DNA of 60,720 nucleotides, the filler included, from Asterionella formosa (Eukaryota), in the NCBI GenBank assembly GCA_002256025.1. It is 5 parts of 5 records of this genome, joined end to end, with 100 filler letters (N's around TTAATTAATTAA, not from the genome) between each part and the next. Parts side by side here need not be neighbours in the genome. Positions count along the whole stretch, not along the records: positions 1 to 12,074 come from NKIB01007881.1; positions 12,175 to 24,242 come from NKIB01007891.1; positions 24,343 to 36,406 come from NKIB01007899.1; positions 36,507 to 48,567 come from NKIB01007900.1; positions 48,668 to 60,720 come from NKIB01007913.1. One strand, written 5' to 3'. Position numbers and translations under genes: made by a program. The notes below the pieces were generated by a model. It was not told where the DNA came from and did no database searches. It saw nothing but the letters and a program-made list of their open reading frames with translations. This document shows positions 1 through 60,720 of the stretch, one piece after another. Position 1 is the first letter of the stretch; every line of letters starts with the position of its first letter.

Positions 1-221
1 CCATCCAACTTGAAACAGTCTCCTTGGCATTCTTGACAATTTCGTCTACTTCTGAGGCTGATGTGCACTTGATTCGAGACAAAACCTCTCCAGTAGCTGG
101 GTTAATATTGATGATGAAACCATCTTCTATATGAACGCCTTGTACCATCTTTTAAGTTCAAGATTCCCAAAAAAGGAAAAGTTTGGGAACTGTGGGCGGA
201 GTGCCGATGATAGATGCAGGT

Positions 222-372
222 AGGCTACCAGTACAATGGTACTGGTACCTGATATTCTAGCCTGGAACAGTAGAATGCAGCAGACTGCAAGAAGCATTAT
301 ACAAAGTACCGGTACCTGGTACCGGCACACACTGTTAACCCGACTACCAGGTACCTGGTACCAGGTACAATG
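222..372. repeat. Cluster of TA-delimited GGTACC-type palindromic words
   Basis: Contains TACCAGTA, TACTGGTACC, TACCGGTACCTGGTACCGG (307-) and the perfect 16-bp palindrome TACCAGGTACCTGGTA (345-360). Confidence 0.85.
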
Positions 373-583
373 TAATGGCAATCCGTGAGCACCATACGCA
401 CAGACTGTACGCTAGCAGCCCATGTGTTTGTTTGCCTTGCCTTGCCTTTTGTGGTATTCATGGCAGACTCTGATAATATTGTGTAGCTTTAGGATCTGTT
501 TGGATTAAAATGAAATGTGGTGACATGATCATCATGACTGTTCTTGAATGAAAATGCATCTTATTCCAGCCATTTTTCCAATC

Positions 584-842
584 TCCTTGAGTTTCTTGTT
601 GATTCTGTTGATTCTTTCATGTGTTTGTAGCTCATTGCACATGTGTTTGTAGCTCATTGCATACACTGTAGTTATTGTGTAGCTCAAAGCGCTGGTGCAG
701 ACCCCTGGTCCACATTGTTGCATTCCATTCATTTTCATCAAGCTCCTTGAGTTTCTTGTTGTTTCTGTTGATTCTTTCATATGTTTGTAGCTCATTGCGT
801 ACACAGTAGTTATTGTGTAGCTCAAAGCGCCAGTGCAGACCC
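584..842. repeat. Local direct duplication (~100-120 bp core, ~160 bp period) with an internal ~20-bp repeat
   Basis: ctccttgagtttcttgtt...gtagctcaaagcgc..gtgcagaccc occurs at ~584-703 and ~743-842; the first copy has atgtgtttgtagctcattgc twice. Confidence 0.85.
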
Positions 843-1989
843 AACAAACGTGGTGACTTGGGGCGCTGCAAGGCGGGAAAAAGGGTGGATACAGTCTCTC
901 GAATGAGACTAGGGGAAATTATGTGTGCTGTAAATGCTGTATTCTGGCACTGGTGAGTTAATCTGTCCCCACATCTTGATGACTGAGGAAAGGCAGATGG
1001 CATGGTTTGATCTTTTAATGAGGCATTAGTTTGCCTCCGGTTGATACTGGGTAGGTTAAGATTTTTATACAATTTAGGCTGTCAATGCCAGGAAGCGCCA
1101 CACAGGCTACCCTACTAATTCTTGAGCAGTCTTAAGGCGCTTAATAAATGAAGTTAAATATAAACCATACCCTGTTGGTGTGTCTGTAGTTGAGCCAGAT
1201 TGCTTAGCTGGCTGGTATAATCATCATAAGTAACAACTAGTGGTACCCAATATAACTCTATTATCCCATATCACTGTATGCATGCATGGTGGACTCATGC
1301 TGCTTAGGGACATTCTTATTATTTTTTATCGGATATCACTACATTTGAAATTTTTTGAAAAGTGTTTGAACTGAATTTTCTCCATTCTCAGCATAAAATT
1401 GTATCACTAATTTTTATCACAGTATATCATGGTGTAACAAGGGTCGTCAACCACAACAGGTCAGTGACAAACATTTCAAAATATATGAGTATATATAGCT
1501 TTTGAATAGAGCTATACAACCCGGTAGAGATTAACTAATTCCTTTAACAGAGAATACTGTTATACATGTATGCTACTGGGAGACTTGTAAACACCTTGTA
1601 GGCAATGCATTGATCATGGTGTTCATCTCGAATTTATCCATTAAAATTGAGGTCTAATATATCATAGTTTGAACAATACAAATAGAATAATTATCATAGA
1701 TAAACCTTTTGAATTGCGTAAGAAATTACAAATCTAAAATGGAAAAAATATTCGTCTATTTATAGGGATACAACAGAACTCTTGAGTTGTTTCAGCAACA
1801 ACTGGAGCCATAACTACCACTACCGCTGTATCTATAACTATCATATGACGAGAGGGCACCAAGCAAAAATAGTGTGAGGGTATCGATTGTGGCAGTGTTG
1901 TCATGTTGGAACGATGTGGTTGATTTTCAACGAACAACAAACTGAATTGCAGTTGACGTAATATTAATGTGATGCTGGCGTGTTTACTC

Positions 1990-2214
1990 TTATTTTATCA
2001 GTGACAACGGATGTGATTCACAGCAATTAACGGCTATATCACTGATACAGCATTGGTCAGGGGTCCAAAAACTATATCAGTGATACACCAGTGATCAGAC
2101 CTAAAATTCCGTCAGTGATACAAAAATTTGATACAGACTACCATTTTCGAAACAAAAACCCGGAAATGATACACCAATGACGACAAATGATAAATTTGAT
2201 ACAAACGGCCCTTA
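1990..2214. mobile_element. Right terminus of a PIF/Harbinger-like non-autonomous element with subterminal (CAG)TGATAC repeats
   Basis: Repeated tgatac/cagtgat motifs run into ...tttgatacaaacggccc followed by TTA (2212-2214). The reverse complement GGGCCGTTTG plus a TTA site fits PIF/Harbinger ends. No matching left TIR found. Confidence 0.4.
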
Positions 2215-2559
2215 GGGTACCCGAGGTAGCACTCGTTTTTAATGTAATCATTAAACTTAGCTAGATTATTCGATTCGTGTGTATATACAATATATACATC
2301 TACCAGGTATAGCACTTCTAAGTACTGTGTAGTCGTCGTGAGCAGCTGGAGAATGCATGGTGCATCATGTTGTCTCAGCCTTGACCATGACGAAAAAATA
2401 GAGCGATGATTTGCTATTGGTTATGTATATTAAGCACGATATAGAAAATACAACCTTTAAAAAATCTTGTAGTATGATGTTAAAGCTATTCAATAATCGC
2501 ACCCACTTGAATGGATGGACACAATGAGTACAGGTTTTATTCGTCCATATGGGACAACG

Positions 2560-3400
2560 GCACCTGTCTCCTTGTCAGTGAGCCACGTCCCTGGAATATC
2601 TAGCTTCAAGACAAGCTCACCCCCGGTTTTTCCACACATGTTCCATCATACCTTCTTCATTGATGAAGTAGAGGCATATCGATATCAGGTGGCGTGGGCT
2701 TGTAGATAGTTTTATTATTAAGTAGTTATCCCTTGCTTTTTCTAGGTAGGTTTGTATTTGTCAACATTTTTGGGGTCTCAATGCATCCTCGTTCCCACAA
2801 ATCCTGCAATACCAATCCCTTTGTTTTTCCATTCCAACCTCCCTTTTTGTTTTACTCTTGTCTTGTTGTTTGTTTATCTTAATTATTTCAGAGAATTAAT
2901 AGTTCCCTCTTGTTTTTTCCTTTGGCGTTGAACCCCCGGCATTCAAGTCATGATCCAATTCATATCGATTTCTGGAGGTTTTGGTCGGCGGCATAGTCCC
3001 AGCAAAAAATAACAGAATATCGCGGCTGCTTTCCCTTCCCTTAAGTGGTGACATCCAGAAGGGTCCGTAATCGTTGGGAAAAAAAGGCTCTGAATTTTCC
3101 ACATTTCAAGAATATATCCAGATGGCCAAAGATAGCTGATGGATTCAATAATGAATGCATCTCTCATCAGCGGCGCTTTCCATATATAGCCTTTTTTCAA
3201 GAAGGCGGCACAATCCATCCGGTCTTTGTTTGAATGGCCAGAAGAATTATCAGAAAAAATAAAATGGTAGTAGGTAGTAGGATGCATAAATTGCAGAATG
3301 TCAATTGGTTCTTCGAACTCTAGAACAACCAGCAGCCATGTGGTTGTAGGTCCACCAGTAGCCACCCTTCATTATTCTCGCCATGCTCAAAATACGCTAA
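2560..3400 (-). pseudogene. Degenerate IS630/Tc1-mariner-like DDE transposase
   Basis: Frameshifted motifs in order on the minus strand: YFEHGENNEG..YWWTYNHM, FIFSDNSSGH, GPFWM, GWNGKTKG..LQDLWERGCIE, FINEEGMMEH. These resemble Tc1/IS630-like transposases seen in diatoms (recognised by eye). Confidence 0.6.
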
Positions 3401-3649
3401 GAAGGGAATTGTAGTAAGTAAGTACTTCTATACCAGCATCATTATAAATATAACTTTATCCTATTCTTAGAGTGTTAACTACAAATAGTTAAATTTGGTC
3501 AATTTGTTTTACATCTGCAATAGTCCCATATTTTTTGACCGGAGCAAAAAGCTTCATTATTTTGTTGCTGACTTGATATTCATGTAATATTCCAACCGGC
3601 ACCAATTTCTGTTTATCGGTTCCTATTATTTTGATATGTCATATGATGT

Positions 3650-4775
3650 TTCATTTCTTCTCCCGCCTCCTCCGCTCCGCACTAGGAAAGACCCGATTTC
3701 GTTATCACGAATATAATTCTAACTCTCTATCTTGCCTGCCGTTGCTCAATTTGGGCTTGCAACAGAGACCTTTCGAATTTCTCTTGATCCCATCATCTGC
3801 TGCTTGTTATGCTATTTAGAGCGGATCGGTGAGCACAACAGTGAAACACTGAATGTGATCGTAGATACTAATCGTCGAATTTCCGATTTGATTGCTTCCA
3901 TTGTCAGTTTTGATCGCTTCTGTCGTTGTTAATATCATTCTGTACTGTCGTTTTGGTTCAATTAAATCGATCTATACAAGGGCCGATGTATGTATCAATG
4001 CCTACTCTTTGATGATATATTTTTGTATATCTTATTTTTTGATTTGTATAGTCATTGGCCATGATGTCAATATTGCCATCAAGCAATGCCTTTCTTTTCC
4101 TGACGCGCTTTGCTACCTTGCTACTTATGAGTTCGTATCACAAGCTATATATCAATATTCAGCTAGAGGGCGTCGATAGTGCTGGAGCTGTCTGGCAATC
4201 ACGCTTTGCTCAGAATGGAATGATCAGGGTTATTTGGTAGGAGGAACAACTGTGGGCGGAAGGATTGCTACTTTCGTCAGGCTACTACAGCTATGTACAT
4301 GGTTGCAGCAACCAGATCATCTACACTACATGACGATGCAGATCTCAATTGGGTTCAGCTTTTTCTTCTTTTCTGTATTACTTCGGTCTTCGATTGTGTA
4401 ATGCATGGAAATTCAATGTTGCCTGTCTAAGTACTACAATGCATACATCTTCACTGAAACTACTATTTTTGCTTCATTTCTAACCCAAAAAAAATTTCTA
4501 TTTCGTATTTAATTGTACTTATTACATTGCGTGTCATACTTTGGTTTCTTCGAAAATCATGTTTAATTTTCATTGATATTGCATGTTACAATCATTCTTG
4601 TGTGTTCAATGCTTGTTTTACCATTTCTATGCATATTACCAAAGTTATTCTGGCTGTCATGCTAAAATCTGCAATTTTCAAGCCGAAAATTTCGATGTGC
4701 CCCATATTGCCCCTCAATAAAAATTACTTAGAGCCTAAAAATTGCTTAGAAATACCTGAATGACAAGACAATAAA
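3650..4775 (+). repeat. Dispersed repeat family C, copy 1 (homologous to ~52600-53780 and, inverted, to ~50420-51150)
   Basis: Shared blocks such as gatcccatc.tctgctgcttgttatgcta, gctcagaatggaatgatcagggtt and ttagagcctaaaaatt.cttagaa.tacc.gaatg.caagac. Confidence 0.9.
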
Positions 4776-4814
4776 AATTTTGCTATATCTAGTTCCATGT
4801 ACAACTTCATACCG

Positions 4815-5450
4815 GTAATACTGATTCCAATTCCAATTCCAAATTAATACATGTGTCTCTTCTTAATATCCGTTTAATAAACCAACCCGACCGGCTTGTT
4901 GTTCCACTAAAAAATTAGCTTTAATCTGATTTAGAGACCAATCTGTTTTGCTTGGTCTGCCATTGGCTTCTTGTTCGTTTTGCTTATAGTAGTACCGTTT
5001 GCTTAAAGTAGGTTTGCTTAAAGTTCATTTCTTTAAAGTAGCAATTTTGCTTACTTTTGTGTTGGCATCATTTCGACGCTGCTGCCATCACAGTCACATA
5101 TGACCTATTTAATCATACTGTAGGTAATTATGATACTGAATAAGCACCGGAAAACATGTACTGGTAGTTAGTAAGTATGTAAGATGAAGAAGTGAACAAA
5201 GTATATTGCATACAGATACTTGATAATACATATGGCTGGATTCATGCACAAGGTACCTGGTACGATATGTACCTGCTCTGGAATATGATTATTTAGCTGA
5301 AATACTGCTATTCGTTTGTATATATAATACGCTATAGTGTAGTAGTAACGGTAGTTGTGTAGTTGCAAGCAGCTGGAGAATCCTTCATCATCATGTTGTT
5401 GCAGCATTGACCATGATGAAAATAGTGAATATTCTGATGAAACATGAGAA
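4815..5450 (+). repeat. Dispersed repeat family B (other copies at ~23730-24242 and partially ~2215-2400)
   Basis: Shared gattccaattccaaatt.at.catgtgt.tct, tttaataaacca.c.gacc, ctttaatctgatttag, ggattcatg.aca.ggtacctg and gctggaga blocks. Confidence 0.75.
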
Positions 5451-7349
5451 AGCAGTATCCACGACAATTGGTGATTCCAGAGCTTCCAACTCATTGTTTT
5501 TGTCTTTGTCTTCGTTATCAGAAAATTTATTGCTTTGTGCAGCACATGCAGCACTGGCGCAATTTCTTCATCAGTGACTTCTTCATTTCTCTGTTTTCTT
5601 CTTTATTCTTGTTAATATTTGGCATATCGCCATTCTTGTATCCTTCTGCTTCTTGCATTGTGATAGCGCTCACTGTAGTGGAAAAGGTGTTAACCTTCTT
5701 TTCTTATTTTCTCTTGTTACTGTCTTTGCCTGGTTCTTCTTCTGTTTGCGTTATGTTGATACCATTGCCGTGAATTCCCCAACTGTATGTAGTGTTTGTT
5801 GAAAACGCCCAATCGACATCCATGCAATTGCTGGCTTTCACCATTCCTGCTTCGTTAATCTTTGCTCGCTTTTCCATCTCCTCCTCTTTTTGTCGGATTT
5901 CATTACAATCTTATGGTTCTGTCCACATGAATGATTTGTGCTTTCTTTGACTTGTTGGCCGCTTGGATAGCGCCTTTCGTCATCGGTCGTTTTTAGGATT
6001 TTTTTCAACTTTTTGGACCCGGGGGTCCCTGTAGCTGACGTACCACTAAATTCTGTGATCAGCACTGTAGTACTGTGGTAGCCTTTCTTAAACTCAACTT
6101 ATACTTGGCAAAAAAGTCAAACATGACATAGATAGTACAATCATGAAAGAATTATTCTAATGACACTAATATTGACAATGAAAATTTTGAGTCGCCAATG
6201 GCACATTTTTTCATATAATTTAGAGATGCACCATTTTTAAATGACAATGGTTCTAGCAGATTTGAAACTTTCACAGTAGCTGCGAAACTAATAAGATTAC
6301 GACTAAACCAATAACTTGAATAATCGAGGAAAAGGATGCGAAATAAATCTTTTATCAAATGAAAATTGATTCATTGTGAGTTGGCACTTTTTATAGTGGT
6401 GGAAGCCGACAAATGTGAAGTATACTGTCGAAACCAGGGTGTTGCCCTGTAATTATGTGTAGTAACCTCTTCATTCATCATACATTTGAGTCCCAGCCTG
6501 AGTGTATTACTCCTTTATGAAATGCTACTTGCATTAGTGAACCGGTATTACTGGCATATTGCTCACATACCGGGAGACCGATGCCGGTAACTCACTTTCT
6601 TTTGTCCATCATGACATAGGCAGCTATATGTACGTAGGTATTAAGGGCTATGTTTTTACAAGTCTACCAGTAAGCAAGATTTTGCTTAAACTTCTTTGGC
6701 TTACAGTTGAGCCGATTTGCTTAAACTCAAATGCCGGTATTCCCTATGTACTTTAACCCAAAATTACAATTTGTTGGAATCTTTTTTTCTTTTTTCGAGT
6801 TTTTTCCCGTCGTGCTTCTTTCGGTCAGTGGGCGCAAACCGTTCGAAGTTTCAAACTTTGATTTCTCAAAGACTCCTTAGTCTGGAAATATTTGTCAGTT
6901 TTGGGAATGAGCAACACAAAGAAGCAAAAATTTCTGCAACTTGCTGATATACTAGGTACTTTGTTGGTGAAAAAGTAACCTTTCCAATGAATGGATGATT
7001 TGCATAAAAGCTAGCCTACTCCCACTGTTGGGAAATTTTTGCAACATGCTGGGCAATTAAACTGTGCCAAGCCACTCACTTTTGAGAACCCGACAGTAAA
7101 TGCTCAATATTAAGTCTATGTGTAACGATGCTGGTCGGCAAGGGCTGCTTTGGTTACATTAGTATATGTAAGAGAGTATAGCACTCAATAGCAATAAATA
7201 CATGTGAATACACCATGGCAATAATAATTAAGGGTGATTGAATTTACTTGGATTTGACTAGCCAGCCTCGTGGCTTAGCTCAAACCAAACTGGTTTGCTC
7301 TATTCAAGATTGGCTTACTTCAAAAGCAATAAACAAGAATAAACCACCC

Positions 7350-9797
7350 AGGAGAGCAGAGGCGTAAGCTGTTTTGATACTCCTGGCGATATGTCCACTA
7401 ACCCAGAACATGTATAGTTCATTACCGAAATCTAGGACTAACATTTAGCCTAGTGAAGGGAACTGTCTCTTCAGACCATTTACCAAAATGTTCCAAATTG
7501 ATTCTATCCAATGCAGATGAATTTAAAGGCATCATATTGCCAAGGTTGCTAACAAAATGGTAAATCAAAAGGCAAAGGCCGACAAGACAAAGAACTGGTA
7601 GGGTATTGGGGTTGGCAGTCATGACTATCTGGTATGTCTGAGTTATCTTGTCAGCAAATTTACCATTGTACCCTGGAACAAATATAGCAGTATTCTATGT
7701 AAATGGAAACAATGGTGCAGTGCTCACTACAATCATCCCCTTCTATGACTCAATTAGAATTCCGGGATTCGACAGTTGCAGTTTATTTTGATCACAGCAG
7801 CAGTACATAGCATATGATCCTGTTGCAATGTGTTGTTCGGTTCCATCTCATCATAGGAATACTACATGCACTATGCAAATCCTCGCAGATTTCAATTTCT
7901 TCACAATAAGTCTGCCACCACCAGCTGGCAATGTGCAATGGATGCATAGTAGGTGACATTTGACAGATATGTTGGATAAACTTGTTTGGTGCATTGGAAA
8001 GCCAGGACATGGACGGTGAAATCCACTTCATGTTTCTCCTCGACAACCTACCTAGCAAGGGCACTTATTCTGTCCTACAGAGGCCGTCGGATTGCAGTGT
8101 ATCCGGCAGGCTTACAGAGGGATTGAAAAAGAGTCAAAAATAAATCAATTGTAACTTTTTAAGCTACAATTCTCATGTTCGTGGCCGAATTATGTTAGGA
8201 AAATGAACACATGATTCAAATAATTGAAAAAAACTTGAAGGTAATCCACATTTCGTGAAGGACATAGAAAAATGAGATAGTCATGCGTCGTGGCCTTGCA
8301 TTCAAAAGATTCGCCGTTATACTCTAAGCGTGAAAACGCTGAGAGTCGGGAATCTTCTTCTTTGGTCGGGCAATCTTACGATTGCGCTTCTTGGCCTTCT
8401 TCGGTTCTCCATTGTCGTCGTTAGCACCTGCGCTCGCCGCACTAGACCCGCTTCGATCGCTGTCATAATCTGACGAGTCTGTGGAAGATTCCCCAAATGC
8501 CTTTTGTTTGTGAAAAATGCAGCATCGCTTGGAAGATTTCCGACCCATTCCTTCATTGTCGACCACGGCCTCGTCCCTGGCAAAAACAAATACATCAAAG
8601 CCGTGAAAAATCAATTGGTATCATACTTGCATTGCAACTATCACCGATCACTTACCATCTGACTAAAGGGCGTGCTCTAAGGGATAAGGTCAACATTTCC
8701 TGATCGACAGATAAAGGGGGCAACACCGCTGATTCTGTGATGGTCACCGTTGTTGATTGGCCATCAGCTACTGCTTCGCTTGTTGAGAATTGCTGCTCAA
8801 TCGATCCAGATTGATATTGTGATGCAGTTGAAGCAGTCTCTGGTTGCATAGCAGAGAGACTTGTTGGTAAATTGGCTGTATCACTCATCTTACAGTACCT
8901 TTATGATGCTTGGTTCCTGCAGTTTCTTGATCCTGACAATTATATTGTTGCTCCTTTCACATTTTCTGGGGTAGTTTGCCTGTAATGCCTGTCGACCGGT
9001 ATACCTTGTACCTGGTACCGAAACTGACAGTACATAAAATTATCTTCCACTCGTTCAAAATAGGGTTCGAGTTCGAAGGTGCAATTTTCAACATTTTCAA
9101 CCATTATGAATTCGATAATAGAACCTCACATCTTAGTCAATCTACCATAACAGTTTTTGGAAAAAGTTTTTAGATCATCTGCTTTGGCCACTCCGAAAAG
9201 AAAAGTCGTTCTAGTACTGTTTTATATGTTCTGGGATAAAACTCGTCAGCTTGGGGGCCCACTGACAGTTCAACTCAAAATGATGGCTGGGTGCATTTCT
9301 GGGGCCATCAGGTGGACTCTGTAAGCCTGTTATTAGCAAAAATCCTGACCCTATTGTATGTACTATTTTTTGCGTCTTAAAAGCTTGTTAAAATCGCATT
9401 GACCATGTTGGTATTATTCAGTTGGTTTACTCAACAAGAGAACAATCCCCTGCACTGCTTGATTTATCAATATCTCCACCATGAGCAGTGCTACTAGTAA
9501 CTAAATCAAGTGGTGTGGGAGCACACTATTTGGTTCATCTAAGAAATATTTATTGTTGAGCATGGCAGATCCTAAAGTAGCTTCCCGTCGACATAGTCCC
9601 AGGTACCATGTTGAAATCCCAGACCCATGACAGTTTTGCTCTTTCGTCTTTTCAGCAATGTCACGTTTTATAATGCGTGGACGGTTTCGTTCTTCTTCGT
9701 CCCCATCAATGTACTGACGGAATGATTCGTCCTCCTTCAGCATTATCAAATACTCTTCGGCTGAAAATTTATTCATATGAATGCTAATTATATACAA
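7350..9797 (-). pseudogene. Highly decayed Harbinger-type ('plant transposon protein', PF04827-like) transposase, interrupted by ~8070-9180
   Basis: N-terminal ...PRIIKRD...LNNKYFLDEP (9501-9797); QKCT and ADEF near 9240-9305; LIYHFVSNLGNMMPLNSSALDR...VPFT (7422-7622), weakly resembling WIWHAFFGMPGSNNDINVLDR...VPFT. Confidence 0.4.
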
Positions 9798-9804
9798 AAT
9801 TTGA

Positions 9805-10156
9805 GGGACCGGTTTAGTGGTTTAGCATGTTGCCTTTGATCTGAGGTTGTGAGGTTCGACTCCCGCAACTTTTTTGAGAAGTAATTGTTGGGTTCGACTC
9901 CCACACTCCTTACCGTCCCGCACGGTCTTGCCTGGTGTGCAAGAAATAGTGGGTTGCCCCCTTCCCCGCCTACAAGCAGCTTGTGCCGCCTTCCTACTAG
10001 GCGGTCGGAGTTTCCCCTAACACTGCGGCTAAGACGATCACCTTTCGCAAAAGGTGGTTAGAGACTCATGTAAGCTAACAAAACTAGGGAAGCACAGGTC
10101 TAGTTGGCAGGTAGCACAATGAAATACTTGCCTTGAAAGAGGGGAGTACGAGTGAG
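9805..10156 (+). mobile_element. tRNA-headed structured element, probable tRNA-derived SINE or Pol III ncRNA
   Basis: A-box-like TAGTGGTTTAGC (~9815); two B-box/T-arm hairpins with GGTTCGACTCC (9853-9863, 9891-9901); T6 at 9870-9875; several stems downstream; flanked by identical AAATTTGA at 9797-9804 and 10157-10164. Confidence 0.65.
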
Positions 10157-12074
10157 AAATTTGACTGAAGCTAAAATTTAATTGTACTGGTAGATATGGT
10201 GGCTACTTAATGTAGCTTCAGGATGCACCCAGCCAACCATACATTTAAAGTTCATTGACTTGTTTGGAGAAGTATCAACATGTATTTGCGAGGTTTTGGA
10301 TACAATCTACCACCCAACCGACAATCAGCGCGCACCAAGATGGAATCTACAACCTAGACCACCCTTGCGTGTTCTTCTTCCAAGCCTCAACACTTAAGAA
10401 AGAAAAAACCGATTGACTCTATCAGTCCATTGCATTTATTGCACATAAGTGTAGGAAAATGCCTAGAGAATTTGGGAGTACCTATTTTCGCTTAACATCT
10501 AGCAAATCAACAATTGATTTTATCAATCATAGAAACCTAAATTATTAAAAACTCCTTTTTTGCTAAAAAAATTGGTACACCACCAGGAACACAGGTATAT
10601 GCATAGTACTACTTAAATAACTTCCCTTCTATTCACCATTTACCATGTATAACTACAATCTGATAGCGCTTTTAAGCTACTCTATTTGTGATAGGGCAAC
10701 CGGCATGGCGTTTTCTGGCGTGACCAGCCTGGGAGTTTGAAAATACTAACCCTCCTGATAACATACGTATTGACTTCTGACACTGTGAAGCGGGGATGTG
10801 TTGCGTTGTGGGACTCTATCAACCTGCTATCAATGTGTGGAGGAGTGCCAAGTGGTGCTGAAAAAGTGCTAAAGATGCATTGTTGTGGGTCATTCTACCT
10901 CCTTGTCTCGTGACCTGAGAAGAAGGTGTGAATATATGTTTGTGCTTCTGGTGGTTTGGTTGACCACACTATGGGTTGTCGGGGTGCCGGTGGGGTGCTG
11001 TTGTTTGCTAGGAAAGCATGTGTGGATGTGTTGCTGCCCCTTTCTTGCCTTTTGTGCCAATTCCTCAAAAAGAAACTCGGCTTTCTCCGAAAAACGTTGT
11101 TTGGAGCCTAAGTTGGATTTGAGAAGATCCTCCAGCAGTTGTTGAAACAGATGTCTATCTTGTAGGCATAGACATATTTCATATTGTTGAGCATACAGGG
11201 CTGTAATCCGCACGTCAGATTCACCATCTACCATTACATACTGACTTCAAATTTTTTAGACAAACAAAGGTGAAAACCTGAATTTACTACAAGCCGGTTA
11301 TCCATTTCATCATTGCCACCATGGTCTCTTTTGAGGTTGCAAAGCGAGCAATCGATGATAAATAGATGCTGTTCTGGTATAGAATTCTTGTTCTTATGCC
11401 TATTGGTTTTCAATGGGTCAAGGAAAAATGGGGGGGGGGCTGGAGTAAACAATCCCAAGGGGGCATGATTCTACAAAAAACGTGACAAAATAATAAAAAC
11501 AAGGCCAAATTCACCTATTTCTAGAACACTTAGAACATATAATATATTCACCATTCGATTTGGAATAATTTTTAGCTAGAAGGGGCTAGACAATCATTGT
11601 AGAAGGGGCTAGATAATCATTGGAGCTGTGCGCTTCATGAGAGGCAGTGAATTAAAGTTTGGTTACAACTATGCATGAATGGAGGGAATACATATTGCTG
11701 TACTGGTACATACATTTATCCTGTATGTACACAAGTGTGAGGATTGAAGTCAACGCATGTGAACTCCCTTCAATTCTGATATTTGGAGGAAATGTTGTTG
11801 AAAATTCAAACAAATTAGTATATAAACTAGCTAAATGGTATCTCACAATAGAGTGAATACAGCAAACGAAAGCGACATGAAGGTTGCTGTCTATTGCCGT
11901 GGTGACACACATACTGATTCTTCTAAATAGCAACACTTCAAAATTTTAGTGTATACCTAAAAGGATTTTTTCACCATCAGATATCTGAAGGCTTTTGCAG
12001 TCACACTATTAGACTTACTCCTACAACAACTGCCAGTGAATTGGCGACTTTTCGTTTGTCATGTGATTGTGAAA

Positions 12075-12174
12075 NNNNNNNNNNNNNNNNNNNNNNNNNN
12101 NNNNNNNNNNNNNNNNNNTTAATTAATTAANNNNNNNNNNNNNNNNNNNNNNNNNNNNNNNNNNNNNNNNNNNN
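12075..12174. other. Artificial contig spacer
   Basis: N44-TTAATTAATTAA-N44 (100 bp, stops in all frames). Confidence 0.97.
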
Positions 12175-12377
12175 CCGTACATGGCAGCCTCTACAGAGCT
12201 GCGACAGAAAATAATAGGGAAAAACATAGTACCACTATTACCGTACATGGCAGCCTCTACAGAGCTGCGACAGAAAATAATAGGGAAAAACATAGTACCA
12301 CTATTACCGTACATGGCAGCCTCTACAGAGCTGCGACAGAAAATAATAGGGAAAAACATAGTACCACCATAACCGTA
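12175..12377. repeat. 66-bp minisatellite, 3 copies, running into the contig end
   Basis: ccgtacatggcagcctctacagagctgcgacagaaaataatagggaaaaacatagtaccactatta starts at 12175, 12241 and 12307. Confidence 0.95.
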
Positions 12378-13209
12378 GGTGCTACTTAAAGGTGATGATA
12401 AAAGATGTAGACGTACTACCTGGTACCGGTAGTAACTCGTCAGCCTGGCTAATTATCGCGCCAGTTAAATTCATAAAAGCAATATTATGATAACTACCGG
12501 GTAGTTATCATAAGAATCAACACATCACGAGCATTGATTGTCTCCAATAGTACTTAGAAGTGCTGTCACTAGTAGCAGATCACAATGATTTTGTTGTTTT
12601 AACAAACGACGTGTTAACTTAACTTTTGCCAAACCACCACCATGTGGGCCAATCGACACAATTCTGCATCGTTGTCTGATACAGACTCCATACCAGACAA
12701 TCCTGCATCGGATGGATACGACGATTATCAACTTGAGGAGTATAATGAATCGGAAGAGAGTGTCAAAGGAGATGGGAGGTTGACGGCAGAACAAGAAAGA
12801 GATAAACTATATATTTTTATATGTGTATATTAAAAGATTTGAATATGTCGAACGGATTCAATGCATAGCATATAAAATCGTTAATCGGAGTATAGAGTGT
12901 CCATGCATACATGTTGATCGTATTTTAGCATATATATACATTCAGCGACTAAGAGTGTCAATATATATATTTAGCGATTTTGACAAGGAATCTATGTACG
13001 TATTCGCAAATTTCCACTGATTCAAATATTTCAAATGGAATCACGTCATTCAAAAATAGCTAATTAAATTCTTAATTCCAGGGAATTTTCGCAACCCTAA
13101 GCAATATTTTAATTTTTGCCTAGGGTTTCAAATGCAGCAACCTTAATGAATGATGATTTAACAGCATAGAAAGCTTCTTAAGAGAGTTTGGAATGGAAAA
13201 CCAACCTTA

Positions 13210-14781
13210 GAGCCAGCATCTCTACCGCATCAAGCAAATACCAAAGCCAATTGCAGTTGAAAATATCAATACACGTCACTTGCTGGTCGAGAATTCTTTT
13301 TATCAATAGTCGAATTTTTTATATTTTTTCCCACCGCATCGACCAAATCCTATATTAATCAAATCTGGCACCGAAATTTTTAGCGAATAGAAATAGCACT
13401 AGAGTGTTGTTACATGTGTATTGTTTTATCGGTAAACCCGATTACTACCAATAAGAAAATGATGGGACTGTGTCGTGTGTGTGTGGTACTCATACGTACC
13501 TGCTTGATGAAATGAGCAATGATAACGACTCATCAGATGACGACCACTCCTACACTTCCATACATACCGGTTATACATATACAGGAAGAAAACGAGAAAA
13601 GGCAACCAAAGGAGGAGGTGGAGGATCAAAGGAAGTCGCTTGGCTAATTTCTGTACCTGTAGTTTTTTGAATATTTGTAGCATCACATTTCCTGTAATTT
13701 CCTTATTCGTACGCAGCTAGTACTACGCCTATCTAAACTGCCCATCAAAAACTAATATGACTATGCATTTGTATATTGGTATTCTAGAATAGAAAAACCC
13801 TTCCGTTTTTCCGATTAGCTGGAGTGATAGCTTTCTAATCAATCATACTAGCAATGACATGTAATCTATATTATTTTACCTTCATTTGGAATCGTCTACT
13901 ACATCAAAATCATCAGTGGTGGATGACAGGTGGGACAGTGGAGTACTGGAAGCACTTGAATTATTAAAATTCAATTGGATCACACCTAATCCCTCCTTCA
14001 CTTTGTTCCATTAAAAGACATTGCCTTTATTGGCGTGAAGCCCTTTGTTAAATGGCGCAACTCTTTTGGATTCTTTTTTAAATTCTTCAGCTGATTAATT
14101 GACCATCGACACTGTAAACTGTTTCACAATATACCCATGGCAAATATTTACATAATGCTGAGCAAACTTGAGCGTAATGTTGATCTGCAGGCAAGGGAAG
14201 GAGAGATCGACACTAGCCAGGTACATGCAGCAGTCTGCCAATGATGACACATCACGTTACACAGCGCGCTGAGGAGCAATGCTGCCTTGATTTAACTCGC
14301 ACATCGCTATCGATTGTCACCCTCGGCTGACAGCGCCAAAATAATCCAACTTTGGTCTTGTATAAAACCGACGATGAATCATCCTTGTCGGCTGCTGCTC
14401 CTACTCATGTAGCATCCTGATTTGACGCCAATGGATGACGATATCTTATTGGGACTGTCAAAGACTTGAAGGACAACATTCAGCAAGATATCATATTTTA
14501 TGCATGAGTTTTATAGATAGAGCTGCCAGTATTGTTCAAAGGTATTTTTACTTAAGTTTATTATTTGGCTACATCAAGAGAGTGAGGTAAATGTGTATTG
14601 TAAGCCTTTGTGGATCAAGTCGATAAGGGGGTCATCCTCAATCAAGACCAAAGCATATTTGGTCTTGGTCGATGCGATGGCTAAAATATTTTTGCTTTTT
14701 CGACCAAGACAACACATCATGACGTGTAATGACTCCCTACTGCAATTGGCTTGGTATTTGGTCGATGCAGTGGAGATGCTC
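13210..14781. mobile_element. Non-autonomous PIF/Harbinger (Tourist-like) element, 1572 bp, TTA target-site duplication
   Basis: Left end TTA|gagc(cag)catctctaccgcatc..aaataccaaagccaattgcagt is the reverse complement of the right end actgcaattggcttggtatttggtcgatgcagtggagatgctc|TTA. The joined flanks match the uninterrupted sequence at ~57722-57860. Confidence 0.85.
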
Positions 14782-15176
14782 TTAACCTTCCGGTTGTCAT
14801 GGGACGAATTATTGGGAGAAAGAAGTCGAAACTGAAAAATGCGCATTAAACGCGCACTACTGGGCCTTCCTGGTACCAGGAATAACCAGTCGGCTGAAAC
14901 AACCGGTACTTACTCAGTGTCTATGTATTACCGTATACTACAAAGCTTTTTATTACAGATTTGTGTACATGTATCCATCCTCATGGTTGCCAGCTTGCTT
15001 CAAGCAAGCTGGCGCGCCAAAGCATCAGCCAAAGCAACTCCTTTCTTTGATGCTTTTGCGCGTGAAGTACATATTCAAGGAGAAAAGTAACAAAGTAATA
15101 AAGGGATCTCAGTTGCGCTACACACTGTCGTTACACTTCCCTCTATTCACTTTTTCGTTAAAATCTTTTTACCACT

Positions 15177-15525
15177 ATGCTATCAACTTATGCCAAGCGA
15201 GCGTCGAAAACGGCCGCAGTTGTAAGTGTGAATATCAGTTCTACGTGTGATTGTTATCCTCCGAAAATCTTACACGGAATGCTTTTATCAACCAATATAC
15301 TAGCGACTCTTTACCTCGGAAGCCCCTGTTGCTACGACTCCCAAACCAGTGTCTTCGGGTGGCGCAGGATTTTTTCAACGTGTAACATCGTTTGTTGTGG
15401 GTGCGGGAGTTACTGCATTGGCAACGCAATATTACATTTTTGAGGAGGTCAAGGCAGGCAATGAGATGATGCTGGTAAAACAAAAGGAGTTGGAACAGCG
15501 CATCGCTAAGCTAGAAAAGAAATAA
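15177..15525 (+). CDS. Small 88-aa single-pass membrane protein with coiled-coil tail, probably mitochondrial; exons 15177-15221 and 15304-15525
   Basis: Intron 15222-15303 (GTAAGT...TAG, 82 bp, phase 0) gives MLSTYAKRASKTAAV|RLFTSEAPVATTPKPVSSGGAGFFQRVTSFVVGAGVTALATQYYIFEEVKAGNEMMLVKQKELEQRIAKLEKK*: basic/hydroxylated presequence, hydrophobic helix, heptad tail. Confidence 0.8.
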
Positions 15526-16923
15526 AATGCCTTGCGTTTATCAAATGTGAATGGGATTTGAGCGTTCCAATGAATTTTTTGGGGACTGTCGAAGCCAAGA
15601 CGTTTTCTGTTTCGGCATCTTCGCCTAAGAGGAATTTTCAAGGAAAATAGTCGTTTAATGGTTCATGTAAACCTATCAGCAGAAACGAAGGCGGCGAAGA
15701 CATATTTATTTGATTTATTTGTTGAGCCTTCATTCTACTGAGAGGAATAGGATATTTTATTTGATTCTGGCTTTCGAATGTTATCCTAGTTTTGTGGTTG
15801 CATCAGTCAATTTGAATAAATTGAACCAGCTAATATTTGCCACCAATGCTCTTTTGATGGTATTGCAGACTACAATAACATACAAGTGAACCTCACAGGA
15901 AGCATCAGTGCTGTTCTGAATAGGTTCTTGATGGAACTCCATTGATGAAATACTGGTTAATGTCATTATTTGCTTCCTTGTAGTTGCAATAAATAGCGAA
16001 TAATATGCAATTGACTATCAGTTTACTGCATGGTCCAAAATACTGATTGGGTGTTTGGTAGACTGCCTAGAGTACCCTGTATTTTTCGGCATTGTAATCT
16101 ATTTATTTATCGTAAACAGCCAATCATTTGCATCATGAACAATAATTGGAACAATTTAAAAAATGGAACAAACCCAGCACCCATGCATTTTTGCAATACT
16201 GACTGTTCCTGTGTCTTTCTCCCCTTCAGGCAATATTCTACTTAAGCTCAATTTGTATTAGGATACAACAGCCATAGTTTTGGAAGATAGTGACTGTTGT
16301 CACTGCTTGCATCAGGAAACCAATCACATGAGTTGTTCTTGATGACAATTACTGTCTACATCATTGCTCTACACGTATAACAATACATGTTGACCAAACT
16401 TTCAGTCTCGAATGGACTAGCAACTGTGCCGGTTGTTAGAATGGTGGGTTTCATTGCAAGAGAACCAGGAGCAGTTAGTAGCCGTTCATGTGATGAAGCC
16501 ATCATGGTTGACAACCAACCATTCCATTTCTCAGCCATATCACAGGGGTGACAAGAACTTGGTCACTACGTGATATGTAAAATAAATAGCTAAAATAATG
16601 CTGCACTCTCCTGGTTATTTAAAAGACGTTATTGTATCATAGTACGCATCCGTATTAGGAAGGAACTTTATGTATTGGCTGACTCCAACGCTACTGCTCC
16701 CTGATGGCTGGTGATGGCTTGCCTGTTCTTAGAGTAGAAAGTTCAACTGCTGTGTACATCAATGTGCATGCCTTTTCACAGCCAAGTATCATCACGCGCC
16801 TTGGACTATAGTTGACCCTGTGTGAAGAGCTTCGAAGTTGAAGGAAGCGCATGAATCAGGATTTTGATCGTCGGAATTCGAAATGGAGCGAACGGATCTA
16901 AGTGGCTCTACTTGGCAAAGAAA

Positions 16924-17937
16924 ATGTGTGCCTCTTCTTTGATATTCGTTGAATTCTTGGATTGGTGGAATGGATTTAACCGATTGCCACTCATTGACAT
17001 TCGAGAGTCCCAAGAAAATGGCAGTTTATATGCCAATGATACAGTCATCGTTCATCTCCCTTTCTCAACGTTACTCTCTGGCGAACGGTCCTGTGAATTA
17101 CCACCTCGGCATGTCAAGTTCGCTGTGCTCATCGACAAGGCGCAAACAAATCTAGTAGAGACGTCACAATTCTTTGGACGTACTACTTCACAAGCCACGC
17201 AGCAATCTAGAAAGCCTTGGCTGGTGGAACAAGCTATATTAGTAAACGAAGATCTATGGATGACCGTTCGTAAATTGGGAATTTTTGTTGATTCTTGCAT
17301 AGAACATTCGACATCTGATCCTTTCCGTCCTCTCTCGCGTCTTTGGCAACCTGATCCAATCATTCCCGAGCTTCTTTGGCCACTACTGAAGCCAGAATTG
17401 TTGAAATTGAACCAAATTGACGTTCCTCTCGAAATATGGGACTTGGGCAGCGGAGCTGGTCGCGACATAACCTTTTTAGCCGAGCAAATCAAAGTAGAAG
17501 GCATGACAAACATACATATTGTTGGTGTTGATAACCACAAGGGATCTGCGGATCGATGCTTGCCATTTTGGCGGCACCGAGGTGTTGCTGATGTCACAAT
17601 GCACATTTTACTCGATCTCAACAAGGTCACAAAATTAGAAGAAGCCCTTGGTGATAAATGTGTTGTATGTATATATGCTGTTCGTTTTTGGAATCCGCGA
17701 ATGATCAGATGGCTGGCAACCAACGCTCGCTTAAACCCGAATACATTATTCGCTATAAGCCACTTTTGCAAAACGGGGCCAACCTGGGACTTCGATCATC
17801 CTAAGGAAAGTCGAGTTCTGCAGCGTGAAGAGCTTGCCAATATATTCTCAGCAGATTGGGAAATATTGCACGATAGGATCGCTTTTGATGGAGACCATGG
17901 TCGAACTTTGATCCATTTTGTGGCCAGAAAGCGCTGA
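16924..17937 (+). CDS. Class I SAM-dependent methyltransferase (TehB-like) with a possible rhodanese-like N-terminal region
   Basis: 337-aa intronless ORF from the ATG at 16924; motif I WDLGSGAGRD, motif II VGVD, IYAVRF, FDHPK and a C-terminal FVARKR strand; N-terminal LIDIR. Confidence 0.8.
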   Translation: MCASSLIFVEFLDWWNGFNRLPLIDIRESQENGSLYANDTVIVHLPFSTLLSGERSCELPPRHVKFAVLIDKAQTNLVETSQFFGRTTSQATQQSRKPWLVEQAILVNEDLWMTVRKLGIFVDSCIEHSTSDPFRPLSRLWQPDPIIPELLWPLLKPELLKLNQIDVPLEIWDLGSGAGRDITFLAEQIKVEGMTNIHIVGVDNHKGSADRCLPFWRHRGVADVTMHILLDLNKVTKLEEALGDKCVVCIYAVRFWNPRMIRWLATNARLNPNTLFAISHFCKTGPTWDFDHPKESRVLQREELANIFSADWEILHDRIAFDGDHGRTLIHFVARKR

Positions 17938-18224
17938 ATCTTCAACACAAAAGAAATATGCCATCAATAGGAATAATATCATGCGTGTATCACCCTTTCC
18001 ACTCCATATTTCTTTTGACATAGGATCACCTGCTCCCCAAGGCGTTTCCCTTGGGTTCATTTGATTCCTGATTATTTGCTCAAAAGCTTTCTCCAATAAA
18101 TACATGCCATTGGCAGACAAAATAACAAATTATATAAAATTGCTTCCACAGTGGGTACTACTCATGTATGAGTATATTTTAACAGGAGCCATGCTATAAA
18201 TAAGCTGCCTGCAACTTGCGTTGT

Positions 18225-19005
18225 GTCAAGTTGATGCGACATCTTTTGGACAGAGGGAGTACCAGCATACCAGTTGCTTAGCAGTATGCTACTATATTCT
18301 GAAGCCAAATATTGAAAAGTTAGCAGATACAACCAGGTAAAATACCATGACAGAGTTTACTCTACCTGCTAGTATGTATGTATCACATGCCGCTCTTGTG
18401 ATGTACAAACTAGAGCAAAATGATGCAGCAATTACATTAGGTTGTGATCTTGCAAAGATTGTATAATATTCCTTTATGTTCCCTCCCAATTTCTAGACCA
18501 TGAGAAATGGAGGGGTAATAGTCAGTAGCATAAGGTCTTGTCGGCAGACCATGCTATGAAATTCCATGTCTAACTCCACAGTCTTGGAAAGCGCGTTACA
18601 AATTAGTTTAATTTTTTTACTTATCAGGACTTCCATACAATTAAGAGAGTTGCAAATCAATTGAAACCAGCATCAAAATTGCATTTGTTATCATTTGAAA
18701 ATTGGGCAATATAAAAATCATATGTAAACTACTAGTATCAAAACTGTGATTATAGATTTTATTTCTCTATCACAGCCAGTGGTATGTTTTGTCAAAAAAG
18801 TCCACCAATTGACCATGTTGGATGATGAGATAAACAACACCAATTTTCTCCAAGCTTTGATTGCTAATACCGGTGAGAAGGATTTTAGTTGGAAGCAGTA
18901 ACATGCAATTAACCGGTATACTTTTTAGGACATCTCCATTGTAACATGGCTGTTGTCTTTTAAATAGTACCAGGTACTCCCTCTGTCAGATAACAGTTGC
19001 ATTAT
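18225..19005. mobile_element. Two outward-facing Stowaway/mariner-type termini
   Basis: GACAGAGGGAG|TA at 18249-18261 and TA|CTCCCTCTGTC at 18975-18987. CTCCCTC(C/T)GT next to TA is the classic Stowaway/mariner end. Partner ends not found. Confidence 0.5.
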
Positions 19006-19761
19006 TAATTGAAACCACTTTTACATAGATAAATTGATTGGCTACAATTACATATCACCAAAATGCCGTTTTACAGTGGCCAGCCACCCAAATGTTTTGG
19101 GAAAGTGACGCAATTATGTTTCCATAGCTATTTTAATTACGACATGGCCTAAGCGTGCAGTTTCTTACAGATTATTTTTGTTTTCGTACATGGAACCTTG
19201 CCACAGAATATTCAATGGTTCTCATGTACAAAACAAGGATCCTACCATCCATTTCACCATGCCCCATCACCTCCTCTTTTGAGGTTGAACAAATCATTAT
19301 CCAACACAAGTTGACGTTCTTCGGCTGCTTGATGAGAATAGGTGGAAAAAGGTTCCTTGTGGTTTTGTAGTTTGCTTGCGATGGGCGGCCAAAAGCACAA
19401 CAACGTGTTTGTCAAAAGCAGTTGCCAATTTATATTTTCTACATATATTGTATTCAAAGATCTGAATCTTCTTACTAGATGAAGGCGCACATTATAAGGG
19501 CAATTGAGCATTAGAAAATCGTATTTAGGAGTCAAAATGTCGCCTGATAAAAAATTTATTTTCGATGCAACTGTTAGCAGGCAGAAGGGAAAACCGGGTA
19601 GGTGTCACCAGACATATCTGTGTTTCCGCGTTCGGGTGAACAAATTATCCAAAAAGCTTCACCAAGTCGTGCTACAGACGATTCTCAAACAGTGAATTGA
19701 AGACGTTCTCTATGTATAAGGAACATAAGGGCCTTTCCGTCGTCATGTTGTCCGTGTAAAA

Positions 19762-21234
19762 AGGGCGGGTCTTAACAAAGATACAGATAATTTTTTTAAT
19801 TATTAAATTGTATCTTCAGAAAAAAATAATCTTTACAGAGATACATGTCACAAATATGTCTCAGTGACGGCAAAACAGTTATCCTTTTTTGTGTCTCCGC
19901 AAACATGTGCATCAGAATCAGCATTCGATTTTTCGCTATTAATATTACTTGGCATTAAACGCCACAAAGGATAAAGACTATTTCCATTGCGACAGTGACA
20001 CTCATCAGCCTTCCTCAACATATACTCCTAGTACATTAGAAAATGAGAGCTTCTGTTATCGCAATTGCCCCTTGTCTTTCGGCTGGTGTTGAGGATGCTT
20101 TGCTTCATTCAATCCATTTGTCCGAAAAGGGGTTTCATCTCCGCAAAAGCAGAAAACATCATCACTAAACTCCAAATGGCCGAAGTTTTTGAAATCACTG
20201 TCGACATGCCTCCCAGTAATTCTGGCTTGCAAGCCAATATGAAGTTAATATATCCTTACAGGTCCTTCGTAAATTGTACAAGTTTGTTATAAATCGCCTT
20301 TTGGTCTAGATGTTGCTCCGAAAGACAACCTGCAGTGTGCACCAAGGACGGTCTTTTCGGCAAAAAGGTTGGAGACAGTTGCCTCCTTCTCGGGTGGAGG
20401 ACTGGGCTGTAAATGTACACTGTTGGCTGCATCTTAGGAGATTCTTGTGGAAGCGCTGACTAACAATGTTTCAAGTTGAACTAACGAGATTGTGATGATT
20501 TTCGAGCGACCCTTGATTGAAAGCTAAAATGGTGCCAGACATCTCAATACACCAAGAAAGCGCTGCAGCGATTGTATTTCAATTGAGAGCGCTACAGTGA
20601 GTGTATTTCAATTGAGAAGTTATTGTTAGAACCCCAAGAATGCATCATCCAAGCCCCAGCAAGCAAACAAGGGGACGCTATCCACCACTCCATGTACCAA
20701 AGATGAGAAAACAAACACTTCTAATAGAAGAATAACATGAGAGATTACAAAATTATGAATCGTTCATCCTCCTTCTGAACGCATATCACTTTCTTGACTG
20801 CAACATCCACTTGTGTTCACAATGACGACTTTGTACCCAATCTTTTTAATTTCAGTTTGCCATGCATGATTGGTGGTTGCCTTTCCACTCCATATACCAA
20901 AGATGAGAAAACAAACACTTCTAATAGAAGAATAACATGAGAGATTACAAAATTATGAATCGTTCATCCTCCTTCTGAATGCATATCACTTTCTTGACTG
21001 CAACATCCATTTGTGTTCACAATGACGACTTTCTACCCAATCTTTTTTATTTCAGTTTGCCATGCATGATTGGTGGTTGCCTTTGACGATTTGGATTATT
21101 TGTTTGGTGGTAGATGTACGGACATGTATTGTTTCAATTGATTCCTCATAATAGGGTTCGTTGCTGCACTAAAATTTTCTTACAAGTCGTTTTTGTGACA
21201 CTGCAAGAACTGTATCTCTGTCAAGACCTGCCCT
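19762..21234. mobile_element. Non-autonomous TIR element, hAT-like (~1.47 kb)
   Basis: 25-bp TIRs agggcgggtcttaacaaagatacag (19762-19786) and ctgtatctctgtcaagacctgccct (21210-21234), 3 mismatches; flanking 8-mers gtgtaaaa/atgcaaaa match at 6 of 8. Confidence 0.65.
20685..21084. repeat. Tandem duplication, 2 x 200 bp
   Basis: ccactccat.taccaaagatgagaaaacaaacac... starts at 20685 and 20885, near-identical. Confidence 0.95.
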
Positions 21235-21264
21235 ATGCAAAATGACCGCAACTTCTTGGAGGTA

Positions 21265-23078
21265 CAGTGAAACCTCCCTATAAGATGCACCCTGTTTGCT
21301 CCTACATTTATGGCCTTTTCGTATCCTATAGGGAGGTGTATCTTATAAGGAGGTTCAGCAAGTTTACGCTGTTTTGTTCTCCGTACGTACTACAGTACCA
21401 GGGTACATAATATGTGCAATATGCATAGACCAAGGCAGGGTTGTTTAATCCAACTATTTGCAGTTTATTTTAAAAAAATTGATTTTCATTTGGAAGAAGA
21501 AGAAAAAGATTCAATTGGAGGTTGAATAAGCCTACAATGAGACCCTTTTTGAACAGCGGCAATTATTTCAAGCGATGGAAGTTCCTGCTCAAATAAATCC
21601 ATTTCTGTTACATACATCAGTGCTGTTCTTAAACCAAGCAATGCATCTCTTGAGGTTATAGGAACCTTATTGGACACATCACTGATTGCTGCCATAGCAC
21701 TGCCTTCGTCCAAGGCACTGTTATCCTCCTCATCCCCTTCATCAATATATTCAGCAACCAAATTTGCAATCAAAGATTCAGCACATGGGATTGCATATTC
21801 ACCAATACAATCTTGTACATAATGAATATCAACTTCTCCAAGCCTCTCCATCAGCTCCTCCACTTCATTTTCAGTTTCCTCTGGTACTGATACACATTCT
21901 TCATCACATACTTGTTTAAACCCACATGCTTTAAAGCATTTTTGAATTGTTTCAGTCGTGACACTTCCCCAGGATGTAGCCATAAACTTCATTGCATCAA
22001 TAACCTGCAATTTCTTAGCCAGATCTGCTGCATGTTCTCCCATTTCAATAAATTGTAATAGCTGCAAAACTTGATGCTTACGGGAGAGAGCTTTCACACT
22101 TCTAATGATTTCAGTATCAAAAGGTTGCAACAAACTTGTTAAGTTTGGAGGGAAAAATTGAATCTTTGCATGTGTTAGCCTTGAGCTTGTCTCCTCATCA
22201 ACAATGTGTACAGGGGCGTTATCCAAGAATAAAAGAATCTTCCTGTTCTGAGAAGCCATGTATGCATTCAAATCGAATAGATACTCAATAAAAAATAGGA
22301 TTTGTCATCCAAGCTTTGCTACTTGACTTGTACACAACTCCAACGCGGCTCAAATCAATGTTTCGAAAACAATGAGGCTTCTTGGATTTCCCAATTATGA
22401 GCGGCTGCAGCTTTTCCCCAGCTGCACTGTATGTCAAGGCAACTGTAACTCGATCCTTAGCTAATTTTCCTCCTTTGCATGATTTTGATACTTGATCGAG
22501 AGTTGAATTTGGGAGAGCATGATAAAAGTATCCAGTCTCATCCATGTTGAAAATGTTGGCTGGAGTATATCCATCACACAAACTAGCCAAAAAAGCTTTC
22601 CATTCTTCAGCCTTATCAATGTCTACATTCCCAGACTCTCCACAAATAGCATAGAATTTGACTTTGTGTCTCTTCTTCCATTTTTCAAGCCAGCCATTAG
22701 ATGCCTTAAAATTATGATCTTGCTTAAATGCTTTGGCAATCGACAAAGCTTTGATTTTGTAGGATGGGTCCACTAGCTAATTGGATATCCAGTTGTGCAA
22801 AACCATCTCCACAATACTGTGTTGATTTCTGTACCAGTATTAAGGCAAGCCATTTTCATGGATTGCATCGATTTTCCTTCCATCAGTAAGTCGTCCTGCT
22901 TTTTCTTTGCTTTTTGAACAGTTCCAATGCTTATGCCAAGTTTAAAAGCAACTTCTCTATCACTATTCCCTTCACCAAGAAGCTTTATTGCCGCTAACTT
23001 TGTATCAATGGAAACACTTTTACGCTTTAACTTCATTTCCGACATGCTCATCACAACTCCTTCAGTTCCCAATGGCAA
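21265..23078 (-). mobile_element. pogo/Tigger-family DNA transposon with frameshifted transposase (CENP-B HTH + DDE_1)
   Basis: ORF pieces 22773-23078 (KRKSVSIDTKL..HTH), 22285-22773 (FKASNGWLEKWKKRH, IFNMDETG, KDRVTV, KAWMT) and 21486-22271 (LLFLDNAPVH, FFPPNLTSLLQPFD). TA|CAGTGAAACCTCCCTATAAGATGCACC terminus at 21265 with an inverted subterminal copy at ~21332-21358. The other TIR was not seen. Confidence 0.9.
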
Positions 23079-23729
23079 TGATGTCTGAGTCTTGGAGATT
23101 GTAATAAGTGAAAGAATTCAACCAAATGGACAAGTAACAGTCAAGCTTCCTTTCAGTAAAGTATAACTAAAAATTATTATTACAAAAGGGTCATGAGCAA
23201 GTACTAATGTCACAAGTGGTGATACTACCACCAGATCATTGCTACCGGTACTAAGCAAGATGATGTGGTAGGTATTCTACTGACGCTTCTATTACTGTGC
23301 TTGCGTAAGCATGTATTTTTGTATGCGTAAACATGTAAAATGATACTCCCAGTATTACTTGTAAAAATCAACCCAGGTTGTATTTTTCTGTAGGCCTCAA
23401 GTATCGTTCTACTGCGGATGGTAAAATACCTTGACGGTATTTTTCCGTACTTGATCACGAGAAAATACAGTATTGTACAACAAAGAAAAAATCAACCCGG
23501 TTGCATTGACGGTTGATTTTGTACTCCCTTTTTGGTTGAAAAATCAACTCTGATTAGTCGTAGAAAAGCCGGGATGTGCGTGATGATGCATAAAAATATG
23601 CACATGAAGCAAGATGGTGGTACCGGTACCAGGTACCTGGTACCAGGGTACTCAGCTTACCGGCAAGTTGCGGTAATTTTGCTAAACGAGCAGTATCCAA
23701 ACTTTAGTGCTACATACGTCATCGTGCTG

Positions 23730-24242
23730 GCAATAGTGATTCCAATTCCAAATTGATTCATGTGTATCTCTTTTGATTTTTCATTTAATAAACCACCTGA
23801 CCACCTGGTTGTTTGGAATTGTCTGTAACTTTAATCTGATTTAGCCTACAATATTGAGACCTAGGATCTTTTTACTTATTCTGCCATTTGGTACCATAGT
23901 AGCTAGGATTTGCATAATGTTTGACCATTTTGATTAAAGTATCAATTTCCCTTGATGTGTGATGTCATCATTTCAACCCAAATGCCATCACAGCCGCATA
24001 CCAACATAACACTGTAGTTAATGATGATACAACATACCGGTAAACATAAGGTGAAATAAGCAATGTATTGCCCATGAAACATGCAATATATCATACACCT
24101 TTTGATGGATTCATGTACAGGGTACCTGAGGTAGCCCACATAGGCACTAGAATGTAATTATTTAGCTTAGATTATGCTTTTTCTATATTTAATACACTAC
24201 AGTGTAGTCATTCTGAATGGCTGGAGAGCGAATATTGCATAA
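23730..24242 (+). repeat. Dispersed repeat family B copy
   Basis: Colinear similarity with ~4815-5400. Confidence 0.75.
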
Positions 24243-24342
24243 NNNNNNNNNNNNNNNNNNNNNNNNNNNNNNNNNNNNNNNNNNNNTTAATTAATTAANN
24301 NNNNNNNNNNNNNNNNNNNNNNNNNNNNNNNNNNNNNNNNNN
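24243..24342. other. Artificial contig spacer
   Basis: N44-TTAATTAATTAA-N44. Confidence 0.97.
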
Positions 24343-24715
24343 TGACTCAACACTGCGAAACTTCAAGGCGGCAGAGACAATGACGCAAGTCATGAGAGAA
24401 CTGAATACTTGCCCGACAAGGAAAGAAAGGGTAACTGGCTGATAAAAGACTGTCATGAGCGATGGCGTAGGTGATGATGAAGGAAAAGGAAATGGAAGCA
24501 ACATCAACCGCAATATATTTGGATAACCTCAGGGTTAAGGTTGTTGCATTTGAACCCCTAGCTCGAGGTAGGTTTTAAAAAATAATATTGAGTCAGACCA
24601 ATCAAACACATACTCTCGTTATATAAATCAAATATGTATAACGCTTAACGGAGCTTTCACCAATACACACCCTTTCCATATGCTTACATACAGTCTTCGG
24701 ACAAAGTAGGGGTTT

Positions 24716-24908
24716 AGGTCCATTCTAAATATCGTCAGTATACAGGATCTGGTCAGAAACTGCAGAAAGGAACTTCGGTCTTTTAACTCTTCTGAATAGA
24801 CTCGAAAACTCGGGGGAAATCTGTTTATTTGGCATAGGAAAAAACCGAAGTTCCTTTCTGCAGTTTCTTGCCAGAAGTTATATACTGATGCTATTTGAAA
24901 GTTACCTA
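24716..24908. repeat. Foldback inverted repeat (~190 bp), MITE-like
   Basis: Perfect 25-bp arms agaaactgcagaaaggaacttcggt (24755-24779) and accgaagttcctttctgcagtttct (24844-24868), with imperfect pairing out to ~24716/24908. Confidence 0.85.
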
Positions 24909-25072
24909 GTATGTATCTAAATCGCCGTTAGACCCAGCCAACATTTAGCTATCGTTGTCCAAAAACTCGACAAAATCGGCCTTTTCTACGGTCACCAAAA
25001 TATCGGAATCAGAATTATTAAGTGCCGAAACATCATCATCGGAATTGTAGTCGTGTGCTGGAATTTTTAGTC

Positions 25073-25750
25073 CTAAAATGTCCTGTCCAAAAAATCAATT
25101 GTATCAAGAAGTGTCTTGACACCACTTGGTGTAGCTTGGAATTCGACAAGGGCAGCATTATCTTTACCCATGAGACCCCGCTCTTCAGTATCAATCTTGA
25201 CAGAGGTTGCATAGAATACAGCACGAAATTCCTCAACTTGACAGAGTAGGAGCTTGATAGCAACAATGCTGGAGGCAGTGATAGGAAGACACTGTCCACT
25301 CTTTAGTAAGTTAAATGAAGCTTGAATATCATGGACCATGAGGCAGACATTTTCGCCAGGGTAATCAGAAAGTTGGATTTTCTTAAATATTTCCAAGATG
25401 CTATCCATGGTCTGAGGTGAACCAGAGGTGACTTCATCCATTAAGGCCATCCAGAGGAGGAGGCCTGGAACACGATTGCCATAATCTTCAAGACGTCCAA
25501 GGAGACCTGTTAAGAGGTTTGGGGAAATGTAGGATACAATCAGACGCCAGAGGTGGGAAGAATCATCCAATGCCTGATCATAAAAAATCTGAAGTGACTT
25601 GTTGGTGAGAGATTCAGCTGTGGGATTTCCAGTTTTAGTGTCAATGTCTGGTGTGAATGTCTCAAGACCAATACAGTGATCAACATATTTCTTTGTCTCG
25701 TCAAAAGTAAGTCAAGTATGGTGTGTGGTCATACACCAAACTTTACCAGA
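25073..25750 (-). pseudogene. Fragment of Copia-like gag
   Basis: PGLLLWMALMDEV...IQLSDYPGENV..., resembling the L.DYPGENV gag segment of diatom Ty1/Copia elements; stops upstream. Confidence 0.5.
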
Positions 25751-28700
25751 ACTGTCAGGAGCATGGAGGAAAGTATCCACACCGCCAGTCTCTACATCAT
25801 TGTAAAAAGAGTGCAGAGCTGAGCAAGAGTGAGATTGTTGATAGGGTCACCATTGGGGCCATTGTATACCTTTTCACGTATTTGAGTAAAAAACTCAAAT
25901 GCAGTCTTTGTCTGCCAATAAAAACTATCATTTTTCCATGATGCATCATCAAATTGTGATCATCTAATCATAATATTTCGTTATATCATCTAATAATTTT
26001 GATAAATGCCTTTGTAATTTAAATATTAACCCTTTGATCAAGAATACATTTAATTACTTTATTTATTGTTTCTATTTGATTCCTGTATTCGAATTTCTTG
26101 GTAGGATAATGTACCAGCTCAAGTAATGTAATTTGGCTCATCATTTCCATCCGTCATCACTCTGATTTTTGAAACAACAACGAAATATTAGCAATGACAA
26201 GTGGAATGATTGTTTGCGATAACGTCTTCAATTGTTGGTCAAGTGATCATTATATCTTTGAGTAATCGTCATGTGCAGTGAACCTTTGTTCATTATCATT
26301 CAATTAAGAGTTTACAGGAGAGAAGAAATCATTCAAACTCGTAATGGTTCTGCACACAGCGCACAAAGTAAATCCGTCTCGTCGACTTCAGCATGACCAT
26401 CTCGCCAATCAACCCGTAAACAAACACATTCTACTTGTTCTCGTTGACATTTTCAATTCTCACATGATACTACATCTACTATTTCGATTCAGCATAGAAG
26501 GAGATACAAAAATGTGCGTAACAGACAACTGTTCACAAAGCTATAGTTATAGAATGATTCTGATTAGAATGCATTTCATTTTCATATCGCTCGTTTCTGC
26601 ATTTGGCATACTGTACTTGTATTAAATATTGAACTTGTCTGTATCGTCATTTGCTTGTTGGAACTGTCCGTTGCCTCAAACCTGCTTGGCGTGTGCGTAC
26701 ACACACTGTCCACTTGTTTTCATTGGTATGTTGTTCTTGTATTCACTGCTGAACTTGTCCGCATCTTTGTTACCATCAATAGAGCGACAAGTGGGTCTCT
26801 TCATTGTTGTTTGCTCCTAGAAAAGTCGGTGTCCGTGTCATCCTCATCAGTAGAGAAACAAGTTCTTTTTATCATTGCGGTTTGCCGCTGGAAAAATTGG
26901 TACTCGTGGTATCGTCATTCGCTCGTTGGAACCTCTGTCCGTTGCCTCAAACCTGATTAACATGTGTGTATGTGCACTGTCGACTTGTGTACATTACAGG
27001 CGGAGTGACTTAGCTAATAAAGTGCGTGATATAACAATATACCCCATAGCACGATGCAGAGTACAGTTGCTTCCCAATCATCTCATCATGATTGATAAGA
27101 TAATAATGTGATATCATGATAGGGTTACATCGATGCATACATCACCAAAGTATGATACGTAATATTGAATAAAGTACATCACATAGCTATGATACATTGA
27201 TCATAAAACAATGATGATTTTATAAAATGTTTATTATATAATTTTGATCAAAATATGATTATGTTAAAATAATACAATGACAATAAAATACGATAAAATA
27301 TGTACGCAAGTGTTATTAAGACATCATAGAACATAAATCAAGTAATCATAAAGTATGTTAATTAATATATATGTTTGTCGTTTAATGTATACAGTTAAAG
27401 TCAACAGTTAATATGATAGTATTATACAGTGGATAGGATCTGAGTATATGGATGCGTTGATATGTATGTCACTATAATATGATTTGTGACATGGATTGAT
27501 GCATATGACATACCGGTATCCTCAACAACCAGCCATCACGTTTATTGTCATGTCATTTTTCCTTGTTTTAGCTATATATATGCCGGCATGTGTATTGTGT
27601 AAAAACTAAGCTGGCGGAATATGCATATCACACTGTGCTCTGTTCAACAATTACTACACTCGGTTACCATCACGCCAGTTGCAGCTCCACAAGTGCCGCA
27701 AAACGCTCCGCGTTTCCCTTCTACTGTTTTACATCATAGTCTTCTGGCCCTTTGACAACTTTCCAAATGGCATTTCACGGATGTCATGGAAAGGATCAGT
27801 CAAACAAGAAACGAGACTTACTTCCATTGTTTACACTACACGACTTTATGTTTTCGGCAAAAAAGAAGTAGAAACTTATGAAATCAATCGAAGATTCCTT
27901 TGAATACACTCAAAGATCAAATGAATTTGAAAAGAATGATAATAATCCAGAAAAAATAATGAAGTATGCCGAAACAATAGTGGCTGAGATTGAAAAGAAG
28001 GAAAGATTGCTGAGTCACAGTTCCATCCATTTTCGTATTTTGCTCATTCACCCGAAATCGCTGATAATGAAGACGAACTCAGTAATTCTCATTCATTTGA
28101 TGAACAAATTCATGCGATGAATGAAAATATCGGCGGAAATGTAGCAGACATCACTTCAGAAGTAGAAATGGTTGAAAAGTTGCAAAACCAAGAAACAAAT
28201 CTCACTATCCGTCCAGAACATCAAGATGAACATCATTAAAGCAGAGAAACTATTGCATTTCTAAAAGAACCGATATTCAAGAAAAATTCTGAGCTAGATC
28301 AATAGATAATAATGAATTCAATTGATCACCACTTCGAACATGCTGTGCTGGGCAATACAGAGTCGTGAAATTATCACTCCACCATAGTAGTAAAAACGGA
28401 GGTATACCGCTACATATAGTACAGGCGGCACTAATAGTAATAGTAGTATAGAGCAGAATCAATGTTTTCCTATCATCTATGATATGGCTTGCATTGTTGT
28501 AAAAGTTTCACACTAACTATATTTATTATGTAACTACTAAGTATGCAGTGGATTCTATTAGATCCATTCAAAATCAACATCTTCATTAATGTCCCATTGA
28601 TTAATGCGGTCATTGTAATCAATATTCTTCTCAGGAACATTTGGTTGAAGTGATTTAACAAATTGATGCATATCCTCTTTACTTACATTGGGAAATGAGA

Positions 28701-30514
28701 AGTATGAGTGTGGGTAGATGATATTTGTGGTGGGAGTAGCAATTCCACTAGGATTCCTTCCATATTCAGATCGATTATTTTGTGAAAGTCCAGTGTAGAT
28801 TTTCTTATAAAAAACGAGTAAATCAATATCATCAGTCCATTGATCAGTGAGACCATTTGAAACGCACTGAACTTTCTTCCCTCACACTTTTTTATTAGTG
28901 GTTTCCCAACAATGTCGTCAAAATCGGTAGAATGACGAATATCTATCGTTCTCAGAAATTTTATGGGTATCTGGATTGAAACCAAAATAATTTTGTTGCA
29001 ATCGGAATTTTCCTTTCAGCACCAAGAAGCAAAATGATTCTTTACTGGTATTGATCAGCGAACCAACAAAACGTGTTTGCAATTCACACTGTGCCTGAAG
29101 ACTGAGTTGAAATTTGGCTTGGACATACCAGATTTGACTCCTGTTGAAAATGGTTCTCAACGGCTTGTCATGCCTATAAAATACACCGGAGCAAGAACAT
29201 CACGCCAGACTTGGTATCCATGGCTTCCCCTGTCAATTTCATTTGACTGCGCAAAATGATATTAAAGCGTCAAAGCCCACCAAATAAAGTCATCAATAGC
29301 TATCCATAGTCTGGAAGTTAGCTATATTCTGTTAGACCAGCTGGTGTGTCATGAATTATGTTAGCATTTTTAAATTGAAACATATATGATAAGAATATAA
29401 TCACCAACTCAAAACATCATGCTTTCGGAGCATCTCGCTGCAAAAACTTACGTAAGATTCCTTTAAATTGATTATTCAATACATTCTGACATTCTCTCAA
29501 CTTTTTTATGCACATGCCACCAAATGTTGATTTGATGTAATCAAAACGTGCCTTGTTGGTACATTCAATGGTATGATTCATTGGAAGTAGTGCATCAGAA
29601 CCATTCCATATGAAATCGGCAAGCTCTGGGTCACTCTCCACTTCTTCTTCCTAACTCCGGTTTCACTGTGTATAGCCGAGTTAGGCAGGTCAACATTAGG
29701 CAATCCAATCCTGTTTGTGATTGGAAATGCCTTTCATACTACTTGGACCAGATAGGGCAGGATGTTTGATTCTCTTTTGGGACCAGAAAAAAGCACATTA
29801 GATTGATATTCTGTTTTACAGTACTACCTGCAATTCACGATCAAACTTACATGTTGTTCACAGCAAAACTTCTTGGTCTTGAAAATAAAACTCATAACCT
29901 TTGTGACAATTGATGGTTCAATTTTAGCTAAGCGGGAACGACGTTCTACTAAGGCTGTTGAAAATGAAGAGTCTTGATAACCTCGTTTGGACGAGTTTCG
30001 AACCGAATTGCAACCTTTGTAGTGATTGAGTTCAGTATCAATAACTGAAGTAGAAAAGTCATCATTGCTGTCAGTATCAATTACGGGATCCTTTGTACTA
30101 GTAGCTGATGGTGTCCCCATCGACGATGGGGTATTACACCCAACGTCTCCCAATCGCCGACTGGGTTGCCTTGGATAATTGCCTATTCGCTTTTTCTTTG
30201 TTAACTCATTTTGGTATTTGCTTTTTTGTTCCATACTGGCGATATTTGCCACATGTCGCTTGTTTCCATGAACCTCTTAATGGTTTCTTGACGACATTGT
30301 ACTACTAGATAACAGTTGTCGTTGTTTTCTTCCTTAAAGTTCGATGATCTTAAATTCAGGTGTTGCTAGTTACAATGAAATGAATCATCAGCCACTACAA
30401 AAAATATTTTGCTTACACTGTCTAGATATGATGATACCATAAGACCAACAGTGCTATTTACATTATCATATACAAAATCAGAACCAAGTTTGAGTAATAG
30501 CATATCTTGTTTTC

Positions 30515-30820
30515 AATTATACAATTATACGATCCTGAAACTATGATGCTCTACTGTCCCACTGTAGTAGCAACAGTCATGAACATATGGTGTTCTGTTG
30601 CTCGCTTACTACTCCGACTACCGCTTTTCAGTTTTACAATCATACAATCCTAAAACTAGTATGATGATCTACTGTCCCGCTGCAGTAGCAGCAGTAATGG
30701 CTATATGGTGTTCTAAAGCTTGCTAGTTACTCCGACTATCTTTTTTTAGTATTATGATCATATGATCCTAAAACCATGATGATTTACTGTCCCGCTGCAG
30801 TAGCAGCAGTCATAGACATA
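30515..30820. repeat. Degenerate tandem repeat, ~115-bp unit x ~2.6
   Basis: ata.(g/a)atcct.aaac..tgatg.t.tactgtccc.ctg.agtagca.cagt recurs near 30526, 30642 and 30760. Confidence 0.85.
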
Positions 30821-30869
30821 GTTTCGGTGGACGAGGACATTTTGGTGGTCGTGGAGGAGGATCGTTATC

Positions 30870-33453
30870 CTTAATACATGAACGGGTTATTCCTCAAGGT
30901 ATTTCTTTATCTAACGAGACTTCCCAATTAATAAATACCATAGCTGGTACTTATTCATCTCATGCCAGTGGTATGCTAATGACCTAATTCTAACAGAATT
31001 TAATCGATCGGCTCATATTTTACAACAAAAGTGTCAAGTCTTTAATGGTCTATGCACATTTGATGTTATTTTAGGACGTGATTTCCTCCGTCAAGTTGGT
31101 TTAACCATTGATTTCGTAAATAACACCATGTCATGTATGGATATGCTTGTTCCTATGCATCCTCTCACATTCTTTGATGATGGAGAACGTTTACATGATG
31201 TATTATTATATTTTGATGCAACAATGATTGTGGATTCTTCATATGCGCTCGAAATTAAAGCTGCTAAATATAATTACGTAAATATTGATACAGTGGTGAA
31301 TAAACAGATACATTTGACTACAATACAACGATCATGTTTACGAACTATATTGGTTAAATATCAAACATTATTTGATGGCAAATTAAAAGTCTATCCTCAT
31401 AAACAGGCACATTTGGAATTATTATCAAATGCTATCCCTCGTCATTAACAAGCATATCCGGTCGCTCATATTCATTTAGAAGTTTTCAAAACCGAATTAC
31501 AACGATTGTGTGATATTGGAGTTCTACAAAAATGTGGTGCATCTAAATGGGCATCTCCCACTTTTATTATTCCAAAAAAGGATGGAAGTGTCCGATGGGT
31601 ATCAGATATTCGTGAACTCAATTGAGTCATATACCCTTTACCTCGAATACAAACTATTCTCACTAAACGTGCTGGATATGTTTTTTTCACCAAATTGGAT
31701 GTTTCCATGCAATATTATACTTTCGCATTGTATGTGGAGAGTCAAAATTTGTGCGTTATTTCCACTCCATTTGGTTTATATAAATATTTACGTCTCCCTA
31801 TGGTGGGGGTGAAAATATCATCTGATATTGCACAAGATACTATGGAAAAGTTTCTTAGTGATTTAGATGATGTGGAAATTTATATTGACGATGTGGGTTG
31901 TTTTTCAATGAATTTTTCGGATCATATACATTTATTGGACACTATTTTACATCGTTTACAGGCAAATGGTTTCACAATTAATCCATCTAAGTGTGAATGG
32001 GCTGTCCAAGAGACATATTGGTTAGGTTATTAGTTAATTCCTAATGGACTGAAACCTTGGTCTAAAAAAGTCCGAGCATTGATTAATATGTCTTCCCCTA
32101 CCAATCTTAAACAAGTCCGATCATTTTCCGGTGCTGTTACTTACTATCAAGACATGTTTCCTAGACGATCTAATGTTCTTGAACCACTTACGGATTTAAT
32201 TGGAACTAGTCCATTGGTCTGGTTACCTATCCTTCAACAAGCTGTTGAAGAAATGAAAGCATTGTTAGTTGCAGATACACTCATGTGTTATCATCATCAT
32301 AATCTTCCTTTTCATATATTTACTGATGCCTCTGACTATCAATTAGGGTCGGTTTAAAATTTCCTTCTATCAATTTTCATGATATATTTTTAATATGTTT
32401 TGTGAAGAATCCAGGAGATACTTGGCGTATTGCCATTCCTACTTCATTATTGGATCCTATTATTAATTGGTATCATCAGATGTTAGCTCATGTGGTTATG
32501 ACAAGATTAAATGCTACAAATGCTACACATTTATATGACCCTGCATTAAAACCAAAAGTGGAACATATTGTAAGCATATGTGAAGCATGTCAACGTACAA
32601 AATCACCTGGTACTGGTTTTGGTGAACTTCCACCCAGGAATGCATTGTTATTACCATGGTCAGAAGTCGCAGTAGATCTAATTGGTCCATGGAAGATAAC
32701 AGTGGCTGCTCAAGCGATTGAATTTCGTGCTCTAACTCGTATTGACACAGTCACCAATTTAGCAGAAATTTCACGTATCAACAACAAAACATCAGAATAT
32801 ATTGCGATGAAATTTGAAAATGATTGGTTAGCCAGATATCCCCATCCAGATCCCCATCCAGAACGTTTTATACATGACAATGGAGGTGAATTCACTGGTG
32901 TTCCTTTCTTACACATGTTAGTATTGAATGGAATTAAAGATGTGACTACTGCAGTAAAGAATCCACAAGCAAATGCCATCTGTGAACGTTTACATCAATC
33001 TATCAGCAATAGTCTATGAGTTATGTTAAAGGCTCATCCTCCAATCAATGAATTTCAAGCCCAAAATATTGTGGATACATGTTTTGCAGCTGCGTCATAT
33101 GCAGCTTGAGCTACTATTCATAGTATATTATGTATTTCACCAGGAGCATGGGTTTTTCAACAGGATATGATATTAAATATTCCTTTGATTACAGATTTAC
33201 AATTAATACATCAACGTCGACAAGTGATAATTGACGAACGTTTACGTCGAGTTAATTTCCGTCGTCGATCTCATGATTACAAAGTGGCGATAAGATTTTA
33301 ATACTTTTGGATAATCCTACTACTTTGGATGATCGTGGACGAGGTCCTAATACTATTATTCAAGTCCATGCCAATGGTACAGTTACTTTTCAACGCACTA
33401 TGCATATTACAGAACAAATTAATATTCGTCGTATCAAACCTTTTCATAGGTAA
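30870..33453 (+). mobile_element. Degenerate Ty3/Gypsy LTR retrotransposon pol (PR-RT-partial RH-IN)
   Basis: Protease end [60 protein letters not shown] then a deletion; integrase WYH..LAH..C..CQ, VAVDLIGPW, HDNGGEF, KNPQANAICER; ends NIRRIKPFHR* at 33453. Several stops and frameshifts. Confidence 0.93.
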
Positions 33454-33479
33454 AAGGTTTTCCCTCACGTGTGGGAGAA

Positions 33480-33653
33480 TGAGCAATCCTGCACATCGAT
33501 ACAGATGTTTATGGGGTTAGGGATATATCAAATATATCAGAGGTCGACTAACACTAATGGTAAACTCTGATGTCAACTCGGGAAACAAGTTGTACATTAG
33601 ATTAATTAGCTAATTTATTCAACAAATACTACTACTTCTAGTTAGATACTTCA
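33480..33653 (+). repeat. Putative 3' LTR of the Gypsy element
   Basis: Purine tract GGGAGAA immediately followed by TG (33480); candidate ...TTCA end at 33653. No 5' LTR available to confirm. Confidence 0.45.
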
Positions 33654-33827
33654 CCAGGTACCAGGTACCTGGTAACAGGTCTTGGGCAAGACGAAAAAGA
33701 ATTACAACCAGCTGTGCAGCACGATCATAACACGCCACGAAAAAGAAGGAGTCCTTTCAAAAATCAACCTTGGCGATGAATATCTTGAGGGGAACCTTGT
33801 CATGAATAAAGGTGAACTACAATATTA

Positions 33828-36406
33828 TGACTATTCTATTGCTGTTTCGAGTACATCGTTGTTAGCACTCATGCATGTACCTAATCTGGTGGCTGTGCCG
33901 TTATGGTTCGTACGGCGCATGTATGGAGCATCATATGCAGATATTAACACACCCTCACCAACAGATTCAGGCAGAAGAACTGGAGCTGGGGTGGAGATGA
34001 GATCAGCATCAGAAGCCAAGCACGCATAATAGTTAGGAGGACTAGGGAGGGATGGAGGGCAATGGAGATAGTGCGGGCGCATCAACATATGATGGGAAGC
34101 GGGATGATGTTTAGTGAAATAATCAGCACAATTCAAACTACCTTTTTTCCAGTATACAAGAAATTGGCCTTGGCAAACCCGATTGCGTACCCAGTAATAA
34201 CGCATATCCATAGCTTTGGAGCGTTTTTGTCGGACGGTATCATTGGCAATGCCACTGGCAGTGCTATTATCGGTGACAATACGGGTAGAAGGTTGGGGAT
34301 GACCAAGCTCAACAAGAATGTTGCGAATAGCATATGCCTCTTTGCCATTGTGGAACAAAGCAGCTAATTCGGCCTCAGCAGCACTTGATAAAACCTCCTT
34401 AAGAATTTGACAGTGTACGTAAATAGCACCGTTAAGAGGAGGGATGGACGTAGTGAGGCTAGGCGGAGACAAGGGTTTACAGCTGAGAAAGTGAATGCCG
34501 GCAGCGCGGGAGCGACCACGTGTTTCAGAGAGATAGGAAGCATCGGTTTCAACATGGAGGACCATGTCACTGGCAGTAAAGCGAAGTGTGGCCTCAGGAT
34601 GAGTGGCACAATAATTGAGAAGGTGAGTAATAGCAGTCAAGGTTGCCACAGTGGGGGTTGCTTGTTGTGTAGCCAATGTACCAAGGGCCGGCAACATAGT
34701 ACAGTCAATAGCACTGGCATAATACAATAAAGTACCAAGAATCTCTTGCACACGTGTTTTATCATGGAGGTCAAGGACAGGTGTGACGTCAGAAACAACA
34801 AATTGCTGGCGAGCGCCATAACTAGGTGCAGTCCAGGCATGGGGGGCATGTTGTGGGTGTGTTGGGGTGGAGTGCGTGAATCGTTGTAGAGCACGAACAA
34901 TGTAACCAGGCATAGTGAGGTCAACGGTGCGATGTTTGTAGTCCCACGTCAGTGTAAGGCCAATGTATCGAGAGCCAGTCCAATCAGTTGTGAGTCGGTA
35001 TTTGGTACATAAAGCGGTGAGGAGATGGTCCACGTCACTACGTTTGGTGTAATGTACACCAAAATCATCCACAACAAGCGTAAACATGAGATCACTGGTG
35101 GTATCCATCCATAGGCCAGGGGTGACTGGGCAGGGGAGGTAATGATGCGGGAGCAAGAACTGAGCAAGTTGATCATTGGCAAGTTTACCAGCTTGAGGCA
35201 GCCCATACACGCCACGACGGATTTCGGCATAGATGTGCCCATCAATGATTTTGGGAGCTAGGTTGTAGAGGGTTTGAATGTGTGGGGGGATCATCCATAT
35301 AGGGATGCGCACGTATTCACAGTCGGCAGGTGCAAGATGACTTTCCAGATAAAAATCAGATAAATCCAGAGTCATGAAGCGGCCATTGGGGGTACTGATG
35401 GTGCTGTTGAACAAACATTTTGCAGTAGTGAGATCAGCAGTCTTGGTGCTGACATTTCCAGTGTAAATGACGCGATCCCCCCCAGCGGTCCAACGAACTC
35501 ATTGGGGAATGGTTTTTTCAGGGCGATCGGCACACACAATGCGGATGTAAGTGGCGCGTTTGTGTGAGGGCATTTCATGCTTATGAATGAAAAAACAGCA
35601 ATTAGTACCCGCGGGCATGTCAGAATGGGGTCCCAAGCCCTGAAATAACCGGCCAATTTCTAAGCCGTTGGCGGTGGCCCACAGAGGAGCAGTGCTACAA
35701 GTCAGTAATTCTCGATATCCAGCAATTTTGCCATTGTCAGGGTTGATAGCGGTGCCATGGAAACAAAAATGAGTGGCCAGGGGAGTAGCACTGGTTTGAG
35801 GAGGGGCGGAGAGAGCACAGTTGGCAAGCAAAGATTGGGTGTGGGGACGGCTGGCATGTGGTGCATCACGTGGTGTGGTTTTACAGCGACGACGGCTCTT
35901 GGGCACAGGGGTAGTGTCATAAGTGTCCGAAGGGGAAGGTGGTAGGGGACTGGGCAGCACAACAGCATCGCGATAAGTGCGAGGGGGTGCTGGAAGGATT
36001 GTGCAGCCACTGGCAGGAGGGGCCCTAGGGGTAGGGGTAGGGTTACCGGCGAGGTGAGGGTTAGGGTTTGGGGTAGGGTTAACAACACTCGGGTCGGTAG
36101 GGGTAGGGTTAGGGTTAGGGTTAGTGATAGGGATAGGGTTAAGCACCCTCAGTGGTTGTGCAGTGCCATCGAGGGTGGGAGAGACCGGGAAAGGTGTGCA
36201 GGCATCAGCACCAGGGAGAAGGGGGATAGTGGATGCTGTGGGTGTACCTGGCACCCTCAGTGATGGAATGGGTTGATGCAGGAGGGGAGCGATGGGTAGT
36301 TGGGTGAGCTCAGGCGGTGAGAGAATTTCAAGGAGCTGCTGGAGAGCAGCTTTGTGGGTTGCAGTGAGTGGGGCAACGGGAGACCGAGTGGTGGGATGTA
36401 ACAAGG
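33828..36406 (-). mobile_element. Ty1/Copia (diatom CoDi-like) retrotransposon, 3' half: Pro-rich linker, RT, RNase H, PPT, 3' LTR
   Basis: RT VRWTAGGDR, TLDLSDFYL, VYGLPQAG, LVVDDFGV; RH ETDASYLSE, SAAEAE, TDNSTA, KAMDMRYYWV, ADYFTKHH. One in-frame TGA at 35499-35501. PPT GGTGAGGGTG then TGTTAA (LTR start 33949). LTR distal end uncertain; truncated by the contig end. Confidence 0.95.
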
Positions 36407-36506
36407 NNNNNNNNNNNNNNNNNNNNNNNNNNNNNNNNNNNNNNNNNNNNTTAATTAATTAANNNNNNNNNNNNNNNNNNNNNNNNNNNNNNNNNNNNNN
36501 NNNNNN
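36407..36506. other. Artificial contig spacer
   Basis: N44-TTAATTAATTAA-N44. Confidence 0.97.
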
Positions 36507-36519
36507 AATTTCTGCTTCT

Positions 36520-37310
36520 TGTTTTGTTCCTGGATTTCATGCCGGTGTTTGATTTCCAGCATATGCTCAAAAAGCGGTGGTCCTAGACAAGTGTTTCCAA
36601 CAGCAAAGTGCAGTCCTGTGGTAATTCATTTGTGTGTGTCGATTGCTGCTTGTGCTGTTTGCTTTCTCTTCCTTGCATGTTCTGCTGCATCATTACCATT
36701 TCGCACATCTTCTCTGTTTATGTATTCAACAATTTGATTTGTAAGAGTTCCTGAAAGTCCTTCTTGCAGGTTGAGCTGGTCAGGTGTAATAGAGGTTCTG
36801 TTGCTGTGTGAGATTCTATTCAATGGGACAACGCACACCAAATTTCGTCAGCTGTATTTCAGGATTCAACAAGCAATTATAGTTCAAAGGTCCCCAGCCT
36901 CGCTCTGCTACCACTTTTTTGTTGGTGCGTAATCTCGCAAAACTTTTTTCCCAAGAAGTGAATTTGCAAGTTGCAGTCCCTCTCGGCATGTGATGGGCGA
37001 CTCTCGGCATATGATGGGCGAACACATTTTACTCAACTGATCAATGAGCTCCACAATGTAAAGATCCACTTCAAGCATAGGTGAGATGCGAGCTGTATTT
37101 GTTCCTTGATGGTTTTTTCTTTTTGCACATGTTCTAACTGTTTCGAAATTAATATTGACAGCAGGAAGAATACCAATTGCCTCCTTTTCTCTCAGTATTA
37201 TACAGGTAAGTGTATTTCTCTTCACTCGTGATTCTCCTCCTTTTTCTTTTTCCTCTTCTCTCACCATATATTCTGCTGCCGAATTGGAAATACATTCTTT
37301 CACTTTTTCT
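36520..37310 (-). pseudogene. Internally deleted DNA-transposon transposase relic (pogo/DDE_1-like)
   Basis: N-terminal ELIDQLSKMCSPI.CREGLQLANSL joined to C-terminal KKVVAERGWGPLNYNCLLNPEI; catalytic core apparently absent; 21-bp tandem duplication at ~36980-37021. Confidence 0.5.
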
Positions 37311-39226
37311 TTGGATGACCACCATAGGGCAGGGTTGCAGTGACAGAAATGGTGCTGCTGCTGCTTTCAGTTGATGCAGTAGTAGTGCTGCCTGGCAGGA
37401 GGCAAACTAGAACTTGTAGACATAATCATAGTAGTAATGGAAGAATGATGATGATTTTTTCTGCTATAGCTGTAATTTTCTACACCTTCCATTGTCAGCA
37501 TAGATGTTTCGCTTTCTTGTTAATGCTCTTGCTCATCCTCCTCAGGCTGTTTGTCCGTTCTGGTAGCTACTGGTGCCACCAGATAACCTTATTTTCCTTA
37601 GAAAGTATTTCACTTTCTGTGTAGTCTCCCATGGGACAAGTTCTTGTATTTCGCTTTCAACACTTCCATATTTGTAGAAATGTTCAATAGGAAATGTTCA
37701 ATAGGCAATGTTCAATCATCCTCGCTTTGTTTGCGCTGCTAATAGACTGAGCCGCCTTGCCCGAAGGCACAGTCGATTTCTTTTTTGCCATAAATTGGAT
37801 GCATATTATGAGATGAAAATTGTATACTGGTATGTACTCATTTCCTTTCAAGTGTATGGGTGATAGGGCGCCAGTTTATGATGCTCAAGTTACTTAGGCA
37901 CTATCAAGTGACAGGGATAAGGATATGACAGGAATCATACGCCAAATAAATCGAAGGCGATATTTTTGTATTAAGCTGCGTATATCATATAATAGTGAGT
38001 CCTCAAAACATGGGGTAATCCGTGTTCTGGCAATATTTTCGTCGATCGCTCTTTTCAACCAATATTTTAGGAGAAACCAATTGCTATAAACTACGAAGTA
38101 ACTTCGACACAATTACCGTCTCGTCCGTTTCGTCTTTCTCCATATGTAGTCTGTGTAGTCCTAACTTTGTGGGTATTTAGCTGCAATATATAAATCGACC
38201 CATCAAATACTAGAATAGCGAGCCAGAAATACTAAGTAGAAGTAGCATAAATGGTTTTTGAATTCGGTGCTAAGTATACGTGTCCCTTTCCCAGAATCCG
38301 GGTTCAAAATGCGGATCCAATCTCCGGGTTCAGCGGCAGTCGAGTTGCGCTTTTGCCGTGGGAGGGACATAGGGTGGGTGATTTTAGACTATAAATTGCG
38401 AAAGGCTTGGCAATGCTTTAGACTGCTTCTCTGAATCGTTATTCAAAGAATTGTGTGCTTCACCCTTGCACTAATTCACTAATTTAACCTCGCGTGGTTG
38501 CTCTTGTCTTCCCTTGTCTTAGCTGCCGACTCTTGGTTGTTCGATTCTTGTCCCTATATTGAATTCTCAGCTTCGACTCCTTCGATTCGCGTCGCGTGGT
38601 TTGTATCATCCGGTGCTCGCCTGATATACTAACTCCATCGCGTCCGTCCTTGTCCGTAATATCAAATATCTAATGACATAGCCTTAAAGCGTACATGCTC
38701 AAGATTAGGGTCGAAGTTTTAAAATTAACAAATCTGCATTTGGGAGGGTCAAACCGTGTTTTTCTCCTGTTCAGTGGGTCACAGCAGTTCCAATTTTTTT
38801 TTAGTGGGTCACAGCAGTTTTTTACTGGAACCGTCCTGATGCGCCATCACGCTGTGATGCATGTTGACATCAATTCGACATCATGCAGAGGATACTTTCA
38901 GTGACAGGTTGGAGTCGTACCAGGTAACACTGATACTTCGCTCCGATCATCATTAATTTCTCGCCAGTAGTACCAGAGTACCGTACATATTATATACATG
39001 GCTATTTCGCAGAGCGCAAGTCGAAAAGGAAGCCAGAGCCTGATGTGTGTACCAGTACTCCTACCATGTTGCCTGGTACCTGGTACCGCCATTTCGTAGA
39101 CGAGTTCCTGGTACATCAAGTGGTAGCCATCAAGTACTGCCTTAGGCCGGCCTTATCATGATACTTTGAGTGTCGGATAATCAAATACCACCCCCAAACA
39201 TAGCTAGTGGAACGAGGGAGCAAGAA

Positions 39227-40168
39227 ATGTCGACGAGACAAATGTTGCTGGCTCTGCTTGTTCTTGTTATCTGCTCGTTGTCGTTTTCTACTTCATCTGC
39301 CATGTTACTGCCGACAGCGTTGGTGCATACCTTCATTGGGGCCATTGCCGGATCCGCGGGAGCCTTTGCGGTATACCCAATTGACTACGTCAAGTCGCAA
39401 CTTCAAACAGAAGCAGGACGAGCCAAGTGGAAAAGTGGAGGCATAGAAGCCGCCTTGGATATATGCAAAACGACTGGACCGCTGTCGTTATATCGCGGAG
39501 TACTTGTCAATCTTGTGGGAGTGTCACTGGAAAAGACAATCAAACTGAGCGCTAATAACATGTTCCGTGTTGCCATTCGGAATCAGTTCGGGTCCTTGCC
39601 TTTGGCAGGAGAAGTGCTGGCGGGGGGTTTAGCCGGCATGACACAAGTGATTGTCACCAATCCACTGGAGGTGGTCAAGGTAAAGATGCAAACCAGTGAC
39701 AAGTCTCTCACAGAAGTGATGGATCAGATGAAGGGATTAGGCGATTTATATCAAGGAGCTGGAGCTTGTGTAGCCCGTGATAGTATCTTTTCAGCCGTCC
39801 TGTTTCCAGTCTATGCTCACGCCAAGGTTGCAGTGACATTGGCGTTGGTGGGACAACCTGCCTTTTTGGCCGATGTGATTGCTGGGAGCTTGGCAGCAGC
39901 GCCTGCTGCCATCCTTGCAACACCTGCAGATGTCATCAAAACAAGAATACAAGCACAGTCGAATAGATTGAGTGCCGTCGAACCTGGTTCTTTCCTTGAA
40001 GTGGCATCAAAAGTCATCACTGAGGAAGGTCCTGCTGTGCTCTTTAGTGGGGGACTAGAGCGTGTGGTTCGATCTGCACCACAGTTTGGTGTCACTTTGT
40101 CACTCTTTGATGTGCTAAATACAGTGGCTATTGATCATGGATGGTTGTTACCAGAAGGTCTTGCATAA
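39227..40168 (+). CDS. Mitochondrial carrier family (SLC25) protein, aspartate/glutamate-carrier-like
   Basis: Three PX[DE]XX[KR] motifs (PIDYVK, PLEVVK, PADVIK); GAIAGSAGAFAVYP and RSAPQFGVTL resemble the citrin/aralar/AGC1 carrier domain; no EF-hands; hydrophobic N-terminus. Confidence 0.92.
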   Translation: MSTRQMLLALLVLVICSLSFSTSSAMLLPTALVHTFIGAIAGSAGAFAVYPIDYVKSQLQTEAGRAKWKSGGIEAALDICKTTGPLSLYRGVLVNLVGVSLEKTIKLSANNMFRVAIRNQFGSLPLAGEVLAGGLAGMTQVIVTNPLEVVKVKMQTSDKSLTEVMDQMKGLGDLYQGAGACVARDSIFSAVLFPVYAHAKVAVTLALVGQPAFLADVIAGSLAAAPAAILATPADVIKTRIQAQSNRLSAVEPGSFLEVASKVITEEGPAVLFSGGLERVVRSAPQFGVTLSLFDVLNTVAIDHGWLLPEGLA

Positions 40169-40769
40169 TGGTCATGTACAAATTGTTGACACTCCAAGAC
40201 TTCTTGTGGCTGGACACGAATTACTATTGTTGATCAGGTGGGCCAAGTGAAGAACAACAAGAAGCAAACAATGAAAAATCAGCTATAGTTACCTAGATGC
40301 TAATATTGATCTAGACAGATCGAATAGAATATACTATAATTTACAAAGATTTCATAAAAAAATGTTATTCGAAAAATTCTAAATTGCAGGATGAACATGT
40401 GGAAAGTACGATATAATCAGCACAGACCAAAATGGTTCACCTTCTTCTAGATATGGACCTATAATGGGGGAAAGCTAAAGCTGTGAGAAACATTCTGCCA
40501 CCCAACTTGCTCCAGCTAATAAAAATGTGAAACCAGAACTCATTGTAATGGTGATTATGATGTTGATTCATAATGATACTATATGTATGTGCACCAAGAA
40601 GCTGGCATAGGTGCCAAGAGTTCAACACAAGAGAGTATGGCATATGTATTGTAATTATGTATGCACTCCTAATTAAACCATAGATGTTATGTTGCCGGGG
40701 CAAGCAAGCCACAATCTGAACCAACAGAAATGCTTTTTTATTTACTAATCGGAGTCTAATGGACCGAAT

Positions 40770-40937
40770 ACTAGATATTTGGTCGATGAGGGGGGCATTC
40801 TTGACCAAGGCCCAAGCAAAATTGGTCTTGGTTGATGGTTTTCTTTCCTTTTTCGACAAATGTGAGGATGCATCGGGATGTGCTATGACTCCCAACTTCA
40901 ATTTGACTTGGTCTTGGTTGATGCGGTGGAGATGCTC
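40770..40937. mobile_element. Right-end fragment of the same Harbinger MITE family as 13210-14781
   Basis: ...ttggtcttggttgatgcggtggagatgctc is colinear with 14610-14781. Confidence 0.75.
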
Positions 40938-42328
40938 TCATGACAAAGTTGAAAAACTATTGCCTTAATGTGTGGTAGCCCTTTCCTATTTAAGTTTCTA
41001 CTCATCAGGAAAATTTTGAAGCTTGAACCGGGCTGGGAAGGGGCCGAGAGCACAGTGACAACATGAGAAACACAAACATCATGTGAGCACCACAGTGATT
41101 TAAAATTTTACCAGCAATAAAGAAGGCGCAAAATATAATATATTTATGGTTATGGTTGATTACTATACCAGGCCTACACAAGGCTAGCCAGTGTTGTAGG
41201 AATTTGCATCCAGCTGTACTATGGCTGGGTGCATCCTGAAACTTCATTAGGTTGCCACTGTAGCTAGCTAGTACCAGTACAACATAATTTTAGCTGAAGT
41301 AAAGTTATGTACAGACATAAAAAAATATGTACAGACATACACAGAATCCATCAGTAAATTTTATGTATACATTTAAATAGTTTTACCATCTGATCTCCTT
41401 GTTGTCATTGTTGAGTTCATTCATGAAAGTCTTGAAAGTGAAGTCCATTTCACGATGATGGTTGGTGTGATATCATTGGAGAAGCATCATTGTAACTGCT
41501 ATTGGACCATATTTGAGGCAGTCCTGTACATTTGGAGTTTCAGCTCCAGATAGCCCACTATCAAGCTCATGAGCTTTTGCACGTGAAACGGTTGGTCATG
41601 TATGTTAAACATGGAACTGCCATGCTCAGCACTAAATAGTTCATAGGTTCTCCATCCACCGGTACCTGATGGGAGTACCAGGTACCAGGGTACCAGGTAG
41701 TTTGAAGCACAACCTGTTGCATACCAGTATGCTTGTGGTAGGCCAAATGCTGTTCGATGCCACGAGGTACCCTGGTACCAGGTATTATCTTCCTTGATAA
41801 TACGTCCTTCCCCACAGTAGAAGAAAAAAGGTAACTTAAAAATATTATGTTCTTATTCGAGGCTGTATATAAATCATAACTCAAACGACCATCTGCTCCT
41901 CTGGAGCCACAATCTGATTGTCCAACGTTCCAGTAAAATTAACGATTAATTTAATAAAAACGTTATATATAGATCGTTGCCGGTAGCTAATATGTATGAT
42001 ACAGGTGATGCGGGATTCCATACCGGTATCCGGTATCCATCATTTACCAGGTACCTGGTACCGGTATTCGTCATACTTGTTCATTTAGGAGCTAGAATGA
42101 TCATGCACCGGTATGTTGCTCGTTTACCGGTACATGGTACCGGTAGTACCAGGGTCCATTGTTCTAGGGGTTCCTCAATATTCATACGTGTATATAAATA
42201 TATTTACATGCTTCCAGATTTTTATCAATTTCTGTCGTCCTCGTTCGAGCTGATTTTGCTTCTGATTTCCTTGAATCCCCGTTTGTAATAGTTCCTTGAG
42301 CTCTCTCCTCCTCTGCGAAGTATCCACG

Positions 42329-43426
42329 ATGTTTGGTCCTACACTGTACACTGCTCTTTCTAGGCTGCCCCACTGGACCCCAGTTGCGGCAACTGGAGGC
42401 TTGCTGGGACTGTTTGTCATCCTGGCAGTCGCATTGCCAGTGGACCACGAATCTTACTACGTGGCCTTTGCGGGGAACAACTTCTTGGCCATTAACGACA
42501 TACCTCGACTGCTTCAAGCCATGGGCGGAGGAGACAAGTCAACCGTCATTCGGCAGCAGTCTTGTCTTCACCCTAGTGGGACTGTGTCGTCGATTGTATC
42601 GACGGGCAACGGCATGAAGAGTCAATGGCACACGAGCAATGCCATAGACAGCGAGACGTACATGACGGACTATGGAGTCTGCTCGATCCGGCAACTGATT
42701 CTCGGATACGACGACACATTTTATTACGACAACCGCAACGGTGCATATGAGAACGATGGAGAGAACCCTTGCTTGGAAAACCAAGAATACACGGACTATG
42801 TAAAGAGCACGATGCTGGATAACAAGACGCTGCCGCAATTTTTCGTCATTGCTGATCAGACCAAACGCATGGCATTTCAAGAATATCGAGACGATGCCTT
42901 GTACAGTTTGATGAATGACTACATTCCTCTCTTAAAGGTATCTGGAGCCATTCCCATTGTCGTTGCCAACCATGGATTCTGGTCCACCTCGAGCAACATG
43001 ACGGGCTTGGACGATTTGGCTAGCTTTACATCATTGATCTACGAAGGAGCTAGGCAATACGCTGCACAATTCGACAAGGGACTAACGCAACGGTCTCGTA
43101 TTGCTCCCGTTGGCCTTGCGTTTTTGACCGTCTATGAAAAGGACTTGGATATGTGGAATATGCTCACGGCGTCAGATGACATTCATTCGTCGGTTTATGG
43201 GAGTTTCCTCACTGCATGTGTCTTGTATGCAACCATTACAGAAACTATGCCAGACAAGTCCATGTTGAACGATGTGAAGTCTCTCTATAGTAGTGTTCGA
43301 TTGACCAAGGGGGAGAAATATGGCTTCCCCAATGGTGAAGAAGCTCTTTTCTTGTGGAAAGTGGCAAGGAAAGTGACACTTGAAGGGCAAAAGCCAAAAA
43401 GTTTTGAATCTTACGATCGATTTTAG
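42329..43426 (+). CDS. Membrane-anchored or secreted SGNH/GDSL-hydrolase-like protein
   Basis: 365-aa ORF from the ATG at 42329; N-terminal hydrophobic segment; block-I-like FAGNNF..INDIPRLL; IAPVGLAF; block-V-like DDIHSSVYGSFLTACVLY. Confidence 0.75.
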   Translation: MFGPTLYTALSRLPHWTPVAATGGLLGLFVILAVALPVDHESYYVAFAGNNFLAINDIPRLLQAMGGGDKSTVIRQQSCLHPSGTVSSIVSTGNGMKSQWHTSNAIDSETYMTDYGVCSIRQLILGYDDTFYYDNRNGAYENDGENPCLENQEYTDYVKSTMLDNKTLPQFFVIADQTKRMAFQEYRDDALYSLMNDYIPLLKVSGAIPIVVANHGFWSTSSNMTGLDDLASFTSLIYEGARQYAAQFDKGLTQRSRIAPVGLAFLTVYEKDLDMWNMLTASDDIHSSVYGSFLTACVLYATITETMPDKSMLNDVKSLYSSVRLTKGEKYGFPNGEEALFLWKVARKVTLEGQKPKSFESYDRF

Positions 43427-43880
43427 AACTGGATCAAACTAAAACTGAAAGATACAATCGGAGCTCTATTTTGTGGGGGGTGAATCATGTATGACGACCA
43501 TCAAACAGTTGGAGTGTCGGACTACGTTTAGTTTGCAGTATTATGTTGTCTACATTTCTGATGTACCCCATGGGTCAATTGCAACAAATAATCTAGACAG
43601 CTCACTTTATGAGCTTTATTTCATTCACACTGAAGGTGCACACATGCGTAATCTACTTAGCCAAATCAATTACCAGTAGTCTACAACGCAGCAGGGGTCA
43701 GAATTTTCTCTCATCGTCCTCTGATTGCCAACAAGTGTGAACAGCAGTCAGATCCCCGGTAAATATATGTTGACTTGTATGTTTCAATGATTGTTTATTC
43801 ATTTAGGTAATAGAAATTGTTTTACGGTCAAAAGTTATCATGGATTCCAATATAATTCATACCAAGAGACAAACAGCACT

Positions 43881-45131
43881 TTAAAGTTTCATCATTCCGT
43901 TCACAAAATCACCCAAAGCATTTAACATGCCAAACCCTTCTCGTGCTGCACTCTTATCTCCATTTTCAATATCATATATATCTTCCACTTCAGGATTAGA
44001 GGGCAACCTATCTGATGTTGAAATGAGTTTGTAGCCTCCTTCGGCAGTTTCATCTTCTTGCCACACTGAAAACGCCCGAGGCCAGGTGCGTGTCAGAGCA
44101 CCCCATGGGAGTGTACGAAGGTAATATGTTTGCGTCAAGGGTTCAATCAATCGTTCTCGTAACAATCGTCCAGCCATACCAAATCCTGTTACACCCATGT
44201 CAACCAGAATGGGGTTGACGAAAACAGTCAATTGCAGGGTATCTACCAATTCTGTTTCAACCTTTAACAAAATTCTTTCCACATTTTCCGCTTCCGATGC
44301 TCTGGGACAAAAGAAAAAGACAATCACATCCTTGGAAATGTCAGCAACTTGTCTTCCTCCACATGCACTAAACTCGACACATGCTGGTACCAACGAATCT
44401 TGGCCTTTCCAATCTCGTCGTGCCAATGCAGCACTGCCTTCATCTGGAAAGTACACACGAGCCTTGGGACCATCCCAGCTGGGATTTTCTGGATCTACAC
44501 CTCCAGATTGAATTATTTGGATCAATGCGTCTCGCTTGTCCTTTATTGTTGAGTCATCATTGTCATTATCTTCGTCACCCAACTCTCGCAGCTCCGCCTT
44601 GGCTTGTGCCATTCTCATAATTTCTTGTTGCCTTTTTTCCTGTACACCAGGAATCATTAAATAACAAATGGCTGTTACCATTTTTTGCATAAATGGTGTC
44701 GATGACTTTAAGAGTGTGTATGTGTCATCTCCTGCGCTAGTATCAAAGTCTACTCGACAGCGAGCAACATTCCCAGAGATTTCGGCGAAACTGGCACATG
44801 CTGCAGCAGCAATCTCAGCTCCATCTTCTAGGCTGTCTGGAAGTTCCGTGGGACGGCCTGTGAGTGTGTGTAAGATGAGAGAGGATTTAAAAAAATCAGA
44901 ATTGTGAGTGTGCTCTGTGGTCTTGGACCATTCTATAATGTTGCACACTTCATAGTCAGCACATGTTTTCGTACCCACAACGGCATCGACGGAAGAAGAA
45001 AATAGATGACTTGATGCTGATGGGCGTGTACTGGTAGTAGTGGCAATGGAAGCAGGTCTAGTAAAGTGAGGCACCAACGCAGTTGCAGTGCCTAGTAGCA
45101 CCAGAACGACAAGAAAGGAAGGAAACATCAT
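43881..45131 (-). CDS. Plastid-targeted DUF1995-domain protein
   Basis: 416 aa; signal peptide ending TATA-L followed by a Ser/Thr-rich transit peptide; [16 protein letters not shown] and [16 protein letters not shown] motifs. Confidence 0.85.
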
Positions 45132-45364
45132 GGTTGTGCTAATTCACTATGTAATGTGAACGCTAATAATTGTGATGGATGAGACTGACGGTAAAAGCGA
45201 TGGGTCGCGATCTTTCCGATGCAGCCAGCCGTAGAACGACCAGCATCACCCATAAAATGTCGACCCCAAACACGCGTAGCTAGCAGGTTACCTGGACGAC
45301 AAACCTTGGGGTTCCCTTTTACATACAGGCCGATACATCATTTGTGAAATTAGCGTCGTACTGA

Positions 45365-45665
45365 CAACCGGTATGTAGGTACCAGGTAGTACCATGACGT
45401 AGACACGTAGACCATGTAGAATACGGTACTTTGTACCAGGTACCTTGTATACTTCATTGAGTGCCTCTATGTACATGCTGGTACATAGATCTCGCTACCT
45501 GTATGTATATGACCAGTAGTCTGCGGTACTGCTGGTACGCACCATAAGATACCACTGGTACCAGGATTTTTAGGTACCTGGTGGTACCTGGTACCGGTTG
45601 AGCATTTAATCTACCTACCGGTACCGGTATGATAGTACTGGTACTGGTACTGTACCAACTTACCG
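45365..45665. promoter_or_regulatory. Divergent promoter region dense in TA-delimited palindromic words
   Basis: Lies between the divergent starts at 45131 and 45736; includes taccggtaccggta, tactggtactggtactgta and ggtacctggtggtacctggtaccgg. Regulatory role is inferred only from position. Confidence 0.5.
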
Positions 45666-45735
45666 ATATGTATGCATTGGAGTCCTTACATCACAACATA
45701 AAATAAAACTAGTACTAAAACTATATTTAGCCATC

Positions 45736-46527
45736 ATGAAAATTGGTTTTTCTCTCTCCCCAGGGGGTTTGATGCTTCCGTATCATGTCGGAGCTCTCGC
45801 TGCTTTAGAATACAACGGATTCTTGGACGAGTCTTCCCCACTCGCTGGATCTTCGGCTGGGTCCATTGCTGTGGTGTCTCATGCTTGTGGAATCCGCCCA
45901 GAAGCCATTCTCGAAGCTACCATTCGAGTATCCGACATTTGTTCCGAGTCAGGAGGTGCCAGAGGACGCCTTCTGCCCCTTTTGAAGCAACAAATGAATG
46001 ATCTGATTGACGACGATGCCTTTCAAAGATTCTGTCAACGTCCAGGACCCACAGGTGTAGCCTTTCGTCAAATATTTCCTACAGGAGTTAATTATTTGCA
46101 AACCTCCTTTCAAAACAAGGGAGATTTGATACAAGCGACTGGCTTTTCTTGTATGTTTCCTTTCTTTGCCACCAACTGGCCCTGTGCTCTTGATACTAGT
46201 ACTACTAGTACGCCATTACAACGACTGCCTCGACTATTGGTGGATGGATACTTTACTGTCCCACAAAATCGGTTTGGTTGTCCAGAATTTGACATGGCAC
46301 AAATACAGGTAGATCGGACTGTGGCAGTTGCAGTCTTTCCAAGTCAAGTAGTAGATATGGGTGCATTTGATGACAATGATATTATTAGTCCCAATAATTG
46401 CAACATTCCCCTTGGAGACTTTTTTCGAATTGCTACACAATCCACATCACGCAAAGATTTGACTGCTGTCTATGAACAGGGATGGATGGATGCTGAGAAT
46501 TGGTGTATACAAGAAGGAAAACGATGA
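45736..46527 (+). CDS. Patatin-like phospholipase
   Basis: SPGGLMLPYHVG oxyanion loop, GSSAG nucleophile elbow, VDGY catalytic Asp. Confidence 0.9.
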   Translation: MKIGFSLSPGGLMLPYHVGALAALEYNGFLDESSPLAGSSAGSIAVVSHACGIRPEAILEATIRVSDICSESGGARGRLLPLLKQQMNDLIDDDAFQRFCQRPGPTGVAFRQIFPTGVNYLQTSFQNKGDLIQATGFSCMFPFFATNWPCALDTSTTSTPLQRLPRLLVDGYFTVPQNRFGCPEFDMAQIQVDRTVAVAVFPSQVVDMGAFDDNDIISPNNCNIPLGDFFRIATQSTSRKDLTAVYEQGWMDAENWCIQEGKR

Positions 46528-46832
46528 AAATATTCAGAGAGAAAAGCAAAACTGATTGTTAAACATGCTATACATCATAATCATCATCATCATTAAATGA
46601 GCTTGATTGTGGAAAGCACTTTTCATCAGTGAGGATAACTGTAGCCTTACAAATCGTAACTGAATCAAAATCAAAGCACTTGTACTATCCAACATGATCG
46701 GTTGTTGAAGATAAGGTGATGCTGTATTTATTATTATTATTATTATACAGCAGCGTGGACTACTGGTACCTTATTCAAAGCAGGATCAAGCTCCAATTCA
46801 TTTCTTTTATCTCTTCCCCACCCCTCTCCATA

Positions 46833-48383
46833 TTACTCCATGAACGTAATATCCCCCACAAGGAACGTGTGGCTAGGTAGAGTCCCCGCACAGGGGCTCA
46901 ACAAGTGCAACATGTCAGTATCCATATTGACCTTTTCGACAACACAAAAGCCAGCCACAGCCGACTCATACAAATCACTAGCCTTACCAGAGTCCATGTA
47001 GGATTGCACAGCTGCTGGATGACAGACGCCAATGAGATTATGAACGAGCCCTTCCGAAATGTTGACTGGTGTCAACTGAACAGCTTCTGTGGACTGTTGC
47101 TGTCCCACGGGGAGGAGTGCATTTGACAATGACACCGACGAAAGTTTGTACAATGTCACATTCTTAAAGGGTACTTGCATTGCAAATGGAGTCAATTCTG
47201 GTAATTTGGCACCTGTGGTTGGACTTTTCATGTGCGTGCCATAAAAGTATCGTTTGATGGCCAAACTCCTTGAGATTCGTCGAAAGGCTGCATCTCGTGA
47301 CACAACCCCACCTGACCTAGGTAGCTTGATTATTTTCCCAGTCCAGTCCTCAATAGCTTTGAAATGACTTGTTAGCATACTGTACAATCTATCATGACCC
47401 ATAATTAAAATCACGTCAATATCCAATTCATCCAATGTGTGTAAAATCATTTGGTATCCATCTGCTTGAATGTTTCCATTGGTATTTACAATAATCCCCG
47501 ATGCATTCTCATCAACATTTTGTGCCAGGCGTTGATGAATCTTCCTTGCCATGGACGACACTTGTGCTTTGAATAATTCTGGATTGTCCAAGGTACCTGC
47601 CGAATACCAAAAAACTAATGGAGCAGCTGTCGAGGGGGGAATACCTGTTGTACCGAATGTTTCTACCGTGAGAGCACTTGTGGATATGGGGGCCACAGCC
47701 AGTGTCCCTGGAACTGACAAGGCATTGTCCGATGGATCTAAATCGACCCATAATGGTGTACGACCTAATTTCGTGGCTGACATGGTGTGTGTGTGTAGTT
47801 AGTATACTGAAAAGTCATTCAGTGTCATGTAATATCATGTCTCATTCGTCATTCATGGAAACAAAACAGCACACTCCCAAAATAAACCGACAATTCCTAG
47901 CAAAATCCAACTCAACTCACCATAGGCAATCAGCACCTTGGCCAGGGAACTTTTGCCACATTCCGGAGGTCCAACAATAAGTACTCTTGGACCTGCCCCT
48001 TCCTTGGCCAAAGCTTCATCTCGCAAAACTTCTAATTGCGCATGCGTATTCACGTATGCCACATTGGCAGTGGTTTCATCCGACACGTACACCATGTCTT
48101 CTGCCGCCGCCGCATCATCATCATCCTGCTTCTCCACCTGCAACACGCATCCATGCCATGTAAACAAAGCCCATTTGAATCCCCCCGAAATGCAATACTC
48201 ATGTCCGAGTGCTAATTCTAAACCCCACAGTTCACAAGAACCCTTGAGCAATGTAATGGAACATTCTCTACTAGTATGTGGAACTTCCAAGCGAAGTTCT
48301 TCTTCGGCTTGTAATATGTGTCGTTTTCCTGACAAGGAGACTGGAAGGTCCTTGTCGTTCATGGGCTTGATGGACGTTGTCAT
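46833..48383 (-). CDS. CLP1: Polyribonucleotide 5'-hydroxyl kinase Clp1; exons 48383-47921 and 47776-46833 (468 aa)
   Basis: EEELRLEV, ALFTWHGC, Walker A GPPECGKS, VDLDP, GIIVNT, LPRSGGVVSRD, LLSPCAG. Intron 47777-47920 (GTGAGT...CAG, phase 1) restores IAYATKLGR. Confidence 0.95.
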
Positions 48384-48437
48384 TATATGGCTGGATTGAG
48401 ATGTAGATAGTTGATGCTGCTAGATTGCTGCTGCTGT

Positions 48438-48463
48438 GGATGGATGGATGGATGGATGGATGG
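48438..48463. repeat. (GGAT)n microsatellite upstream of CLP1
   Basis: About six GGAT units. Confidence 0.9.
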
Positions 48464-48567
48464 AAGCAATACGGAGACCAGATACTAAAGCAAGGTGGTT
48501 GTAACAATAAAATAATAATATATCATCTCGAGGAGAGATTGATAAAAGTATAGGATGTGAAATCCCC

Positions 48568-48667
48568 NNNNNNNNNNNNNNNNNNNNNNNNNNNNNNNNN
48601 NNNNNNNNNNNTTAATTAATTAANNNNNNNNNNNNNNNNNNNNNNNNNNNNNNNNNNNNNNNNNNNN
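48568..48667. other. Artificial contig spacer
   Basis: N44-TTAATTAATTAA-N44. Confidence 0.97.
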
Positions 48668-48743
48668 CATGTGTTCAAGGATGTCACAAAAATCCGCCAT
48701 CAAGCAAGAAGTCATTCTACTCTGAGGACGATCATCAAGCACC

Positions 48744-50058
48744 ATGTCAGCTCCCATGTTCACTTCCTCTCACCTCTCTGCCAGCACTGCTGCTGCCGTC
48801 GCTCAGCGCGGAACACCTGCAACTCTCAATTTGGATGACATTTTCGGTGATGTCTTGTTTACTCCTGAAGGAGACACGATCTTCCTAAGTGACCAGCAGC
48901 AAGGCGACGATGACGATGCCGTTTTGGCATCTGGTGAAGGTGATCATGTCGCCACTCACGCGTCCCGGGTTACTGATGACGGTAAAGTCATTGCCGTACC
49001 TAAGGCTGGAGGTATTGTGACGACGCAGCTCGATCAAGACGGCAAGCCAGCCTTGGTCATGGGGTCCGCAGATGGGGTTAATGTTGGCCCTTCTGTTCCC
49101 TTTCAGGCTCCTCCTCAGCAGCGTCACCATTTGCAGTACGCTACCCCTCATATGTCTGCTGCCTTGAAGAAGAGAAAGGGATCGTCTAGCAAATCAGAGC
49201 GTAAAATGTCAGAGCAGCAAAAGGTGGAGCGACGGTGAGTTTGATAACGGTTAGGTCAGCTTTTATGACTTTTGGCCTATCAATTGTTTGAGGGCTGATT
49301 AAAACTCGGATGCCCTACTGCATGAACAGTTGTGTGTGCCAGTGTTCGTTCAATGCTCTCTTTCTCTCGTACAAGCAAACTCACCAGTCTCCGATTTGCA
49401 TATCAACAGTGAACGCAATCGGGAACACGCCAAGCGTTCTCGTATCCGCAAGAAGTTCTTGTTGGAGTCTCTCCAGCAGTCGGTATCGCTGCTCAAGGAC
49501 GAGAACAATAAACTCCGCTCGTCGATCCGCTCGCATCTTGGAGCTGCCGAAGCTGACGAACTCCTTGGCAAGCACCTTGACAAGAGTGAAGGTGGACTCA
49601 TTGCAGACAGTCAGATGACTGCAAATAAGGTCCTCGACGACCCTGACTTCTCCTTCATCAAGGCCCTCCAGACGGCCCAGCAAAACTTTGTCGTTACTGA
49701 CCCATCGCTCCCTGATAACCCGATTGTTTACGCCACTCAAGGTTTTCTTAACCTTACTGGGTACAGCTTGGATCAAGTCTTGGGCCGTAACTGTCGTTTC
49801 TTGCAGGGTCCTGAAACAGACCCTAAGGCTGTCGAAAAAATTCGCCGTTCGATCGAGGAAGGAAGCGACATGTCCGTCTGCCTTCTCAATTACCGTGTTG
49901 ACGGATCGACCTTCTGGAATCAGTTTTTTATTGCTGCATTGCGAGATGCTGCAGGTAGCATTACCAACTATGTTGGTGTCCAGTGTAAAGTCAGTGATCA
50001 GTATGCTGCAAATGTTTGCAAGCAGCAAGAGGAGGATGACGCCGAAGGCGAGGATTAA
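48744..50058 (+). CDS. AUREO1a: Aureochrome 1a, blue-light bZIP-LOV transcription factor; exons 48744-49234 and 49410-50058 (379 aa)
   Basis: PATLNLDDIFGDV N-terminus; bZIP RKMSEQQKVERR|ERNREHAKRSRIRKKFLLESLQ; LOV QNFVVTDPSLPDNPIVYA and GRNCRFLQG; intron 49235-49409 (GTGAGT...CAG). Confidence 0.97.
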
Positions 50059-50419
50059 GGCAGACATTTTCGTTGTTCATTGTATTTTATGTGAGGACTT
50101 TGGCTCGTTGGGAAGGTTCAGGGGCTTTAGTTCCCATGATACTGAGAGGAAATGAACGTGAGAGAAGGCAGATAATTATTTCGATTTCCGCTTCGTATTC
50201 CTGTAGTCTAGTAGTTGGATAGAAATTAAAAAACAACAATATTTAGCATGAAGTCATGGAGCCTACCCAATTGGACATAGCACGCATTCATGCTGGAACA
50301 CATGCAAGAATTACACAGCATGGTACTGCCCATATGCATTCAGTGTATTTGAATGTTGATGGACTACATGTCCTCTGATGGTTTCACATTTATTTCGTTT
50401 CTTTGGCTATCAATTGAGA

Positions 50420-51712
50420 ACTTCTTCCAAGCAACATTGACTTTCCATCACATAATGAAAGACCAAAATAATACAGAAAAGATGAAAAAGCTGAACCTAG
50501 TTGAGATCAGCATTTTATGTAGCATAGATGATAAGGTTGCTCCAACTATGCACATAGCTGTAGTAGCCTGACACAAGTAGCAATCCTTCTGCCCACAGTT
50601 GTTCCTCCCACCAAACAACCCTGATCATTCCATTCCATACTGAGCAAGTGTGATTGCCAGGCTGCTCCAGCACTATCAAATCTCTCTAGGTGGATATTGA
50701 TATGTAGAACTCATAGTAGAAAGGTTATAAAGCATGTAAGAACAAGAAAAGCATTGCTTGGTGGCAACATTGACATCATGGTCAACAACTATACAAATCA
50801 ACAAATATGATCAAAAAAAATCATTAAAGATTAGGCATTGATGCATACATCGGACTTTGTGTAGAAAGATCAACAGAACCAAAACGGAAGTGCAGAATGA
50901 CAAACAACAATGGAAGCAACAAAATCGGAAATTCAACAGATAGTATCTACATTCCATGTTCAGTGTTTCACTGGTGTATTCACCAATCCGCTCTAGCTAA
51001 CATAACAAGCAGCAGACAATTGGATCAAATAAAAGTCAAAAGTTCCCTGTTGCAAGCCTGAATTAGGCAGGATAGAGTGAGAAGTATTATCGAGAGGACA
51101 TATGTAAAATCAATGAATATGTGAACAATATTATTTAACATTCTGGTCTCATAAAGATAATACCAATTCTACAGTATGTATATTAAAATGTTGTGATCAA
51201 AATAAGCATCAAAGTTTAGCTTCAACCATGCATGGTTATTTTTAGTACCATGTCCATATGTAGGGTAAATGACTAGAAAATCCATTAAGCACATAAATGA
51301 CCGGAACAAAAATTTGCCACCAACATTAGTCATACCAACATCATCAATTGTCTGAAGAAATATGGACAATGCGATTACATGAATCCCACAAACAGACAAG
51401 CAATCCAACAAGCAACCGCATCCTTTAGAAAACGAATCGCTATTGGCATCATTAATGAGCTGATTTCTCTTCAAACCGGCTGGTCATGATGGATGACAAT
51501 TGGCATGGTGAAAGGTGAATTGCCGGAGTCCACTTTTCAGTAGACGAACAAAAATGAAGTGAATTCTAGATATAAAATATTAGAATCTGAATAGTATTTG
51601 AAATGGTTTCCTTAAGTAAATCCCTGGCCGATTTCAGCAATTCCCGCTCCAGCTATCCTCGTGCCATTTGGGTACTTCTAAGTAATTTTTAGGCTCTAAG
51701 TAATTTCTTTAG
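50420..51712 (-). repeat. Repeat family C, copy 2 (inverted)
   Basis: Reverse complement of ~52120-53410, plus 51633-51712 as the reverse complement of ~53727-53808. Confidence 0.9.
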
Positions 51713-52118
51713 TACGGTCAACCTGCTCGCACCACCCAGCCTCGAACACATGTATACTCGCAGGCAAGAGACCACCTCGGGCGTGTATTGCCTTCAGCAA
51801 GTCGTTGCGGTCATTTTGTATAATGTCGAGCACCAACAGGGGAGGGTGAACGAATGTGTCTGTTAGGCTGTTGATGTCAACAGGTGTCCGAAGGCTAGAT
51901 GTATCATTGGCTTACCTACTGCCAACAAATAAAGCATAAATGTCAATTTTAGCTCATTATAGCCCATCATATTAAGTTTATTTCTTATATTTCCTATCTT
52001 CACATCGAAATTTGCAATGGGTCTCATATTGCCGATCATAAAAATATATTTTTCGTATTTCATATGTTAGCATTTTGGCAAGACAACAGATGCCAGTTGC
52101 CCCTCGGTTTTCCAGACC

Positions 52119-53808
52119 TGGGATTGCCAAAATCGGCAAGGGGTCAACTAAGTAAGGAAACTATTCTATATATTCTACAGATTTTAATATTTTATATCTA
52201 GAATTCACTTCATTTTTGTTCGTCTACTGAAAAGTGGACTCCGGCAATTCACCTTTCACCATGCCAATCGTCGTCCATCATGACCGGTTTGAAGCGAAAT
52301 CAGTTCCGCGATGACGCCAGTAGCGATTTGTTGTCTAACGGATGCGGTTGATTGTCGGATTGCTTGTCTTCTCGTGGCATTCATGTAGTTGCATCGTCCA
52401 TTTTTCGTCGGACGAACGACGATATCGATACATCTGATGTTGGTGGCAAGTTTTTGCTCCGGTCATGTATGTAATGATGCTTAACGGATATTCTACCGGT
52501 TACCGGCAGTCATCTAGTCTACATACGTACGTGGTACTGAAAACAACCATGCATGGTTTAAGCTATGCTTTAACGCTTACTTTGAACACGTAATAATATT
52601 ATCTCTGTAGACTCGGTATTATTTTTACGAGACCTGAAGTGTTGAAATATATCGTTCACATATTCATTGATTTTACGTACTGTATGCCCGATTTCGTCCT
52701 CACAAATATAGTTCTCACTCAATCTTGCCTGCCTTTGCTCTATTCGGGCTTGCAATAGGCAACGTTCGTCTTTCTTTGATCCCATCGTCTGCTGCTTGTT
52801 ATGCTAGTTGAAGCGGATCGGTAAGTACAACAGTGAAACACTGAATGTGGATTGTAGATCGTATTTACCATATCGACTTTCCGATTTGATTGCTTCCGTG
52901 GTTTGTTTTGATCGCTTCCATCGTTGTTTGTCGTTACGCACTGTCGTTTTGTTTCGATTGTACATATCTACATAAGAACCAATGCATTTATCAATGACTA
53001 CTCATTGAAGACGTGGTATTGTGCCGTTGTTGATTTGTATACTAGCTAGTCATTGACAATGATGTCAATATTGCCGCCAAGCAATGCTTTTCTTGTACTA
53101 ACGCGCTTTGCTACATTTCTACTGCAAGTTCGTATCAGAAGCTACATGAATACTCAGCTAGAGAGAGTCAATATTGCTGGAGCAGCGTGGCGATCACGCT
53201 TGCTCAGAATGGAATGATCAGGGTTGCCTGTTAAGTGGGAGGAATGACTGTGGCGGAAATACTGCTACTGGTGTCAGGCTACTACAGCGATGCGCATGGT
53301 TGCAGCAACCAGACCATTGACGCTAAATAACGATGCAGGTCTACATTGGGTTGAGCTTTTCTTCTTCTTCTTCCAGTCTTCGATTGTATGGCAATGGAAA
53401 GTCAATGTTGCCTGTGTAAGTACTACAATGATTCACAATGCATAGTAGCTACGTCTCCATTGGAACTCTTTTTTTTCATTTCTAGCCCAAAACAATTTTT
53501 TCTATTTCTCATTTGATGCTACTTATTACATCGCATTTCATACTTTGGTTGCTCCAAACATTATGTTCAATTTTCATTGATGTTGCATGTTACAATCATT
53601 CTCGTGTGTTTTACACTTGTTGTACCATCTCTATGCATATTACCGATATTCTGGTTGTCATGCTAAAATCGGCAATTTTATTGCCGAAAAATTCGATGTG
53701 CCCCATATTGCCCTTAAATAAAAATTACTTAAGAAATTACTTAGAGCCTAAAAATTACTTAGAAGTACCCGAATGGCAAGACGATAGCTGCTGGAGCGGG
53801 AATTGCTA
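52119..53808 (+). repeat. Repeat family C, copy 3 (~1.69-kb unit)
   Basis: Colinear with 3650-4775 over its 3' portion and inverted relative to 50420-51712. Confidence 0.9.
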
Positions 53809-54619
53809 AAGTAATACAGCAAAGAATCACGAAATTCTGTAATAAAATATACCTACGGCTACTTCCGGGTACCGACAGCTAAATTTATGCAAAAACAACC
53901 GGTTCACCATGACGAAAGGATCAACGAGAGCAGCCAACCGAGCGGCACAAGAAAGAATCAGCAATGTGGGACAGATCAACTCAACGGTCTTAAAGTCTGA
54001 CAGAAAGTGGATGCAGAAAGAGGAGAAGTAGGAGAAGCAGGCAAACCTTCACACTGGAGTGTGCGATAATATGTATCTCAATGTATGAGAACAGACTATA
54101 GTCTAAGGATAATCTAAACGACGTACTTCGAAAGTAAGTTCTAGAAATTGTGAGATTAGACTAGCTAAAGATTGACTGATAGAAAGTCAAAGAATAATTG
54201 CAACTGATGGCAGTTGGCAACAATGAACAATTTGAAAATAAGTTGAAATACAACCATGGAAGGTCTGATGGAAAATGACGTCAGAAAAGCATCACAAGAT
54301 ATAAATATCTTGTAGAGTGATGAACAGCAACTACTAGCTCAACGATGTCGATTTAGCATTCAACAAGAAGTCCACAATGATGAGCGATTTCATGGACAGT
54401 GTAGCAAAGAAACTCGAAAAGAAACGGATTGATATGAAAGCAAGACGAGAAAAGAAGAGAAAGAAGCAAAAGATAGCGACATTTTTTCACAAAATGAGCA
54501 CTATTACAGAGCAAGATGTGATGGCAACAACAACGACGAGATCGCTTAAATGAAAAACAGAGACGAAGGCAGGACTATGAGCCAAAACATATCAGCATCC
54601 ACTATTCAATGGAACAAAG

Positions 54620-56710
54620 TTATGTAAGCATACAGGGTGATGATGCGACCCGCTATGAAGTACCTTCTGTGTGGGTCAACCCTCAATCAAGACGAGTGCG
54701 TCACAATAGTTCGGTCCTACTTCCCCACAATATTGTCACGAATGGGATTCAATTCAAACACAAAAAGGGTATTATTTTTCGGCCTCCCTTCCTTAGGTGC
54801 ATATGGATTCACAGATACTTACACTGATCACTAGGGCATTACGCAACTACAAATGTTGCTTAGTAACATGTGTCACCAAGATGAGATAGCGAAATTGATT
54901 ATGATTTGGCTGGAGAATCTAATCTTAATAATTGGGACAAGAACCCTACCCTTTAGTCAGTCTCCAATGGCATCATACCTGGTGGTGCGCCTGAGACACG
55001 CCAGATATGTCGAGTATGTTGCGATTTTTGGCTGTGATAGTTACCATGGGAAGAAGAAATTTGGGCCTTTGTAATGATACCTTGTATGAAATCTCGAAAG
55101 TACGTGTTGTATATGCCTGTGGATGGACTTTGAAAATCCCACTACTTGTACATTCAATCAAGCAACTGTGTCTTATGTCTACAAAGTATGTCCATTGCTG
55201 GTGGAAAGGTAGAGCAATCCATGGTCCCAGAGGGGTCCTCAATATACTGGTGGATGGTGAACACTAGGTAAGGAAGAGAGCTTTTCGCCATACACGCCAT
55301 GCTATGATGGGCGAGGGTCGCAGTTGCTGTGGCCACTGATAAGTTCTTTTTCTATCTTGGTGGCGATGTCCCTTCAGAATGTTCTGGGTGATAAATTTGC
55401 TGGTTCCATCTGCCAGATCCGCTACCATGAGCACTCGCATGAACATACGGCATGCATTTAGTCTTTTGAGTTCCTTTGGAGAGAATTTCCATGAGCTATG
55501 CATGAGTCCACAGGTCCATAAGCATTGGATGCGCTTGCTGCAAATGCACGGACATGCACCAAATGTTATTACAAAAAAGAGCACATATCAACTCCCGCTG
55601 GGTCATCAGGCGACACTACAGATTGGTTCCACATGGGTTACAAGCCACTTTCCAACAGCAATCAAAGAGGCAGAGTATAGACCAGCAATGGTGGAATACA
55701 TCATGGCAAGGGCATGGTGGGAAGTCAAAGATGTCTGTAATATGGTAGATTGGGAAGTACAACCCTGAGCAGGCTCAAAAATCAAAGGAGAACAACATAC
55801 TACTATCTTTAAACTCGAATTTGACTTTTTTCTGATGGTGAAGAAGAGAAGAAAATATGAAAAATTCAGTGATGCCTGGCGGTGTCCCCAGTGTAGGAAA
55901 TTTAATGAAGATTTTGATCATATCCTCAGATGCCCTCACACAATCCAGGCATGAGCCCAGACCTGGATGCATATGATGGAGCCTTTCAATGATCATTAAA
56001 CATGCCCACACGTCTTCAGTACTTTCGAGAAAGGGACGCTACAACAATGGATTGCTAACTGTCCAGTCTGTTGGGAAGGTAAAACACCACAGCAGGGCGA
56101 TAAAATTGGACAAGCAACACTAAAGCATTTTTAAACCAACAGGACATCGGTTGGAACCAGGCGGTGCAGGGAAGGATCAGCAGACAATGGGGAATCTCAA
56201 ATGCCCTTTAGTACTGTAGAGAAAGAAAGATACATCATGACAATGCAAGAGACAAACAATGGACTACCCAACTGGTGTCATCACTGTGGCAGTATCAATT
56301 GCATGCTAGAGGTCTAGGAATCAATTATTTTACAGAGAAAACGACAGAAAACAGGCGGTCATTATGGAGACCGAAGTGAACACCACCCTGGTCAAGCATC
56401 TGTATGCGATGAAATAGATGATCAAACCATGCAATTCATTTTTGTTTATCCTACCCAAAAAGGTTCGCTGACAACATCACACAGTAGGACAAAATCTTTT
56501 ATGGATTAAAACAGTCAACATCTTCATTCAGGCATGGCATTGGTGAAATTACCCTGGGAGGCGTAGCTTGGCTCTGCCTAGCACATGCATCAGATTGAAA
56601 GACTTGAGGGCCATTGGCCTCAGGTGCGGTTCAGAACCGGGCAGGACTAAATTCTCATCTTGTGTCTCACAGGCCCAAGTGCGATTAGATGTTAAGATTT
56701 AACATACTAT
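54620..56710 (+). mobile_element. Degenerate 5'-truncated non-LTR retrotransposon (diatom LINE) with an internal inversion
   Basis: Plus strand: GFNSNTKRVLFFGLPSLGAYG (post-RT). Minus strand ~54990-55520: LKRLNACRMFMRVLMVADL..YQWPQQLRP..AWRVWRKAL. Plus strand again: MVDWE, zinc knuckle CPQC..NEDFDHILRCP (~55883-55935), QQDIGWNQAVQGRISRQW (~56135-56190). Confidence 0.75.
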
Positions 56711-57719
56711 AAAATTTCATTCAAATATATATGTATATTACAGCAGAGCAAGTTGATGAACAAGAATGCAAGAACAATGAAGAGCCACCAGATGACAAAA
56801 TGGAAGACGGAGAGAGCAACATGGAAGAAGAAGTAGTGGTAGGAGAGATGACCAAAGTTGGACTTACACAAGAGAAAGAGGTACACAAGACTGGAGTAGA
56901 TGACAAGAGCAAGCATTCAAAGAATTCTCCCCAACAGCAAGAGCATCAAAACAAGCAACCATCAATGATGAGGCGAAAGTTACAGAAGTAAAAAAAGGCA
57001 TTTCCACCACTTCCAACAAAGAAATGTCAAATCAAGCAACCTAACTCCAACATCCGCATTCCACAGAGAAGGACAAACACCTATGGTGGGACGGAAAACA
57101 AAAGTATGCAGAATTGTTCCCCAGAATGACAACGTTGAGGAGCAAACAAAGATATTCGATCTGAATTTAGCAAAAATGATGGAAGCAATGAAAGCCTCAA
57201 AACATTCCAGGCAGTATTTAGAGGCAGAGCTGTCAAATACAGCGGAACTGGACAAAACCTCTGATGAAGAAGCAAATAGTGGCAGCAACCCAAAGATTTA
57301 CACATCAAGAGCGGCGCCCCAAGAAGATATAGAGGCGATAGCGACCATGGAAATAATTGATCAAGCTATTACTGTAATTGGTAGGTCAAACCAAATTTTT
57401 AAAAATTCTCTATTATTTAACAATATCAGATAAATACTAATCCATTGATATTTTCAAAATGACTCTTTTGTTTACAAGTTCTGATCCAGTTGGTGACTAC
57501 ATATGACTAGAAACTTGATGGCAACGACTAGAACTTGCTAACTATGACTAGAAATCGTAGAATATGAATGGGATTTGCTGACTACAACTAGAAGTTACAG
57601 AGCAATTTGTGAACTCTATAACAAAACTGTCTTCCAGCTTTTGAATACTATTTCCAGTAGAAGTAGGTGAACATGATTTCAACAATCAGAACATAACTTG
57701 GATTTAATGAATAATAATT

Positions 57720-57860
57720 AAGCAGCATAGAAAGTTTCTAATGAGAGTTTGGAATGGAAAGCCAGCCGAAGCCTTCCGATATGCATGGGACAAATCATTG
57801 GGCTTTGAGTCGAAACTGAAAAGTGCGCATAAAACGTGCACTCCCGGGGCCTTCCTGGTA
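57720..57860 (+). repeat. Repeat end homologous to the joined flanks 13160-13209 + 14785-14874 (empty-site paralog)
   Basis: cagcatagaaag.ttct.a.gagagtttggaatggaaa.cca.cc...ccttccg...catgggac.aat.attggg...agtcgaaactgaaaa.tgcgcat.aaacg.gcact...gggccttcctggta. Confidence 0.85.
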
Positions 57861-58071
57861 ACAGGTACCAGTACCAGGTACCTGGTATTGGTACCCCGCC
57901 AATCCTGCAGCCAAGCAACAATCAAAGAAATCACCACATGCTGCATAGCGCTTTATCTCTGAAGTTTTCATTGTCACCACTTTCATCCCCGTCTCCATTT
58001 TAATATCACCTTGAGTCCATTCGCTTCTCACTCTGTGCATTAATCTTGCATCCAGGAGGATTATTTGATTC

Positions 58072-58395
58072 ATGACGATGCAACGCCTTGGCAGAGCAAT
58101 GCAATCAAGTACTACCAAGCGCTTCATTTCCGCCACCAAGGTCTGTCCGGTCATGAAGCCCGGAACTGTCATCACTGGATTGCAGTTGAAAGAGGGACAA
58201 GAGCCCATTGTCGTCTTGAAGCGAGAAGAATATCCCGAATGGATAAACACTTTGGCAACACCAAAGGCTTCCATTGCCAGGCTTCGACAAATGGAGTATA
58301 ACGATGACACGCCTGACGTGGATCTCAAGCGGTACCTACGATTGACGAGACGAGCACTAATTAAGGAGAACAATTTAGAATCCACCGCAGATTAG
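58072..58395 (+). CDS. MRPL54: Mitochondrial ribosomal protein mL54 (L37 family)
   Basis: Basic presequence; GTVITGLQLKEGQEPIV..REEYPEWINTL; RYLRLTRRALIKENN. Confidence 0.85.
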   Translation: MTMQRLGRAMQSSTTKRFISATKVCPVMKPGTVITGLQLKEGQEPIVVLKREEYPEWINTLATPKASIARLRQMEYNDDTPDVDLKRYLRLTRRALIKENNLESTAD

Positions 58396-60582
58396 CAGGT
58401 GGAATATCTATCGGCAATGATGAGGCAACCAGGAGTATTTGGCAATCTTGGTTTACGTCCTTTGAAATTTGGTTTATTCTCCAATGCCCTTCGCTTGTGG
58501 ACTAACCATGTCTTGCCAGTGCTCAGGCCAGAAACTAAAACAAGTTTAATGTAATTCAGAAAAACAACAGAGATCTAGATAACCCGTGAAATTGTTAAGG
58601 AAAATTCACCAGTATTAGCAATCGATCTCAACGCTAGATTTCGTTGCCATTTATAAAACAAGACTCAAAATCAGGGAAATTGTGCGTGTACATCAACAGT
58701 AGATGAGAACATACCAATGAACTCAAGTAGGGTCCAACCCATCTACCGGTACAGGGAGATGTTGTTGAAGAAAGATTGAAATGGTGGTGTGCATCTCAAT
58801 AAAATATGTCCCATTTCAGGATGACCGTCAAATGATTAAAAATTTGTCGAAATTTTTTTTCGATTTTGTCAACTATCAATTTATCGCGGGTCGCCGAATC
58901 TTTTGCAACAGAAACGTTTTTGGTGGTTGCAAACGTGTTTATAGAAAGTAGAGCATTATTCGATCTGATCGGCCAACATGACGTACCTGGTACCCTTTCG
59001 GTGAAGATTCTCGCTCCGCCGAAACATTGACATTACCGTGAGTGACTTGGTTCCTTTCTTGACAACTATCCTGACTGACCAAGACAAAGATTAAGAGTCT
59101 ATGTGAAGAGAAAGGTCCGTCATTTTCTTGCCCATTATGATGATAATTGAGTTATGGCCAAATCAGATGAAACACATGTGTAACATATTCCTGCATTTCA
59201 CCGTACCAATACATCTGTATTGGCGGCTCATATTGTACTTATTAAAAGGTAGTACAATCATTACTTCCGATTGCTCGTATTTCCTTTGTACTCTGCAATT
59301 GTAAGCTCTGTAAGGTAATGGATTGTGAGATCGCTGTCAAATCGGATTTGTTGACAAAGTTTGCCGATGAACATGATCTTAACATATTATTATGCACTGA
59401 TTTGAGAAATATATTTTTCCACAAACGACACATGTACAGTACATAGTTAATTGTAGACCTAATAATACCGGTACATAGATACCGATCGGGTACCTGGTAC
59501 CAATGCCAAATATGTGCAATAACAAACTAAAATATTTGGCCAGCACAGGTCATTTTGTCGACCATGGCTGGCTGCAGTGTCTTTTTTGCTCATGAGGTTG
59601 CTGCTCGCGGAGGCACTTCTTGTACATACCCTGGGAGTAGACTTACCTGGATGTCGATTTCCATGTTCGTGTCACGACTGGTGCAGTACGTTGACGAGCG
59701 GGTACGACTTCTAAACATTTTTACAAACGTAGCGGTGCATAAATTGGAAAGTCGGGGAAGCCGACCATTTTAATGCATGGTATCACACATAATGTTAATA
59801 TGATCATTGACGGATGTTTGCTTGTGAAATAACAAAGATAACTTACCAAACCTTTGTTAATCCGTACAAAGCTCAATAATACAATCACAACGACAATTTG
59901 ACGATTCCGGTATTCGTATACCCGTATGTAGGTTTACTTACGGCAAGATGAGAGTACCTGTTACCGGTAGACTACCGGTAGTACAAAATACATTCTATTC
60001 AGGACTCAACATGCATACAAAGTCAACCAATAGCTAAATATGAATACCCGGTGTGTTTGTGTAATATTACTTTATACCAGTTGCAAGCTATTGCCAGGTT
60101 TTCAGGATGATTTGGGTCACAGACGCGACAAATATAAATTGAGCCATACGTCGTTCTAATTCGGCGGTCATATTTCCTTTATGTGTGATGGCTTGTGTTC
60201 AAGATATATCGAGGATAGAAAGATATTCATGTGGAATGGTGTGACATCACGGCTATGGACACTACGATCCACATGTATTGATACACAAAGTTTCAAATTT
60301 GATTTTGTCGTCCATGTCTATTATTAGGATACTCCTAGTCTTGTTTCGAAAAAGATAAGTGACATTCCAAAATCAATCTTCATTCTGTTCAGAAACGTTT
60401 TTGCTCAATAGAACTCATAATTTCTTTTTGTAATCTGATCTATTGACCGCCTAATCAATTCTCCCGTCAATTCATTTCCGAAAGATTTCTCGGTCTCCCA
60501 CTTATACATTCATAAATATTGCTCGCATTCTGATTTAAGCATCTCCTGACGACAAAAGCGAATCGACACGACAAAAAGAAAA

Positions 60583-60720
60583 ATGAAGACGTGTCCATCC
60601 CTTTTACTGTTGGCTTTGATGGCCCTTGGCGTTGCTTCAAGCGATGTTAGTAACAACAATTACACCCATAGTCACTCGGGGCGCTGCATCACTGACTCTC
60701 CTGCTCCTGAAGAAACCGCT
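60583..60720 (+). CDS. 5' end of a secreted protein, truncated by the contig end
   Basis: MKTCPSLLLLALMALGVASS signal-peptide-like start; frame stays open to the last base. Confidence 0.5.
   Translation, partial: MKTCPSLLLLALMALGVASSDVSNNNYTHSHSGRCITDSPAPEETA

Follow-up and report, generated by a model that had tools for sequence, protein, structure and literature searches.

HIP1 is a fixed octamer of bacteria and is common within genes. In cyanobacteria this element (GCGATCGC) has been described as a hyper-abundant short perfect palindrome whose function is not agreed (PMC5861425). The canonical footprint of Sleeping Beauty is given as TAC(A/T)GTA (PMC6943129), while in Drosophila the Zelda TAGteam heptamers and GAGA-factor repeats are described as promoter and enhancer clusters at which a pioneer factor opens chromatin (10.1101/368035, PMC5496641). 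In the literature that we searched we found neither arrays like those presented here nor a general promoter-marking sequence for diatoms. Diatom promoters are poorly defined. In yeast and other eukaryotes short unstable tandem repeats are enriched in nucleosome-free promoter DNA, and dimeric factors occupy sites with a CCWGG-type core, such as the STAT GAS site TTCCWGGAA and the yeast Leu3 site CCGGTACCGG.

The window, by which we mean the whole 60,720-nucleotide stretch of DNA from the freshwater diatom Asterionella formosa that was analyzed, consists of five pieces of approximately 12 kb (1-12074, 12175-24242, 24343-36406, 36507-48567 and 48668-60720) separated by N/TTAATTAATTAA spacers. It carries arrays whose unit is the 9-bp palindrome TACC(A/T)GGTA, with an 8-bp form, TACCGGTA. 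The original prediction had called these arrays HIP1-like, which holds in that the diatom word is also a short, perfect and hyper-abundant palindrome, as HIP1 is described to be. In contrast to HIP1 it is not a fixed palindrome found genome-wide including genes, being nearly absent from open reading frames (0.05/kb) and concentrated 5' of genes (2.8-4.9/kb), with a degenerate dyad and tandem chains. The unit resembles the published Tc1/mariner footprints in having a TA, a short palindromic remnant and a second TA with A or T at the dyad, although those footprints comprise 2-4 bases and are rare single scars whereas the diatom word has 5 bases, is chained and reaches 3-5/kb in promoter-side DNA. 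The heptamer CAGGTAC is one base off the Zelda heptamer CAGGTAG, an analogy only which implies no relative of Zelda or GAF; unlike the Zelda and GAGA sites, the units described here are palindromes arranged in tandem. Promoter microsatellites are likewise short tandem repeats at promoters, but in the diatom arrays the dyad orientation is random between adjacent units, and one word dominates the genome and recurs across lineages. The likeness to the STAT GAS and Leu3 sites (a palindrome, two 4-bp half-sites and an A/T dyad) is one of sequence form only, and CCGGTACCGG itself occurs once in the window, at 45618.

Composition and internal variation of the units

The clusters had been proposed to parse as palindromic words joined by shared TAs, and this grammar proved correct. 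TA was present on both sides of 27/107 CCWGG and 17/96 CCGG occurrences in the window compared with 0/427 for six control palindromic cores, and the TA-CCWGG-TA and TA-CCGG-TA units were 40-170 times more frequent than in dinucleotide shuffles. When the words between consecutive TAs were scored against 30 such shuffles, the counts were 17 vs 0.1 for CCGG, 14 vs 0.2 for CCAGG, 13 vs 0.3 for CCTGG, 10 vs 0.6 for CTGG and 8 vs 0.8 for CCAG. The 16-bp palindrome TACCAGGTACCTGGTA was found exactly at all five positions predicted for it (345, 23627, 33659, 42045 and 57872), with a single 1-mismatch copy at 45434 and none in 100 dinucleotide-preserving shuffles; the chain quoted for 23621-23650 was confirmed as TACCGGTACCAGGTACCTGGTACCAGGGTA, and every cluster that had been named was present, from 214-384 through 59940-59994. 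The k-mer comparison with a Markov background that had been suggested was run on the window, where GGTACC (48 sites) was the top over-represented hexamer under an order-2 model (96 observed on both strands vs 24.3 expected; ACCGGT, 62 vs 13.9).

Internal variation was followed in the window and in 122 metagenome loci chosen by the motif. Neighbouring units share a TA, which results in a 7-bp (or 6-bp) period. Tandem Repeats Finder reported five window clusters as period-7 arrays of 3.4-4.6 copies, and the GGTACC-GGTACC spacing had a sharp peak at 7 (9 in the window, 129 in the loci) with no helical periodicity in either set. All units were TA-flanked, and a TA came directly after 1652 of the 1900 TACCWGG occurrences. 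The dyad base was A in 14, T in 13 and G in 1 of the window units, and in the loci there were 312 A, 295 T and 6 C or G. Dyad bases of adjacent units were uncorrelated, with 21 palindromic and 27 direct pairs next to the seed units and, in the window, 9 unlike and 3 like pairs.

Most chains consisted of a single unit (25/33 in the window, 415/610 in the loci), yet units were mostly perfect (approximately 80%). Summed counts gave 607 perfect 9-mers vs approximately 250 single-substitution variants, about 110 of which are expected as background; together with the restriction of the dyad to A/T this excess forms a constraint-like pattern. The CpG-transition product TACCAGTA/TACTGGTA was compared with TACCGGTA (180 vs 48 in the loci, 18 vs 17 in the window), and its excess indicates that the 8-bp form either decays freely or is the 9-bp form minus one base. 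In one locus, L080, a run of approximately 13 pure CAGGTAC units gave way to 3 CTGGTAC units. Array hairpins were predicted at -5 to -12 kcal/mol (z -1.5 to -3.6). Over array-holding spans the contigs of other runs differed from the window by a net 5-22 bases, the indel sites lying outside the rows listed.

Placement of the arrays relative to genes

Units lie on the 5' side of genes, are densest between divergent genes and are nearly absent from coding DNA and convergent gaps, and they occur in several diatoms. This promoter-side intergenic placement, with its recurrence in other diatoms, is the strongest fact of the analysis and was absent from the original prediction. The features of the window are as follows, with strand given for genes:

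2..148, minus strand: probable aldehyde dehydrogenase gene, first 49 codons, running off the contig
214..384: array cluster, units at 307, 313, 345, 352 and 359, 157-209 bp upstream of the minus-strand ATG at 148
5243..5285: small cluster, GGTACCTGGTA ... TACCTG, no recognised gene close by
8986..9029: small cluster, ACCGGTA ... TACCTGGTACC
12401..12448: TACCTGGTACCGGTA chain adjoining a 66-bp tandem repeat
14866..14882: CCTGGTACCAGG, without TA flanks
23616..23653: four-unit chain within cluster 23603-23669, immediately interior to the right inverted arm of a pogo-like element
33639..33691: three-unit chain next to an ORF for a copia-like reverse transcriptase
39050..39113: cluster 150 bp upstream of the mitochondrial carrier ATG
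39227..40168, plus strand: mitochondrial carrier gene
41649..41801: a pair of chains, in the long gap that precedes the 42329 gene
42006..42168: six perfect units, upstream of the 42329 ATG by 191-308 bp
42329..43426, plus strand: expressed ORF without a Pfam family
43881..45131, minus strand: DUF1995 gene
45355..45401: cluster between the divergent DUF1995 and patatin genes, lying 249 bp upstream of the ATG of the former
45547..45658: cluster 114-151 bp upstream of the patatin ATG
45736..46527, plus strand: patatin-like phospholipase gene
57840..57910: chain upstream, by 193-200 bp, of the ORF for an mL37-type ribosomal protein
58072..58395, plus strand: mitochondrial ribosomal protein L37-family ORF
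58984..58992: single TACCTGGTA unit
59465..59503: TACCGGTA ... GGTACCTGGTACC
59940..59994: TACCTG, TACCGGTA, TACCGGTA

Within 350 bp upstream of the seven assessable ATGs, a space of 2,450 of 60,368 bases (4% of the window), there were 20 of the 44 perfect units (binomial p about 1e-16). Six of these seven genes had units at 114-309 bp from the ATG, and the gene at 16924 had none upstream. The Aldedh match to 2..148 covers profile positions 9-45 with E=1.2e-4; its 21.2 bits fall short of the curated cut-off, which is 23. ORFs were covered by polyA RNA contigs, which cannot show transcription starts; that of the mitochondrial carrier gene begins at 39107. Among the RNA pieces listed, a minority of all, none overlaps the arrays at 41649-42168 or 45355-45658.

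Arrays were also seen in promoter position on mobile elements. The transposase frame of the pogo-like element, whose start we place near 23047, has the four-unit chain at 23616..23653 approximately 570 bp upstream, and another array adjoins the copia-like ORF; the block of locus L027 homologous to this copia-like region also has an array, of different unit content.

The metagenome scan revealed the word to be hyper-abundant in several diatoms, including the diatom of locus L079. At least two further units were present in 72 of the 122 loci, and only 2 of all the loci had blastn similarity to the window. Counting each plain ORF of 150 aa or more as a gene, with no modelling of introns, and excluding the seed units, we obtained unit densities of 0.05/kb in ORFs (8 in 150,153 bp), 0.53/kb in convergent gaps (6 in 11,265 bp), 2.75/kb in tandem gaps (101 in 36,759 bp) and 4.87/kb in divergent gaps (141 in 28,943 bp; divergent vs convergent, Mann-Whitney p=2.6e-6). 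In gaps without a seed GGTACC occurred at 1.18/kb when tandem vs 0.10/kb when convergent, and only 4/140 units of tandem gaps fell in the fifth closest to the 3' end of the upstream gene. Gene ends facing the seed were 5' ends in 73 cases and 3' ends in 27. Seeds were in 17 divergent vs 3 convergent gaps, a contrast that is weak per base since divergent gaps are 2.6 times longer (1378 vs 532 bp), so that about 5.6 of these 20 seeds would be expected in convergent gaps. The median distance from array to the first ATG of the neighbouring ORF was 754 bp in the other diatoms, too great for a core promoter element if no first exons were overlooked. Two species had unequal numbers of units in homologous blocks.

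Competing readings and their significance

The arrays look more like a promoter signal than transposon scars. Our preferred reading, which we hold tentatively and at somewhat short of an even chance, is that they are a lineage-specific promoter-region cis-element, the site of a putative dimeric DNA-binding factor, and that slippage lets the number of copies drift. The unit would be the candidate recognition site of an abundant, probably dimeric protein which needs A/T at the dyad, and might serve generally as a signal for promoters, open chromatin or boundaries, much as the GAGA and Zelda heptamer clusters do in flies, while replication slippage may alter the number of copies. As in homotypic clusters of transcription factor sites, the units are enriched upstream relative to other non-coding DNA and the word is common to related species; against a promoter element, the run of up to approximately 13 pure units in L080 is that of an ordinary microsatellite. 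This run, the period-7 arrays, the spacing peak at 7 without helical periodicity, the unequal unit numbers between species, the plentiful CpG-transition products and the predicted hairpins would all suit a degenerate heptamer or hexamer repeat, (GGTACCW)n or (GGTACC)n, without sequence-specific function, which would arise and change length through slippage and through hairpins or template switching in palindromic sequence. Such a repeat would persist in the nucleosome-free intergenic DNA 5' of genes since it does no harm in that setting, whereas elsewhere it is purged. We regard this as possible, if doubtful: slippage copies units, and although fixed-period head-to-tail copies are present, the uncorrelated dyads show that adjacent units are not copies of one another. 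Decay by point mutation cannot give a 50:50 split of A and T with 1% G or C at the dyad, the other eight positions being approximately 3% diverged by our estimate, and units are mostly single yet perfect, with the identical word hyper-abundant across several diatoms.

The same dyad, drawn randomly from A and T, hardly ever G or C, and unlinked from one unit to the next, gives some support to the earlier proposal of stacked excision footprints. A cut-and-paste element with CCAGG...CCTGG termini that targets TA and prefers open promoter DNA would leave TA, terminal bases and TA on excision, and chains would grow by re-insertion into the newly made TAs. The duplicated TA flanks, with the dyad resolved randomly to the base of either strand as in the published Sleeping Beauty footprint, TACAGTA or TACTGTA (PMC6943129), are consistent with this, CCGG, CCAG, CTGG, CCAGGG and CCCTGG can be parsed by us as remnants of left and right ends, and the window holds a pogo-like transposase gene. 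The search for TA-targeting elements with CCAGG-type termini found none in 465 kb, nor any TA/CCWGG-terminated element with a unique inverted repeat; the 67 candidate pairs listed or inspected were array against array, and no recurrent sequence extended from TACCWGG. The main word has 5 bases whereas the footprints documented in the cited source retain 2-4 terminal bases (PMC6943129), and no resident TA-duplicating element with such terminal bases was found in the 465-kb sample. The 3+3 product TACCATGGTA showed no enrichment, being absent from the window and present 5 times in the loci, and very many fixed insertion-excision cycles would be demanded at nearly every promoter of several diatom lineages. 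We consider such footprints unlikely. Of the contexts cited in their favour, GGTA/CAG is present at 21261, although it is not shown to be an end of the pogo-like element since longer inverted arms (21166-21254 and 23665-23710) lie outside it. The supposed Stowaway ends are merely an 11-bp inverted repeat (GACAGAGGGAG at approximately 18250, CTCCCTCTGTC at approximately 18977), and by our own arithmetic about 14 such pairs within 1 kb are expected by chance across the window. It is also improbable that the arrays are a written record, in which promoter DNA is cut and rejoined over and over by an active or domesticated TA-targeting transposase with CCAGG-type ends, each cycle adding one TA-CCWGG unit in random orientation; such stacked repair scars may later have been co-opted as promoter signals. 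Travel of the arrays as part of a MITE or LTR element would account for those enclosed by the inverted arms of the pogo-like element or located next to the copia-like ORF, and for the arrays adjoining homologous blocks in L017 and L027, but is very improbable. Flanks of the array words are unrelated across the genome, the many loose contig ends at 42045, 42062 and 41699 agreeing at only 0.37-0.45, as the original prediction had anticipated in denying a single microsatellite or MITE; the arrays have no common internal sequence, terminal inverted repeats or fixed length, no array belongs to a direct repeat family of at least 40 nt, and comparison between loci gave identical duplicates only.

If the word is a repair or transposition scar, the arrays would record a sequence-writing process in nature at unusual density. 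If they are instead the promoter-region element that we prefer, a 9-bp palindrome upstream of most recognisable genes in several diatoms would give a handle on finding the binding factor, and would aid both promoter annotation in the many unannotated diatom and metagenome assemblies and the building of synthetic promoters.

The array word and its anatomy

The arrays are built from a palindromic unit, either the 9-bp TACC(A/T)GGTA or an 8-bp form with a CCGG core, and neighbouring units share a TA so that chains have a 7-bp period. The 16-bp palindrome of two units (16-mer), which the original prediction had located at five places, was exact at all five and occurred 0 times in 100 shuffles. Against an order-2 Markov model, GGTACC (48 sites) and ACCGGT were the top two over-represented hexamers in the window, and when the window was cut at every TA and compared with 30 dinucleotide shuffles the predicted TA-delimited words were recovered: CCGG (17 vs 0.1), CCAGG (14 vs 0.2), CCTGG (13 vs 0.3), CTGG (10 vs 0.6) and CCAG (8 vs 0.8). 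A TA on both sides was observed for 27 of 107 CCWGG and 17 of 96 CCGG cores vs 0 of 427 occurrences of six control palindromic cores. TAGCTA is likewise over-represented in the window (28 sites, 2.3 times). Distances between GGTACC sites peaked at 7 bp and showed no preferred spacing, helical or otherwise, above this value, and with Tandem Repeats Finder five of the clusters were returned as arrays of period 7 with 3.4-4.6 copies. DNA contigs from three other runs piled up at the array words at 42045 (29, 22 and 8 contigs). The loose ends and flanks at array words were unrelated (agreement 0.37-0.45), indicating that the word is dispersed genome-wide and does not represent one repeat family.

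Metagenome contigs were scanned for the 16-mer, which gave at least 123 stretches; 122 loci totalling 405 kb were analysed. The dyad base of TACC-N-GGTA was A 14, T 13 and G 1 in the window, and A 312, T 295, C 2 and G 4 in the loci. Units adjoining the seed (the 16-mer match by which a locus was picked) formed 21 palindromic and 27 direct pairs (p=0.47), and neighbouring units in the window formed nine unlike and three like pairs; by these counts the A/T choice of each unit acts as an independent coin flip, and the lack of a palindromic preference argues against the A/T alternation arising mainly through quasi-palindrome correction. In the summed counts there were 607 perfect 9-mers vs approximately 250 single-substitution variants, with about 110 expected as background. 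As divergence at the other eight positions is only ~3% per site, point-mutation decay cannot give 50:50 A/T with G or C at 1%. Units either arise in both orientations or are held by selection in everything but the A/T choice.

One-unit chains made up 25 of 33 chains in the window and 415 of 610 in the loci. Short chains are not explained by classical slippage, in which the unit is copied; its action is clear in long chains such as that of metagenome locus L080, with ~13 identical units. The commonest unit variants were transitions (TACTAGGTA, 30 vs 5.2 expected), and the 8-bp form variants TACCAGTA/TACTGGTA numbered 180 vs 48 perfect copies in the loci and 18 vs 17 in the window. The transition variants point to deamination of cytosine, or else to the 9-bp form having lost one G. 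Single-stranded arrays could form hairpins of -5 to -12 kcal/mol. No indel fell inside an array among the 12 of 30 indels listed between contigs of other runs and the window.

Genes of the window and the position of the units

The window comprises five unlinked pieces of ~12 kb each separated by N spacers, with a G+C content of ~40%. The following genes and ORFs were identified, the last two being further ORFs in addition to those given by Pfam:

49303-50058, bZIP+PAS (aureochrome-type) protein
Mitochondrial carrier
DUF1995 protein
Patatin-like lipase
46833-47798 and 47853-48419, minus strand, CLP1 read as two ORFs
21486-22776, minus strand, pogo-like DDE_1/Tc5 transposase ORFs, frame broken between the two
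Copia- and gypsy-type fragments
58069-58395, mL37-type ribosomal protein ORF
2-148, minus strand, probable aldehyde dehydrogenase, first 49 codons, score under the curated cut-off

The closest Atlas clusters of the aureochrome were diatom clusters, the best named relatives of the carrier were diatoms (50-59% identity), and the sequencing runs containing the window stretch were freshwater or algal metagenomes; on these sequence relationships the source organism is a diatom. The division of CLP1 into two ORFs suggests a short intron of ~55 bp. Neither Rfam at gathering thresholds nor a tRNA scan gave a match in the whole window. Tandem repeats were present at 12175-12377 (66 bp, 3 copies, 98%), 20685-21084 (200 bp, 2 copies, 97%) and 30510-30810 (118 bp, 2.6 copies, 80%), and degenerate interstitial telomere-type repeats (TAGGGT/TTAGGG, 7-9 copies), G-rich with a strong GC skew, lie at 36026-36141 close to the end of the third piece.

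Seven genes have both their start codon and upstream DNA inside the window. Of 44 perfect units (TACC[A/T]GGTA or TACCGGTA), 20 lay within 350 bp upstream of the seven ATGs, in 2,450 of 60,368 bases (binomial p ~1e-16). Six of the seven genes had units 114-309 bp upstream; the exception was the methyltransferase-like ORF at 16924, which had none. Clusters were found in all three 5'-side gaps of the gene-dense fourth piece (before 39227, before 42329 and in the divergent gap 45131/45736), while its three gaps between 3' ends held at most one unit.

ORFs were covered by polyA RNA contigs of run X8, and the arrays at 41649-42168 and 45355-45658 were covered by no RNA piece among those listed for that run. 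The carrier's RNA contig begins at 39107, ~20 bases past the array; such a contig start need not mark a true transcription start and may reflect a break in assembly at the repeated word. The gap separating the carrier gene from the gene at 42329 contains a multi-copy, transcribed repeat: DNA contig depth over 40537-42148 was 3-9 times that of neighbouring genes in three runs, and RNA contigs with loose ends map to 41536-41765.

Arrays in other diatoms

Only 2 of the 122 loci were similar to the window by blastn, so the loci derive from other organisms. They encode eukaryotic proteins, and for the phosphoglucomutase of locus L079 all named relatives were diatoms (47-56% identity); a green-lineage origin of this locus, raised by Atlas clusters for the enzyme, was set aside given these named matches. 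At least two further units lay more than 40 bases from the seed in 72 of the 122 loci, while the eight loci with G+C of at least 0.52 had no further units and viral contigs carried a single isolated match without further units. CCWGGT, TACCAG and GGTACC headed the over-representation list for loci of 42-47% G+C, in which promoter-side DNA was also full of TAG, TAC, CTAG and GTAC words. TAGTAG, TACTAG, ACTAGT and TAGCTA, which make up short palindromes with a CTAG or GTAC centre, were 2-3.5 times over-represented in this promoter-side DNA (order-2 model) and 12-42 times denser there than in ORFs.

Any non-overlapping ORF of 150 aa or more was taken as a gene in the loci, which were chosen by motif, with no intron models. 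Counting each gap once with duplicates removed, 17 divergent gaps held the seed, as did 13 tandem and 3 convergent ones, and 7 times it lay within an ORF; the gene ends facing the seed were 5' in 73 cases and 3' in 27. Divergent and convergent gaps were equally frequent in the gap sample (21 each) with mean lengths of 1378 and 532 bp; given the greater length of divergent gaps, the seed counts by themselves make a weak contrast per base. Unit density with seed units excluded is the stronger test, and this rose from 0.05 units/kb in ORFs to 0.53 in convergent, 2.75 in tandem and 4.87 in divergent gaps; at least one such unit was present in 18 of 21 divergent vs 3 of 22 convergent gaps (Mann-Whitney p=2.6e-6). 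In seedless gaps GGTACC occurred at 1.18/kb in tandem vs 0.10/kb in convergent gaps, and of 140 units in tandem gaps only 4 fell in the fifth closest to the 3' end of the upstream gene. Distances to the first ATG had a median of 754 bp, far greater than in the window. Homologous pairs among the loci, sought for allele or sister-species comparison, were all 100% identical duplicates.

Mobile elements and the origin of the arrays

The original prediction had placed a pogo end at 21261, which we could not establish; longer inverted arms, at 21166-21254 and 23665-23710, flank the pogo-like ORFs. These arms have a common 18-base core. A third copy of it, with 3 mismatches, was found at 51802-51819, and the loose end of an RNA contig at 39070 contains a similar string. 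The supposed Stowaway ends proved to be an 11-bp inverted repeat of chance quality. The chain at 23616-23653 sits just inside the pogo-like element's right arm, upstream of the transposase frame, and a second array adjoins a copia-like ORF. Two blocks of ~200-290 bp by these arrays were 72-73% identical to blocks of loci L017 and L027, which also adjoin arrays with unit number and A/T states different from the window. These cases, anecdotal with one of each, fit elements carrying the host's promoter word, and show arrays differing by whole units from one species to another. The ~200-bp non-coding block at 23355-23562 (L017 2051-2254, 73% identical, arrays flanking both) is rich in TCAACC...GGTTGA inverted repeats and had no Rfam match; it may represent subterminal transposase-binding repeats or a small mobile unit.

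According to PMC6943129, Tc1/mariner footprints are the element's first or last 2-4 bases, and Sleeping Beauty canonically leaves TACAGTA or TACTGTA, with A/T-centred terminal bases between two TAs. The diatom unit has this form, but with five bases, and the minor words CCGG, CCAG, CTGG, CCAGGG and CCCTGG can be parsed as left plus right remnants of CCAGG...CCTGG ends. Against stacked excision footprints of a TA-targeting element, the expected element with CCAGG...CCTGG-type termini was not found in 465 kb, a small sample: a search for inverted termini from TA|CCWGG gave 67 pairs, those listed being array against array, and extension clustering from TACCWGG gave no recurrent terminus. The only recurrent sequence next to the TACCWGG word was a 28-bp unit beginning TACCTGGTGGGTTTGACCACC, repeated twice each at L004 7876-7930 and L023 4969-5025. 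The 3+3 product TACCATGGTA was not enriched, and a density of several units per kb in nearly every promoter-side gap of several lineages would require very many fixed insertion-excision cycles. Cut-and-paste elements often favour open promoter DNA, and for this reason promoter location does not discriminate. We consider footprints improbable. A neutral promoter microsatellite with strand switching is also unlikely, though it deserves somewhat more weight, and the small probability left by these two and by the promoter-element reading below falls to element-borne spread or unforeseen causes.

No description of the array word was found in a search of the literature, supplements excepted, on diatom motifs, bidirectional promoters and mariner-like elements, and sequence-string matches (TACCGGTA, CCAGGTACC, and GGTACC with diatom upstream motifs) were to primers and cloning sites only. 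The main text of a paper on Phytophthora transcription-factor specificity contains no GTAC, CCAGG or CCTGG, while its supplements might list such 8-mers. By analogy the word may be likened to Zelda and GAGA sites; STAT or Leu3 sites and yeast promoter repeats offer further comparisons. The arrays are real, non-random, promoter-associated and shared among diatoms. Our tentative preference, held at a little short of even chances, is that they are a functional promoter-region element, a putative site for a dimeric factor, whose copy number drifts.

Follow-up and report, generated by a model that had tools for sequence, protein, structure and literature searches.

The element at positions 9805-10156 of the window, the 60,720-nt stretch of Asterionella formosa DNA analysed here, is very probably a decayed copy of a tRNA-derived short interspersed element (SINE). 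A tRNA-derived SINE had already been proposed in the sequence-only reading of this DNA, and the proposal is now backed by copy number, a fixed 5' start, duplications belonging to each copy, 5'-truncated copies and a LINE-like tail. A search of the organism's own genome (68 Mb) gave 736 candidates, and among those listed at least 41 matches reached 83-100% identity, most of them from base 1. Alignment of 30 loci yielded a consensus of 363 nt that starts with the A matching 9804 and ends with a T-run ~21 nt past 10156; the family is short, non-coding, dispersed and multi-copy, with a fixed 5' end. Exact motifs of the tail, core, head and second tail occurred 116, 183, 141 and 22 times, respectively, while the reversed-pattern controls gave 0 each. 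Based on exact-match rates in independently sampled copies (16/49 for the core, 13/45 and 19/62 for the head), the total was estimated at ~460-560 copies; the tail-based reverse estimate (2/34) was left unused, being biased since already known loci had been excluded. Because the assembly holds duplicated loci (10/137 hits were dropped as duplicates), independent insertions are fewer than copies. Variation between copies was mostly CpG decay, and the window copy also carries many CpG changes. Family matches in public runs came mostly from freshwater. The literature that we searched holds no description of this SINE family, or of tRNA-SINE anatomy in a diatom, with most subscription journals, and Repbase, Dfam and SINEBase, outside its scope. 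Tandem SINE copies were observed in three loci (L009, L305 and L319), with a shared duplication between the copies in L009; in L305 and L319, a C-type copy comes straight after an A-type one.

As read from the sequence, the family is composed of a tRNA(Ala-like) head, a run of six to seven T, a second tRNA 3' half, a body of ~190 nt and a LINE-related tail of ~65 nt. In the window copy, the tRNA-like head (9804-9866) begins at the fixed family start and contains an A box (about 9811-9822) and a first B box or T-arm (about 9849-9866, loop 9855-9861). It can be aligned with tRNAs of the host, those for Ala and Gly giving the best fit: tRNA-Ala(TGC) and tRNA-Gly on organelle-like contigs ranked first, followed by nuclear tRNA-Ala(AGC), in a comparison of 30 of the 62 listed tRNA loci that does not fix the source tRNA. 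The head is followed by the internal T-run (9870-9875; T6 here, T7 in the consensus, the length of a Pol III terminator) and by a linker with the second tRNA 3' half (9876-9911), which holds a second B box with its loop at 9893-9899 and an acceptor-like strand. The T6 run between two T-arm hairpins was described correctly in the earlier reading, as were their TTCGACT loops, which lie at 9855 and 9893. The shared loop sequence is true of the window copy but not of the family, whose consensus has TTCGATT in the first loop, the C being a change in this insertion. The element was also said to be no tRNA, and ARAGORN indeed found 0 tRNAs in the window and a full cloverleaf was absent. The accompanying claim that it has no acceptor stem was not confirmed: in the consensus, the 5' end and the strand that follows the second T-arm form a partial acceptor-like pairing (6/7), seen by eye and also in a weak Rfam tRNA-Sec alignment. 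The second SINE copy in locus L154 is devoid of consensus 42-83, thus having one T-arm and no T-run, as a deletion or a monomer form. Downstream, the body (9912-10111, consensus 109-297) is common to subfamilies A, B and C up to the tail swap at consensus 297, and the LINE-like 3' tail (10112-10156) is clipped, containing a hairpin at 10125-10148 with a GAAA loop at 10135-10138 but neither the end of the outer helix nor the T-run.

The element is GC-richer than its surroundings, as described earlier (51% versus 39% and 36% in the 500-bp flanks), and the five stems assigned to it were fully paired as placed (7/7, 10/10, 7/7, 8/8 and 7/7). However, its description as densely structured was not borne out, as the window copy folded with a z score of +0.35 and 63/100 shuffles were equally stable. 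The hairpins at 9985 and 10036 pair fully and are features of the family; in the latter, two lineage changes keep pairing as U-G, but one in subfamily C disrupts a pair. The 10082/10099 stem rests on changes peculiar to the window copy and drops to 5/7 in the consensus, which makes it an accident of this copy. Both the 10106/10125 stem and the putative long-range 10012/10140 pairing are in competition with the tail hairpin at 10125-10148, which has the better support, and subfamily C is without the 3' strands of both. Two lineages carry changes that break the former, which in a 62-row tail alignment was 62.1% paired with a covariation of 0.156, compared with 0.160 for its own +1 slide (half of the rows are non-SINE), and the latter showed no change on both sides.

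The family carries a clear insertion signature. Checking the copies for their own duplications, as had been suggested, gave a target duplication (score of at least 9) in 64/102 unique full copies with both flanks, against 0/304 mismatched flank pairs. The duplications were 13-18 bp long in 56/64 cases with a mode of 16 bp, and began with T in 55/64 and with TA in 32, the first-base count being somewhat inflated by the T-tail. Upstream of the insertions there was a mild T excess (fraction 0.44-0.53 at -21 to -18, and 0.30 at -10). Up to 31/81 tail-sampled copies were missing the 5' part, including some internal deletions or alignment breaks, and a few copies (L151, L158 and L168) contained inverted partial segments resembling twin-priming products; such truncated copies and inverted pieces are expected for target-primed reverse transcription. 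The reverse-transcription signature of a simple 3' tail and 5'-truncated copies is thus seen in the family, the window copy being without the tail end. In addition, the empty site of another SINE copy was found in two outside runs (joint 1472-1853). We infer that a LINE endonuclease and reverse transcriptase would recognise the tail and use an AT-rich site to insert the element through target-primed reverse transcription, which would leave the observed duplication of ~16 bp with T first.

The host of the window copy is a multi-copy, non-autonomous DNA-transposon-like repeat, bounded by a 12-bp terminal inverted repeat on the left (9285-9296, the reverse complement of 10223-10234) and its counterpart on the right (10223-10234), where the host matches stop. 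AAATTTGA flanks the element at 9797-9804 and 10157-10164, as the sequence-only reading stated. This 8-mer is single in 8/10 distinct host-repeat copies that are free of the insertion, the other 2 failing to align at the site, so the duplication at the window locus is real. What it does not do is bound the element exactly: the family begins 1 base earlier (A at 9804) and extends ~21 nt beyond 10156 to its T-run, and family copies continue past the right AAATTTGA, an outcome that the earlier reading had itself named as speaking against its proposal. Likewise, the absence of a tail holds for the window copy but not for the family, which ends in a T-run. Since the window copy is without the last ~21 nt of the consensus, ending before the final strand of the tail outer helix, the 8-bp repeat probably represents what is left of a duplication once 15-16 bp long and not a family boundary. 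The left duplication was probably 9789-9804 originally, starting with TA, of which 9797-9804 is still duplicated, and the 8 bp at 10157-10164 would be what remains on the right. Further upstream, AATTT lies 19-23 bp from the left duplication, as in many family members. The TA-starting 15-16 bp at the left, this upstream AATTT and the stop before the last strand of the outer helix together point to a deletion of ~29 bp. The copy landed in the DNA-transposon repeat, as the empty sites show; later it would have lost the end of its tail together with the initial half of the duplication on the right, and it has since decayed. The deletion model has no clear microhomology on its side, and the 8-bp duplication may instead have been made at insertion.

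The locus L002 (G000:C8102) has the same flanks and the same 3' loss as the window copy. Early 3' ends were flagged in 11/72 core-sampled copies, some of which are internal indels. Internal priming was rejected as an explanation of the lost 3' end, as the expected bases were absent by eye. About 390 bp of the host repeat present in L002 is missing in the window at 9763/9764, and part of 9564-9763 is another repeat that also occurs at G000:C14420. Paired 44-N runs around a 12-bp spacer were observed at 12075-12174, 24243-24342, 36407-36506 and 48568-48667; the window is joined from separate pieces, and coordinates beyond 12074 are therefore not neighbours of the SINE copy. The window copy itself is a broken relic of little importance alone.

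Comparison of the SINE tails with 356 sequences revealed a family of ~945 bp whose 3' end is related to them. Its end motif had 66 matches with 1 mismatch allowed (control 1), and 50 loci were examined. Full copies measured 934-1016 bp in 12/14 loci where the 5' end was found, duplications of the kind seen for the SINE, scoring at least 9, were present in 8/12 with the 5' end found (two are probably one insertion), and some copies are internally deleted with both ends retained. Against the 3' end of this family, the A1, A2 and B tails scored 55, 68 and 62, exceeding the maximum of 44.5 among 1000 shuffles, while the C tail scored 31.5, which was matched by 20/1000 shuffles. In the proposed comparison of the 3' end with LINEs, the tail proved homologous to the end of a non-autonomous LINE-like element, but no RT-coding LINE with this tail was found among the loci covered. 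The ~945-bp family contains broken ORF-like stretches without a Pfam domain. We read it as a LINE derivative that is non-autonomous and internally deleted and would use the same enzyme as the SINE; derivatives of this kind are described in PMC5786205. In its copies (L051:68-1050, L356-L405), a frame-preserved 24-residue ending without a Pfam match is common to diverged subfamilies, with an (AT)n-like end, and this ending is probably the C-terminus of some LINE protein. A piece of the family lies at about 5168-5602 of the window on the minus strand (match 5464-5519), where an ORF resembles its ORF-like stretch. SINE copies with still other 3' sequences were seen in L246 and L275, the tail of L246 being similar to the end of the ~945-bp family.

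Significant structure was restricted to the 3' tail. The A/B tails folded with z scores of -3.55, -3.24 and -2.92 (1, 1 and 2 of 300 shuffles were as low), and the C tail with -1.1. For the tail alignment, 30 SINE tails and 32 ends of the ~945-bp family were used, that is 62/66 picked sequences, 4 having been dropped for length or label; the pattern employed favours rows with an intact outer helix. In these 62 rows, the proposed structure was paired in 87.1% of cells with a covariation of 0.204, whereas no slid control exceeded 46.6% or 0.101. The loop-closing pair was maintained in 59/59 distinct rows in three forms, and in 78 full A/B copies it was U-G in 28, as in the window copy, A-U in 22, U-A in 18 and other in 10. 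The outer pair of the GAAA-loop hairpin was C-G in 29 and U-A in 23 of the 59 distinct rows, and one pair of the outer helix was unpaired in 36/59. Among 8256 column pairs the loop-closing pair had the highest mutual information (0.606), with lineage-linked non-pairing columns reaching 0.588. RNAalifold, run on these 62 rows, did not predict a consensus structure. Support for the hairpin thus comes from ~3-4 lineage events and not from a formal covariation test. These results support a predicted GAAA-loop hairpin with compensatory pairs, which may be an ordinary 3' recognition hairpin. The full RNA would present it on the outer helix, where the partner enzyme would bind.

A tRNA-like promoter followed by a T-run of terminator length is what a cellular non-coding RNA gene or a tRNA pseudogene would show, yet 29/30 head-sampled copies extend beyond the T-run, neither ARAGORN nor Rfam made a call, and the hundreds of dispersed copies, their separate duplications, empty sites and CpG decay leave this explanation with next to no probability for the family; for the window copy it is refuted by the empty host sites. 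The T-run is also a difficulty for the SINE explanation itself, since an internal T6-7 should halt Pol III, which would start at +1 from the internal promoter. According to PMC3141230, T4 is enough in mammals and T6-7 is usual in yeast, and read-through at T5 has been observed in human cells. By eye, T-runs within 30 nt downstream of host nuclear tRNA genes were 4-6 long; at least 6 T follow the head in 65/102 full SINE copies, and the run is present in every subfamily. Given this length and the copies that continue past it, either read-through yields the mobile RNA or the host Pol III needs longer runs. A head-only copy ending at the T-run was found once in 30 head-sampled copies and had no visible duplication, giving no evidence of terminated retrocopies. 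In three RNA runs (X8, X16 and X18) the SINE was present in contigs with its flanks covered as well, the contigs showing neither strand nor ends. We put forward, as a tentative proposal that we think unlikely to hold as a whole, that the T6-7 run functions as an attenuator of Pol III and that the 109-297 body is a diatom-specific central domain pairing the head with exchangeable LINE tails. If the run attenuates, most transcripts would end as a tRNA-like RNA of ~70 nt, only read-through would give the jump-competent RNA of 363 nt, mobility would be set at termination, and the family would offer a simple test case for Pol III termination limiting SINE mobility.

The second part of this proposal, which is compatible with the SINE explanation, takes the body as a constrained central domain of the CORE or Ceph type, whose protein-binding or stabilising fold was kept during tail swaps. 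Subfamily C, the older one (20/139 body-covering copies), retains positions 1-297 and switches directly afterwards to a different tail in two variants. A possible long helix in the body (9954-9986 with 10092-10110 in the window), predicted to end at the tail-swap point, has one pair that may be compensated when A is compared with C. In 6 C copies, its 5' strand has lost 2 nt and its 3' strand is altered such that pairing is restored. Within A/B, non-CpG lineage changes fall mostly in the head and the final 70 nt. However, the z scores of the subfamily consensuses (-0.8 to -1.5 at full length) were only -0.46 to +0.48 for the 149-297 domain, the C lineage change G240A disrupts the strongest hairpin, no diverged homologue was found elsewhere (10 metagenome matches were 3 of this family and 7 by chance), and the low divergence between subfamilies suffices to explain a conserved body, so that we rate a constrained domain as rather improbable. 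That the body is a self-cleaving ribozyme, or catalytic RNA of another kind, is far less credible still. Many hairpins can be drawn in the window copy, and the subfamily A tail has a C-G-A-A step after its hairpin, which we take to resemble the J4/2 strand of HDV. Nevertheless, a strict HDV descriptor that we built ourselves for the nested double pseudoknot with P1.1 and the J4/2 catalytic C (4 matches in the code-made control, 8/200 in shuffles) gave 0 matches on both strands of the four subfamily consensuses and the window copy, relaxed matches differed between A/B and C and also occurred in 69/200 shuffles, the hammerhead core was absent, and the candidate catalytic C335 is G in subfamily B. 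The Rfam search suggested earlier likewise returned no family near the gathering score, on the window stretch or on 11 loci including near-consensus copies. With a body that folds like shuffles, the suggestion that a mobile Pol III RNA carries an unrecognised structured domain, acting as ribozyme or scaffold, is unsupported. Certain LINE clades do bear 5' ribozymes, but by the argument in PMC5786205 one inside a SINE would sever the head, and most copies retain theirs. Less remote than either of these, though still doubtful, is a bipartite, RTE-mobilised family with a body partly derived from an RTE 5' UTR. Like plant Au-like/RTE-related SINEs, compared here by signature and not by sequence, the family has a T-rich 3' end and duplications starting with T, which fits the Au/RTE rule in PMC6007223; unlike theirs, its T excess lies at about -20 (-21 to -18) rather than near -10, and the T stretch ~10 nt upstream is lacking. 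According to PMC5786205, reports of bipartite LINE derivatives without an ORF are confined to RTE, Ingi, Vingi and R2, but the ~945-bp family has ORF-like remnants, a type that the same source also shows in other clades. By eye, three short blocks of the BOVA2/BovB 5' piece (PMC5786205 supplement) occur in the same order as in consensus 73-132; one of them is the tRNA T-stem and acceptor, and a chance match is plausible as the likeness came from a directed search with 6 motifs. Moreover, the SINE body had no match to the 5' part of the ~945-bp family (44-145/200 shuffles scored equally high). A 5'-truncated subfamily C fragment was also observed at about 18527-18615 of the window on the plus strand, comprising the body end and the C tail with 85% identity to the C tail consensus.

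Among known systems, the family is closest in plan to the tRNA SINEs with a LINE-derived 3' tail described in PMC5786205, sharing the A/B-box head, non-coding body, LINE-type tail and tail exchange between subfamilies. It differs from those described there in the doubled B box with T6-7 in between and in its unicellular algal host. The short 3' hairpin common to the SINE and a LINE-like element resembles the stringent-type recognition of 3' stem-loops by zebrafish LINEs (PMC4176376), binding here being putative. Most unicellular eukaryotes were formerly believed to lack SINEs (PMC5859163, PMC7466962). Among diatoms, putative SINEs of Phaeodactylum (13 copies, 1,454 bp; PMC5859163) and of Cyclotella (PMC7466962) appear in the available parts of these sources by annotation class, without anatomy or partner. 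The present family is a defined diatom case, with subfamilies, a signature at its targets, a point where tails were swapped and, in the tail, a hairpin common to the SINE and a LINE-like element.

For the autonomous partner, no RT or endonuclease domain was found in 29 ORFs near the ~945-bp family, and 20 five-kb stretches upstream of it contained none except one unrelated LINE fragment. The SINE tail was not found in 50 RT loci (RVT_1) among the best 150 of 224 candidates; the loci seen belonged to a single LINE family, a single gypsy family and telomerase. PF14529 gave 0 matches, as did PF20049, the latter without a working control. Loci from the A/B tail motif (87/116) and all 22 C-tail matches matched the SINE consensus or short tail pieces, with no LINE end demonstrated among them. 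When the C-terminal peptide of the ~945-bp family served as protein query, 1/20 candidates matched, another copy of the same repeat, and viral contigs contained none. A young LINE family with an endonuclease, an RT and a C-terminal CxxC motif was observed in many near-identical copies (L055-L068, L086-L093); its 3' UTR lies beyond the contigs seen, and it may be the partner of the SINE. The 1058-residue open frame in L085 (G000:C10287) is a telomerase reverse transcriptase.
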